From assembly GCF_964204645.1 (NCBI RefSeq), contig NC_134033.1:6888555-6952554 (forward strand): 64,000 nt of DNA, in the 5' to 3' direction. Source of the DNA: Tubulanus polymorphus (taxonomy: Eukaryota > Animalia > Nemertea). Under the pieces are notes generated by a model that did no database searches, had not been told where the DNA came from, and saw only the letters and a list, made by a program, of their open reading frames with translations. Position numbers and translations under genes: made by a program. This document shows, in pieces, positions 1 to 64,000 of this stretch. Within the stretch, counting starts at the first letter, position 1, and every line of letters starts with the position of its first letter.

Positions 1-382
1 TGATTTATATCATGCATTATTTCAATCACACTTTACTAACACTTTTAATGTTTAAACATCTAACTCATACAAATATGAATATTGAAATAATGTTGTAAAT
101 ATATACTTTTATATTGAATAATCTGTCAATTTAAATGTTATTCATTTACATGAATATTTTAAGAGTAATAGGGGTAATGGGCTTTCAGGTTAAAGGTTGA
201 ATGGTCGAGTTCATTAAAAACAAATATTAAAAGTAATTTAAAACTATAATATATTTTCATAACCGTGTGTATTTCAGTTGAATAATAGAATAATTATTAT
301 TATTTGAATATATTTGATTATATGAATTTGTGTATTGTAAATAAATCAATTGGTCGCGGAGCGGAGCGGTAGCGAAGTGGAG
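1..382 (-). mobile_element. Truncated left end (sub-terminal region plus inner part of TIR) of another B-family Polinton in reverse orientation
   Basis: 1-335 matches the reverse complement of ~12455-12794, including sequence beyond the TIR upstream of pPolB; ~107-382 matches 35526-35802. It breaks inside the GC hairpin (…gcgaagtggag) where the 31-bp minisatellite starts. Confidence 0.85.
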
Positions 383-386
383 TAGC

Positions 387-485
387 AAACCAAAATATTG
401 AATTGTCGCAGGCGATAAAACCAAAATATTGAATTGTCGCATGGGACAAAACCAAAATATTGAATTGTCGCGAGCGACAAAACCA
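387..485. repeat. 31-bp minisatellite, ~3 units
   Basis: Unit AAAACCAAAATA(T/A)TGAATTGTCGCGGGCGAT. Confidence 0.9.
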
Positions 486-499
486 CGGTGGTTCTAAAC

Positions 500-662
500 A
501 CCGACCGAAACCGTCCAATACCGACCAAAAGCCGTCCAACACCGACCAAAAGTAAAATTAGTACCGACCAAAATTGTAACAACCACCAAAAGTAGAATAT
601 GATACCGACCAAAACTAAGACGAGTAAAATGATACCCGACATCGTCTGATACCGACCAAAAG
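500..662. repeat. Degenerate ACCGACCAAA-core repeats
   Basis: About 8 imperfect copies of (A)CCG(A/T)CCAAA at irregular spacing. Confidence 0.6.
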
Positions 663-729
663 AATTTTGAACCAATCGCACAGATAATTCTCAAAACAAA
701 GCTACGCGTGTCACTTCGATCACTGAGCG

Positions 730-1065
730 AAAACCAAACTAATGAATTGTCGCGGGCGATAAAACCAAAATAATAAATTGTCGCGGGCGATAAAACCAAA
801 ATATTGAAGTGTCGCAGGCGATAAAACCGCGACAAAAAAAAAATTGTCGCGGGCGATAAAACCAAAATAATGAATTGTCGCGGGCGATAAAACCAAAATA
901 TTGAATTGTCGTGGGCGACAAAACCAAAATATTGATTTGTCGCGGGTGACAAAACCAAATTAATGAATTGTCGCGGGCGATAAAACCAAAGTAATGAATT
1001 GTCGCGGGCGATAAAACCAAAATAATGAATTGTCGCGGGCGACAAAACCAAAATTATTGTTTTGT
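730..1065. repeat. 31-bp minisatellite array, ~10 units
   Basis: Same unit as 387-485; the spurious ORFs show a 31-aa period from frame rotation. Confidence 0.95.
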
Positions 1066-1770
1066 CGCGTTATTTTAGTTTTGTCGTTTTGTCATAATGT
1101 CGCCCTCATTTGCATATACGTGTTTTTTTACACATGGCCCTTATCAGCCACCATACTTAAGCCTTAAGGTCGCGTAAAACTCGATAAACACTTCAAGCGA
1201 CACAGCGAACGATCTCCTTTCCACCACAGCGAACGCTTAACGCTACTAGCCTATGTAGGCCTATCTATATGCGTAGGCCTAACATCCGGACAGATTGGTC
1301 GTAGGCCTATTGAATAACAACCCACCTAAATATCGTAAATTTTGTTTCGAAGTTCAATCCAATGAGTCCGTTAATAAACGCAACAATTATACTGTGTTTG
1401 TTTGAGACAGTAAAGCTCATAGCACCGGTAGGCCTAAAGCCGCGTCAAACTCGATAACACAAGCGACACAGCGAACGATCCCTTTCCCCCACAGCGAATG
1501 CTTACTCCGAATGTCAAGTGTGAGTCCAGCATACGGAAAGGATTGTGTTATATACTTGTATTTAGTAAATTCCTTGTGCATTTGACAATGATCGGTATGT
1601 ACTGTAGGAAATATAAAGTATTGATGGTATTGATATAGAGGTTGAAGCCCGCGGCCGAATAAAGTAATATATTCTTTTATTTTGATACCTCGTCGACATA
1701 ACAGCTTTTCTCCGCTATATCTCTTCGGCGTATTTACTTTAGGCCTACGACTCCCCGGTACACTTATGAC
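732..1770 (+). repeat. Duplicated block (minisatellite plus flank), copy 1; copy 2 at ~3690-4870
   Basis: Near-identical colinear sequence, e.g. gtcataatgtcgccctcatttgcatatacg at 1091 and 4169, and ctacgactccccggtacacttatga at ~1745 and ~4840. Confidence 0.9.
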
Positions 1771-1982
1771 TTGTCTTGATTGAAATTCGCACGGAGCATT
1801 TGTAGATTGAAATGAGCTGAATGATATCAGACGGATTGTATCGGCAACAGCGGTAATGTAAAAAAGCCTATGTACTTTTGACAATAAAAGTGTGGAAAAA
1901 AATAATAATAAAAATAATAAATATAGCTGCAAAGCAGCGATAACGGGTTTTCTGCACAGTCTTAGAATCCTGTTCAACGGTG

Positions 1983-2213
1983 GATTTCGACGAAGCATTT
2001 GATTAGGCACAACATCAGCCATTACTAAACAGGCTATTAGGAAACAGTATCAATGATAGGTCGCCAAAATGGCTCAGCAGTTATCTCTGAACGAAAACTT
2101 GTAGCCGAAATCAACGGAACGCCTCATCTTGGAATAAGTCGGTCAAACTAGTGGAGTCACGCAAGGTAGTATCCTAAGTTGTCTTCTGTTTAATGTCCTG
2201 ACAAATGACATAC
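1983..2213 (+). pseudogene. Non-LTR retrotransposon (CR1/L2/Jockey-like) reverse transcriptase relic
   Basis: Manual translation DFDEAFD*AQHQPLLNRL…KWLSSYL…EING…SGVTQGSILSCLLFNVLTNDI matches the LINE RT motifs DFSKAFD, WxxSYL and GVPQGSxLGPLLF; contains stops and frameshifts. Confidence 0.8.
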
Positions 2214-3069
2214 ACAGTAATCCAACATATACCAGACCGAGTAAATTTCCAAATCGACCTTAACACGCTGTTCGACCAAAAAACTTAATGTTCCAACAAG
2301 AAAATCTTGTTCCAATAGAAATAATTCTGTTTGATTGAACAATACGCTTTTTGCTTGAACCAAAAATTTTCTTCATTCTGACAAAAAATGTGTTCGAATA
2401 AAAAGCTATGTTATTGTTGAAATGAAAAATTTTAAGTCCCGGCAAAAAAATTTGGTCGAGCGAAAACAATTTTTTCGAACGAATGTTTGAATGAAAACAA
2501 TTCTGTTCGATTGAACGAAATACTTCATACTTTCGGTTCGGAGAAAAAACTTTTTTCAATATACTTGTTCCAACGAAAAACTTAATGTTCTGACAAGAAA
2601 ATTCTGTTCAAATTAAAAAAGACTCTGTTCAATTGAACGATCGTTCGAACGAAAAACCTTTCGTTTGGACAAAAAAAAGTTTGTTCAACTTTGTTCTTAC
2701 GATTTTTTCAAATTGGTTCAATCGTATAGAATATTATTGGTTCGAACGAAATAAATTTTGTTCCGACGAAAGAATTTTCAAGGAAAGGTCTTTTGAACGA
2801 AAAAAAAGATATATCTGGTGCTCCGCAGTAACTTAAAGCCGGATGTAGGTTGGTCTTGTGACACGATGCGATCCTCGCGTTGCATCGCAAGTTTCAGTGC
2901 AAGTCGGTTGCAATACGATTGTGTGCGACTAGTTTCTGCCAGTCGCAAGAGCGCGTCGGTTGGTTGTGACAGTCGTGTCACGTCGCAGAAAGTAGAACAC
3001 GTACGACTCCATGTGACTGGCGTTGCTGAAAGATGAGGACGCCAGTGGTATGACGACTGAGTTTCAATT

Positions 3070-3195
3070 CGTCAAAACGTCACGATGTGTCAACATATTT
3101 ATGTTGACTTGATGCGATATATCGCGATATATCGACATAAATATGGCGACTTGTCGTGTTTGAACGCGACAACTCGAGGCCCTTTATCGCTTCCG
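3070..3195. mobile_element. Right half of a palindromic MITE (same family as 3240-3579)
   Basis: Ends …ctcgaggccctttatcgcttccg followed by TA, and matches ~3454-3579. Confidence 0.8.
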
Positions 3196-3239
3196 TAGAT
3201 CTTTCATTAAGTAGGATCACTTGAATGATCGCTTTAATA

Positions 3240-3579
3240 CGGAAGCGATAAAGGGCCTCGAGATGTCGCGTTCAAACTCGGCAAGTCGCCATATTTATGT
3301 CGATATATCGCGATATATCGCGTCAAGTCGACATGAATATGTCGACATATCGTGACGTTTTCACGACAAATTTCGCTTTTTTGCCCATTTTCCACGGGAC
3401 AAGCCGTCATGTCGACTTGTCGCGAGGAAAATGGTCGAGAAAACGAAATATGTCGTCAAAACGTCACGATATAGCGACATATTCAAGTCGACTTGACGCG
3501 ATATATCGCGGTATGTCGACATAAATATGACGACTTGTTGAGTTTGAACGCGACCACTCGAGGCCCCTTATCGCTTCCG
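3240..3579. mobile_element. Complete 340-bp fold-back MITE with TA target duplication (Tc1/mariner-type)
   Basis: TA|CGGAAGCGATAAAGGGCCTCGAG … CTCGAGGCCCCTTATCGCTTCCG|TA; imperfect inverted symmetry over nearly the whole length. Confidence 0.85.
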
Positions 3580-3646
3580 TACTTTAATATCACTTTAAAA
3601 AAAAAAGAATCTGCCAAAATGACCTTAATATTCGACACTATATGTA

Positions 3647-4145
3647 CAGAAGCGATAAGGGGCCTCGAGATGTCGCGGGCGATAAAACGAAATTAATGAA
3701 TTGTTGCGGGTGATAAAACCAAAATAATGAATTGTCGCGTGCGACAAAACCAAAATAATGAATTGTCGCGGGCGATAAAACCAAAATAATGAATTGTCGC
3801 GGGCGATAAAACCAAAATGATAAATTGTCGCGGGCGATAAAACCAAAATAATGAATTGTCGCTGGTGATAAAACCAAAATATTGAATTGTCGCAGGCGAT
3901 AAAACCAAAATATTGAAGTGTCACAGGCGATAAAACCAAAATATTGAAGTGTCGCAGGCGATAAAACCGCGACAAAAAAAAAATTGTCGCAGGCGATAAA
4001 ACCAAAATAATGAATTGTCGCGTGCGACAAAACCAAAATAATGAACTGTCGCGGGCGATAAAACCAAAATAATGAATTGCCGCGGACGATAAAACCAAAA
4101 TTATGAATTTTCGCGGGCGACAAAACCAAAATTATTGTTTTGTCG
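3647..4145. repeat. MITE left TIR running directly into a 31-bp minisatellite array (~15 units)
   Basis: TA|CAGAAGCGATAAGGGGCCTCGAGATGTCGCG, then repeats with AAAACC at 3746, 3777, 3808 and 3839 (period 31). Confidence 0.9.
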
Positions 4146-5463
4146 CGTTATTTTAGTTTTGTCGTTTTGTCATAATGTCGCCCTCATTTGCATATACGTG
4201 TTTTTTTACGCATGGCCCTTATCAGCCACCACACTAAAGCCTTAAGGTCGCGTAAAACTCGATAAACACTTCAAGCGACACAGCGAACGATCTCCTTTCC
4301 CCCACAGCCAACACTTAACCTAGTAGAGGCTACTAGCCTATGTAGGCCTATGTATATGCGTAGGCCTAACATCCGGACAGATTGGTCGTAGGCCTATTGA
4401 ATAACAACCCACCTAAATATCGTAAAAATTTTGTTTTGAAGTTCAATCCAATGAGTCCGTTAATAAACGCAACAATTATACTGTGTTTGTTTGTTTGAGA
4501 CAGTAAAGCTCAGTACCGGTAGGCCTAAAGCCGCGTCAAACTCGATAAACACTTCAAGCGACACAGCGAACGATCCCTTCCCCCCACAGCGAATGCTTAC
4601 TCCGAATGTCAAGTGTGAGTCCAGCATACGGAAAGGATTGTGTTATATACTTGTATTTAGTAAATACCTTGTGTATTTGACAATGATCGGTATGTACTGT
4701 AGGAAATATAGAGTATTGATGGTATTGATATAGAGGTTGAAGCCCGCGGCCGAATAAAGTAATATATTTCTTTATTTTGATACCTCGTCGACATAACAGC
4801 TTTTCTCCGCTATATCTCTTCGGCGTGTTTAGTTTAGGCCTACGACTCCCCGGTACACTTATGATTTATCTTAGTAAATACACGGTTAATTTGGTAAAGA
4901 AAAATAGATATTGCTAAACTAACTGCTTGAAACCCGCAGCCAAATCACTGGTAGTTATAAATTAATTTGTACTCGATTTGATTCTCATGATGAGGAGAAA
5001 CTCGCAGCTGATCCCCGGAACGACGAAATAGTAACACACGTCGATTCGTCGATGTTTACGGCTCGACAGTGCTTTTAAAATCTAAAGTAGTAAATTTCCA
5101 GTGTATCGGTAATATGATTTGATGAGGAAATGGGCTATTGTTAAAATCACTGTTTGAAGACCGCGACTGAATGTGAAGTCTGCGGCAATAAATTAGTTCA
5201 TTTATACTTGAATTGATAATCGAAGTGACAGTCGGCCTGCGGGTTGATTTCGGGATGACGACTCGAAAAACATGTCGCCCCATTGAATGGGGCTAAATTT
5301 TCGATGTTTACGGCCCGACAGCGCTTTTGTAACGATGATTCGTGAAAAAACACGCGGGCTATTTGTAGATATCAGTGAGCTGAACGATATTATATGGATT
5401 GTATATGAAACAGCGGTAAGGTAACAAAGCCTATGTTCTTTTGGTAAAAATAGTGTGGAAGAA

Positions 5464-5581
5464 AATAATAATAATAATAATCACGCGGATATCAATAGGG
5501 TTTTCTGTGAAATAACAGAAAACCCTAATAAGAAACACGCGAATCTCAATAGGGTTTTCTGTGATGTAACAGAAAACCCTA
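5464..5581 (+). mobile_element. (AAT)n plus a tandemly duplicated 13-bp-stem hairpin; Helentron/HINE-like 3' end
   Basis: TAGGGTTTTCTGT-6nt-ACAGAAAACCCTA at 5496-5527 and 5550-5581 (54-bp unit) after an AAT microsatellite; 5350-5478 resembles 1790-1915. Confidence 0.55.
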
Positions 5582-5780
5582 AATATTAAATTAGATAATG
5601 ATTCTAAAATAAAATATTATAATACATCAGAAAATATTAAAACTGATAATATTCAACATGATATAATTAAAACTGATAATGATAATAAATCCCATGAAAA
5701 TACTAAATTAGCTTTAACTTGTATAGGAATTGTTATAGGAGGAATATTATATTTTAAATTTTAATTTTTTTATTATATAA

Positions 5781-7218
5781 ATGGATGTAGAAGGTGGAGA
5801 AGATATTGGAATGGATAATTTTGATGAACCTGGCATAACTGATGAACAACAAACTGATTTTAGTGAAACAAGTTTTAATGACGGTAATGAGCCAGAATAT
5901 AATAATAATTTAAATATGCCTGATTATATTAAAAATGCAGAATCACAATTAAATCCTGAAAATTTAGACCCAGATTTAGTAAAACAAGATTTAGATAATA
6001 TAAACAAAATACCTAAATTAGAACGTATAATTGAAAATTCTAAACTTAACATAAATGATGAAGACGTTGGACCTTTAGCAGATCAATTAAAATTTTTAGA
6101 TAATGGCAAATGGTATTATCATTTGAAAGGTGATTATTATATTGATATCACTTATAAAAATAACAAAAATAAAATATTAACAAAATCAACTTTGAGTGAT
6201 TTAGATCCAGATAGAATTAAAAGAATTAGTAATAGTAATGTAATAACTGATGTTATAAAACAAGAATTAACTGGTAATGATATAGACGTATTTAAACAAA
6301 GAATTAATGAATTATTTGAAATAATCAAAAAGAAATCAGAAACAGAAACAACTTCTGAACAGAATATAACTTCCAAAACTACTAAACTTAAATCAAATAA
6401 AGTTCCAATTGAAAAACTTTTACCGAATGGATTAATTGATGCAACAGATCAACAATTAGAAGATTTAAATATATTTTCTGATAAAGCAATTAGAGAAATT
6501 ATTAGTATAAGAAATGAAGCTGATAAAATTGCACATAATAAAAGTACAAGAGATATTAAAATTAGAACTTTAGAAAAAGAATTAACCGATAAAAATAAAG
6601 AAATGGAACAATTAAAGTCTGATTTAGATCATCAAGTAATTGATGAAATAGAATATAGGCAAAAAGAATTACGATTAGAAAAAGAAATTAATAATTTAAA
6701 AGATAATTTAGAAGTACAGAAAGAAGAAATTAAATTATTATTAAAATCATATAATTATATTATAAATAGATTAAAAGTTATTTTAAAGATTTGTTGATAA
6801 AACCAAATTCTGAAATATCATTGAAAGATAGAATAAAATTATTATTTAAATTAGAAGGAATAACAATTCTTTCAATTCTAACAGCTGTAACTATGTTATT
6901 TACAACAATAGGTTTAGCTATATCAAATTCACTGAAATCTACTCCTACTCCCAATAAACCGGATAAACCCCAGATAATAATTCTGTACAAGATAAAGTCA
7001 AAGATGGTTTAAAGAAATTAGCAAAATATTTATGGGAACTATCTAAAAAATCTGCTGCAGCTTTACCAGGAATTAATGCGTCAATTGTTGGTTTTATATT
7101 GAAATCTGCAGGAAACATTATTGACTTTGCTGCTGAACATATCATTTTATTTTTAATTACAATTGCAAGTGCTATTATTTTTGGGTTAGTGAATATGATA
7201 TCAAAAAATATCAAGTAA
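5781..7218 (+). pseudogene. Acidic/coiled-coil protein with C-terminal transmembrane segments (homologue of 20786-22408)
   Basis: ORFs 5781-6797 and 6791-7012 plus a third frame to 7218; C-terminus near-identical to 20786-22408; two frameshifts. Confidence 0.85.
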
Positions 7219-7258
7219 ACATGATAAAAGATAAATGATTAATTTTTTTGTTAAATAA

Positions 7259-8499
7259 ATGAGTGGGCGTTATATCAATCCTTCTAAGAATCATAGAATA
7301 TCTAATGCTATTAAAGCAGAAAGATCACATCATATTATTACTCATAACCCTTCTAATATTAATCCTGATGAAACTTTATATGTTAGAATCCCTAGATTAA
7401 CACAAAATACTTTTTATGTTCCAAATAGTATTTATTTATCAGCCGATATAAAAGTAACCGGTAATAATAATAATTATGTTGTTGATAATGTTGGGAGATA
7501 TTTGATTAAAAAATTAACAATAAAGATTGGCCCAGAAACAGTTTTCTCATTAGATGATTATAATTTATTTATGCATTATAAAGATTTATGGTTAACTAAA
7601 GAAAATAGAAATAATATGATATTTCAAGGCATTCAATCGGAAAACCATAATAAATTAAGATCAGGAGCTAATGGCGCAATAGTAACTCGTGCCGCAGATA
7701 ATTTGATAAAAAAGATTTATGGAAGCAAATATAAAATTCCATTAGACTTTGAATTGATAAATAATAATGCGCCTTTATATAAATACGCAATTCAAGAAGA
7801 TGTTATATTCGAAATAACATTTGCTCCTGTAAATGAAATTGTATTATCTAGCGTTGTTAAAGATATGGGATATAAATTATCGAATTAGAATATAATACAG
7901 TAACTAATGAAAATATTGCTAATACAATTCAAACTCAATACAATCAAGGATTTTCATTATTATATGATTATATTGATAAATTTAAAACTGTAACTATTAA
8001 TGCAAATGATGAAATAATTAATGAGAATATTAACTTCCCAAGAAGATCTATTAAAGGTATCTTAATATTTTTTACCATTGCAACATATTCTAATGGCGCA
8101 ATAAAGGTAGATAATTATTATAATCCTGAAATAACAAAAGTAGAAATAACTATCGAAGGAATAGCAAATAAAATATTTTGTCAAGGAATGAGAATGATAG
8201 ATCAATGGCCAGAAATTAGAAAACATTTTATGATTGAAAAAGTAAAATCATCTGAAAATTGTAATATTAATCAAATTGATTATTATACAGGTAATAAATA
8301 TGCATTATGGTTAGATTTTAGAACAACAGAGGATAATTCATTACATGGTTCTGGAAAAAAACTACAAAACACTAAAGATGGAATACAATTATTCATGACA
8401 AAGAAAAGAGGAGACAAAAATTTCAAAATACACATTAATATTATATGTGACGCACAATTAAATATTGTAAATTCACAATTAGATAGTATTCAATATTAG
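7259..8499 (+). pseudogene. Putative double jelly-roll major capsid protein, frameshifted
   Basis: Highly similar to 22429-23677; a 7-bp deletion at ~7885 shifts the frame. MCP call rests on size, beta-rich pattern and context. Confidence 0.65.
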
Positions 8500-8529
8500 A
8501 AATATAAAGTTAAAATTAAGGATATATAA

Positions 8530-9656
8530 ATGGGCGGTAAAAAACTCCTAATACTAAAGAACAATATTTAAGAAATTTATATTACAACCCTGAGAGTTCG
8601 GTTGCTTATTCTTCTACCAACAATATGTGGCGTCAAGTAAAACAAGATAAATTAGATAAGATAATCCCAAAAAATTTAGTTAAATATAAAGATATAAATG
8701 AATTTATGTTAGAACAACCAACATACACAACACATAAAAAAATTGTTAGAGAATATAAAACTCGTAAAACTATGGTAAGTTATGTAGATCAACAGTGGCA
8801 AGGAGATTTAATTGATATGAAAAATGTTAAGAAAGATAATGATGATTATTGGTGGATATTGAATATAATTGATATTTTTAGTCGTTATGTATGGAGCTTC
8901 CCACTTTACAGAAAACATGCTGCACAAACATCAAATGTTTTAAGAAAATTTCTTTCGGATGATAAAATAAAACCAGAAAAAATACAATTTGATGATGGAA
9001 AAGAATTTGATAATTCACTTGTTCATGAACTCTTAGATAATCATAATATTAAATATTTTTCAACAAAATCGGATAAAAAAGCAGCAGTGGTTGAACGATT
9101 TAATAGAACATTAAGAACAAGAATGTGGAAATATTTTACAGCAAATAATACTTTTAAATGGATTGATGTTTTACCAAAATTGATAGAAGGTTATAATAAT
9201 TATTATCATTCTTCTATTGGAATGAAACCTATTGATTCTAGAAAACCTGAAAATGCTGAAATTGTTTGGAATAATTTATATGGAGCATTTCTTGTAGATG
9301 ATTTTGGTGAACCTAAATTTAAAGTTGGTCAAAATGTTAGAATTTCTAAGTATAAAAAGATATTTGACAAAGGATACGATCGAAATTTTACTAGGGAAAT
9401 ATAAAAAATAAAAAAGGTAATAACAACAAAACCATATGTCTATAAATTAGAAGATTTAGATGGTGAAGAAGTTGATGGCTACTTTTACGAAGAAGAATTA
9501 AGTTTAACTACTGAAAATCTAGAACAAGAATATAAAATTGAAAAAGTATTAAAAACAAAAACTATTAAAAGAAAAAAATATTCTTTAGTAAAATGGGTTG
9601 GATGGCCAGATAAATTCAATGAATGGATATTATCAAGTAAAATTAAAAATATATAA
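8530..9656 (+). pseudogene. rve (retroviral-like DDE) integrase with C-terminal chromodomain
   Basis: GDLIDM / IQFDDGKEF / AVVERFNRTL triad; early frameshift; in-frame TAA at 9402, then YKIEKVLKTKTIKRKKYSLVKWVGWPDKFNEWI. Confidence 0.92.
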
Positions 9657-10266
9657 ATGAATAAGGAATTATTTACATTTGAGCCTCATAATATGTTAAT
9701 TTCTGGCGTAACAAATTGTGGAAAAACTTATTTTATATTAAATTTATTAGAAACTGTTTATAAAAACTATTTTGATAGTATAGTATTATTTTGTCTAACA
9801 TATGAATTTAATCAAACTTATGATAGAAATATTACTAGAAATAATACATTTATTATAATAGATCCTAAAACAGTAAAAGAAAATTTAGATAATTGTATAA
9901 AAATAGCAATTGATATTTATAAAGGATCAAATACATTATTTATCATAGATGATTGTGCAAATTTACATGATTCAAAAATTAGAGAGAGTGAGTTATGTTA
10001 TTTAGCTTTTTCTGGTAGACATTTTGGGATAACAACTTGGGTTTTAAATCAAAAATATAATTCAATTGTTAAAGACTTTAGAGAAAACATTAGATTTCTA
10101 GTTTTATTCTACAATAAAGATAGAAAATCGATGAAAAATGCACTTGAGGAAAATGATATTATTCCACATGATTTACATAATGAATATATGGATAAATTAA
10201 AAAAATTTTAAAAGATCAAAATCACTATTTAGATTACAACACCCATTTAAATATGAATTTATTTAA
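9657..10266 (+). pseudogene. A32/FtsK-HerA-type packaging ATPase with C-terminal frameshift
   Basis: Walker A GVTNCGKT, Walker B FIIDD, GRH and NQ motifs. Confidence 0.9.
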
Positions 10267-10267
10267 A

Positions 10268-10445
10268 TTCAACTAGCTTGTTAATCTAGTATATTTTTAG
10301 TTACATTCTAGTTGAATTCTAGTTATTGGTAGTTGAAACAAAAATCAAATAAAATTCCACAAGAAATAAATAAAAACAACAATATTTCAACTAGCTTGTT
10401 TATCTAGTTGAATTCTAGTTACATTCTAGTTGAATTCTAGTTGCA
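10268..10445. repeat. CTAG-rich short direct and inverted repeats
   Basis: TTCAACTAG and CTAGTTGAATTCTAG repeated; a related tract lies at 32584-32740 upstream of the homologous gene. Confidence 0.6.
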
Positions 10446-10474
10446 ACAACACAACTAATTTTTTTGTTATATAA

Positions 10475-11065
10475 ATGGTGGGTGAAAAGAAAATAAAATC
10501 TAAAAATGGTGATGTTCCAATTGAAAAAACTTTAGATGATTTAGGAATAACAGAAACAAAATTAACTCCAGATGATGGTGCTTTAAGTAATGTTACAACA
10601 AATAATAATTATGAATATTATCTTTATTGTAAACATCAATTAGAAATATTAATAGCATCTGGAAAATGTAAAAATTTTATCGGTAAAAATTTAACTTATA
10701 ATGAATTAGATAAAATGAAATCAGATGAAATTATTAGATTATTTAAGATTTATGAAACCGCGAGAACAGCTAGAATTAATGACGCGATATCAGAAAATGT
10801 AGTAAAAGGTTAAAGTAAATTATGTAATTATATGCTGCCAATTCAAGATGAAAATAGATTTTATGCTGATTTAAAAAATGATTATTTAGTTATGACCGAA
10901 TTAAATGAATGGATTGGATATTTATCATTTCAATTAGGTGGATTTATGACATTATTATCAACTGGAGTTATAACATTTTCAAATATTGAAAGTAAAAATA
11001 TTTCTATAATAAATGAACAAGGTGGAAGAAGTGAAGAAAAAACCGAGAAGTCCGAAACAAATTGA
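10475..11065 (+). pseudogene. Conserved hypothetical Polinton protein (homologue of 32788-33390)
   Basis: Shares IEKTLDDLGI, YEYYLYCKH and DLKNDYLVMTEL; in-frame stop at 10811-10813. Confidence 0.85.
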
Positions 11066-11432
11066 ATTGAAAATATTGTTATTTCTACTTCTTCTAATAA
11101 TAGAATATTTGATAAATGTCTATATTTTACAGTTGGATTTGTAATTGTATTCATTTTGATTGGGTGTAATTGGTATAAGAAATCAAATAAAATTCATGAT
11201 ATTTATAATTCTGAAACAACTGCTATCAAAAATGAAAATACTTCTGAAATTCCAAAATTGATAATAAAAAAAATGGATTAATATTTTAGAAAAAAAGCAA
11301 AAAAAATGATTTTTTTTTAATTAATTGAATATCTCACTACTTTTGTGTATCTATGCGGAGCAATTAAATTGTCCAGATAAGTCATTTCGGATTCTAGATA
11401 TTCATTATTTTTATTAATTTATTTTTTAAAAT

Positions 11433-11743
11433 TTAATCAACAATTTCTAAATTATGATGGCCATCTTCATTTTTTCCATGATAGATTATTTTAAATCCTT
11501 CTAAATCTTTTAATTCCTCTGCATTTATCAGGTAAAAATACTTTAAATTCTCGCGATGTACTAACAGTTGCAGTAGCTTAGATTAGCTGATACTTTCTCT
11601 CCATATTTAGTTCTCTTTTCTAATTTCAATATTTTATGTTCAATTTCTTTTGTAACATCAACTTACTCTTTTATTTCAAATTGTTTTTTTGCTGGTTTTA
11701 TTCTGTTATTTATTGTTGTTAAGAATGCTTTTCTATCTCCCAT
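11433..11743 (-). pseudogene. Degraded small protein, homologue of 16817-17172 (possible OB-fold ssDNA-binding protein)
   Basis: Manual translation …TKYGEKV…FKVFLPDKC…YHGKNEDGHHNLEIVD* versus …NKYGDKL…FRTYLPDRF…YKGKNEKGHHEIDFE*. Confidence 0.7.
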
Positions 11744-11764
11744 CTATAAGGAAAAAAAATTACT

Positions 11765-12080
11765 TGTGGTGATGAGTAGGGATTACTCTCCCTTGTATAT
11801 AACAAGCACGCTATTAACCGTTCTCACCCAAGCCTCACAGCATCTATTTATCCGGGCACAGTTGACACGCAATCACTGTACTACAGTAATAGCACACGCG
11901 TTAATAACCGTTCTCAGTGGCGACTCACTGTATCGATCTATCCACGCGCAGTTGTTGTTACGCGCACTCACTGTATATATGTATCACAGAGCAATCGTCC
12001 GTTCTCACTAGAGCCTAGCTGTGATGAGTGGTGTCTCGACCTCTCGACCTCTGGTATGAAAACGCCATTTCCTAATTACT
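11765..12080. repeat. Probable right TIR of Polinton A
   Basis: GC-richer non-coding end terminating in ACT; CCGTTCTCA at 11818, 11908 and 11999. The partner TIR is not in the window. Confidence 0.6.
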
Positions 12081-12276
12081 CTTTCCTGACGATTTGAGCG
12101 CTTTTACGCATCGACACTGTCGTTTTTTCCGATAGGGGGAATGTTTGATACGAAAATGTTTTTTCTCGCGCTGAACGACGTTTTCGGGTCGAAAAGTGCT
12201 TTTCCTGACGATTTGAGCGCTTTTACGCATCGACATTGTTGTTTTTCCGATAGGGGGAAAATTTGATAAGAAAACA
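12081..12276. repeat. ~1.7 orphan monomers of the 118-bp satellite between the two Polintons
   Basis: ctttcctgacgatttgagcgcttttacgcatcgac…; edge-type variants (tttgata, cgggtc) as in 35988-38550. Confidence 0.97.
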
Positions 12277-12687
12277 AGTAATAGGGATAATAGGCTTTCA
12301 AGCCAAAGGTCGAACGGTCGAGCTCATTAAAAAACAAAACATTAAAAGTAATTTAAAACTATAATATATTTTCATAACCGTGTGTATTTTATATTATAAC
12401 TAAATATTTATTCTAAGATATCAATAATTTAAAAAGCATATTGTATTAAATCATTAAATACACAAATTCATATAATCAAATATATTTTAATAATAATAAT
12501 TATTCTATTATTCAACTGAAATACATACGGTTATGAAAATATATTATAGTTTTGAATTACTTTTAATGTTTTGTTTTTAATGAACTCGACCATTCAACCT
12601 TTAACCTGAAAGCCTATTATCCCTATTACTCTTAGAATAATCATATACATGAATAAAATTTAAATTGACAGATTATTCAATATAAAA
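12277..12687. repeat. Left TIR of element B (self-complementary 12277-12389 / 12518-12630)
   Basis: Reverse complement of 35526-35987 apart from a ~50-bp deletion of the GC hairpin. Confidence 0.95.
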
Positions 12688-12836
12688 GTATATATTTACA
12701 ACATTATTTCAATATTTATATTTGTATGAGTTAGATTTTTAAACATTAAAAGTGTTAGTAAAGTGTGATTGAAATAATACATAATTTAAATCATTGAACT
12801 TCTAAAATCAATTTTAATAACAATTTCAGTATTAAA

Positions 12837-15800
12837 ATGGAAGCAAATAAGTACTACTGTCCAACATGTAATATCAATATAGATAAATCCCAAAAAGCAA
12901 GACACAATAAAACTAAAACACATTTAGAGAATAAATTGAAACTAGAATATAAAGATGATATATTAGAAATTAATTAGATGAATAAAAGAATGAAAAAGAA
13001 ACATACAAATGTGATCATGTAATCAATCATTCAGTGATAAAAGATATCATAATGAACATTTAAAATCTAAAAGTCATATTAGAAATAAGAATAATGATAT
13101 TTTAGGTAAAGATTATTTTGATAAAGATAATGATAAGAAACAGAAGACAATTAAAAGCATAAAAAATAAATTAAACAATAAAAGACCATACATGGAAGAT
13201 GTAAGAAAATATATTAATTCATTCGATAATAAAAAAGATATAGAGATAACCGAAGCATTTAAAAGTGATATTGGCCCAGCAGCTATCGAGTTTAAATTTC
13301 ATAAAGGAAAAACATTAGAAGAAAATAAAAAACATTTAGAAAATATGAAAAATATTATAAAAATAATAACTGATGTTGAATATCCTAAAATTAGTATATC
13401 TTCTAAAGTTAAATTCATAAAATCTGAAGATAAACCAATATATAATATAAATTCTCATTCACAACATATTATATCTAAACAACATATAGATGAAAAATTA
13501 GATAAATGTTATAATGAAGTAAAAACTAAAATAGAAGAGAAATATTTTGAAGGATCTGGTTTAATATTCGATGAAATAATATTTATGACTTTACATGTTT
13601 ATAACACAAAATATAATAAGTTAACTAAATCAAAACCAATAGATGAAAATAATGTATCATATTATAAAGAACCAGATATTGAAGCATCAAGTTATATTAA
13701 ACTACCATTTAAAACTAATGCTGTAACAAATGTACAAAATGAAGATGATAAATGTTTTCTATGGGCTATAATAAGTTGTTTACACCCAGTTGAAGATTAT
13801 AAACAACATAGTTTTAGATTAACTCATTATAAACAATTTGAAAATAATTATAAGATAGATAAGTATCCTGTCATAATTAAAAACATCCCAAAAATAGAAA
13901 GAGATAATAATTTAAGAATAAATGTATTTGATTTAATCAAATTACCAAATACAAAAGGTAACAACATAAAACATTATACATTAGAACCTTTATACCTATC
14001 AAAAGATTATGATTCAAACGATGTTATAGATAAACTATATTATGAGAATCATTATATGTGGATTAAACAAATAGATTTATTCTTTAGAACAGAAAGTGAT
14101 CACCATAATAAAATATATCTATGTAGAAAATGTTTACATAGATTCAGTAATGAAAGTACATTATTAAATCATAAACAATTATGTGAAAATCATGATTATT
14201 GTAAATTAGTTTTACCAAATGAAAAGGATAAAATATTAGAATTCAAAAAATATGATTACAAAAATAAGGTACCATTTGTTATATATGGAGATTTTGAATC
14301 ATTAAATAAAGAATTAACTGATCAAGATAGAAAAGAAATATATTATAAAAGAAAGAAAGTAAATGCTAATGAAAATGATTATTCTGAAGAACCACCAAAA
14401 ACAAATACTATTAAAAAGATTCATCAATCAGCTGCAGCTTTCGGGTTATATATTAAATCTGATTATCCAGAACTAATTGAAAGTGAATATTATCATAACA
14501 GAAATGAAAATTTTATCAATCATTTTTGTGACTTATTAATTGAATATGAAATAAGATTTAGTAAATTATTGAATACAAATATAGAAATTATAATGACAGA
14601 AGAAGATAAAGAAGAATTTGCGTTTGCAGATAAATGTTATTATTGTGAAAAGATATTTAATTATAAAGATAAAAAAGTAAGAGACCATGATCATTTGAAT
14701 GGAAAGTTTAGAGGCGCTGCACATGAGAATTGTAACTTACAAGCTAAGAAAATTACTTTTTACCAGTTATATTTCATAATCTATCAGGATATGATGCGCA
14801 TTTATTCATCAAACAGTTATGTCATAAAATAGAAGAAATTAATAATGAAATAGAAAGATTAAATTCAAATAGATCAAAAGATAAAATACCAACTTATAAA
14901 TTTAGAATGTTAGCTAAAACATCTGAGATTTATATATCATTCCAATTTGGTTGCCTAAGATTTATAGATTCATATAGATTTTTAAATAGTTCATTAGATA
15001 ACTTATCAAAATCATTAGTTGATGATGAATTGAAAATATTAAAACAACACTATCCAAATAATGATGATTTTCAATTAATGAGATATAAAGGCGCAATTCC
15101 ATATTCTTTCTATAAAAATCATAATGATTTCAATATAACTGAATTATTAAAAGAGCAATTGTTTCAAAATAGAAAATCATGAGCAATTAGTAGATATATA
15201 TTTAAAATCAGATGTATTATTATTAACCGATATATTCGAAAGGTTTAGAGATGTAAACCTAAAATATTTTAATATTGATCCTTGTCATTGTTATTCTAGT
15301 CCAGGTTTAACATGGGATTGTGGATTAAAATTTACAGATATAAAAATGGATTTGTTAACAAATACAGATCAATTACTTTTATTCGAAAAATCTATAAGAG
15401 GAGGAGTTTCAGGTGTATTAGGTGATATTTATTTCAATGTAAATGATAACCCTGGATATAAGTTATTATATATAGATGCAAATAATTTATATGGTTGGGC
15501 AATGCTCCTTATGGAGTATTTGAAATAAGTGAAGTTTTACAGAATGAAAATAATGACAAATTTGATTGGAAGAAAAGAAATCTAGATATTGCAGATGATT
15601 CAGATACTGGTTACTTTTTTGTTGTAGATTTAGAATATCCTGAACATATTTAATTTAAATCTAGAAATCTGGCATACTGTCCAGAACATAAAACTGTAAC
15701 TCATGAAGAATTATCAAATTACCAAAAAAGAATTAAACCCGAAAATCATATTCATACAGAAAAGTTAATGGTAATGATAAATATAATTATGTAGTACATT

Positions 15801-16730
15801 ATAGAATGTTAAAGTTTTATTTGAATCAAGGAATGATTCTAAAAAAAGTACATAGATATATTTCATTCAGTCAATCTAAGTGGTTAGAAAAATATATAGA
15901 TTTTAACACCAAACAGAGAACTGAAGCTAAAACTGATTTCGAGAAAGATTTCTTCAAGTTAATGAATAATGCATTCTATGGTAAGACTTGTGAAAATATT
16001 AGAAATAGAAATGATATTGAGTAAGTCAGTAATGGTAAAAGAATTAGACATTTACAAACATATCCTAAGTTCATTGGTAACAGAATATTTGATGAAAATT
16101 TAGCTGCCGTTAAGATGAGAAGAACATCAATGAAATTTAATAAACCAATCTATGTTGGCGCATCAGTTTTAGAATTATCAAAATAACTAATGTATGAATT
16201 CTATTATAATGTATTACAACCACTTTTTGGAGAAAAACATATAGAAATATTATATTTTGATACCGACAGTTACATATTAAAGATAAAAACTGATAACATA
16301 ACTGATGATTTAAAAACATTAAAACATCATTTTGATTTCAGTAATTATCCTAAAGATCATGAATTGTTTAGCAATGATAATAAAAAAGTTCCCGGTTAAT
16401 TCAAAGATGAATTAGGTGGTGAAGAAATGATAGAGTTCATCGGTATTAGATCTAAAATGTATTCATATAAAACTAAAGAACATGAAGCTAAAAAGTTAAA
16501 AGGAATAACCAAAAGTGGAGAAGAATTTTCATTTCAAAGATTACATCAATTGTATATTCAATGAAGAAGTTAGAAAACATAAGATGAGATGTTTAAGATC
16601 TGAAGATCACGAGATGTTTATTGAAGAAATTGAAAAGTTTAGTTTGAATCCATTTGATGATAAAAGATATATTTTAGATGATGGAATTCATACAGTCGCG
16701 TATGGTTGCAATTTAGATGATTATCTATAA
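12837..16730 (+). pseudogene. Protein-primed family B DNA polymerase with N-terminal Zn fingers and endonuclease VII-like domain
   Basis: YGDFES (ExoI), RDHDHLNGKFRGAAHENCN (EndoVII-like), YIDANNLYGWAM (A), KLMNNAFYGK (B), YFDTDS (C); broken into many ORFs by frameshifts and stops. Confidence 0.95.
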
Positions 16731-16816
16731 TTTAAAAGAGCAGAAACAAGAGAGAATGATATTATGAACAGGATTATAACGTGTTAATCAAATTTTAATA
16801 AAAATATGTATTATAA

Positions 16817-17172
16817 ATGGAGAGTAAACAAGCACACAGTGAGAACAACAAATTATTTCTAGATAGAATATAAAAGATACTTCAAATGTCAAATCAGTAG
16901 ATTATAAGTTTAAGAAGTTAAAAGAATTAACAATCCATAAGAAATATCTAATTACAAATATTGATACAGTTACTAACAAATATGGAGATAAATTAGTTAT
17001 ACACTTAGAATATGAAGGATTAAAAGGAAATACATATAAATTCAGAACATATTTACCAGATAGATTTCATAGATTATCAAGTGAAGATTTAAAAGAATTA
17101 TGTTCTGGTGATTTCTATTTCGTATACAAAGGTAAGAATGAAAAAGGGCACCATGAAATAGATTTCGAATAA
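16817..17172 (+). pseudogene. Small basic protein, possible OB-fold ssDNA-binding protein (not in ORF track)
   Basis: TAAATG start; frameshift at ~16871, then FKKLKELTIHKKYLI…KYGDKLVIHL…FRTYLPDRF; homologue in element A. Confidence 0.6.
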
Positions 17173-17189
17173 GAAAATATGTAAAATAA

Positions 17190-17944
17190 ATGGTAGAATT
17201 AAAAGAATACAGAATACTTGTTGATTCTAGAAAACTTACAAATTATAAATCACATAATTTACTAGTTCAATTAGATAGAGAATTTATGAATTGTGTTGAT
17301 TTAAAATTAGTTAATATAAGTTTATGTAATTCTTTCATAATATATCGAATAAAAGTCTTGATCATTTAGCTTTTAAAATTCATGTTAGAAATTTGAATAA
17401 ATGGTTTCATCTTTATCTAAAACCAGGATTATATAATTTAGAAACATTAGCGCAAGAAATTAATTAAAGAGCTCCTTTAAAAATGGGCGCAGCTGCTAGA
17501 TTTGAAATTAAATTTATCAAAAGTGATAGTTCGAATAAAATAAGAATAAAGTTAACTAATGAACAACATAGATTTCTAGTAAGAAAACCTTTAGCTAAAC
17601 TGTTTGGAATTCTCCCGGATAGAGATTATTCAAGTATCGAAACTTATACAAATTTAGTGACTTTTACACATTTTTATATTTATTGCAATTTAATCAATCC
17701 TACAAAAACATTTGAAGCAACTAAAGATACAATTTGTAATTCTAGTATATTAAATATTTTACCATTAAAAAATGTCAAACAATTTGGAACTCAAATAAAT
17801 TATAATTTAACTGAATGTGATTTTAAACCTTGTATTCCACATTTCAATAATTTTAAATTAGAAATAACAAATCATAATGGTTATTTAATTGATTTGAATA
17901 ACTTTCCTGTGATATATGAATTAGTTATAAGATGTAAAGAGTAA
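17190..17944 (+). pseudogene. Putative minor capsid (penton, single jelly-roll) protein
   Basis: N-terminal ILVDS…SHN, KPGLYNLETL, YIYCNLI and C-terminal LEITNHNGYLIDLNNFPVIYELVIR resemble Polinton pentons; frameshifts and a stop in the 5' part. Confidence 0.7.
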
Positions 17945-17960
17945 TTTTTTCACTATATAA

Positions 17961-18317
17961 ATGAATATAACTGTTGGGCCGAGTATATGTTTTGGGTTTG
18001 ATTTTAAACATGAGAAAGAAATGAAATTCAACGTTAATGATGTAATTACACATATCAACAATATTGCATTTTCTAATGAAACGACATTTGAGTATGAAAC
18101 AACAATAGATAAAGAAACTTTAAATGTAGAAAAGATTACTAATTAAATTAGAGAATCTTTAAGATTTTATGAATTAGATGAAGATTTTATCATCGATGAT
18201 ATTAAAAAAATAATAATTGAAATATATACAAATGAAACTAGTAATGAAATAAATGTTGATTTAATCATCACTAAGATAACTAAATATTTTAATGATAGCA
18301 ATCTTTTTGATAAATAA
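17961..18317 (+). pseudogene. Hypothetical protein with one in-frame stop
   Basis: TATAAATG start; frame continues past TAA 18144 to TAA 18315-18317. Confidence 0.55.
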
Positions 18318-18539
18318 ATGAGTGATAATAAGTGGATAATAACTGGATTATATAATGGCGCATTACTATCAGTTGGAACTGTTGGTTATTCAATGGTACT
18401 AAAAAAAGTATTTAAAATGGGAAGTGTTAATGTTGATAGATTTGATATAAATGATATTTTAAAATTAACATTAGCAGTTACTTTATCTAATTTAACTATT
18501 GATTATTTGGAAAAACAAAGATATATTCCTCCCATATAA
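18318..18539 (+). CDS. Small hydrophobic (membrane) protein, 73 aa
   Basis: TAAATG start; two hydrophobic stretches. Confidence 0.7.
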   Translation: MSDNKWIITGLYNGALLSVGTVGYSMVLKKVFKMGSVNVDRFDINDILKLTLAVTLSNLTIDYLEKQRYIPPI

Positions 18540-18563
18540 ATACATAATTATTATACTAAATAA

Positions 18564-18986
18564 ATGGCTTCTGCAATTATAACTATTATATGATCGGCAA
18601 TTGTTGACGCTTTAGCATTTACTGGTGGTGGTTATTTATTCAAGCATATTGATAAAAATGGTTCATTAACAGAACAAAAAATACATAACTTAGCATTAGA
18701 GAAATATAATAAAGCAGCGGAAGAATATAGAGAAAAACGACAAAACTATATGGATTATATTAACAAGGAATTATATGATCAGAAGATTTCACATAGAGAT
18801 TTTCAATCAGTTGATGATGCAATGAGTTTATATAACGCGGTAACCAATAAAGAAAAATTACATCTATACAAACCTAAATTATCAGATTATTATACGCCAA
18901 GTAAAGAACAACAGAAATATGAAATAATTTGGATTTTAGGTGGAACAGTTATTGTTATATTTGTTGCTTATAAGTTTACTAATTAG
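18564..18986 (+). pseudogene. Membrane protein with N-terminal hydrophobic helix, coiled coil and C-terminal TM
   Basis: MASAIITII*SAIVDALAFTGGGYLF…HNLALEKY… joins ORF 18750-18986 across a frameshift. Confidence 0.7.
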
Positions 18987-19005
18987 TAATTTTTTTGCTA
19001 AATAA

Positions 19006-19440
19006 ATGGAAGATAAAGTTGATAATATTGATATTATTCCTCATGATATAAATAAAACTAAATTAAAAATATATTTAGAAAAACAAATATTAGAATTTGA
19101 AAGTGACTTAAAGATAAAAAAGAAAAAATATTTAAAAAGTAAAATTATATATTATTTGATTATAAGTGGTTCGGTTACAATTAGTTCTGTAATAACATTT
19201 CTAGCAATATTCAGCCCATTAACACCTTTAGCTATATCAATTGGCGTATTAGGATTAAATTCAAGTGTTTTAACTGGTATAAGTTCAAAATTAAATATAA
19301 AAAGTAATAAAGAAAAAATTAAAACTAATATAAAAGAAATTGATAAATTGAAGAATACACTAGAGTATATAATAAGTTTAAATGGCCGTATAACAGTTGA
19401 AGAACAAGATAAATTATTAAAAGAATTAATAAATTATTAA
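19006..19440 (+). CDS. Two-TM protein flanked by coiled coils, 144 aa
   Basis: Intact ORF; hydrophobic IIYYLIISGSVTISSVITFLAIF and LAISIGVLGLNSSVLTGI. Confidence 0.75.
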   Translation: MEDKVDNIDIIPHDINKTKLKIYLEKQILEFESDLKIKKKKYLKSKIIYYLIISGSVTISSVITFLAIFSPLTPLAISIGVLGLNSSVLTGISSKLNIKSNKEKIKTNIKEIDKLKNTLEYIISLNGRITVEEQDKLLKELINY

Positions 19441-19456
19441 TTTTTTAATTATATAA

Positions 19457-20770
19457 ATGGCAGAAGCTTTCCAATGTAATAAATCAATTAAATATAATAT
19501 TCCAGCAATAGATTTTAATAAAGATATTACATATAGAAATGAAGTTTTAAATTCATTAATTGATTTATATATTTATGTTACTGAAAGTAATAATTTTCAT
19601 GTAAAGATGGAAAATATATTTCATGTGTATACAATTAATTTCAAAAATTTAAATGAGGCAAAACAATGGTTATTAAAATCTAATATGAAGTATTGGCAGA
19701 ACCAATTAAATTTTGCTGTTTATTGCGCAACAACAGGATGTGGTATAAGTTGGAATGATCATTTAAACAAACCAAGTTTACCATTGATGTTATCACTTTT
19801 TAGATTTCATACATATTTTCAAATAAAATTAATATTAGATGAATTAGAATGTCCTTTACCAGGTTCAAAATATTTCAAAGAATTGAATAATAATATTAAT
19901 TTTTCTAAGTTTTATAAAATATGTAATGAATTTAATATTAATTCAAATAAAGATTTTAGAGCAAAAATTGGAACAATGGGTGGATTAGGAATATTGTATA
20001 CTAAAGAATTTGGAAAAATATTGACAAATTCAGATATAAGAACACTAAATTGGAATGAAATACCAAAATATTATAATAATATACAACAACAAAACAATAA
20101 TGGTTGGGTTAATTTCATTTTAGAAAATAGTGAAGGTTTTACTAAAGCTGGTATACAAAGAATAAATCAATCTATTAGAACTTATTTGATATGTATTTTA
20201 GGTGCGCAGGTTGAAACAAGATCCCCAATAATTGGAAATGATAACACTTCATTCGATGCGCAGAAACAATTCAAAGTATTATTTGAAGATTCAATTCATA
20301 ATGATAAAAATAGATCGATTCCGGAAAACATTGTAAGATATCAAAATTATTTAGATAAATCACATATTAGATTAAATAATTGTATAGGCCCTAATCTATT
20401 AATTATTTCTAATGATTTAGTATTAAAGATAGGAAACATAATTGGTTACAATAATCTAATTAAAACTGCAACAATAAATAATTCATTTGGATTAAATGAT
20501 ATAAATCAAAAGATTTTTACTGCTGCAAAATTAATGGAAGGTGAAAAAAATAAAAAACATATTCAATCAACAGAAACTAAAACTAAGAATATTAAATTAA
20601 ATAATGATTCTAAAATAAAAGATTACAATACATCAGAAAATATAAAAACTGATAATATTCAACATGATATAATTAAACTAAATGATGATAATAAATCCCA
20701 TGAAAATGCTAAATTAGCTTTAACTTGTATAGGAATTGTAATTGGAGGAATATTATATTTTAAATTTTAA
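19457..20770 (+). CDS. Polinton-associated protein with C-terminal membrane anchor, 437 aa
   Basis: Intact ORF; WQNQLNFAVYCATTGCGIS and FRFHTYFQI motifs; terminal LALTCIGIVIGGILYFKF. Confidence 0.85.
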   Translation: MAEAFQCNKSIKYNIPAIDFNKDITYRNEVLNSLIDLYIYVTESNNFHVKMENIFHVYTINFKNLNEAKQWLLKSNMKYWQNQLNFAVYCATTGCGISWNDHLNKPSLPLMLSLFRFHTYFQIKLILDELECPLPGSKYFKELNNNINFSKFYKICNEFNINSNKDFRAKIGTMGGLGILYTKEFGKILTNSDIRTLNWNEIPKYYNNIQQQNNNGWVNFILENSEGFTKAGIQRINQSIRTYLICILGAQVETRSPIIGNDNTSFDAQKQFKVLFEDSIHNDKNRSIPENIVRYQNYLDKSHIRLNNCIGPNLLIISNDLVLKIGNIIGYNNLIKTATINNSFGLNDINQKIFTAAKLMEGEKNKKHIQSTETKTKNIKLNNDSKIKDYNTSENIKTDNIQHDIIKLNDDNKSHENAKLALTCIGIVIGGILYFKF

Positions 20771-20785
20771 TTTTTTATTATATAA

Positions 20786-22408
20786 ATGGATGAAGAAATT
20801 CCATTGGATCCTTTAGATGAACCCGGTATAAGTGATGAACAACAACCTGATTTTAGTGAAACAAGTTTTAGTAATGATAATAAAACAGAATATAATACTA
20901 ATTCAGGTGAAGATGATGATTATGATGATGATTCCGAATTACGTGAAAAATTATATAAATATTTAAAAGCTCCTGAAATTAGTAGAATTTCAACTAGAAG
21001 AGAAAGAAAAGAATTTATGGAACTATTAGTAGAACAACAAGAAAAATATCCTGATAAACATATGGAATTATATAAAATGAAATCTAGAGTAACAGATACA
21101 ATTGTTAACGAATTATTACCAATAGTTGTAATACATGATATTGATACAGAAGGTGTTGTAGAACAAATTTTTAAAGATGACCCATATTTCACGAATAATT
21201 TAGAATTTAAAAATGATTCATGGTATTATAATGTTAATTTAAATAACAAAATTGTATTAATTCAATTATCTAAAATGGGTCAAGAAAATATTTTTGAACC
21301 TGAAATGTTAGCAAGATCTACAATTGAACGTTCAAAAGGTGGCAAAGAATTTCTCAGAATTATATGGAATGCACTCGATAGAATAAATAAAGAAGAACCA
21401 ATTCCTAATATTGATATAAACAAATATTCACCATTTAAAAATCCATTTAAAAATCCAAATCCAAATCCTACTGATGTTGATCCAGAAATATCGAGAAGAG
21501 ATATTCAACAAATTGATAATGATTTAAGTCAATTACAATTAGTATTAGAAGAACAAATTGATAGATTAAGAGATACAGAAGAAGAGATGATTAGTACTGG
21601 AATAAATCGAATGCAATCTTTACTAGAAAAAGGATTACTTGATTTAACTGATGAAGAATTAGAAGCATTTCCTGAACAAATACGTAGAGAAATTAAAGGT
21701 ATACAAGTATCAGCTGATGAAAATGCTAATATTAAGATGAGATTTTCTAAAATAACCATGTTAGAAAAAGAATTAGCTAATGCAGATGAAGAATTAAAAC
21801 AATTAGAATTAAATAGAGATCTTAAAGTAATTTATAAAGCTGATTATGAAAGCGGAAAGTTAGCTTTAGTAAAAGAAATAGATGATTTAAAATATAATAT
21901 AGAATTACAGAAAGAAGAAAGAGATACATTATTAAAATCATATGATCTTAATCATATTAAAAAATTAAAAGTTATTTTTAAAGATTTGTTGATTAAACCA
22001 AATTCTGAAATATCATTAAAAGACAGAATAAGATTATTATTTAAGTTAGAAGGTATAACAATTCTTTCAATTCTAACATCTGTAACTATGGTATTTACAG
22101 CAATTGGTTTAGCAATATCAAATGCTTTGAAATCTACTCCTACTCCCAATAAACCGGATAAACCCCCAGATAATTATTCTATACAAGATAAAGTTAAAGA
22201 TGGTTTAAAGAAATTAGCAAAATATTTATGGGAACTATCTAAAAAATTAGCTGCAGCATTACCAGGAATTATTGCATCAATTGTTGGTTTTATATTGAAA
22301 TCTGCAGGAAACATTATTAACTTTGCTGCGGAACATATTATTTTATTTTTAATTACAGTTGTAAGTGCTATTATTTTTGGTTTAGTAAACATGATAAAAA
22401 ATAAATAA
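20786..22408 (+). CDS. Acidic/coiled-coil protein with C-terminal TM helices, 540 aa (candidate virion membrane or entry protein)
   Basis: Intact ORF; heptad-rich middle; three hydrophobic segments at the C-terminus. Confidence 0.85.
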   Translation: MDEEIPLDPLDEPGISDEQQPDFSETSFSNDNKTEYNTNSGEDDDYDDDSELREKLYKYLKAPEISRISTRRERKEFMELLVEQQEKYPDKHMELYKMKSRVTDTIVNELLPIVVIHDIDTEGVVEQIFKDDPYFTNNLEFKNDSWYYNVNLNNKIVLIQLSKMGQENIFEPEMLARSTIERSKGGKEFLRIIWNALDRINKEEPIPNIDINKYSPFKNPFKNPNPNPTDVDPEISRRDIQQIDNDLSQLQLVLEEQIDRLRDTEEEMISTGINRMQSLLEKGLLDLTDEELEAFPEQIRREIKGIQVSADENANIKMRFSKITMLEKELANADEELKQLELNRDLKVIYKADYESGKLALVKEIDDLKYNIELQKEERDTLLKSYDLNHIKKLKVIFKDLLIKPNSEISLKDRIRLLFKLEGITILSILTSVTMVFTAIGLAISNALKSTPTPNKPDKPPDNYSIQDKVKDGLKKLAKYLWELSKKLAAALPGIIASIVGFILKSAGNIINFAAEHIILFLITVVSAIIFGLVNMIKNK

Positions 22409-22428
22409 TTAATTTATTTGTTAAATAA

Positions 22429-23677
22429 ATGAGTTGGAGTTATATCAATCCTTCTAAGAATCATAGAATATCTAATGCTATTAAAGCAGAAAAGATCACA
22501 TCATATAATTACTCATAACCCTTCTAATATTAATCCCGATGAAACTTTATATGTTAGAATTCCTAGATTAACACAAAATACTTTTTATGTTCCAAATAGT
22601 ATTTATTTATCAGCCGATATAAAAGTAATCGGTAATAATAATAATTATGTCGTTGATAATGTTGGAAGATATTTGATTAAAAAATTAACTATAAAGATTG
22701 GTCCAGAAACAGTTTTCTCATTAGATGATTATAATTTATTTATGCATTATAAAGATTTATGGTTAACTAAAGAAAATAGGAATAATATGATATTTCAAGG
22801 CATCCAATCAGAAAACCAAAATAAATTAAGATCAGAAGCTAATAGCGCAATATTAACTAATGCTGTAGATAAATTGATAAAAAGTATATATGGAATCAAA
22901 TATAAAATTCCATTAGACTTTGAATTGATAAATAACAATGCACCTTTATATAAATACGCAATTCAAGAAGACGTTATATTCGAAATAACATTTGCTCCTG
23001 TAAATGAAATTGCAATATCTAGCGTTAATAAAGATATGAGTTATAAATTATCGAATATATGTTTAGAATATGATACAGTAACTGATGAAAATATTTCAAG
23101 TATAATTCAAACTCAATACAATCAAGGATTTTCATTATTATATGATTATATTGATAAATTTAAAACTTTAACTATAAATCCAAATGATGAAATTATTAAT
23201 GAGAATATTAACTTCCCAAGAAGATCTATTAAAGGTATATTAATACTTTTTACCATTGCAACATATACTAATGGCGCAATAAATGTTGATAATTATTATA
23301 ATCCTGAAATAACAAAAGTAGAAATAACTATCGAGGGAATAGCAAATAAAATATTTTGTCAAGGAATGAGAATGATTGATCAATGGCCAGAAATTAGAAA
23401 ACATTTTATGAATGATAAAGTAAAATCATCTGAAAATTGTAACATTAATCAAATTGATTATTATACCGGTAATAAATATGCATTATGGTTAGATTTTAGA
23501 ACAACAGAGGATAATTCATTACATGGTTCTGGAAAAAAACTACAGAACACTAAAGATGGAATACAATTATTCATGACAAAGAATAAAGGAATCAAAAATT
23601 TTAAAATGCACATTTATATTATATCTGACGCACAATTAAATATTGTAAATTCTCAATTAAATAGTGTTATGTATTAG
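22429..23677 (+). pseudogene. Putative major capsid protein with +1 A frameshift near the N-terminus
   Basis: True start TAAATG at 22429; gcagaaaagatc versus gcagaaagatc at 7317; the remainder is open (ORF 22475-23677). Confidence 0.7.
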
Positions 23678-23709
23678 AATTTTAACTTTAATAAAAATTT
23701 ATATAATAA

Positions 23710-24564
23710 ATGGAAGGTGGTAAAGTATATAAACATATTCCATACATCGATACACATGAAAATAATGATGGTTTATATTATGTAATACCTTGTAATATGG
23801 CTTTGATATTTGATCCTATTTTCAAAATTTATAAAACTAAACTAATAGAAATCGATAATAATAAAAGTGAAGTTGTTGATAATTTAAGTAATGTAATTGA
23901 TAATAATGTAATACCTACTACATCTAATAATGTAATACCTTCTACATCTAATAATGCAATGCCTTCTACATCTAATAATGTAATACCTTCTACATCTAAT
24001 AATGTAATACCTTCTACGTCTAATAATGTAATACCTTCTACATCTAATAATGTAATAATATTAAATGTTAATGAAAATAGAAATTATTGTGGATATTGTA
24101 AAAGTGAATTTTCAAACGCTTCATCAAATTGGAATAAACATATGAAAACAAGGGTACATATAAATAATGTTATAGAACGTGTTGGTTTAAAAGAATTTAT
24201 AGAACACCCATTTAGATATGTTACAAAGTTTGTTTCAAATCAAAAAGTAAATGGTGAAAAAATATATGAAGATTTATTATTAGCAACACCTAATAAAGAT
24301 GAATTAGATATAACCGATGCTAATGAAATATTAGGATCAAACACTGTAAATGAAATATTAGGAGCAAACACTAATAAAGATTCTATGAAACATAAAGTAG
24401 AAAATAATGATAAATTTGATTGGATGAATAAGCATAACAATGAAACAACTATTGATGATTCGGTAAAAAGGATGAAAAAGTATAAAAATAATAAAGAATT
24501 TGAAGAAGAAAATTCGGTAGAGAATTTGAATAAATTGTTAGGGTCTGATAGTGAAAGTGATTAA
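23710..24564 (+). CDS. C2H2 zinc-finger protein with NNVIPSTS repeats, 284 aa
   Basis: CGYC…WNKHMKTRVH; 24-bp tandem repeat at ~23902-24056. Confidence 0.8.
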   Translation: MEGGKVYKHIPYIDTHENNDGLYYVIPCNMALIFDPIFKIYKTKLIEIDNNKSEVVDNLSNVIDNNVIPTTSNNVIPSTSNNAMPSTSNNVIPSTSNNVIPSTSNNVIPSTSNNVIILNVNENRNYCGYCKSEFSNASSNWNKHMKTRVHINNVIERVGLKEFIEHPFRYVTKFVSNQKVNGEKIYEDLLLATPNKDELDITDANEILGSNTVNEILGANTNKDSMKHKVENNDKFDWMNKHNNETTIDDSVKRMKKYKNNKEFEEENSVENLNKLLGSDSESD

Positions 24565-24594
24565 GATATTAATTATATTTAACTCAAAAAGTAA

Positions 24595-24955
24595 TAAAGG
24601 TTGAAAATTGTATAAAATAATAGTAAATAAAAAAGGGGGTTTTAAGTATTTAAGGTATCTAATACATATCTAATACATATCTTATACATATCTAATACAA
24701 TCTAATACATAAAATATCTTATTTTATAAACAGATATTCATATGGAAATTGAAACCTCAGTAATAATAAATAACCTTTATTATTTTCAAACTGATTCATA
24801 TATTAGTTGAAAAAATAAAAATAAATTGGTTGAAAATTGTATAAATAATATTTATTTTAAAAAAGGGGGTTTTAAGTATTCAAGGTATCTAATAGGGTAT
24901 CAGGTATTAGGGTATCTAATGGGGTATCAGGTATTAGGGCATCTAATACATAGGT
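24595..24955. repeat. Intergenic repeat block (GGTTGAAAATTGTATAAA…AAAAGGGGGTTTTAAGTA twice, plus TATCTAATAC/G units)
   Basis: Also present at ~29758-30110 and ~31124-31476. Confidence 0.75.
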
Positions 24956-24965
24956 ACACAAATAG

Positions 24966-25577
24966 TTATTTTACAAATTTATATTCATAGGGAAATTGTA
25001 ATCTCAGTAATAATTTTGAACCTTTATTATTCTTTAATTTATTCATATATTCATCATGTAATTCAGTAGGTATAATTTGATTTCCTTCCAATGATTGTTG
25101 CATAGATTTTTTATCTTTGTTATCAAATAAAACTAGAAATCTTATATTCTCCCTAAAGTCTTTAACAATTGAATTATATTTTTGATTTAAAACCCATGTT
25201 GTTATCCCAAAATGTCTCCCAGAGAAAGCTAGATAACATAACTCACTTTCTCTAACTTTTGAATCATGTAAATTTGCGCAATCATCTATAATGAATAATG
25301 TATTTGATCCTTTATAAGTATCAATTGCTATTTTAATACAATTATCTAAATTTCCTTTTACTGTTTTAGGATCTAATAAAATAAACTTTTTTATCTTAAC
25401 TATATCTCTATCATAAGTTTTATTCATTTCAGAAGTAGGACAGAATAATATTATATTATCAAAACGATTCTTATAAATAGTTTCTAACAAATCTAATATG
25501 AAATGTGTTTTACCACAATTGGTTACACCAGTAACTAACATATTATGCGGTTCAAATATAAATAAATCTTTATTCAT
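24966..25577 (-). CDS. A32-type packaging ATPase, intact, 203 aa
   Basis: GVTNCGKT, FIIDD and GRH motifs. Confidence 0.93.
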   Translation of the reverse strand: MNKDLFIFEPHNMLVTGVTNCGKTHFILDLLETIYKNRFDNIILFCPTSEMNKTYDRDIVKIKKFILLDPKTVKGNLDNCIKIAIDTYKGSNTLFIIDDCANLHDSKVRESELCYLAFSGRHFGITTWVLNQKYNSIVKDFRENIRFLVLFDNKDKKSMQQSLEGNQIIPTELHDEYMNKLKNNKGSKLLLRLQFPYEYKFVK

Positions 25578-26688
25578 TTATTCTTTTAATTTTACTAGAT
25601 AAAATCCATTCATTAAATTTATCATCATATCCTTTATATTTCACCAAAGAATACTTTTTTCCTTTAAGAGTTTTTGTTTTCAATACTTTTTCTATTTTGT
25701 ATTCTATTTCATCTGGACTTGGAACTAGTGATAATTCTTGTTCATAGAAATAACCTAATATTTGTTCGTCTTTTAAATCTTCTAATTTATAAACAAATGG
25801 TTTAGTTAATATTATCTTTTTAATCTTGAATATTTCTTCAGTAAAATTTGGGGTATAACCTTTATAAAATGTTTTTCTATATTTAGATATTCTGACGTGT
25901 TGTCCAATTTTGAATCTAGGTTCACCGAAATCATGTGTAACAAATGCTCCATATAAATTATTCCAAACTATTTCCGAATTATCTTCTTTTCTAGCTTGTA
26001 TAGGTTTCATATTTATAGAACTATGTTTAGAATTATTATAACCTTTCACTAAATCATCTAATACATCGATATATTTATATGTTTCATTAGCAGTAAAATA
26101 TTTCCACATTCTAGTTTTCAATGTTTTATTAAATCTTTCTATAATAGATGCTTTTTTATCTGAATGTGTTGAAAAATAATCTACATCGTTATCAGATAAT
26201 AGTTTTTTAAAATGTTTGTTATAGAATTCCTTACCTTCATCAAATTGTATCTTATCTGGAATAGCTTCTTTAAATATAGATTTAAAAGCATTTGTTACTT
26301 CTATTCCAGTTTTATTTTTGATTGGAATTGACCATGCGTATCGACTGAATATGTCTATAACATTTAATATCCAGAAATATCCTTTGTTGTATTCCTCTAA
26401 GTTCTTCATGTCAATTAAATCTGCTTGCCATTGTTGATCGATATATGAAACCATAACTTTTCTTGTTAAATAAGTTTTATCCATTTTCTTGTGTATTTGA
26501 TATGTTGGTTGATTTTGTAACCATGATTTTAATTCACTATATTTTATACCACCATGTGGGTGCCGTACGGCACCATCACCATTTTCATTATCAGATTTAA
26601 TTTTATTCCATAATTCTGAAACGTTAGAATATGATACTTCACTTTCTGGGTTATAATATAAATCATTTAAATATTGTTCTTTTTTCAT
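25570..26688 (-). CDS. rve integrase with C-terminal chromodomain, intact, 372 aa
   Basis: ADLIDM / IQFDEGKEF / SIIERFNKTLK triad; YKIEKVLKTKTLKGKKYSLVKYKGYDDKFNEWI. Confidence 0.95.
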   Translation of the reverse strand: MKKEQYLNDLYYNPESEVSYSNVSELWNKIKSDNENGDGAVRHPHGGIKYSELKSWLQNQPTYQIHKKMDKTYLTRKVMVSYIDQQWQADLIDMKNLEEYNKGYFWILNVIDIFSRYAWSIPIKNKTGIEVTNAFKSIFKEAIPDKIQFDEGKEFYNKHFKKLLSDNDVDYFSTHSDKKASIIERFNKTLKTRMWKYFTANETYKYIDVLDDLVKGYNNSKHSSINMKPIQARKEDNSEIVWNNLYGAFVTHDFGEPRFKIGQHVRISKYRKTFYKGYTPNFTEEIFKIKKIILTKPFVYKLEDLKDEQILGYFYEQELSLVPSPDEIEYKIEKVLKTKTLKGKKYSLVKYKGYDDKFNEWILSSKIKRINE

Positions 26689-26959
26689 CTTATTTTAATC
26701 CATTAATAATAATCTTGGTTTATTTTCAATGACTTTATCATTTAATTTATTTTCTGGTATAATAGGTTTATTGTCATTGTAATCATCTTTATCATTAGAT
26801 TTGAATTTTGATTTATATATTACACCGGATAATATAATAACTGTTACTAATCCAATTGCTGCTGAACATATTATTTTATTTCTATTTACAGTTGTAAGTG
26901 CAATTATTTTTGGGTTAGTAAACATGATAGAAAATAAATAATTAATTTTTTTTCTAAAT

Positions 26960-28847
26960 AATTGAGTGGGAGTTATATCAATCCTTCTAAGAATCATAGA
27001 ATATCTAATGCTATTAAAGCAGAAAAGATCACATCATATAATTACTCATAACCCTTCTAATATTAATCCCGATGAAACTTTATATGTTAGAATTCCGAGA
27101 TTAACACAAAATACTTTTTACGTTCCAAATAGTATTTTTTTATCAGCCGATATAAAAGTAATTGGTCATGATAATAATTATGTTGTTGATAATGTTGGAA
27201 GATATTTGATTAAAAAATTAACAATAAAGATTGGTCCAGAAACAGTTTTCTCATTAGATGATTATAATTTATTTATGCATTATAAAGATTTATGGTTAAC
27301 TAAAGAAAACAGAAATAATATGATATTTCAAGGCATCCAATCGGAAAACCAAAATAAATTAAGATCAGGAGCTAATGACGCAATAGTAACTCGTACCGCA
27401 GATAATTTGATAAAAAAGATTTATGGAAGCAAATATAAAATTCCATTAGACTTTGAATTGATAAATAATAATGCGCCTTTATATAAATACGCAATTCAAG
27501 AAGATGTTATATTCCAAATAACATTTGCTCCTGTTAATGAAATTGTAATATCTAGCGTTAATAAAGATATGGGTTATAAATTATCGAATATATGTTTAGA
27601 ATATGATACAGTTACTGATGAAAATATTTCAAGTATAATTCAAACTCAATACAATCAAGGATTTTCATTATTATATGATTATATTGATAAATTTAAAACT
27701 GTAACTATTAATGCAAATGATGAAATTATTAATGAGAATATTAACTTCCCAAGAAGATCTATTAAAGGTATATTAATATTTTTTACTATTGCAACATATA
27801 CTAATGGCGCAATAAATGTTGATAATTATTATAATCCTGAAATAACAAAAGTAGAAATAACTATCGAAGGAATAGCAAATAAAATATTTTGTCAAGGAAT
27901 GAGAATGATTGATCAATGGCCAGAAATTAGAAAACATTTTATGAATGAAAAAGTGAAATCATCTGAAAATTTTAATATTAATCAAATTGATTATTATACC
28001 GGTAATAAATATGCATTAAAACTCTTTCCATGCTAACTGTGACCGGACGACACAGTCTCCAGAACCCTTTGTTTTTGCGCGGTGTGGTGCCACGTCACAG
28101 GTGTTTGACCTACTTATCCCCTTACTGTCTAAATGGCAATGTATAAAGCTTATACGGCTTGTATGTATGCCTGGTAGTCCTGGCAACCCCAGGGACTTGT
28201 TTTTGAGTTCGCTGGCGGGTGTATGAATAAAATCAATGTAGGTCACGAAAGTCATTATCGGTGAATTGAGGTCAAGTTGTGTAAACAAAGTAGGGCAAAA
28301 TTGAAAGCTTTATAAATAGACACAGCGGCTGGTATACGGTGTCTATACATGATGCAGTGGATATAATGGAGATATATAGAGAGAATATGAAGCTGCAGTT
28401 AGGGGTAGGGGTACCCGAATGACCCGAAAGTAGGTCAAATTTTTTGTTGTTGATATTTTGGGGGCCCCTAACGACCCCAGAATAGCTAGATCATCAGAAA
28501 CAAGCTGAATCATCATATTTTAGTGTAGGGAAGCGTATTAGACCTACTCTAGAAGTTTGAGAACCCAATATTTTTTGAAAAAATTTTTTTTTCGAAATAT
28601 AAGTCGCAAAATCTCAGGATCCGGTTTTTAGGGAAGTCGCATGGAAAGAGATTTATGGTTAGATTTAAGAACAACAGAGGATAATTCATTACATGGTTCT
28701 GGAAAAAAATTACAGAACACTAAAGATGGAATACAATTATTCATGACAAAGAATAAAGGAATCAAAAATTTCAAAATGCACATTTATATTATATCTGACG
28801 CGCAATTAAATATTGTAAATTCTCAATTAAATAGTGTTATGTATTAA
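26960..28847 (+). pseudogene. Third putative MCP copy, interrupted by a MITE
   Basis: Close copy of 22429-23677 with the same +A frameshift; insertion at 28019-28653 splits YAL|WLD. Confidence 0.85.
28019..28653. mobile_element. 635-bp non-autonomous DNA transposon (MITE)
   Basis: TIR AAACTCTTTCCATGC / GCATGGAAAGAGATT (14/15); TA (or TTA) duplicated; the empty site gcattatgg is seen in the other MCP copies. Confidence 0.9.
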
Positions 28848-28879
28848 AATTTTAACTATAATAAAAATTTATATAATAA

Positions 28880-29755
28880 ATGGAAGGAGGTAAAGTATAT
28901 AAACATATTCCATACATCGATGCACATGAAAATAATGATGGTTTATATTATGTAATACCTTGTAATATAGCTTTGATATTTGATCCTATTTTCAAAATTT
29001 ATAAAACTAAACTAATAGAAATCGATAATAATAAAAGTTGTGTTGTTGATAATTTAAGTAATGTAATTGATAATAATGTAATACCTTCTACATCTAATAA
29101 TGTAATACCTACTACATCTAATAATGTAATACCTTCTACATCTAATAATGTAATACCTTCTACATCTAATAATGAAATAATATTAAATTTTAGTGAAAAT
29201 AGAAATTATTGTGGATATTGTAAAAGTGAATTTTCAAACGCTCCATCAAATTGGAATAAACATATGAATACAAGGGTACATATAAATAATGTTATAGAAC
29301 GTGTTGGTTTAAAAGAATTTATAGAACACCCATTTAGATATGTTACAAAGTTTGTTTCAAATCAAAAAGTAAATGGTAAAGAATTATATAAAGATTTATT
29401 ATTAGCAACACCTAATAAAGATGAATTAGATTTAACCGATGCTAATAAAATATTAGAATCAAACACTGTAAATGAAATATTATGAGCAAACACTAATAAA
29501 GATAATAATGAAAATGCTGCCGTATGGCACCAACATGGCGATATAGTTACAGGAAAGCGCATTGATAATAAAGATTCTATGAAACTTAAATCAGAAAATA
29601 AAGATATAGTTGAGATGACTAATAATTATATCAATAAACCAATTATTTATGAAGATACGGTAGGGCATTTGAATAAATTGTTAGGGTCTGATGATGAATT
29701 GGAGAGTGATGATGAAAGTGATTCAGAAAGTAATTATCTAACACTCAAAAAGTAA
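28880..29755 (+). pseudogene. Second C2H2 zinc-finger/NNVIPSTS gene copy with nonsense at 29483
   Basis: Near-identical to 23710 over the first ~200 codons; fewer 24-bp repeats; extra 72-bp in-frame segment. Confidence 0.85.
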
Positions 29756-32256
29756 TAAAGGTTGAAAATTGTATAAAATAATAGTAAATAAAAAAGGGGG
29801 TTTTAAGTATTAAGGTATCTAATACGTATTAAATACATATCTAATACATATCTAATACGTATTATTTGAAAATACCTTAAATTACATTTCTTTTTTAAAT
29901 TTATATTGAAACCTCAGTAATAATAAATAACCTTTATTATTTTCAAACTTATTCATATATTAGTTGAAAAAATAAAAATAAATTGGTTGAAAATTGTATA
30001 AATAATATTTATTTTTAAAAAGGGGGTTTTAAGTAATTAAGGTATCTAATAAGGTATCAGGTATTAGGGTATCTAATATGGTATCTAATAGGGTATCTAA
30101 TACATAGGTATATTTTAAACATATTTCAATATTTATATTTGTATGAGTTAGATTTTTAAACATTAAAAGTGTTAGTAAAGTTTTATTGAAATAATTCATA
30201 TATATTCATGAATAACATATAAATGAATAACTTCTAAAATCAATTTAGTAAAAAAATATGTATAATAAATGGAACCAGAACAACCACAAACTATAAATAT
30301 TACAAATAACACTGGTGTCATAAACATATACTACAAGAAGTGTTCTAAATGTGAATTAGATAAATTAGCTTTAACAGAATTTAGTAAGCGTAAGATTAGT
30401 AAAGATGGTTTTCAATATTGCTGTAAAACTTGTACTAAACTATATACCAAACAATATCGAGAGGATAATATAGAACATTATAATTATTATATGGCAGAAT
30501 ATATGAGAGAAAGATATAAAACAGATCTTAATTTTAGACTGAAACAATGCTTAAGATCTAGATTAACACAATTATTCAACAAAGAAACACATTTAGAAAC
30601 ACTATCTAATTTATTCGGTTGTTCAGATGAATTTTTCATATCATGGATAATATATCAATTCGATGATAAAATGAATATAGATAATTATGGTGAATACTTT
30701 CATATTGCATGTGTTGCCGATTTCTAAATTTGACATGAGTGATGATTATAATAAGAAGCTAATATGGAATTGGAAGAATCTAAGACCTTTAGAAAAGAAG
30801 GAAAACATAATTAAATCTAACAAACTAGATTTACAGTTATATTTAGATCAACTGGATAAAGCAAAGACATTTGTTGAATTATGGAACTCATGGCACCAAC
30901 ATGGCGATATAGTTACAGGAAAGCGCATTGATAATAAAGATTCTATGAAACTTAAATCAGAAAATAAAGATATAGTTGAGATGACTAATAATTATATCAA
31001 TAAACCAATTATTTATGAAGATACGGTAGGGCATTTGAATAAATTGTTAGGGTCTGATGATGAATTGGAGAGTGATGATGAAAGTGATTCAGAAAGTAAT
31101 TATCTAACACTCAAAAAGTAATGAAGGTTGAAAATTGTATAAAATAATAGTAAATAAAAAAGGGGGTTTTAAGTATTAAGGTATCTAATACGTATTAAAT
31201 ACATATCTAATACATATCTAATACGTATTATTTGAAAATACCTTAAATTACATTTCTTTTTTAAATTTATATTGAAACCTCAGTAATAATAAATAACCTT
31301 TATTATTTTCAAACTTATTCATATATTAGTTGAAAAAATAAAAATAAATTGGTTGAAAATTGTATAAATAATATTTATTTTTAAAAAGGGGGTTTTAAGT
31401 AATTAAGGTATCTAATAAGGTATCAGGTATTAGGGTATCTAATATGGTATCTAATAGGGTATCTAATACATAGGTATATTTTAAACATATTTCAATATTT
31501 ATATTTGTATGAGTTAGATTTTTAAACATTAAAAGTGTTAGTAAAGTTTTATTGAAATAATTCATATATATTCATGAATAACATATAAATGAATAACTTC
31601 TAAAATCAATTTAGTAAAAAAATATGTATAATAAATGGAACCAGAACAACCACAAACTATAAATATTACAAATAACACTGGTGTCATAAACATATACTAC
31701 AAGAAGTGTTCTAAATGTGAATTAGATAAATTAGCTTTAACAGAATTTAGTAAGCGTAAGATTAGTAAAGATGGTTTTCAATATTGCTGTAAAACTTGTA
31801 CTAAACTATATACCAAACAATATCGAGAGGATAATATAGAACATTATAATTATTATATGGCAGAATATATGAGAGAAAGATATAAAACAGATCTTAATTT
31901 TAGACTGAAACAATGCTTAAGATCTAGATTAACACAATTATTCAACAAAGAAACACATTTAGAAACACTATCTAATTTATTCGGTTGTTCAGATGAATTT
32001 TTCATATCATGGATAATATATCAATTCGATGATAAAATGAATATAGATAATTATGGTGAATACTTTCATATTGCATGTGTTGCCGATTTCTAAATTTGAC
32101 ATGAGTGATGATTATAATAAGAAGCTAATATGGAATTGGAAGAATCTAAGACCTTTAGAAAAGAAGGAAAACATAATTAAATCTAACAAACTAGATTTAC
32201 AGTTATATTTAGATCAACTGGATAAAGCAAAGACATTTGTTGAATTATGGAACTCA
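29525..32256 (+). repeat. Tandem duplication of a 1366-bp unit (29525-30890, 30891-32256)
   Basis: Identical ORFs at 30269 and 31635; junction ggaactca|tggcaccaac. Confidence 0.95.
30269..30890 (+). pseudogene. NCLDV/phage-type HNH endonuclease with N-terminal CxxC…CxxC, copy 1
   Basis: KTDLNFRL…LRSRL…GCS…YQF…M…NYG…FHI[D]HVLPIS.FD…W.NLRPL…EN..KSNK; 2-bp deletion in HIDH. Confidence 0.75.
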
Positions 32257-32286
32257 ACACATAATGAAAAATACGTTGAATGTTAA
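31635..32286 (+). pseudogene. NCLDV/phage-type HNH endonuclease, copy 2 (native 3' end)
   Basis: Same sequence and same frameshift as copy 1. Confidence 0.75.
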
Positions 32287-32787
32287 ACGCTTAGAAAACC
32301 GGCTACTCTCGATCTATGTCAAACCGCCTGTATGTAATTGTATTAGGTTGTTTACAAAAGCATCTGTCGCACGTTATATTCAGTTGAATAGGGTGTATCT
32401 CATTTGAATATTGATCGAATGTGCTATTTCAGTTGAAAAGGATTAATCAATAACATTACAAAGGAACATCTGTTGCACCAGACAGTGTTTAGCTAGTGAA
32501 TACCTGGCAGTTATAAACGCGTACGGCACCCACATGGTGATATCAAATAGAATTTAAATAAAATATAATAAAAAAACAATAACTTCAACTAGCTAGTGAA
32601 TTCTATTATATTTTTAATATTTTCTTTTCAAAAAAGAATACTTTATATTTTGAATAGATTCAAATAGAAATTCTTTAAATTCAAATAGCTAGTATCAGTA
32701 GTCAATACTAGAATTCTTTAGCTTTAACTAGCTAGTATCATTTGAAGAATACTTATAATATTTTTTTGCTTTTTTTCTATAATATAA

Positions 32788-33390
32788 ATGTCAAAGAAAT
32801 CTAATAAGAATAATGCCGATATTGAAAAGACATTAGATGATTTGGGTATAAGTGATAATAAAGATACAGTTGTTTCTAATTCTATTCAAGTTAATAACAA
32901 TATTGATTATGAATACTATTTATATTGTAAACACCATCTAGAATTATTAATTGCTAGTGGTAAATGTAATCAGTTTATCGGGAAAATTTTAACTTATCAA
33001 GAACTAGTTGCTATGAAACCCGATAAAGTAATAAAATATTTTAAGATTTATGAAGAGGCAAGATTAGCCCGAATAAACGACTCTATAAGTGATGGTATTG
33101 TCAAATGTTATTCTAAGTTATGTAACCGGTTAATACCAATTGATGATGAAAATAAATTATATAGTGATTTAAAAAATGACTATTTAGTTATGACTGAATT
33201 ACAAAAATGGGTTGGTTATGCTTCATTTCAATTAGGATCGGTAATGACTTTAATTTCTACTGGCGTCATAACATTTTCCAACATCAAGCCTATGGAATAT
33301 AAATCAGGTAAGAACGAAACAGATGTACTACAACCAATCAGTAAAACAGAAAATGAATCAGAACAAAAATTAACTAAAATAAATGAGTGA
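32788..33390 (+). CDS. Conserved hypothetical Polinton protein, 200 aa
   Basis: Intact ORF; TATAAATG start; homologue at 10475. Confidence 0.8.
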   Translation: MSKKSNKNNADIEKTLDDLGISDNKDTVVSNSIQVNNNIDYEYYLYCKHHLELLIASGKCNQFIGKILTYQELVAMKPDKVIKYFKIYEEARLARINDSISDGIVKCYSKLCNRLIPIDDENKLYSDLKNDYLVMTELQKWVGYASFQLGSVMTLISTGVITFSNIKPMEYKSGKNETDVLQPISKTENESEQKLTKINE

Positions 33391-33754
33391 TGGCGTTAAG
33401 AAAAAGGCTAGATCCGAAAAACAAATTAAATGGGCAAGAGAATTAGGTAAAAGATCTTCAGAATTAAAAAAAGCTAAGAAAAAGAAATTAACTGATATTA
33501 ATGAATCACAGACTTTATCTGATATTGATTCAAATAATAATCCATCTGATTCTTCTAATGCTGGAAGTAATAATTACTTATATATTACAATTGGATTAGT
33601 TACAGTTATCATATTCTCTGGTGTAATATATAAATATAAGTATAAATCTGATTATAACAATAATGATTCCAATGATAATAAACCTATTATACCAGAAAAT
33701 AAGACAAATCATAAAGTCATTGAAACTAAATCTAAATTATTATTAATGGATTAA
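33383..33754 (+). CDS. Basic N-terminal, single-TM protein, 123 aa
   Basis: K/R-rich N-terminus; TM YLYITIGLVTVIIFSGVIY; its tail is duplicated on the minus strand at 26695-26858. Confidence 0.75.
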   Translation: MSDGVKKKARSEKQIKWARELGKRSSELKKAKKKKLTDINESQTLSDIDSNNNPSDSSNAGSNNYLYITIGLVTVIIFSGVIYKYKYKSDYNNNDSNDNKPIIPENKTNHKVIETKSKLLLMD

Positions 33755-33760
33755 AATAGA

Positions 33761-34873
33761 ATGAAAAAAGAACAATATTTAAGAGAGTTATATTACAACC
33801 CAGAAAGTGAAGTATCATATTCTAATGTTTCAGAATTATGGAATACAATTAAATCTGATAATGAAAATGGTGCCGTACGGCACCCACATGGTGATATAAA
33901 ATATAGTGAATTAAAATCATGGTTACAAAATCAACCAACATATCAAATACACAAGAAAATGGATAAAACTTATTTAACAAGAAAAGTTATGGTTTCATAT
34001 ATTGATCAACAATGGCAAGCAGATTTAATTGACATGAAGAACTTAGAGGAATACAACAAATGATATTTCTGGATATGAAATGTTATACACATATTCAGTA
34101 GATACGCATGGTCAATTCCAATCAAAAATAAAACTGGAATAGAAGTGACAAATGCTTTTAAATCAATATTTTAAGAAGCTATTCCAGATAAGATACAATT
34201 TGATGAAGGTAAGGAATTTTATAACAAACATTTTAAAAAACTATTATCTGATAACGATGTAGATTATTTTTCAACACACTCAGATAAAAAAGCATCTATA
34301 ATAGAAAGATTTAATAAAACATTGAAAACTAGAATGTGGAAATATTTTACTGCTAATGAAACATATAAATATATCGATGTATTAGATGATTTAGTGAAAG
34401 GTTATAATAATTCTAAACATAGTTCTATAAATATGAAACCTATACAAGCTAGAAAAGAAGATAATTCGGAAATAGTTTGGAATAATTTATATGGAGCGTT
34501 TGTTACGCATGATTTTGGTGAACCAAGATTTAAAATTGGACAACACGTCAGAATATCTAAATATAGAAAAACATTTTATAAAGGTTATACCCCTAATTTT
34601 ACAGAAGAAATATTTAAAATTAAAAAGATAATATTAACTAAACCTTTTGTTTATAAACTAGAAGATCTAAAAGATGAAGAAATATTAGGTTATTTCTATG
34701 AACAAGAATTATCACTTGTACCAAATCCAGATGAAATCGAATACAAAATAGAAAAAGTATTGAAAACAAAAACTCTTAAAGGAAAAAAGTATTCTTTGGT
34801 GAAATATAAAGGATATGATGATAAGTTTAATGAATGGAGTTTATCTAGTAAAATTAAAAGAATAAATGAATAA
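33761..34873 (+). pseudogene. rve integrase plus chromodomain with nonsense mutations
   Basis: Close copy of 25570-26688; stops at ~34061, ~34076 and ~34172. Confidence 0.92.
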
Positions 34874-35492
34874 AGATTTATTCATATTCGAACCGCATAA
34901 TATGTTAGTTACTGGAGTAACAAACTGTGGTAAAACACATTTCATATTAGATTTGTTAGAAACTATTTATAAGAATCATTTTGATAATATAATATTATTT
35001 TGTCCTACTTATGAAATGAATAAAACATATAATAGAGATATAGTTAATATAAAAAAGTTTATTATATTAGATCCTAAAACAGTAAAAGAAAATTTAGATA
35101 ATTGTATAATTGTATATATATTGACGATTACAATTGATACTTATAAAGGATCAAATACATTATTCATTATAGATGATTGCGCTAATTTACATGATTCAAA
35201 AGTGAGAGAAAGTGAGTTATGTTATCTAGCTTTCTCTGGAAGACATTTTGGGATAACAACATGGGTTTTAAATCAAAAATATAATTCAATTGTTAAAGAC
35301 TTTAGGGAGAATATAAGATTTCTAGTTTTATTCTACAATAAAGATAGAAAATCTATGCAACAATCATTGGAAGAAAATCAAATTATACCTACTGAATTAC
35401 ATGATGAATATATGCATAAATTAAAGAATAATAAAGGTTCAAAATTATTACTGAGACTACAATTTCCCTATGAATATAAGTTTATAAAATAA
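34866..35492 (+). CDS. A32-type packaging ATPase, 208 aa (5-aa in-frame insertion)
   Basis: Walker A and B intact; IIVYILTITIDTY versus IKIAIDTY in the inverted copy. Confidence 0.88.
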   Translation: MNKDLFIFEPHNMLVTGVTNCGKTHFILDLLETIYKNHFDNIILFCPTYEMNKTYNRDIVNIKKFIILDPKTVKENLDNCIIVYILTITIDTYKGSNTLFIIDDCANLHDSKVRESELCYLAFSGRHFGITTWVLNQKYNSIVKDFRENIRFLVLFYNKDRKSMQQSLEENQIIPTELHDEYMHKLKNNKGSKLLLRLQFPYEYKFIK

Positions 35493-35525
35493 CTGTTTAT
35501 AAATCTATTCTATAAGAGCTTACAT

Positions 35526-35987
35526 TTTTATATTGAATAATCTGTCAATTTAAATGTTATTCATATAAATGATTATTTTAAGAGTAATAGGGATAATAGG
35601 CTTTCAGGTTAAAGGTTGAATGGTCGAGTTCATTAAAAACAAAACATTAAAAGTAATTTAAAACTATAATATATTTTCATAACCGTGTGTATTTCAGTTG
35701 AATAATAGAATAATTATTATTATTAAAATATATTTGATTATATGAATTTGTGCATTGTAAATAAATCAATTGGTCGCGGAGCGGAGCGGTAGCGAAGTGG
35801 AGCGACCACTTGATTTAATACAATATGCTTTTTAGATTATTGATATCTTAGAATAAATATTTAGTTATAATATAAAATACACACGGTTATGAAAATATAT
35901 TATAGTTTTAAATTACTTTTAATGTTTTGTTTTTTAATGAGCTCGACCGTTCGACCTTTGGCTTGAAAGCCTATTATCCCTATTACT
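35526..35987. repeat. Right TIR of element B (self-complementary 35583-35694 / 35875-35987, GC stem-loop 35762-35817)
   Basis: Reverse complement of the left TIR; ends CCCTATTACT. Confidence 0.95.
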
Positions 35988-38900
35988 AAACATCTTTTCT
36001 CGCGCTGAACGACGTTTTCAGGTCGAAAAGTGCTTTTCCTGACGATTTGAGCGCTTTTACGCATCGACATTGTCGTTTTTCCGATACGGGGAATATTTGA
36101 TACGAAAACGTCTTCTCTCGCGCTGAACGACGTTTTCGGGTCGAAAAGGTCCTTTCCTGACGATTTGAGCGCTTTTACGCATCGACATTGTCGTTTTTCC
36201 GATATGGGGAATATTTGATACGACAACGTCTTTTCTCGCACTGAACGACGTTTTCGTGTCGAAAAGCTCTTTCCTGACGATTTGAGCGCTTTTACGCATC
36301 AACACTGTCGTTTTTTCCGATATGGGGAATATTTGATACGAAAACGTTTTTTCTCGCGCTGAACGACGTTTGCGGGTCGAAAAGCGCTTTTCCTGGCGAT
36401 TTGAGCGCTTTTACGCATCGACATTGTCGTTTTTCCGATATTGAGAATATTTGATACGAAGACGTCTTTTCTCGCGCTGAACGACGTTTTCGTGTCGAAA
36501 AGCTCTTTTCCTGGCGATTTGAGCGCTTTTACGCATCGACATTTTCCTTTTCCCGATAGGGCAATATTTGTTACGAAAACGTCTTTTCTCGCGCTGAACG
36601 ACGTTTTCGGATCGAAAAACGCTTTTCCTGACGATTTGAGCGCTTTTACGCATCGGCATTGTCGTTTCCGATAGGGGGTATATTTTCGATACGAAAACGT
36701 CTTTTCTCGCGCTGAACGACGTTTTCGGGTCGAAAAGCGCTTTTCCTGACGATTTGAGCGCTTTTACGCATCGACATTGTCGTTTTTTCCGATAGTGGAA
36801 TATTTGATACGAAGACGTCTTTTCTCGCGCTGAACGACGTTTTCGTGTCGAAAAGCTCGTTTCCTGGCGATTTGAGCGCTTTTACGCATCGACATTATCC
36901 TTTTCCCGATAGGGGAATATTTGATACGAAAACGTCTTTTCTCGCGCTAAACGACGTTTTCGTGTCGAAAAGCGCTTTTCCTGACGATTTGAGCGCTTTT
37001 ACGCATCGAAATTGTCGTTTTTCCGATAGGGGGAATATTCGATACGAAAACGTCTTTTCTCGCGCTGAACGACGTTTTCGGGTCGAAAAGCGCTTTTCCT
37101 GACGATTTGAGCGCTTTTACGCATCGGCATTGTCGTTTTTTCCGATAGGGGGAATATTCGATACGAAAACGTCTTTTCTCGCGCTGAACGACGTTCTCGG
37201 GTCGAAAAGCGCTTTTCCTGACGATTTGAGCGCTTTTACGCATCGGCATTGTCGTTTTTCCGATAGGGGGAATATTCGATACGAAAACGTCTTTTCTCGC
37301 GCTGAACGACGTTTTCGGGTCGAAAAGCGCTTTTCCTGACGATTTGAGCGCATCGGCATTGTCGTTTCCGATAGGGGGTATATTTTCGATACGAAAACGT
37401 CTTTTCTCGCGCTGAACGACATTTTTAGGTCGAAAAGCTCTTTTCCTGACGATTTGAGCGTTTTTACGCATCGACACTGTCGTTTTTTCGATATGGGGAA
37501 TATTTGATACGAAAACGTTTTTTCTCGCGCTGAACGACGTTTGCGGGTCGAAAAGCTTCTCCTGACGATTTGAGCGCTTTTACGCATCGGGATTGTCGTT
37601 TTTCCGATATGGGGAATATTTGATACGAAAAAGTCTTTTCTCGCGCTGAACGACGTTTTCGTGTCGAAAAGCTCATTTCCTGACGATTTGAGCGCTTTTA
37701 CGCATCGACATTGTCGTTTTTCCGATATGGGGAATATTTGATACGAAAACATCTTTTCTCGCGCTGAACGACGTTTTCGGGTCGAAAAGCTCTTTTCCTG
37801 GCGATTTGAGCGCTTTTACGCATCGACATTGTCGTTTTTCCGATATGGAGAATATTTGATACGAAGACGTCTTTTCTCGCGCTGAACGACGTTTTCGTGT
37901 CGAAAAGCTCTTTTCCTGGCGATTTGAGCGCTTTTACGCATCGACATTTTCCTTTTCCCGATAGGGCAATATTTGTTACGAAAACGTCTTTTCTCGCGCT
38001 GAACGACTTTTCGGATCGAAAAGCGCTTTTCCTGACGATTTGAGCGCTTTTACGCATCGGCATTGTCGTTTCCGATAGGGGGTATATTTTCGATACGAAA
38101 ACGTCTTTTCTCGCGCTGAACGACGTTTTCGGGTCGAAAAGCGCTTTTCCTCACGATTTGAGCGCTTTTACGCATCGACATTGTCGTTTTTCCGATAGGG
38201 GGAATATTCGATACGAAAACGTCTTTTCTCGCGCTGAACGACGTTTTCGTGTCGAAAAGCGGTTTTCCTGACGATTTGAGCGCTTTTACGCATCGACATT
38301 TTCCTTTTCCCGATAGGGGAATATTTGATACGAAAACGTCTTTCCTCGCGCTGAACGACATTTTCGTGTCGAAAAGTGCTTTTCCTGACGATTTGAGCGC
38401 TTTTACGCATCGACATTGTCGTTTTTCCGATAGGGGGAATATTCGATACGAAAACGTCTTTTCTCGCGCTGAACGACGTTTTCGGGTCGGAAAGTGCTTT
38501 TCCTGACGATTTGAGCGCTTTTACGCATCGGCATAGTCGTTTTTCCGATAGGGGGTATATTTTCGATACGAAAACGTCTTTTCTCGCGCTGAACGACGTC
38601 TTCGCGTCGAAAAGTGCTTTTCCTGACGATTTGAACGCTTTTACGCATCGACATTGTCGTTTTTTTGATAGGGGGAATATTCGATACGAAAACGTCTTTT
38701 CTCGCGCTGAACGACGTTTTCGCGTCGAAAAGTGCTTTTCCTGACGATTTGAGCGCTTTTACGTATCGACTTTGTCGTTTTTCCGATAGGGGGAATATTC
38801 GAAAAGAAAACGTCTTTTCTCGCGCTGAACGACGTTTTCGCGTCGAAAAGTGCTTTTCCTGACGATTTGAGCGCTTTTACGCATCGACATTGTCGTTTTT

Positions 38901-41900
38901 CCGATAGGGAGAATATTCGATACGAAAACGTCTTTTCTCGCGCTGAACGACGTTTTCGCGTCGAAAAGTGCTTTTCCTGACGATTTGAACGCTTTTACGC
39001 ATCGACATTGACGTTTTTGGGATAGGGGGAATATTCGATACGAAAACGTCTTTTCTCGCGCTGAACGACGTTTTCGCGTCGAAAAGTGCTTTTCCTGACG
39101 ATTTGAGCGCTTTTACGTATCGACTTTGTCGTTTTTCCGATAGGGGGAATATTCGAAAAGAAAACGTCTTTTCTCGCGCTGAACGACGTTTTCGCGTCGA
39201 AAAGTGCTTTTCCTGACGATTTGAGCGCTTTTACGCATCGACATTGTCGTTTTACCGATAGGGAGAATATTCGATACGAAAACGTCTTTTCTCGCGCTGA
39301 ACGACGTTTTCGCGTCGAAAAGTGCTTTTCCTGACGATTTGAGCGCTTTTACGCATCGACATTGTCGTTTTACCGATAGTGAGAATATTCGATACGAAAA
39401 CGTCTTTTCTCGCGCTGAGCGACGTTTTCGCGTCGAAAAGTGCTTTTCCTGACGATTTGAGCGCTTTTACGCATCGACATTGTCGTTTTACCGATAGGGA
39501 GAATATTCGACACGAAAACGTCTTTTCTCGCGCTGAACGACGTTTTCGCGTCGAAAAGCGCTTTTCCTGACGATTTGAGCGCTTTTACGCATCGACATTG
39601 TCGTTTTACCGATAGTGAGAATATTCGATACGAAAACGTCTTTTCTCGCGCTGAACGACGTTTTCGCGTCGAAAAGCGCTTTTCCTGACGATTTGAGCGC
39701 TTTTACGCATCGACATTGTCGTTTTACCGATAGTGAGAATATTCGATACGAAAACGTCTTTTCTCGCGCTGAACGACGTTTTCGCGTCGAAAAGTGCTTT
39801 TCCTGACGATTTGAACGCTTTTACGCATCGACATTGTCGTTTTTCCGATAGGGGGAATATTCGAAAAGAAAACGTCTTTTCTCGCGCTGAACGACGTTTT
39901 CGCGTCGAAAAGTGCTTTTCCTGACGATTTGAGCGCTTTTACGCATCGGCATTGTCGTTTTTCCGATAGGGGAAATATTCGATACGAAAACGTCTTTTCT
40001 CGCGCTGAACGACGTTTTCGCGTCGAAAAGTGCTTTTCCTGACGATTTGAACGCTTTTACGCATCGACATTGTCGTTTTTCCGATAGGGAGAATATTCGA
40101 TACGAAAACGTCTTTTCTCGCGCTGAGCGACGTTTTCGCGTCGAAAAGTGCTTTTCCTGACGATTTGAGCGCTTTTACGCATCGACATTGTCGTTTTACC
40201 GATAGGGAGAATATTCGACACGAAAACGTCTTTTCTCGCGCTGAACGACGTTTTCGCGTCGAAAAGTGCTTTTCCTGACGATTTGAACGCTTTTACGCAT
40301 CGACATTGTCGTTTTACCGATAGGGAGAATATTCGACACGAAAACGTCTTTTCTCGCGCTGAACGACGTTTTCGCGTCGAAAAGCGCTTTTCCTGACGAT
40401 TTGAGCGCTTTTACGCATCGGCATTGTCGTTTTTCCGATAGGGGGAATATTCGATAAGAAAACGTCTTTTCTCGCGCTGAACGACGTTTTCGGTTCGAAA
40501 AGTGCTTTTCCTGACGATTTGAGCGCTTTTACGCATCGAAATTGTCGTTTTTCCGATAGGGGGAATATTCGATACGAAAACGTCTTTTCTCGCGCTGAAC
40601 GACGTTTTCGCGTCGAAAAGTGCTTTTCCTGACGATTTGAGCGCTTTTACGCTTCGACATTGTCGTTTTACCGATAGGGAGAATATTCGACACGAAAACG
40701 TCTTTTCTCGCGCTGAACGACGTTTTCGCGTCGAAAAGCGCTTTTCCTGACGATTTGAGCGCTTTTACGCATCGACATTGTCGTTTTACCGATAGTGAGA
40801 ATATTCGATACGAAAACGTCTTTTCTCGCGCTGAACGACGTTTTCGCGTCGAAAAGTGCTTTTCCTGACGATTTGAACGCTTTTACGCATCGACATTGTC
40901 GTTTTTCCGATAGGGGGAATATTCGAAAAGAAAACGTCTTTTCTCGCGCTGAACGACGTTTTCGCGTCGAAAAGTGCTTTTCCTGACGATTTGAGCGCTT
41001 TTACGCATCGGCATTGTCGTTTTTCCGATAGGGGAAATATTCGATACGAAAACGTCTTTTCTCGCGCTGAACGACGTTTTCGCGTCGAAAAGTGCTTTTC
41101 CTGACGATTTGAACGCTTTTACGCATCGACATTGTCGTTTTTCCGATAGGGAGAATATTCGATACGAAAACGTCTTTTCTCGCGCTGAGCGACGTTTTCG
41201 CGTCGAAAAGTGCTTTTCCTGACGATTTGAGCGCTTTTACGCATCGACATTGTCGTTTTACCGATAGGGAGAATATTCGACACGAAAACGTCTTTTCTCG
41301 CGCTGAACGACGTTTTCGCGTCGAAAAGTGCTTTTCCTGACGATTTGAACGCTTTTACGCATCGACATTGTCGTTTTTCCGATAGGGAGAATATTCGATA
41401 CGAAAACGTCTTTTCTCGCGCTGAGCGACGTTTTCGCGTCGAAAAGTGCTTTTCCTGACGATTTGAGCGCTTTTACGCATCGACATTGTCGTTTTACCGA
41501 TAGGGAGAATATTCGACACGAAAACGTCTTTTCTCGCGCTGAACGACGTTTTCGCGTCGAAAAGCGCTTTTCCTGACGATTTGAGCGCTTTTACGCATCG
41601 ACATTGTCGTTTTACCGATAGTGAGAATATTCGATACGAAAACGTCTTTTCTCGCGCTGAACGACGTTTTCGCGTCGAAAAGTGCTTTTCCTGACGATTT
41701 GAACGCTTTTACGCATCGACATTGTCGTTTTTCCGATAGGGAGAATATTCGATACGAAAACGTCTTTTCTCGCGCTGAACGACGTTTTCGCGTCGAAAAG
41801 TGCTTTTCCTGACGATTTGAACGCTTTTACGCATCGACATTGACGTTTTTGGGATAGGGGGAATATTCGATACGAAAACGTCTTTTCTCGCGCTGAACGA

Positions 41901-44900
41901 CGTTTTCGCGTCGAAAAGTGCTTTTCCTGACGATTTGAGCGCTTTTACGTATCGACTTTGTCGTTTTTCCGATAGGGGGAATATTCGAAAAGAAAACGTC
42001 TTTTCTCGCGCTGAACGACGTTTTCGCGTCGAAAAGTGCTTTTCCTGACGATTTGAGCGCTTTTACGCATCGACATTGTCGTTTTACCGATAGGGAGAAT
42101 ATTCGACACGAAAACGTCTTTTCTCGCGCTGAACGACGTTTTCGCGTCGAAAAGTGCTTTTCCTGACGATTTGAGCGCTTTTACGCATCGACATTGTCGT
42201 TTTACCGATAGTGAGAATATTCGATACGAAAACGTCTTTTCTCGCGCTGAACGACGTTTTCGCGTCGAAAAGTGCTTTTCCTGACGATTTGAGCGCTTTT
42301 ACGCATCGACATTGTCGTTTTACCGATAGTGAGAATATTCGATACGAAAACGTCTTTTCTCGCGCTGAGCGACGTTTTCGCGTCGAAAAGTGCTTTTCCT
42401 GACGATTTGAGCGCTTTTACGCATCGACATTGTCGTTTTACCGATAGGGAGAATATTCGACACGAAAACGTCTTTTCTCGCGCTGAACGACGTTTTCGCG
42501 TCGAAAAGCGCTTTTCCTGACGATTTGAGCGCTTTTACGCATCGACATTGTCGTTTTACCGATAGTGAGAATATTCGATACGAAAACGTCTTTTCTCGCG
42601 CTGAACGACGTTTTCGCGTCGAAAAGTGCTTTTCCTGACGATTTGAACGCTTTTACGCATCGACATTGTCGTTTTTCCGATAGGGGGAATATTCGAAAAG
42701 AAAACTTCTTTTCTCGCGCTGAACGACGTTTTCGCGTCGAAAAGTGCTTTTCCTGACGATTTGAGCGCTTTTACGCATCGGCATTGTCGTTTTTCCGATA
42801 GGGGAAATATTCGATACGAAAACGTCTTTTCTCGCGCTGAACGACGTTTTCGCGTCGAAAAGTGCTTTTCCTGACGATTTGAACGCTTTTACGCATCGAC
42901 ATTGTCGTTTTTCCGATAGGGAGAATATTCGATACGAAAACGTCTTTTCTCGCGCTGAGCGACGTTTTCGCGTCGAAAAGTGCTTTTCCTGACGATTTGA
43001 GCGCTTTTACGCATCGACATTGTCGTTTTACCGATAGGGAGAATATTCGACACGAAAACGTCTTTTCTCGCGCTGAACGACGTTTTCGCGTCGAAAAGTG
43101 CTTTTCCTGACGATTTGAACGCTTTTACGCATCGACATTGTCGTTTTACCGATAGGGAGAATATTCGACACGAAAACGTCTTTTCTCGCGCTGAACGACG
43201 TTTTCGCGTCGAAAAGCGCTTTTCCTGACGATTTGAGCGCTTTTACGCATCGGCATTGTCGTTTTTCCGATAGGGGGAATATTCGATAAGAAAACGTCTT
43301 TTCTCGCGCTGAACGACGTTTTCGGTTCGAAAAGTGCTTTTCCTGACGATTTGAGCGCTTTTACGCATCGAAATTGTCGTTTTTCCGATAGGGGGAATAT
43401 TCGATACGAAAACGTCTTTTCTCGCGCTGAACGACGTTTTCGCGTCGAAAAGTGCTTTTCCTGACGATTTGAGCGCTTTTACGCTTCGACATTGTCGTTT
43501 TACCGATAGGGAGAATATTCGACACGAAAACGTCTTTTCTCGCGCTGAACGACGTTTTCGCGTCGAAAAGCGCTTTTCCTGACGATTTGAGCGCTTTTAC
43601 GCATCGACATTGTCGTTTTACCGATAGTGAGAATATTCGATACGAAAACGTCTTTTCTCGCGCTGAACGACGTTTTCGCGTCGAAAAGTGCTTTTCCTGA
43701 CGATTTGAGCGATTTTACGCATCGACATTGTCGTTTTACCGATAGGGAGAATATTCGACACGAAAACGTCTTTTCTCGCGCTGAACGACGTTTTCGCGTC
43801 GAAAAGTGCTTTTCCTGACGATTTGAACGCTTTTACGCATCGACATTGTCGTTTTACCGATAGCGAGAATATTCGATACGAAAACGTCTTTTCTCGCGCT
43901 GAACGACGTCTTCGCGTCGAAAAGTGCTTTTCCTGACGATTTGAACGCTTTTACGCATCGACATTGTCGTTTTTTTGATAGGGGGAATATTCGATACGAA
44001 AACGTCTTTTCTCGCGCTGAACGACGTTTTCGCGTCGAAAAGTGCTTTTCCTGACGATTTGAGCGCTTTTACGTATCGACTTTGTCGTTTTTCCGATAGG
44101 GGGAATATTCGAAAAGAAAACGTCTTTTCTCGCGCTGAACGACGTTTTCGCGTCGAAAAGTGCTTTTCCTGACGATTTTAGCGCTTTTACGCATCGACAT
44201 TGTCGTTTTACCGATAGGGAGAATATTCGACACGAAAACGTCTTTTCTCGCGCTGAACGACGTTTTCGCGTCGAAAAGTGCTTTTCCTGACGATTTGAGC
44301 GCTTTTACGCATCGACATTGTCGTTTTACCGATAGTGAGAATATTCGATACGAAAACGTCTTTTCTCGCGCTGAACGACGTTTTCGCGTCGAAAAGTGCT
44401 TTTCCTGACGATTTGAGCGCTTTTACGCATCGACATTGTCGTTTTACCGATAGTGAGAATATTCGATACGAAAACGTCTTTTCTCGCGCTGAGCGACGTT
44501 TTCGCGTCGAAAAGTGCTTTTCCTGACGATTTGAGCGCTTTTACGCATCGACATTGTCGTTTTACCGATAGGGAGAATATTCGACACGAAAACGTCTTTT
44601 CTCGCGCTGAACGACGTTTTCGCGTCGAAAAGCGCTTTTCCTGACGATTTGAGCGCTTTTACGCATCGACATTGTCGTTTTACCGATAGTGAGAATATTC
44701 GATACGAAAACGTCTTTTCTCGCGCTGAACGACGTTTTCGCGTCGAAAAGTGCTTTTCCTGACGATTTGAACGCTTTTACGCATCGACATTGTCGTTTTT
44801 CCGATAGGGGGAATATTCGATACGAAAACGTCTTTTCTCGCGCTGAACGACGTTTTCGCGTCGAAAAGTGCTTTTCCTGACGATTTGAACGCTTTTACGC

Positions 44901-47900
44901 ATCGGCATTGTCGTTTTTCCGATAGGGGAAATATTCGATACGAAAACGTCTTTTCTCGCGCTGAACGACGTTTTCGCGTCGAAAAGTGCTTTTCCTGACG
45001 ATTTGAACGCTTTTACGCATCGACATTGTCGTTTTTCCGATAGGGAGAATATTCGATACGAAAACGTCTTTTCTCGCGCTGAGCGACGTTTTCGCGTCGA
45101 AAAGTGCTTTTCCTGACGATTTGAGCGCTTTTACGCATCGACATTGTCGTTTTACCGATAGGGAGAATATTCGACACGAAAACGTCTTTTCTCGCGCTGA
45201 ACGACGTTTTCGCGTCGAAAAGCGCTTTTCCTGACGATTTGAACGCTTTTACGCATCGACATTGTCGTTTTTCCGATAGGGAGAATATTCGATACGAAAA
45301 CGTCTTTTCTCGCGCTGAGCGACGTTTTCGCGTCGAAAAGTGCTTTTCCTGACGATTTGAGCGCTTTTACGCATCGACATTGTCGTTTTACCGATAGGGA
45401 GAATATTCGACACGAAAACGTCTTTTCTCGCGCTGAACGACGTTTTCGCGTCGAAAAGCGCTTTTCCTGACGATTTGAACGCTTTTACGCATCGACATTG
45501 TCGTTTTTCCGATAGGGAGAATATTCGATACGAAAACGTCTTTTCTCGCGCTGAGCGACGTTTTCGCGTCGAAAAGTGCTTTTCCTGACGATTTGAGCGC
45601 TTTTACGCATCGACATTGTCGTTTTACCGATAGGGAGAATATTCGACACGAAAACGTCTTTTCTCGCGCTGAACGACGTTTTCGCGTCGAAAAGCGCTTT
45701 TCCTGACGATTTGAGCGCTTTTACGCATCGACATTGTCGTTTTACCGATAGTGAGAATATTCGATACGAAAACGTCTTTTCTCGCGCTGAACGACGTTTT
45801 CGCGTCGAAAAGTGCTTTTCCTGACGATTTGAACGCTTTTACGCATCGACATTGTCGTTTTTCCGATAGGGGGAATATTCGAAAAGAAAACGTCTTTTCT
45901 CGCGCTGAACGACGTTTTCGCGTCGAAAAGCGCTTTTCCTGACGATTTGAGCGCTTTTACGCATCGGCATTGTCGTTTTTCCGATAGGGGGAATATTCGA
46001 AAAGAAAACGTCTTTTCTCGCGCTGAACGACGTTTTCGCGTCGAAAAGTGCTTTTCCTGACGATTTGAACGCTTTTACGCATCGACATTGTCGTTTTACC
46101 GATAGGGAGAATATTCGACACGAAAACGTCTTTTCTCGCGCTGAACGACGTTTTCGCGTCGAAAAGTGCTTTTCCTGACGATTTGAGCGCTTTTACGCAT
46201 CGGCATTTTCGTTTTTCCGATAGGGGGATTATTCGAAAAGAAAACGTCTTTTCTCGCGCTGAACGACGTTTTCGCGTCGAAAAGTGCTTTTCCTGACGAT
46301 TTGAGCGCTTTTACGCATCGGCATTGTCGTTTTTCCGATAGGGGAAATATTCGATACGAAAACGTCTTTTCTCGCGCTGAACGACGTTTTCGGGTCGAAA
46401 AGTGCTTTTCCTGACGATTTGAGCGCTTTTACGCATCGACATTGTCGTTTTACCGATAGTGAGAATATTCGATACGAAAACGTCTTTTCTCGCGCTGAAC
46501 GACGTTTTCGCGTCGAAAAGCGCTTTTCCTGACGATTTGAGCGCTTTTACGCATCGGCATTTTCGTTTTTCCGATAGGGGGAATATTCGAAAAGAAAACG
46601 TCTTTTCTCGCGCTGGAACGACGTTTTCGCGTCGAAAAGCGCTTTTCCTGACGATTTGAGCGCTTTTACGCTTCGACATTGTCGTTTTACCGATAGGGAG
46701 AATATTCGACACGAAAACGTCTTTTCTCGCGCTGAACGACGTTTTCGCGTCGAAAAGCGCTTTTCCTGACGATTTGAGCGCTTTTACGCTTCGACATTGT
46801 CGTTTTACCGATAGGGAGAATATTCGACACGAAAACGTCTTTTCTCGCGCTGAACGACGTTTTCGCGTCGAAAAGCGCTTTTCCTGACGATTTGAGCGCT
46901 TTTACGCATCGACATTGTCGTTTTACCGATAGTGAGAATATTCGACACGAAAACGTCTTTTCTCGCGCTGAACGACGTTTTCGCGTCGAAAAGCGCTTTT
47001 CCTGACGATTTGAGCGCTTTTACGCATCGACATTGTCGTTTTTTTGATAGGGGGAATATTCGATACGAAAACGTCTTTTCTCGCGCTGAACGACGTTTTC
47101 GCGTCGAAAAGTGCTTTTCCTGACGATTTGAGCGCTTTTACGTATCGACTTTGTCGTTTTTCCGATAGGGGGAATATTCGAAAAGAAAACGTCTTTTCTC
47201 GCGCTGAACGACGTTTTCGCGTCGAAAAGTGCTTTTCCTGACGATTTGAACGCTTTTACGCATCGACATTGTCGTTTTACCGATAGCGAGAATATTCGAT
47301 ACGAAAACGTCTTTTCTCGCGCTGAACGACGTCTTCGCGTCGAAAAGTGCTTTTCCTGACGATTTGAACGCTTTTACGCATCGACATTGTCGTTTTTTTG
47401 ATAGGGGGAATATTCGATACGAAAACGTCTTTTCTCGCGCTGAACGACGTTTTCGCGTCGAAAAGTGCTTTTCCTGACGATTTGAGCGCTTTTACGTATC
47501 GACTTTGTCGTTTTTCCGATAGGGGGAATATTCGAAAAGAAAACGTCTTTTCTCGCGCTGAACGACGTTTTCGCGTCGAAAAGTGCTTTTCCTGACGATT
47601 TTAGCGCTTTTACGCATCGACATTGTCGTTTTACCGATAGGGAGAATATTCGACACGAAAACGTCTTTTCTCGCGCTGAACGACGTTTTCGCGTCGAAAA
47701 GTGCTTTTCCTGACGATTTGAGCGCTTTTACGCATCGACATTGTCGTTTTACCGATAGTGAGAATATTCGATACGAAAACGTCTTTTCTCGCGCTGAACG
47801 ACGTTTTCGCGTCGAAAAGTGCTTTTCCTGACGATTTGAGCGCTTTTACGCATCGACATTGTCGTTTTACCGATAGTGAGAATATTCGATACGAAAACGT

Positions 47901-50900
47901 CTTTTCTCGCGCTGAGCGACGTTTTCGCGTCGAAAAGTGCTTTTCCTGACGATTTGAGCGCTTTTACGCATCGACATTGTCGTTTTACCGATAGGGAGAA
48001 TATTCGACACGAAAACGTCTTTTCTCGCGCTGAACGACGTTTTCGCGTCGAAAAGCGCTTTTCCTGACGATTTGAGCGCTTTTACGCATCGACATTGTCG
48101 TTTTACCGATAGTGAGAATATTCGATACGAAAACGTCTTTTCTCGCGCTGAACGACGTTTTCGCGTCGAAAAGTGCTTTTCCTGACGATTTGAACGCTTT
48201 TACGCATCGACATTGTCGTTTTTCCGATAGGGGGAATATTCGAAAAGAAAACGTCTTTTCTCGCGCTGAACGACGTTTTCGCGTCGAAAAGTGCTTTTCC
48301 TGAAGATTTGAGCGCTTTTACGCATCGGCATTGTCGTTTTTCCGATAGGGGAAATATTCGATACGAAAACGTCTTTTCTCGCGCTGAACGACGTTTTCGC
48401 GTCGAAAAGTGCTTTTCCTGACGATTTGAACGCTTTTACGCATCGACATTGTCGTTTTTCCGATAGGGAGAATATTCGATACGAAAACGTCTTTTCTCGC
48501 GCTGAGCGACGTTTTCGCGTCGAAAAGTGCTTTTCCTGACGATTTGAGCGCTTTTACGCATCGACATTGTCGTTTTACCGATAGGGAGAATATTCGACAC
48601 GAAAACGTCTTTTCTCGCGCTGAACGACGTTTTCGCGTCGAAAAGCGCTTTTCCTGACGATTTGAACGCTTTTACGCATCGACATTGTCGTTTTTCCGAT
48701 AGGGAGAATATTCGATACGAAAACGTCTTTTCTCGCGCTGAGCGACGTTTTCGCGTCGAAAAGTGCTTTTCCTGACGATTTGAGCGCTTTTACGCATCGA
48801 CATTGTCGTTTTACCGATAGGGAGAATATTCGACACGAAAACGTCTTTTCTCGCGCTGAACGACGTTTTCGCGTCGAAAAGCGCTTTTCCTGACGATTTG
48901 AACGCTTTTACGCATCGACATTGTCGTTTTTCCGATAGGGAGAATATTCGATACGAAAACGTCTTTTCTCGCGCTGAGCGACGTTTTCGCGTCGAAAAGT
49001 GCTTTTCCTGACGATTTGAGCGCTTTTACGCATCGACATTGTCGTTTTACCGATAGGGAGAATATTCGACACGAAAACGTCTTTTCTCGCGCTGAACGAC
49101 GTTTTCGCGTCGAAAAGCGCTTTTCCTGACGATTTGAGCGCTTTTACGCATCGACATTGTCGTTTTACCGATAGTGAGAATATTCGATACGAAAACGTCT
49201 TTTCTCGCGCTGAACGACGTTTTCGCGTCGAAAAGTGCTTTTCCTGACGATTTGAACGCTTTTACGCATCGACATTGTCGTTTTTCCGATAGGGGGAATA
49301 TTCGAAAAGAAAACGTCTTTTCTCGCGCTGAACGACGTTTTCGCGTCGAAAAGCGCTTTTCCTGACGATTTGAGCGCTTTTACGCATCGGCATTGTCGTT
49401 TTTCCGATAGGGGGAATATTCGAAAAGAAAACGTCTTTTCTCGCGCTGAACGACGTTTTCGCGTCGAAAAGTGCTTTTCCTGACGATTTGAACGCTTTTA
49501 CGCATCGACATTGTCGTTTTACCGATAGGGAGAATATTCGACACGAAAACGTCTTTTCTCGCGCTGAACGACGTTTTCGCGTCGAAAAGTGCTTTTCCTG
49601 ACGATTTGAGCGCTTTTACGCATCGGCATTTTCGTTTTTCCGATAGGGGGATTATTCGAAAAGAAAACGTCTTTTCTCGCGCTGAACGACGTTTTCGCGT
49701 CGAAAAGTGCTTTTCCTGACGATTTGAGCGCTTTTACGCATCGGCATTGTCGTTTTTCCGATAGGGGAAATATTCGATACGAAAACGTCTTTTCTCGCGC
49801 TGAACGACGTTTTCGGGTCGAAAAGTGCTTTTCCTGACGATTTGAGCGCTTTTACGCATCGACATTGTCGTTTTACCGATAGTGAGAATATTCGATACGA
49901 AAACGTCTTTTCTCGCGCTGAACGACGTTTTCGCGTCGAAAAGCGCTTTTCCTGACGATTTGAGCGCTTTTACGCATCGGCATTTTCGTTTTTCCGATAG
50001 GGGGAATATTCGAAAAGAAAACGTCTTTTCTCGCGCTGGAACGACGTTTTCGCGTCGAAAAGCGCTTTTCCTGACGATTTGAGCGCTTTTACGCTTCGAC
50101 ATTGTCGTTTTACCGATAGGGAGAATATTCGACACGAAAACGTCTTTTCTCGCGCTGAACGACGTTTTCGCGTCGAAAAGCGCTTTTCCTGACGATTTGA
50201 GCGCTTTTACGCTTCGACATTGTCGTTTTACCGATAGGGAGAATATTCGACACGAAAACGTCTTTTCTCGCGCTGAACGACGTTTTCGCGTCGAAAAGCG
50301 CTTTTCCTGACGATTTGAGCGCTTTTACGCATCGACATTGTCGTTTTACCGATAGTGAGAATATTCGATACGAAAACGTCTTTTCTCGCGCTGAACGACG
50401 TTTTCGCGTCGAAAAGTGCTTTTCCTGACGATTTGAGCGATTTTACGCATCGACATTGTCGTTTTACCGATAGGGAGAATATTCGACACGAAAACGTCTT
50501 TTCTCGCGCTGAACGACGTTTTCGCGTCGAAAAGTGCTTTTCCTGACGATTTGAACGCTTTTACGCATCGACATTGTCGTTTTACCGATAGCGAGAATAT
50601 TCGATACGAAAACGTCTTTTCTCGCGCTGAACGACGTCTTCGCGTCGAAAAGTGCTTTTCCTGACGATTTGAACGCTTTTACGCATCGACATTGTCGTTT
50701 TTTTGATAGGGGGAATATTCGATACGAAAACGTCTTTTCTCGCGCTGAACGACGTTTTCGCGTCGAAAAGTGCTTTTCCTGACGATTTGAGCGCTTTTAC
50801 GTATCGACTTTGTCGTTTTTCCGATAGGGGGAATATTCGAAAAGAAAACGTCTTTTCTCGCGCTGAACGACGTTTTCGCGTCGAAAAGTGCTTTTCCTGA

Positions 50901-53900
50901 CGATTTGAGCGCTTTTACGCATCGACATTGTCGTTTTTCCGATAGGGAGAATATTCGATACGAAAACGTCTTTTCTCGCGCTGAACGACGTTTTCGCGTC
51001 GAAAAGTGCTTTTCCTGACGATTTGAACGCTTTTACGCATCGACATTGACGTTTTTGGGATAGGGGGAATATTCGATACGAAAACGTCTTTTCTCGCGCT
51101 GAACGACGTTTTCGCGTCGAAAAGTGCTTTTCCTGACGATTTGAGCGCTTTTACGTATCGACTTTGTCGTTTTTCCGATAGGGGGAATATTCGAAAAGAA
51201 AACGTCTTTTCTCGCGCTGAACGACGTTTTCGCGTCGAAAAGTGCTTTTCCTGACGATTTGAGCGCTTTTACGCATCGACATTGTCGTTTTACCGATAGG
51301 GAGAATATTCGACACGAAAACGTCTTTTCTCGCGCTGAACGACGTTTTCGCGTCGAAAAGTGCTTTTCCTGACGATTTGAGCGCTTTTACGCATCGACAT
51401 TGTCGTTTTACCGATAGTGAGAATATTCGATACGAAAACGTCTTTTCTCGCGCTGAACGACGTTTTCGCGTCGAAAAGTGCTTTTCCTGACGATTTGAGC
51501 GCTTTTACGCATCGACATTGTCGTTTTACCGATAGTGAGAATATTCGATACGAAAACGTCTTTTCTCGCGCTGAGCGACGTTTTCGCGTCGAAAAGTGCT
51601 TTTCCTGACGATTTGAGCGCTTTTACGCATCGACATTGTCGTTTTACCGATAGGGAGAATATTCGACACGAAAACGTCTTTTCTCGCGCTGAACGACGTT
51701 TTCGCGTCGAAAAGCGCTTTTCCTGACGATTTGAGCGCTTTTACGCATCGACATTGTCGTTTTACCGATAGTGAGAATATTCGATACGAAAACGTCTTTT
51801 CTCGCGCTGAACGACGTTTTCGCGTCGAAAAGTGCTTTTCCTGACGATTTGAACGCTTTTACGCATCGACATTGTCGTTTTTCCGATAGGGGGAATATTC
51901 GAAAAGAAAACGTCTTTTCTCGCGCTGAACGACGTTTTCGCGTCGAAAAGTGCTTTTCCTGACGATTTGAGCGCTTTTACGCATCGGCATTGTCGTTTTT
52001 CCGATAGGGGAAATATTCGATACGAAAACGTCTTTTCTCGCGCTGAACGACGTTTTCGCGTCGAAAAGTGCTTTTCCTGACGATTTGAACGCTTTTACGC
52101 ATCGACATTGTCGTTTTTCCGATAGGGAGAATATTCGATACGAAAACGTCTTTTCTCGCGCTGAGCGACGTTTTCGCGTCGAAAAGTGCTTTTCCTGACG
52201 ATTTGAGCGCTTTTACGCATCGACATTGTCGTTTTACCGATAGGGAGAATATTCGACACGAAAACGTCTTTTCTCGCGCTGAACGACGTTTTCGCGTCGA
52301 AAAGTGCTTTTCCTGACGATTTGAACGCTTTTACGCATCGACATTGTCGTTTTACCGATAGGGAGAATATTCGACACGAAAACGTCTTTTCTCGCGCTGA
52401 ACGACGTTTTCGCGTCGAAAAGCGCTTTTCCTGACGATTTGAGCGCTTTTACGCATCGGCATTGTCGTTTTTCCGATAGGGGGAATATTCGATAAGAAAA
52501 CGTCTTTTCTCGCGCTGAACGACGTTTTCGGTTCGAAAAGTGCTTTTCCTGACGATTTGAGCGCTTTTACGCATCGAAATTGTCGTTTTTCCGATAGGGG
52601 GAATATTCGATACGAAAACGTCTTTTCTCGCGCTGAACGACGTTTTCGCGTCGAAAAGTGCTTTTCCTGACGATTTGAGCGCTTTTACGCTTCGACATTG
52701 TCGTTTTACCGATAGGGAGAATATTCGACACGAAAACGTCTTTTCTCGCGCTGAACGACGTTTTCGCGTCGAAAAGCGCTTTTCCTGACGATTTGAGCGC
52801 TTTTACGCATCGACATTGTCGTTTTACCGATAGTGAGAATATTCGATACGAAAACGTCTTTTCTCGCGCTGAACGACGTTTTCGCGTCGAAAAGTGCTTT
52901 TCCTGACGATTTGAACGCTTTTACGCATCGACATTGTCGTTTTTCCGATAGGGGGAATATTCGAAAAGAAAACGTCTTTTCTCGCGCTGAACGACGTTTT
53001 CGCGTCGAAAAGTGCTTTTCCTGACGATTTGAGCGCTTTTACGCATCGGCATTGTCGTTTTTCCGATAGGGGAAATATTCGATACGAAAACGTCTTTTCT
53101 CGCGCTGAACGACGTTTTCGCGTCGAAAAGTGCTTTTCCTGACGATTTGAACGCTTTTACGCATCGACATTGTCGTTTTTCCGATAGGGAGAATATTCGA
53201 TACGAAAACGTCTTTTCTCGCGCTGAGCGACGTTTTCGCGTCGAAAAGTGCTTTTCCTGACGATTTGAGCGCTTTTACGCATCGACATTGTCGTTTTACC
53301 GATAGGGAGAATATTCGACACGAAAACGTCTTTTCTCGCGCTGAACGACGTTTTCGCGTCGAAAAGTGCTTTTCCTGACGATTTGAACGCTTTTACGCAT
53401 CGACATTGTCGTTTTTCCGATAGGGAGAATATTCGATACGAAAACGTCTTTTCTCGCGCTGAGCGACGTTTTCGCGTCGAAAAGTGCTTTTCCTGACGAT
53501 TTGAGCGCTTTTACGCATCGACATTGTCGTTTTACCGATAGGGAGAATATTCGACACGAAAACGTCTTTTCTCGCGCTGAACGACGTTTTCGCGTCGAAA
53601 AGCGCTTTTCCTGACGATTTGAGCGCTTTTACGCATCGACATTGTCGTTTTACCGATAGTGAGAATATTCGATACGAAAACGTCTTTTCTCGCGCTGAAC
53701 GACGTTTTCGCGTCGAAAAGTGCTTTTCCTGACGATTTGAACGCTTTTACGCATCGACATTGTCGTTTTTCCGATAGGGAGAATATTCGATACGAAAACG
53801 TCTTTTCTCGCGCTGAACGACGTTTTCGCGTCGAAAAGTGCTTTTCCTGACGATTTGAACGCTTTTACGCATCGACATTGACGTTTTTGGGATAGGGGGA

Positions 53901-56900
53901 ATATTCGATACGAAAACGTCTTTTCTCGCGCTGAACGACGTTTTCGCGTCGAAAAGTGCTTTTCCTGACGATTTGAGCGCTTTTACGTATCGACTTTGTC
54001 GTTTTTCCGATAGGGGGAATATTCGAAAAGAAAACGTCTTTTCTCGCGCTGAACGACGTTTTCGCGTCGAAAAGTGCTTTTCCTGACGATTTGAGCGCTT
54101 TTACGCATCGACATTGTCGTTTTACCGATAGGGAGAATATTCGACACGAAAACGTCTTTTCTCGCGCTGAACGACGTTTTCGCGTCGAAAAGTGCTTTTC
54201 CTGACGATTTGAGCGCTTTTACGCATCGACATTGTCGTTTTACCGATAGTGAGAATATTCGATACGAAAACGTCTTTTCTCGCGCTGAACGACGTTTTCG
54301 CGTCGAAAAGTGCTTTTCCTGACGATTTGAGCGCTTTTACGCATCGACATTGTCGTTTTACCGATAGTGAGAATATTCGATACGAAAACGTCTTTTCTCG
54401 CGCTGAGCGACGTTTTCGCGTCGAAAAGTGCTTTTCCTGACGATTTGAGCGCTTTTACGCATCGACATTGTCGTTTTACCGATAGGGAGAATATTCGACA
54501 CGAAAACGTCTTTTCTCGCGCTGAACGACGTTTTCGCGTCGAAAAGCGCTTTTCCTGACGATTTGAGCGCTTTTACGCATCGACATTGTCGTTTTACCGA
54601 TAGTGAGAATATTCGATACGAAAACGTCTTTTCTCGCGCTGAACGACGTTTTCGCGTCGAAAAGTGCTTTTCCTGACGATTTGAACGCTTTTACGCATCG
54701 ACATTGTCGTTTTTCCGATAGGGGGAATATTCGAAAAGAAAACTTCTTTTCTCGCGCTGAACGACGTTTTCGCGTCGAAAAGTGCTTTTCCTGACGATTT
54801 GAGCGCTTTTACGCATCGGCATTGTCGTTTTTCCGATAGGGGAAATATTCGATACGAAAACGTCTTTTCTCGCGCTGAACGACGTTTTCGCGTCGAAAAG
54901 TGCTTTTCCTGACGATTTGAACGCTTTTACGCATCGACATTGTCGTTTTTCCGATAGGGAGAATATTCGATACGAAAACGTCTTTTCTCGCGCTGAGCGA
55001 CGTTTTCGCGTCGAAAAGTGCTTTTCCTGACGATTTGAGCGCTTTTACGCATCGACATTGTCGTTTTACCGATAGGGAGAATATTCGACACGAAAACGTC
55101 TTTTCTCGCGCTGAACGACGTTTTCGCGTCGAAAAGTGCTTTTCCTGACGATTTGAACGCTTTTACGCATCGACATTGTCGTTTTACCGATAGGGAGAAT
55201 ATTCGACACGAAAACGTCTTTTCTCGCGCTGAACGACGTTTTCGCGTCGAAAAGCGCTTTTCCTGACGATTTGAGCGCTTTTACGCATCGGCATTGTCGT
55301 TTTTCCGATAGGGGGAATATTCGATAAGAAAACGTCTTTTCTCGCGCTGAACGACGTTTTCGGTTCGAAAAGTGCTTTTCCTGACGATTTGAGCGCTTTT
55401 ACGCATCGAAATTGTCGTTTTTCCGATAGGGGGAATATTCGATACGAAAACGTCTTTTCTCGCGCTGAACGACGTTTTCGCGTCGAAAAGTGCTTTTCCT
55501 GACGATTTGAGCGCTTTTACGCTTCGACATTGTCGTTTTACCGATAGGGAGAATATTCGACACGAAAACGTCTTTTCTCGCGCTGAACGACGTTTTCGCG
55601 TCGAAAAGCGCTTTTCCTGACGATTTGAGCGCTTTTACGCATCGACATTGTCGTTTTACCGATAGTGAGAATATTCGATACGAAAACGTCTTTTCTCGCG
55701 CTGAACGACGTTTTCGCGTCGAAAAGTGCTTTTCCTGACGATTTGAGCGATTTTACGCATCGACATTGTCGTTTTACCGATAGCGAGAATATTCGATACG
55801 AAAACGTCTTTTCTCGCGCTGAACGACGTCTTCGCGTCGAAAAGTGCTTTTCCTGACGATTTGAACGCTTTTACGCATCGACATTGTCGTTTTTTTGATA
55901 GGGGGAATATTCGATACGAAAACGTCTTTTCTCGCGCTGAACGACGTTTTCGCGTCGAAAAGTGCTTTTCCTGACGATTTGAGCGCTTTTACGTATCGAC
56001 TTTGTCGTTTTTCCGATAGGGGGAATATTCGAAAAGAAAACGTCTTTTCTCGCGCTGAACGACGTTTTCGCGTCGAAAAGTGCTTTTCCTGACGATTTGA
56101 GCGCTTTTACGCATCGACATTGTCGTTTTACCGATAGTGAGAATATTCGATACGAAAACGTCTTTTCTCGCGCTGAACGACGTTTTCGCGTCGAAAAGTG
56201 CTTTTCCTGACGATTTGAACGCTTTTACGCATCGACATTGTCGTTTTTCCGATAGGGGGAATATTCGAAAAGAAAACTTCTTTTCTCGCGCTGAACGACG
56301 TTTTCGCGTCGAAAAGTGCTTTTCCTGACGATTTGAGCGCTTTTACGCATCGGCATTGTCGTTTTTCCGATAGGGGAAATATTCGATACGAAAACGTCTT
56401 TTCTCGCGCTGAACGACGTTTTCGCGTCGAAAAGTGCTTTTCCTGACGATTTGGACGCTTTTACGCATCGACATTGTCGTTTTTCCGATAGGGAGAATAT
56501 TCGATACGAAAACGTCTTTTCTCGCGCTGAGCGACGTTTTCGCGTCGAAAAGTGCTTTTCCTGACGATTTGAGCGCTTTTACGCATCGACATTGTCGTTT
56601 TACCGATAGGGAGAATATTCGACACGAAAACGTCTTTTCTCGCGCTGAACGACGTTTTCGCGTCGAAAAGTGCTTTTCCTGACGATTTGAACGCTTTTAC
56701 GCATCGACATTGTCGTTTTACCGATAGGGAGAATATTCGACACGAAAACGTCTTTTCTCGCGCTGAACGACGTTTTCGCGTCGAAAAGCGCTTTTCCTGA
56801 CGATTTGAGCGCTTTTACGCATCGGCATTGTCGTTTTTCCGATAGGGGGAATATTCGATAAGAAAACGTCTTTTCTCGCGCTGAACGACGTTTTCGGTTC

Positions 56901-59900
56901 GAAAAGTGCTTTTCCTGACGATTTGAGCGCTTTTACGCATCGAAATTGTCGTTTTTCCGATAGGGGGAATATTCGATACGAAAACGTCTTTTCTCGCGCT
57001 GAACGACGTTTTCGCGTCGAAAAGTGCTTTTCCTGACGATTTGAGCGCTTTTACGCTTCGACATTGTCGTTTTACCGATAGGGAGAATATTCGACACGAA
57101 AACGTCTTTTCTCGCGCTGAACGACGTTTTCGCGTCGAAAAGCGCTTTTCCTGACGATTTGAGCGCTTTTACGCATCGGCATTGTCGTTTTTCCGATAGG
57201 GGGAATATTCGATAAGAAAACGTCTTTTCTCGCGCTGAACGACGTTTTCGGTTCGAAAAGTGCTTTTCCTGACGATTTGAGCGCTTTTACGCATCGAAAT
57301 TGTCGTTTTTCCGATAGGGGGAATATTCGATACGAAAACGTCTTTTCTCGCGCTGAACGACGTTTTCGCGTCGAAAAGTGCTTTTCCTGACGATTTGAGC
57401 GCTTTTACGCTTCGACATTGTCGTTTTACCGATAGGGAGAATATTCGACACGAAAACGTCTTTTCTCGCGCTGAACGACGTTTTCGCGTCGAAAAGCGCT
57501 TTTCCTGACGATTTGAGCGCTTTTACGCATCGACATTGTCGTTTTACCGATAGTGAGAATATTCGATACGAAAACGTCTTTTCTCGCGCTGAACGACGTT
57601 TTCGCGTCGAAAAGTGCTTTTCCTGACGATTTGAGCGATTTTACGCATCGACATTGTCGTTTTACCGATAGGGAGAATATTCGACACGAAAACGTCTTTT
57701 CTCGCGCTGAACGACGTTTTCGCGTCGAAAAGTGCTTTTCCTGACGATTTGAACGCTTTTACGCATCGACATTGTCGTTTTACCGATAGCGAGAATATTC
57801 GATACGAAAACGTCTTTTCTCGCGCTGAACGACGTCTTCGCGTCGAAAAGTGCTTTTCCTGACGATTTGAACGCTTTTACGCATCGACATTGTCGTTTTT
57901 TTGATAGGGGGAATATTCGATACGAAAACGTCTTTTCTCGCGCTGAACGACGTTTTCGCGTCGAAAAGTGCTTTTCCTGACGATTTGAGCGCTTTTACGT
58001 ATCGACTTTGTCGTTTTTCCGATAGGGGGAATATTCGAAAAGAAAACGTCTTTTCTCGCGCTGAACGACGTTTTCGCGTCGAAAAGTGCTTTTCCTGACG
58101 ATTTGAGCGCTTTTACGCATCGACATTGTCGTTTTACCGATAGGGAGAATATTCGACACGAAAACGTCTTTTCTCGCGCTGAACGACGTTTTCGCGTCGA
58201 AAAGTGCTTTTCCTGACGATTTGAGCGCTTTTACGCATCGACATTGTCGTTTTACCGATAGTGAGAATATTCGATACGAAAACGTCTTTTCTCGCGCTGA
58301 ACGACGTTTTCGCGTCGAAAAGTGCTTTTCCTGACGATTTGAGCGCTTTTACGCATCGACATTGTCGTTTTACCGATAGTGAGAATATTCGATACGAAAA
58401 CGTCTTTTCTCGCGCTGAGCGACGTTTTCGCGTCGAAAAGTGCTTTTCCTGACGATTTGAGCGCTTTTACGCATCGACATTGTCGTTTTACCGATAGGGA
58501 GAATATTCGACACGAAAACGTCTTTTCTCGCGCTGAACGACGTTTTCGCGTCGAAAAGCGCTTTTCCTGACGATTTGAGCGCTTTTACGCATCGACATTG
58601 TCGTTTTACCGATAGTGAGAATATTCGATACGAAAACGTCTTTTCTCGCGCTGAACGACGTTTTCGCGTCGAAAAGTGCTTTTCCTGACGATTTGAACGC
58701 TTTTACGCATCGACATTGTCGTTTTTCCGATAGGGGGAATATTCGAAAAGAAAACGTCTTTTCTCGCGCTGAACGACGTTTTCGCGTCGAAAAGTGCTTT
58801 TCCTGACGATTTGAGCGCTTTTACGCATCGGCATTGTCGTTTTTCCGATAGGGGAAATATTCGATACGAAAACGTCTTTTCTCGCGCTGAACGACGTTTT
58901 CGCGTCGAAAAGTGCTTTTCCTGACGATTTGAACGCTTTTACGCATCGACATTGTCGTTTTTCCGATAGGGAGAATATTCGATACGAAAACGTCTTTTCT
59001 CGCGCTGAGCGACGTTTTCGCGTCGAAAAGTGCTTTTCCTGACGATTTGAGCGCTTTTACGCATCGACATTGTCGTTTTACCGATAGGGAGAATATTCGA
59101 CACGAAAACGTCTTTTCTCGCGCTGAACGACGTTTTCGCGTCGAAAAGCGCTTTTCCTGACGATTTGAACGCTTTTACGCATCGACATTGTCGTTTTTCC
59201 GATAGGGAGAATATTCGATACGAAAACGTCTTTTCTCGCGCTGAGCGACGTTTTCGCGTCGAAAAGTGCTTTTCCTGACGATTTGAGCGCTTTTACGCAT
59301 CGACATTGTCGTTTTACCGATAGGGAGAATATTCGACACGAAAACGTCTTTTCTCGCGCTGAACGACGTTTTCGCGTCGAAAAGCGCTTTTCCTGACGAT
59401 TTGAACGCTTTTACGCATCGACATTGTCGTTTTTCCGATAGGGAGAATATTCGATACGAAAACGTCTTTTCTCGCGCTGAGCGACGTTTTCGCGTCGAAA
59501 AGTGCTTTTCCTGACGATTTGAGCGCTTTTACGCATCGACATTGTCGTTTTACCGATAGGGAGAATATTCGACACGAAAACGTCTTTTCTCGCGCTGAAC
59601 GACGTTTTCGCGTCGAAAAGCGCTTTTCCTGACGATTTGAGCGCTTTTACGCATCGACATTGTCGTTTTACCGATAGTGAGAATATTCGATACGAAAACG
59701 TCTTTTCTCGCGCTGAACGACGTTTTCGCGTCGAAAAGTGCTTTTCCTGACGATTTGAACGCTTTTACGCATCGACATTGTCGTTTTTCCGATAGGGGGA
59801 ATATTCGAAAAGAAAACGTCTTTTCTCGCGCTGAACGACGTTTTCGCGTCGAAAAGCGCTTTTCCTGACGATTTGAGCGCTTTTACGCATCGGCATTGTC

Positions 59901-62900
59901 GTTTTTCCGATAGGGGGAATATTCGAAAAGAAAACGTCTTTTCTCGCGCTGAACGACGTTTTCGCGTCGAAAAGTGCTTTTCCTGACGATTTGAACGCTT
60001 TTACGCATCGACATTGTCGTTTTACCGATAGGGAGAATATTCGACACGAAAACGTCTTTTCTCGCGCTGAACGACGTTTTCGCGTCGAAAAGTGCTTTTC
60101 CTGACGATTTGAGCGCTTTTACGCATCGGCATTTTCGTTTTTCCGATAGGGGGATTATTCGAAAAGAAAACGTCTTTTCTCGCGCTGAACGACGTTTTCG
60201 CGTCGAAAAGTGCTTTTCCTGACGATTTGAGCGCTTTTACGCATCGGCATTGTCGTTTTTCCGATAGGGGAAATATTCGATACGAAAACGTCTTTTCTCG
60301 CGCTGAACGACGTTTTCGGGTCGAAAAGTGCTTTTCCTGACGATTTGAGCGCTTTTACGCATCGACATTGTCGTTTTACCGATAGTGAGAATATTCGATA
60401 CGAAAACGTCTTTTCTCGCGCTGAACGACGTTTTCGCGTCGAAAAGCGCTTTTCCTGACGATTTGAGCGCTTTTACGCATCGGCATTTTCGTTTTTCCGA
60501 TAGGGGGAATATTCGAAAAGAAAACGTCTTTTCTCGCGCTGGAACGACGTTTTCGCGTCGAAAAGCGCTTTTCCTGACGATTTGAGCGCTTTTACGCTTC
60601 GACATTGTCGTTTTACCGATAGGGAGAATATTCGACACGAAAACGTCTTTTCTCGCGCTGAACGACGTTTTCGCGTCGAAAAGCGCTTTTCCTGACGATT
60701 TGAGCGCTTTTACGCTTCGACATTGTCGTTTTACCGATAGGGAGAATATTCGACACGAAAACGTCTTTTCTCGCGCTGAACGACGTTTTCGCGTCGAAAA
60801 GCGCTTTTCCTGACGATTTGAGCGCTTTTACGCATCGACATTGTCGTTTTACCGATAGTGAGAATATTCGATACGAAAACGTCTTTTCTCGCGCTGAACG
60901 ACGTTTTCGCGTCGAAAAGTGCTTTTCCTGACGATTTGAGCGATTTTACGCATCGACATTGTCGTTTTACCGATAGGGAGAATATTCGACACGAAAACGT
61001 CTTTTCTCGCGCTGAACGACGTTTTCGCGTCGAAAAGTGCTTTTCCTGACGATTTGAACGCTTTTACGCATCGACATTGTCGTTTTACCGATAGCGAGAA
61101 TATTCGATACGAAAACGTCTTTTCTCGCGCTGAACGACGTCTTCGCGTCGAAAAGTGCTTTTCCTGACGATTTGAACGCTTTTACGCATCGACATTGTCG
61201 TTTTTTTGATAGGGGGAATATTCGATACGAAAACGTCTTTTCTCGCGCTGAACGACGTTTTCGCGTCGAAAAGTGCTTTTCCTGACGATTTGAGCGCTTT
61301 TACGTATCGACTTTGTCGTTTTTCCGATAGGGGGAATATTCGAAAAGAAAACGTCTTTTCTCGCGCTGAACGACGTTTTCGCGTCGAAAAGTGCTTTTCC
61401 TGACGATTTGAGCGCTTTTACGCATCGACATTGTCGTTTTTCCGATAGGGAGAATATTCGATACGAAAACGTCTTTTCTCGCGCTGAACGACGTTTTCGC
61501 GTCGAAAAGTGCTTTTCCTGACGATTTGAACGCTTTTACGCATCGACATTGACGTTTTTGGGATAGGGGGAATATTCGATACGAAAACGTCTTTTCTCGC
61601 GCTGAACGACGTTTTCGCGTCGAAAAGTGCTTTTCCTGACGATTTGAGCGCTTTTACGTATCGACTTTGTCGTTTTTCCGATAGGGGGAATATTCGAAAA
61701 GAAAACGTCTTTTCTCGCGCTGAACGACGTTTTCGCGTCGAAAAGTGCTTTTCCTGACGATTTGAGCGCTTTTACGCATCGACATTGTCGTTTTACCGAT
61801 AGGGAGAATATTCGACACGAAAACGTCTTTTCTCGCGCTGAACGACGTTTTCGCGTCGAAAAGTGCTTTTCCTGACGATTTGAGCGCTTTTACGCATCGA
61901 CATTGTCGTTTTACCGATAGTGAGAATATTCGATACGAAAACGTCTTTTCTCGCGCTGAACGACGTTTTCGCGTCGAAAAGTGCTTTTCCTGACGATTTG
62001 AGCGCTTTTACGCATCGACATTGTCGTTTTACCGATAGTGAGAATATTCGATACGAAAACGTCTTTTCTCGCGCTGAGCGACGTTTTCGCGTCGAAAAGT
62101 GCTTTTCCTGACGATTTGAGCGCTTTTACGCATCGACATTGTCGTTTTACCGATAGGGAGAATATTCGACACGAAAACGTCTTTTCTCGCGCTGAACGAC
62201 GTTTTCGCGTCGAAAAGCGCTTTTCCTGACGATTTGAGCGCTTTTACGCATCGACATTGTCGTTTTACCGATAGTGAGAATATTCGATACGAAAACGTCT
62301 TTTCTCGCGCTGAACGACGTTTTCGCGTCGAAAAGTGCTTTTCCTGACGATTTGAACGCTTTTACGCATCGACATTGTCGTTTTTCCGATAGGGGGAATA
62401 TTCGAAAAGAAAACGTCTTTTCTCGCGCTGAACGACGTTTTCGCGTCGAAAAGTGCTTTTCCTGACGATTTGAGCGCTTTTACGCATCGGCATTGTCGTT
62501 TTTCCGATAGGGGAAATATTCGATACGAAAACGTCTTTTCTCGCGCTGAACGACGTTTTCGCGTCGAAAAGTGCTTTTCCTGACGATTTGAACGCTTTTA
62601 CGCATCGACATTGTCGTTTTTCCGATAGGGAGAATATTCGATACGAAAACGTCTTTTCTCGCGCTGAGCGACGTTTTCGCGTCGAAAAGTGCTTTTCCTG
62701 ACGATTTGAGCGCTTTTACGCATCGACATTGTCGTTTTACCGATAGGGAGAATATTCGACACGAAAACGTCTTTTCTCGCGCTGAACGACGTTTTCGCGT
62801 CGAAAAGTGCTTTTCCTGACGATTTGAACGCTTTTACGCATCGACATTGTCGTTTTACCGATAGGGAGAATATTCGACACGAAAACGTCTTTTCTCGCGC

Positions 62901-64000
62901 TGAACGACGTTTTCGCGTCGAAAAGCGCTTTTCCTGACGATTTGAGCGCTTTTACGCATCGGCATTGTCGTTTTTCCGATAGGGGGAATATTCGATAAGA
63001 AAACGTCTTTTCTCGCGCTGAACGACGTTTTCGGTTCGAAAAGTGCTTTTCCTGACGATTTGAGCGCTTTTACGCATCGAAATTGTCGTTTTTCCGATAG
63101 GGGGAATATTCGATACGAAAACGTCTTTTCTCGCGCTGAACGACGTTTTCGCGTCGAAAAGTGCTTTTCCTGACGATTTGAGCGCTTTTACGCTTCGACA
63201 TTGTCGTTTTACCGATAGGGAGAATATTCGACACGAAAACGTCTTTTCTCGCGCTGAACGACGTTTTCGCGTCGAAAAGCGCTTTTCCTGACGATTTGAG
63301 CGCTTTTACGCATCGACATTGTCGTTTTACCGATAGTGAGAATATTCGATACGAAAACGTCTTTTCTCGCGCTGAACGACGTTTTCGCGTCGAAAAGTGC
63401 TTTTCCTGACGATTTGAACGCTTTTACGCATCGACATTGTCGTTTTTCCGATAGGGGGAATATTCGAAAAGAAAACGTCTTTTCTCGCGCTGAACGACGT
63501 TTTCGCGTCGAAAAGTGCTTTTCCTGACGATTTGAGCGCTTTTACGCATCGGCATTGTCGTTTTTCCGATAGGGGAAATATTCGATACGAAAACGTCTTT
63601 TCTCGCGCTGAACGACGTTTTCGCGTCGAAAAGTGCTTTTCCTGACGATTTGAACGCTTTTACGCATCGACATTGTCGTTTTTCCGATAGGGAGAATATT
63701 CGATACGAAAACGTCTTTTCTCGCGCTGAGCGACGTTTTCGCGTCGAAAAGTGCTTTTCCTGACGATTTGAGCGCTTTTACGCATCGACATTGTCGTTTT
63801 ACCGATAGGGAGAATATTCGACACGAAAACGTCTTTTCTCGCGCTGAACGACGTTTTCGCGTCGAAAAGTGCTTTTCCTGACGATTTGAACGCTTTTACG
63901 CATCGACATTGTCGTTTTTCCGATAGGGAGAATATTCGATACGAAAACGTCTTTTCTCGCGCTGAGCGACGTTTTCGCGTCGAAAAGTGCTTTTCCTGAC
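35988..64000. repeat. 118-bp CpG-rich satellite array (~237 monomers, runs off the window); candidate (peri)centromeric
   Basis: Consensus GAAAAGTGCTTTTCCTGACGATTTGAGCGCTTTTACGCATCGACATTGTCGTTTTTCCGATAGGGGGAATATTCGATACGAAAACGTCTTTTCTCGCGCTGAACGACGTTTTCGCGTC; diverged to ~38550, homogeneous with higher-order repeats beyond. Confidence 0.98.

Follow-up and report, generated by a model that had tools for sequence, protein, structure and literature searches.

The Polinton-type element and its genes

The window, that is, the whole 64,000-nucleotide stretch of Tubulanus polymorphus DNA analysed here, contains a decayed, multi-copy endogenous virus of the Polinton type with a GC content of 24%. Its left terminal inverted repeat (12277..12793, plus strand) starts with AGT, and its right terminal inverted repeat (35526..35987, minus strand) has ACT as its final letters. 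The outer 350 nt of the left repeat form an imperfect palindrome with a deleted centre, and 35583-35987 of the right repeat forms a fold-back (z -22). The 5-bp target-site duplication AAACA (left copy 12272..12276, plus strand; right copy 35988-35992) is set in a 118-bp host satellite, into the array of which the element is inserted; this unstranded array, with 237 copies, extends over 35988..64000, and host genes are absent from the window. Of the features by which Polinton/Maverick elements are functionally defined, it has terminal inverted repeats with a short target duplication (12277/35987, AAACA), protein-primed DNA polymerase B (pPolB), rve integrase, A32-type ATPase, and double jelly-roll capsid protein. 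The element occupies many insertion sites, and 1673 reads exit it at 35987 into flanks that are unlike one another. A truncated second copy lies at 5582..11743 (plus strand), with gene starts at 5781, 7259, 8530, 9657, 10475, and 11013, and a minus-strand start at 11743.

The pPolB gene (12837..16730, plus strand) is broken into at least seven frames and starts with TAAAATG; three of its pieces match PF03175, each weakly and under the curated cut-off. It is followed on the same strand by a small, presumably broken gene of unassigned function (16817..17172), whose ATAAATG start has an A-rich core, and by the conserved but broken family-9 gene (17190..17944, ATAAATG), the product of which is, by size alone, a candidate minor capsid protein. 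Four small plus-strand genes (17961..19440; starts 17961, 18318, 18564, and 19006) each begin with ATAAATG, and the one at 19006 has a weak SLATT-like match. The next gene (19457..20770, plus strand) encodes a conserved 437-aa protein with a hydrophobic helix at the C-terminus, the largest unassigned product. Its structural model is confident; fold searches with it brought no match (Foldseek E 0.55 and Z 3.8 at best), and Atlas gave none that was usable; the model gives no sign of a polymerase or transcription factor, an absence that is not proof. The family-4 gene (20786..22408, plus strand, ATAAATG) encodes a conserved 540-aa protein and has a broken second copy from 5781.

The double jelly-roll capsid gene (22429..23677, plus strand) was assigned from its fold model (pLDDT 89) and Foldseek (E 1e-17 to 1e-21). 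Its closest structural counterparts are unnamed or NCLDV-type proteins and not adintovirus entries. Adintovirus/MELD entries stand at ranks 22 and 39 against BFVD; against PDB, the Mavirus MCP occupies ranks 48-50 (TM 0.50-0.56), and iridovirus and chlorovirus MCPs rank higher. Downstream lies the family-14 gene (23710..24564, plus strand; copy at 28880), with an A-rich core and ATAAATG. The A32-type packaging ATPase gene (24966..25577, minus strand; PF04665, E 4e-12; copies at 9657 and 34866) carries an ATAAATG at 25577 that is located within the end of the gene for the rve integrase with chromodomain (25570..26688, minus strand; copies at 8530 and 33761), which is identified by PF00665 (E 3e-9) and a weak chromodomain match. 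A 1367-bp tandem duplication (29524..32256, plus strand) contains the family-8 gene, which is Cys-rich and starts at 30269 and 31635; one relative gives a weak HNH match for it. The family-2, family-13, integrase, and ATPase genes at 32788..35492 (plus strand) are mostly an inverted duplicate of 24960-26858.

No Pfam match to an adenovirus-type cysteine protease was obtained among 28 window and 26 relative proteins, the window copy being rearranged and the relatives partial; neither a phospholipase nor a maturation protease was found in the window element or the relatives scanned. Relatives of the capsid and ATPase were not found in the viral contigs searched, and the genome contigs returned two short fragments. 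As far as the source describes them, Maverick/Polinton groups 1 and 2 and the animal-derived Aquintovirus-like elements share pPolB, rve integrase, A32 ATPase, double jelly-roll capsid, terminal repeats, and target duplication with the window element, which differs in having no detected cysteine protease or phospholipase; it may belong to the octocoral/hydrozoan/bivalve lineage set outside groups 1-2 there (bioRxiv 2026.06.19.733378).

The TAAATG signal and its distribution

The preliminary description held that TAAATG begins nearly every gene of the element, and all 22 starts that it listed are indeed ATG codons directly preceded by ATAA (ATAAATG); a further one, at 11013, was absent from its list. 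Some of these starts are, as it had recognized, copies of one gene. Its exceptions also stand: pPolB at 12837 has TAAAATG, the integrases at 26688 (minus strand) and 33761 are among several integrase starts without the motif, and 11743 is a minus-strand ATG after a T-run and TATAG, homologous to a gene of relative L001 (L001:125) that starts with TATAAATG. Five of the listed starts open short frames only (8530, 13 aa; 16817, 18 aa; 17190, 59 aa; 18564, 9 aa; 22429, 29 aa) because this copy is broken (at 16817, presumably).

The expected enrichment over shuffled sequence was borne out: TAA precedes the first ATG in 15 of 26 unselected ORFs that span 100 aa or more in the window and in 200 of 2977 ORFs (6.7%) from local shuffles. 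The window ORFs that miss TAA are mostly frames beginning inside broken genes. TAA also precedes the ATG in 38/480 short non-gene ORFs and 84 of all 1186 window ATGs; internal in-frame ATGs are unusable as a control, since a preceding TAA is there a stop codon.

Across non-redundant orthologous starts, TAAATG, the feature that marks poxvirus late promoters when placed at the start codon, occurs at 65/72 in the window's clade, 5/5 in a second lineage, and 0/31 in sister lineages, against a chance expectation of 3-7%. This set was chosen by eye while the motif flag was visible, and it includes closely related elements, whose starts do not count as independent. Unselected ORFs give 55/66, 5/6, and 2/99, respectively. 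When only common gene families are compared, the contrast is 35/40 (the clade without the window) versus 0/31 (Fisher p 3e-15), to which a host-lineage effect may contribute. The signal is thus specific to two lineages and independent of GC content: GC-richer members L004-L006 (GC 36-44%) keep it in 7/9 starts, AT-rich sisters L014, L020, L025, and L026 (GC 29-31%) have it in 0/12, and AT-rich viral loci have it in 32/459.

The signal is bipartite, with a T-rich core approximately 9-12 nt upstream of TAAAT, an arrangement similar to that published for the late promoter of vaccinia; the full arrangement of T-run, 7-nt spacer, and TAAATG is exemplified at 19441..19459 (plus strand). A T nine bases before TAAAT is found at 58/65 starts versus 49/150 non-start TAAATG, and a run of at least four T ending 5-8 nt before TAAAT at 35/65 versus 10/150. 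In addition, T occupies -10 in 47/65 starts, A directly precedes TAAAT (-1) in 56/65, and G follows the ATG in 49/70. Between the divergent genes of L007-L012, spacers of just 19-30 nt carry TAAATG at both ends. An apparent division of gene families into T-core 'late' and A-core 'intermediate' starts, seen by eye, gave p 0.094 over 57 starts and is not claimed.

T5-T7 runs had been described as following the upstream stop, and they do occur at the six places cited. Their position is tied instead to the downstream TAAAT (SD 5.9 nt versus 35.7 nt to the upstream stop, 34 starts), and they come 'after the stop' because spacers are short. The proposal that they are poxvirus early terminators (TTTTTNT) was consequently abandoned, since the runs are fixed relative to TAAAT and track the next start; T-runs also lie between the divergent genes of L007-L009, where no gene ends, and the depletion of T5NT in coding DNA is matched by that of A-runs, homopolymers being depleted on both strands. 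The T-run is part of the putative promoter, and the motif is supported as a conserved promoter-like signal.

Resemblance to viral promoters

The T core of the vaccinia late promoter is reported to lie 5-7 bp from TAAAT (PMC5294985), with a conserved T ten bases upstream (PMC11980589), and TAAATG is described for an entomopoxvirus (PMC3061580). The element shares with the poxvirus late promoter the fusion of TAAATG to the start codon, the T-rich core 5-8 nt upstream, the frequent G after ATG, and promoters within upstream coding ends. It differs in its T peak (-9, versus -10 in 18 chordopoxvirus starts), in the nearly fixed A before TAAAT (7/18 pox starts and 103/107 iridovirus-type starts), and in that the signal is used at ~90% of genes, in an element that is 20 kb long, integrates, and in which no polymerase was found. 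The pox sample behind these counts is small, partly duplicated, GC-richer, and chordopoxviral.

A pox-like virus was nevertheless too narrow a choice as sole candidate, because invertebrate iridovirus-type and related Pimascovirales genomes (L285-L303, L306-L324) use the motif as well: two large records have it at ~40% of their starts (41/100 and 26/67), and L306 at up to 10/14. The iridovirus label of L190 is taken from Pfam families typical of the group. TAAATG is therefore common to the element and to poxvirus and iridovirus-type starts, and the MCP genes of L306, L309, and L321 start with TATAATAAATG, the same as window genes 23710 and 30269. Unlike those of the element, iridovirus-type starts are mostly AATAAATG, with AA in 99/107 versus 30/65; their T core is weak (17/107 and 10/85 versus 35/65), and AATAAA is often found slightly upstream of the ATG. 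At ~40% of genes in iridovirus-type genomes, AATAAA runs directly into the start codon, which widens the range of helper candidates and may itself mark an iridovirus-type late promoter; no paper on TAAATG as a promoter in invertebrate iridoviruses was found in the literature searched. In matrix scoring, the pox matrix fits better than the iridovirus one at just 18/65 element starts, and the signal is identical to that of none of the sampled viruses. Gene sharing with the sampled large-virus loci is limited to the deoxynucleoside kinase of L001, a 30% match to iridovirus-type loci and one ORF of L030, and is uninformative about a helper.

Virophages and the Polinton-like virus (PLV) Gezel carry the promoter of their helper (PMC8547959; bioRxiv 2022.07.28.501842). 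Mavirus/EMALE virophages and PLV Gezel-14T resemble the window element in being small, virus-like, and equipped with a helper-promoter motif, and EMALE types further in being integrated and in a motif that differs by type, as it does between lineages of the window element's relatives. In contrast, they have protist hosts, mimivirus-type helpers, and the motifs TCTA and AAAATTGA, and their activation was shown experimentally. The entomopoxvirus-associated PLVs are likewise proposed poxvirus hyperparasites, but they are ~12 kb, encode an adenovirus-type protease and no rve integrase, and occur in occlusion bodies; the words 'motif' and 'transcription' are absent from the text (PMC11296320).

Probable dependence on a large DNA virus

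The element is probably a satellite of a co-infecting large DNA virus. The earlier proposal of transcription by a pox-like helper polymerase thus survives as dependence on a large-DNA-virus polymerase, which is the best reading, and not in its restriction to pox-like viruses; it is supported by the finding of no RNA polymerase gene among the scanned ORFs of the window and its relatives. The signal, in which a spacer of 5-8 nt separates the T-rich core from ATAAATG, would serve as a post-replicative promoter for the RNA polymerase of the co-infecting virus, and the genes would be switched on only upon infection of the cell by that virus. Infection would bring the polymerase to the integrated or excised copy, transcription would start inside the AAA, and slippage could add an A leader, thereby supplying the purine missing from the DNA at -3. 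The pPolB, capsid, and ATPase may then yield particles, and the integrase may allow reinsertion. As to the helper, the fixed T core is akin to that of poxvirus late promoters, while the A ahead of TAAAT is akin to starts of the iridovirus type; a poxvirus is a tentative candidate, an iridovirus relative is only slightly less favoured, and another large DNA virus is less likely.

Less likely, the host lineage would itself read the signal with RNA polymerase II, as a compact promoter or initiator (TATAAA/AATAAA-like, with a very short leader), and the element would be autonomous in the nucleus; this is unlikely. Very short leaders exist in some eukaryotes, and 25/65 starts have TATAAATG; however, a T at -3 without an added leader is a poor start context, spacers of 19-30 nt would have to serve two divergent genes, and AATAAA is free in coding DNA (137 versus 144 expected; window, 52 versus 53.5; the baseline is not from host genes). 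Moreover, a TATA fused to the ATG would put the transcription start inside the gene, the TATA position being 25-30 nt before the start (PMC5294985). Reading by the polymerase of another resident element, such as a pGKL-type linear plasmid or an endogenous large virus, is very unlikely. The yeast linear elements, called Polinton-derived (PMC11161782), resemble the window element in their TAAAN initiator, slippage-made A leaders, and pPolB replicon, but they carry a pox-related polymerase gene of their own, lack a capsid, and do not integrate; fusion of the initiator to ATG is not mentioned in the accessible text (PMC6211774), and the scanned ORFs of the window and its relatives yielded no such polymerase gene.

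A role in translation or 3' processing (a re-initiation stop, upstream poly(A) signal, or trans-splice acceptor) is highly improbable. The TAA is an in-frame stop, being the stop of the preceding gene at the ATPases 9657 and L001:8470, and AATAAA lies within 30/65 starts; against this, the signal occurs at divergent starts without an upstream gene and also inside upstream coding ends, spacers range from -11 to 146 nt, and TAG or TGA replace TAA in single cases only. As a splice acceptor, T-run plus YAG was found in 1/65 starts. Base composition or Kozak context alone is largely refuted and scarcely credible. The low GC of the element and the TAA-preceded ATGs throughout the window would favour it, but the nulls stay at the chance level given above, and the signal is kept in GC-rich members and absent from AT-rich sisters. 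That the motif is more than Kozak context, as previously maintained, is further indicated by the T at -3: a purine there is nearly missing from the clade (6/72 starts versus 26/31 in sister lineages).

It is still debated whether the Polintons of animals replicate autonomously as nuclear viruses or live as satellites of large DNA viruses; dependence on a helper has, to our knowledge, been shown only in protists. We found, provisionally, no earlier report of TAAATG at Polinton starts among the papers listed from a mostly non-subscription literature. A promoter signature that is near-universal in one clade and absent in its sisters offers a direct test of helper dependence. More tentatively, this Polinton-like lineage of animal genomes could consist of virophage-like parasites with promoters tuned to the late polymerase of a helper that was switched by lineage, TAAATG (poxvirus/iridovirus) having arisen twice and sisters bearing a TATA initiator of asfarvirus-like kind. 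In invertebrates, the numerous copies in the chromosomes might then constitute a reserve against viruses that infection triggers, and the helper family would be predictable from the start motif, so that helpers may become assignable from sequence alone.

TAAATG at gene starts and its lineage restriction

The start signal of this Polinton-type endogenous virus is real, lineage-specific and promoter-like. The preliminary description placed TAA directly before the ATG of nearly every Polinton gene; ATAAATG was recovered at 22/22 of its starts and at a further one (11013) absent from its list, and the exceptions that it named hold, i.e., pPolB (12837), the integrases (26688(-) and 33761) and the minus-strand start at 11743, for which the homologue in a relative (L001:125) carries the full motif. 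Since TAAATG is frequent in DNA of 24% GC (84/1186 window ATGs), its enrichment was tested: TAA precedes the first ATG in 15/26 window ORFs of at least 100 aa vs 6.7% in local shuffles, and a second comparison, with short ORFs, gave 38/480.

Relatives came from a metagenome scan (43 loci). In capsid trees, the window groups with L001-L013, L015, L017 and L022 as clade A (SH 97), which receives 100/100 support in a second tree of 25 rows leaving out near-duplicates and short rows. Lineage B (L023, L024) is separate, and a single A+B clade is rejected (p-AU 0.019, with groups named after the first tree). TAA stands before ATG in 65/72 non-redundant orthologous starts of clade A, 5/5 of lineage B and 0/31 of the rest, these starts having been chosen by eye from gene families after excluding frames that open within broken genes as well as three capsid ORFs (L016, L018 and L019) in which the first ATG is upstream of the aligned N-terminus. 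An unselected ORF count agrees (55/66, 5/6 and 2/99, respectively). The host is probably an invertebrate animal: a bivalve has a capsid homologue (38% identity) outside clade A, and a clade A member occurs in Bartonella-labelled assemblies, likely as carried-over DNA. A 54% identical capsid protein (P0045 cluster) is annotated in nine entries with the Bartonella label, again likely eukaryotic DNA that was carried over. The close relative L001 encodes a deoxynucleoside kinase with the full start signal (10340-10981(-); PF01712, E 2e-31).

Among 31 sister starts lacking TAAATG (L014, L016, L018-L020, L025-L028, L031, L034), TATA lies no more than 12 nt from the ATG in 22, compared with 4 and 6 for control windows taken upstream; this resembles the asfarvirus late initiator (PMC5294985; PMC7458399). 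One TATA-type relative, L018, has a weak VLTF3-like gene (6543-7052; PF04947, E 6e-4, below cut-off).

Form of the signal and its viral likeness

Counted back from the T of TAAAT in the 65 clade A starts, A occupies -1 in 56 and T occupies -9 in 58; the spacer at -5 to -8 tolerates GC, and -9 to -15 is 96% A/T. A run of at least four T ending 5-8 nt before TAAAT is found in 35/65 starts vs 10/150 non-start TAAATG. Over 34 starts, this run tracks the start (SD 5.9 nt), not the upstream stop (SD 35.7 nt), and it also occurs between divergent genes, in a common spacer of 19-30 nt with TAAATG at either end. In a subset of starts, an A-rich, TTTAATAAAAA-like core replaces the T-run (window 12837, 16817, 23710, 28880 and 30269; relatives L001:565, L001:11054, L002:2287 and L012:2461); a split of A-core and T-core by gene family is not significant (p 0.094). 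The T-run had been read as an early terminator. T5NT is indeed low in coding DNA (17 vs 36), but no terminator is shown, because A-runs (162 vs 224) and antisense T5NT (169 vs 226) are depleted as well.

The signal broadly resembles the vaccinia late promoter (PMC5294985; PMC11980589), except that its T peak lies one base nearer to TAAAT. A blind motif scan also returned loci with TAAATG at most starts. Some of these have capsids nearest grouper iridovirus (E 1e-113), and others carry families that we take to be iridovirus-type; two large iridovirus-type records have TAAATG at 41/100 and 26/67 starts. TAAATG is thus not pox-specific. Iridovirus-type starts have A at -1 in 103/107 and a T core in only 17/107, and related aquatic loci in 71/85 and 10/85, respectively. 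Chordopoxvirus starts, a small, partly duplicated and GC-richer sample of 18 from one 16-kb region without entomopoxviruses, show the T peak at -10 in 12/18, the core in 5/18 and A at -1 in 7/18; 18/65 element starts are better matched by this matrix than by the iridovirus one. The T core points to poxviruses and the initiator to iridovirus relatives; the helper may be either of these or another large DNA virus. In iridovirus-type L285-L303 and L306-L324, many genes have AATAAA fused to the start codon (41/100 and 26/67 in the two large records) or only a few bases upstream of it, an arrangement for which a limited literature search found no description.

Element structure and copy number

The element is bounded by terminal inverted repeats at 12277 (left) and 35987 (right) and flanked by a 5-bp duplication that lies in a 118-bp satellite. 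Its pPolB gene is broken; rve integrases, A32 ATPases and a double jelly-roll capsid protein are also encoded. This copy is rearranged by inverted and tandem duplications, with the capsid in three copies; a truncated second copy occupies 5582-11743. A conserved 437-aa protein (19457-20770) has 464 relatives and a confident model, whose fold search gave no match. Raw reads under the same species label (1.9 Gb) give most bins a coverage of 400-1400 fold (full range 75-1400); 1673 of them run out of the terminus into unlike flanks, indicating many insertions.

At the end of the terminal repeat is a 405-nt fold-back (35583-35987, z -22; also at 12277-12630 and 164-387) made up of 113-bp arms, an AT-rich, loosely paired middle and a GC-rich hairpin, a family trait since read depth is even across it. 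It is odd for a protein-primed replicon and recalls the hairpin ends known from poxviruses and asfarviruses. Short tandem repeats of 11-27 nt (24593-24960, 29754-30110, 31126-31476) sit at the ends of convergent gene blocks and at rearrangement joints, and the host flank (387-4872 and 3069-3581) contains a 31-bp minisatellite, a 1-kb direct repeat and nested inverted repeats.

Candidate readers of the signal

Judged from sequence, each gene probably has a post-replicative promoter for the polymerase of a large DNA virus, which would make the element a satellite. Reading by host Pol II is possible but unlikely: AATAAA is not avoided in coding DNA (137 vs 144; sisters 9 vs 14, P 0.02), weakly favouring transcription outside the Pol II pathway. 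A resident polymerase is a still less probable reader. A translation or processing signal is very unlikely, the splice-acceptor pattern occurring in 1/65 starts; a Kozak context was also rejected, with a purine at -3 in only 6/72 clade A starts vs 26/31 in sisters. Base composition alone is the least credible account, as the motif is present in 7/9 starts of the GC-richer L004-L006 (36-44% GC) and 0/12 of the GC-poor L014, L020, L025 and L026 (29-31%). Other AT-rich viral loci have it in 32/459, and GC content is no explanation for the lineage contrast.

In vaccinia, the polymerase itself reads TAAA (PMC12917281) and an A leader is made by slippage (PMC6211774). The element would be silent until infection, since a profile search of its ORFs and the fold search of the 437-aa protein found no polymerase gene in it. 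On the model of mavirus (PMC8547959; bioRxiv 068312), infection would lead it to replicate, be packaged and reinsert; host defence would be a further, hypothetical step.

The available text of PMC11296320 (an entomopoxvirus PLV paper) holds no motif analysis. By term counts in the text available, 'promoter' is absent from the PLV framework preprint, PMC11131425 (coral Polinton), PMC11161782, and the mosaicism and egovirus preprints; in that of PMC4542343, the sole match is a reference line. Novelty is provisional, given a non-exhaustive literature search, and motif figures in supplements could bear on it. Protist virophages and Gezel are already known to share promoters with their helpers (PMC8547959; bioRxiv 2022.07.28.501842), and the present signal represents the virophage pattern in varied form, probably in animals.

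Follow-up and report, generated by a model that had tools for sequence, protein, structure and literature searches.

A fold-back within the terminal inverted repeats of a nemertean Polinton carries G-T pairs on the strand with the 3' terminus

What might a Polinton do with a terminus that folds back on itself? The standing model for these elements, a panhandle of the whole element combined with protein priming, reportedly goes back to Kapitonov and Jurka in 2006, and we know of no experimental demonstration of Polinton excision or of the start of replication. The panhandle and protein-priming model is summarised in 10.64898/2026.07.28.741278. Here, we analysed a 64,000-nucleotide stretch of Tubulanus polymorphus DNA (the window), in which both terminal inverted repeats (TIRs) of such an element contain their own tip twice, and asked which step in the life of the element a hairpin of this kind could serve.

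The element is a 23.7-kb Polinton/Maverick with a 5-bp TSD, placed in a 118-bp satellite (Table 1). We found a pPolB, an rve integrase, an A32 packaging ATPase and TIRs bordered by a TSD within the 5–8 bp range of the group, in a copy that is decayed and internally duplicated. DNA_pol_B_2 was matched only in pieces and below the cut-off, the pPolB gene being broken in this copy, and the Capsid_N match of the likely major capsid protein (E 0.0097) also stayed below the cut-off in a profile scan. A scan of the 28 ORFs of this decayed, rearranged copy gave no match to an adenovirus-like maturation protease, and no HUH Rep/NS1 nickase was detected in these 28 ORFs, an HNH domain being present instead. 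Its interior includes an inverted duplication of the integrase-ATPase block (24960–26858 and 33588–35498, 94% identity), a tandem duplication of 1367 bp at 29524–32256 (99.9% identical) and a capsid-like gene present twice, at 22475 and 26966. Elsewhere in the window, 5581–11577 and 1–382 hold pieces of further copies of the same Polinton family, the satellite spans 35988–64000 and 12082–12276 with at least 236 copies, and a 344-bp palindrome (3069–3581, 88%) is unrelated to the TIR and shows no G-T strand bias.

Table 1 Coordinates of the element, its genes and its terminal features within the window.
Feature	Coordinates	Strand	Remark
Polinton/Maverick element	12277..35987	.	internally rearranged
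5-bp TSD, left copy	12272..12276	+	inside 118-bp satellite
5-bp TSD, right copy	35988..35992	+	
Left TIR	12277..12692	+	about 54 nt of central stem-loop missing
Left outer arm	12277..12389	+	
Left inner arm	12519..12630	-	two private A-C changes
Right TIR	35521..35987	-	extends about 60 nt inward past inner arm
Right inner arm	35583..35694	+	
Central stem	35763..35816	+	three overlapping GCG(N)1-2AGC mini-hairpin motifs at 35776, 35781, 35786
Right outer arm	35875..35987	-	in the + strand fold, 3' end flush with inner AGT
Neighbouring copy end	1..382	+	interior flank, inner arm, central motifs; broken off before outer arm
Third inner arm, neighbouring copy	164-274	.	
pPolB N-terminal open frame	13192..14832	+	remaining gene in pieces to about 16024
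Likely major capsid protein	22475..23677	+	Capsid_N weak, under cut-off
A32 packaging ATPase	24966..25577	-	PF04665 above cut-off
rve integrase with chromodomain	25570..26688	-	PF00665 above cut-off
A32 ATPase, second copy	34866..35492	+	reads toward right TIR

The terminal 113 nt are present twice, inverted, in both TIRs, and a third inner arm occurs in a neighbouring copy. This agrees with the initial annotation of the locus, except that the left inner arm begins at 12519 rather than 12518. The two arms align over 113 columns with 93.8% identity in the right TIR and 92.0% in the left, with one 1-nt indel each. In the predicted fold, the …ATTACT 3' end comes to lie flush on the inner arm as a primer-template junction, as had been proposed, with pairing that stops exactly at the end of the DNA, and all ends in the window (3/3) are in one orientation. 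Folding of both strands, which the annotation had suggested as a check, placed all four strands far beyond shuffled sequences (z-scores −20.8 to −23.8), with the 3'-terminal strand folding better at both ends (−124.0 vs −115.6 and −101.3 vs −94.7 kcal/mol); the gap is about 7% with DNA energies and 12–14% with RNA energies, both strands folding strongly. No Rfam match to the fold-back was found. The panhandle of the whole element, at −408 kcal/mol, is far more stable than the two local hairpins together (−229 kcal/mol), and the argument for a role of the hairpins is therefore kinetic, in that they would act first rather than last.

Six substitutions are common to both TIRs, and every one is a transition that forms a G-T pair on the 3'-terminal strand (6/6, with zero transversions), just as the annotation had stated; in the right TIR these pairs are 35607/35963, 35609/35961, 35610/35960, 35617/35953, 35621/35949 and 35629/35941. 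The left inner arm has two private changes, both A-C on the 3'-terminal strand, in line with the earlier description of them as incompatible with G-T pairing. Three control inverted repeats from the window, the first being the internal inverted duplication of the element itself, gave G-T, A-C and transversion counts of 25:24:44, 83:75:187 and 6:5:10, compared with 6:0:0 for the arms. A run of 6/6 G-T pairs has a chance probability of 0.03 at 50:50 and of about 8e-4 against the spectrum of the internal duplication. Because the control inverted repeats are unbiased and rich in transversions, the G-T pattern of the arms is not general to this DNA.

Further copies of the family were followed in raw genomic reads labelled as this species (12% of run X6), which cover the TIR at a depth of about 1000–3700. 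At the outer tip, 2380 reads end with heterogeneous flanks (agreement 0.34–0.36), indicating that the family has many insertions, and since these flanks are heterogeneous, targeting to the satellite is not evident. Read variants were assessed among the best-supported 40 of 171, in reads that are not independent and that leave the inner and outer arms of one copy unphased. Within this set, six site pairs are mirrored between inner and outer arms (35593/35977, 63/57%; 35598/35972, 52/52%; 35608/35962, 21/41%; 35645/35924, 78/29%; 35686/35883, 21/26%; 35690/35879, 25/57%), and the frequency surplus within a pair yields G-T in 5/6, neither class in 1/6 and A-C in 0/6. The pattern is that of compensatory change with G-T as the intermediate step, or of repair between the arms that leaves G-T in place, and the strand bias thus holds in the read variants, where the annotation had proposed to look for it across copies. 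The private A-C changes of the left arm are absent among the same 40 of 171 variants.

The reads also bear on the neighbouring copy with its inner arm at 164, which the annotation had credited with two additional wobbles. This copy has three G-T-compatible substitutions relative to the outer arm of the present element, rather than two, its own outer arm being missing. The first two are probably G-C pairs and not wobbles, because the reads show both changes mirrored in outer arms at similar frequency (the first two pairs listed above), and these wobbles are therefore better taken as probable Watson-Crick pairs. The neighbouring copy ends within the central motif and is followed by a 31-bp tandem repeat, whose unit is similar to the central stem sequence.

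Some variants stand outside the pattern. Among the best 40 of 171, a T>C change at 35938 (about 24%), with no visible partner, would give A-C, and pair-breaking variants with no visible partner were seen at 35963 (T>A), 35621 and 35624 (T>G), 35637, 35910 and 35936; at 35607/35963, the wobble T is kept in only about 40% of outer reads. Unpartnered variants fall partly where a second subfamily with a different inner sequence maps. This subfamily (reads at 35618–35629 and 35931–35952) shares only the terminal 40–57 nt and apparently has a shorter fold-back of different arm sequence. In joints from 7–21 reads, a short stretch, in some cases an 11-bp stem, separates the first 36–47 nt of the inner arm from the outer arm, showing that shorter fold-backs exist in the family, and the read joints also show that loop length differs among copies. 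Over the whole stretch, the kinds of change are symmetric (A>G at 31 places, T>C at 28, C>T at 17 and G>A at 18), so the general one-strand signal that one-sided deamination, named in the annotation as a competing cause, would leave is not seen. As a sole cause, deamination of one strand is disfavoured by this symmetry, toward which mirrored changes in the arms also push.

Two proposals of the annotation concerned the inner AGT at 35583, namely parvovirus-like self-priming alongside the protein-primed panhandle and the release of mini-elements of 350–400 bp. Flipped ends and solo mini-elements would each show as loose ends at this position, and the six loose ends with the most support (239 reads or more, compared with 2380 at the outer end) include none there. 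Read depth fell from 2000 on the inner AGT to 1660 just inside it. At 35609, 35617 and 35629, letters of the outer type were absent among the best 40 of 171 variants, the weakest of which had 225 reads. If the lists are ranked by support, each of the two forms lies below about 10–13%. Mini-element release is not borne out by these reads, with room for rare copies, and hairpin transfer as the normal route is likewise disfavoured, both by the lack of flipped ends among the best-supported rows and by a protein set that keeps the terminal-protein domain and has no HUH Rep in its 28 ORFs. Opposite-strand joints at mirrored positions occurred in 16 and 5 reads, and may be rare inversions of the spacer or library chimeras.

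Within the 405 nt of the fold-back, the GCG(N)1-2AGC motif occurs three times, enclosed by the central stem, on the 3'-terminal strand and never on the other strand, with 0.01 expected. These belong to the class of GC-GNA-GC DNA mini-hairpins, described as extraordinarily stable in DNA and much weaker in RNA (PMC13037366), and by this likeness the central motifs, which lie outside the energy model, would fold as mini-hairpins. They are missing from the left TIR of this copy, and a deletion like that of the left TIR occurs in 16 reads (joint 35766>35821). Outside the central stem, the two halves of the spacer gave no convincing alignment to each other.

We then examined more distant Polintons. 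Searches with the polymerase fetched 75 loci. The scan took in 63 of them, with an upstream stretch of 400 nt or more in 52, the element end being mostly not locatable. A flush terminal fold-back upstream of pPolB was found at 3/52 loci: L087, with a 129-nt fold-back, an AGTAGT start and gene-free DNA upstream; L128, with a fold-back of 125 nt; and L124, both ends of which were recovered in L187, with 247-bp TIRs and 2/2 ends in the same orientation. The termini of L087 and L128 are putative, since their far ends lie off the contigs. Counts of G-T pairs on the 3'-terminal vs the 5'-terminal strand were 5:0, 1:0, 1:0 and 0:0 (L087, L128 and the L124/L187 ends), the 3'-terminal strand folds better in 4/4 of these ends, and GCGAG-type loop motifs lie on the 3'-terminal strand in L128 and L187, not in L087. 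The polymerases of these elements are only 25–27% identical (best segment) and their end sequences are unrelated, and the strand preference that the annotation had suggested seeking in related species thus recurs in distant Polintons with terminal fold-backs. The fold-back is real and conserved, and the data support a hairpin that would be specific to the 3'-terminal single strand. It is not universal in Polintons, as seen from the 3/52 loci and from L151, whose AGT-type end lacks a full fold-back and whose hairpin near pPolB is internal.

Wider scans were otherwise negative. An exact scan for the end motif found no stretch in either viral or metagenome contigs, and the sole match in a fold-back pattern scan of viral contigs, L179, was attributed to chance (z −0.1, phage-like genes). 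Anchoring on the ATPase gave 0 loci in viral contigs and 80 in metagenomes, none of which had a TIR homologous to the present one or a similar fold-back at the terminus. L089 has, 1.4 kb ahead of a pPolB, an insert of 600 nt (1475–2088) that is bounded by terminal inverted repeats and contains internal hairpins; this insert sits within a 169-bp tandem repeat and was not taken for a Polinton end. Close relatives have AT-rich hairpins directly after the ATPase stop codon (L001:3033–3105, L005:3554–3636 and L006:1624–1706), which recall the giant-virus rule of 3' hairpins at transcript ends. Polinton-type pPolB contigs also turned up in many bacterial and archaeal MAGs (L081–L135), probably as eukaryotic contamination.

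The N-terminal frame of pPolB (model with mean pLDDT 81) combines a terminal-protein fold, a G-S122-G motif, vOTU-type Cys188 and His287, and an HNH/endonuclease VII-like domain at 482–515. In the model, residues 17–137 form a sheet with two helices, and the best structural hits were Y-family polymerases (E 0.003–0.02, none <0.001), the match reported for the TP domain (PMC11161782). In an alignment of 105 rows, Ser122 is conserved in 96%, lying between glycines in a loop ahead of the last strand of the N-terminal domain; the HNH residues C482, C485, H499, H501 and C514 are invariant (105/105), and Cys188 and His287 are nearly or fully so. The relatives are full-length pPolBs, and those with names come from animals (28–34% identity). 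Because Ser122 and the TP fold are kept, protein priming appears to be retained in this polymerase clade, with an HNH nuclease that would be available. An HNH-bearing pPolB has been described (10.1101/2023.08.22.554363).

Our preferred reading, to which we assign a probability of roughly 45%, is that the 3'-terminal strand, when single-stranded, folds into a hairpin that provides protein-primed initiation with a local duplex end signal. Once displaced or excised, a strand would snap back at its 3' end within about 400 nt, before the 24-kb panhandle could form, and the local duplex end would be read by the TP-pPolB and possibly by the integrase. The polymerase would start on the terminal base and displace the inner arm, so that one orientation is kept; A-C pairs on the 3'-terminal strand would be purged by selection or arm-to-arm repair and G-T pairs tolerated, with self-primed extension from the same junction as a side reaction. 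We favour this reading because the 3' strand alone suffices, one orientation is kept, no nickase is needed and the terminal protein is retained. Flush geometry, strand bias, mirrored changes, motifs on the same strand and one orientation in most copies speak for a duplex end signal; the modest strand gap, the motif-less left TIR, the unphased and dependent reads and the unpartnered variants speak against it.

Self-priming as the main route, in which the flush 3'-OH would be extended into hairpin-closed or dimer forms that the HNH domain of the polymerase resolves asymmetrically, is in our estimate unlikely. The primer-template geometry is exactly the one needed, the nuclease residues are invariant, and asymmetric resolution would keep one orientation; a parallel is the left end of certain parvoviruses, and parvoviral ends in one form only and asymmetric dimer resolution are known (PMC8242256, PMC1185569). 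In a protein-primed system, a folded-back 3' end was extended in vitro (PMC4513846), hairpin priming has been proposed for virophage/PLV ends (10.64898/2026.07.28.741278), and the opposite-strand joints would be of the expected kind, unless they are library chimeras. Symmetric transfer, however, predicts about half flipped ends, with G-T turned into A-C, far above the limit set by the reads; this rarity does not by itself dismiss self-priming, because some parvoviral ends keep one form. Also standing against self-priming are the lack of an HUH Rep among the 28 ORFs and the retention of the TP fold, its serine and the vOTU residues, along with a GSGW motif that is kept in the pPolB of L087, L124 and L128. 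A hybrid route in this Polinton branch, with self-priming from a G-T-tolerant eared hairpin and asymmetric HNH resolution operating beside protein priming, seems to us rather unlikely; under it, the fixed arm differences would be a parvovirus-like asymmetry that keeps one end orientation.

The fold-back could instead be a functionless by-product of copy-back synthesis, its arms held alike by conversion and its G-T pairs either missed by hairpin repair or produced by deamination, an explanation we find improbable. A copy-back event ends flush by construction, conversion accounts for the mirrored changes as well as selection does, one-strand C>T and A>G changes yield exactly these wobbles, and copies differ in the length of the loop; a lean of 8:4 toward these changes among interior variants, with one more ambiguous, is not significant. 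However, neither the change kinds nor the control inverted repeats show a strand skew, the same architecture and strand preference occur in distant Polintons with unrelated ends, and the mini-hairpin motifs on the same strand are left unexplained.

A substrate for excision or integration, presenting a duplex end with a host flap or a free 3'-OH to the rve integrase or the HNH domain, is quite improbable as the primary role, although it would be compatible with a duplex end signal for initiation. In strand transfer by rve integrases, only the 3'-terminal strand needs a duplex end; pairing here ends exactly at the terminus, the outer ends are joined to host DNA and Polinton excision lacks an explanation, but an ordinary duplex end can also serve integration. 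Finally, an RNA hairpin in outward transcripts through the TIR (a silencing trigger or terminator in which G-U is favoured) is highly improbable, for although the G-T strand carries an ATPase gene directed at the right TIR and the strand gap grows with RNA energies (−205.0 vs −175.7), the pairing ends with the last base of the DNA, the motifs in the loop are of DNA type and Rfam gave no match.

A conserved hairpin confined to the 3'-terminal strand would have several consequences. That it occurs at four end sequences with no relation to one another argues for a genuine single-stranded intermediate, a short synthetic substrate could separate protein priming, self-priming and cleavage by HNH or integrase, and a job is suggested for the unexplained HNH insert of these polymerases. 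VSR endonuclease nicks T:G mismatches. Some pPolB2 have a VSR domain where others have HNH (10.1101/2023.08.22.554363), and G-T-rich end hairpins would be of interest in those elements.

In gene content, the element matches Polintons/Mavericks (adintoviruses) with an HNH-bearing pPolB, sharing the TP, vOTU and HNH domains of the polymerase, the rve integrase, the A32 ATPase and a likely capsid gene, as well as TIRs of the usual size, a 5-bp TSD and AGT-type ends; its pPolB2/Beta assignment is by the HNH domain, not by a tree. Accounts of Polintons treat end motifs for jump-back priming and TIR lengths, and their available text describes neither a fold-back in the TIR nor strand-biased G-T pairs (10.1101/2023.08.22.554363, PMC8502044, PMC8097293, PMC11161782). 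The accessible parts of PMC11296320 and PMC12220804 likewise describe no Polinton end hairpins, and 'hairpin' in the available text of bioRxiv 10.1101/2022.05.25.493380 denotes protein structure only. In the full-text literature, subscription papers and Repbase reports lying outside this scope, our searches brought up no account of pPolB Polintons whose TIRs fold back with a strand bias.

The nearest precedent is a July 2026 preprint on virophage/PLV ends in Halocafeteria seosinensis, where TIR palindromes beside the TSD were proposed to prime by hairpin (10.64898/2026.07.28.741278). A palindrome within the TIR adjoining the TSD is common to both; the H. seosinensis palindromes, 52 nt in the example, preferentially accompany non-pPolB replication genes (10.64898/2026.07.28.741278), whereas here a pPolB with the TP serine goes with 113-nt arms, a 180-nt spacer, G-T bias and mirrored changes. 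Parvovirus ends (AAV ITR, and the left end of MVM and bocavirus) resemble this terminus in their flush 3' fold-back, eared hairpin and arm asymmetry, but belong to ssDNA genomes with an HUH nickase (PMC11575299, PMC8242256, PMC1185569). In AAV, hairpin transfer inverts the hairpin and gives flip and flop ends (PMC11575299); flip/flop of this type was not seen in the window ends, and the L187 ends share one orientation. At Streptomyces telomeres, protein-primed synthesis takes place on a folded 3' strand with GCA loops, its rabbit-ear hairpins are closed by sheared G-A pairs, the terminal palindrome pairs with an inner copy, and self-extension arises in vitro as a side product (PMC4513846). GNA-loop motif sequences on the 3' strand are common to the typical Streptomyces telomere and this element. 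In these bacteria, Tap and Tpg patch overhangs of about 300 nt at the ends, with replication from an internal origin (PMC4513846). The likeness is functional, with homology not expected. A hairpin confined to the 3'-terminal strand would tie Polinton ends, by convergence, to both Streptomyces telomeres and parvovirus ends.
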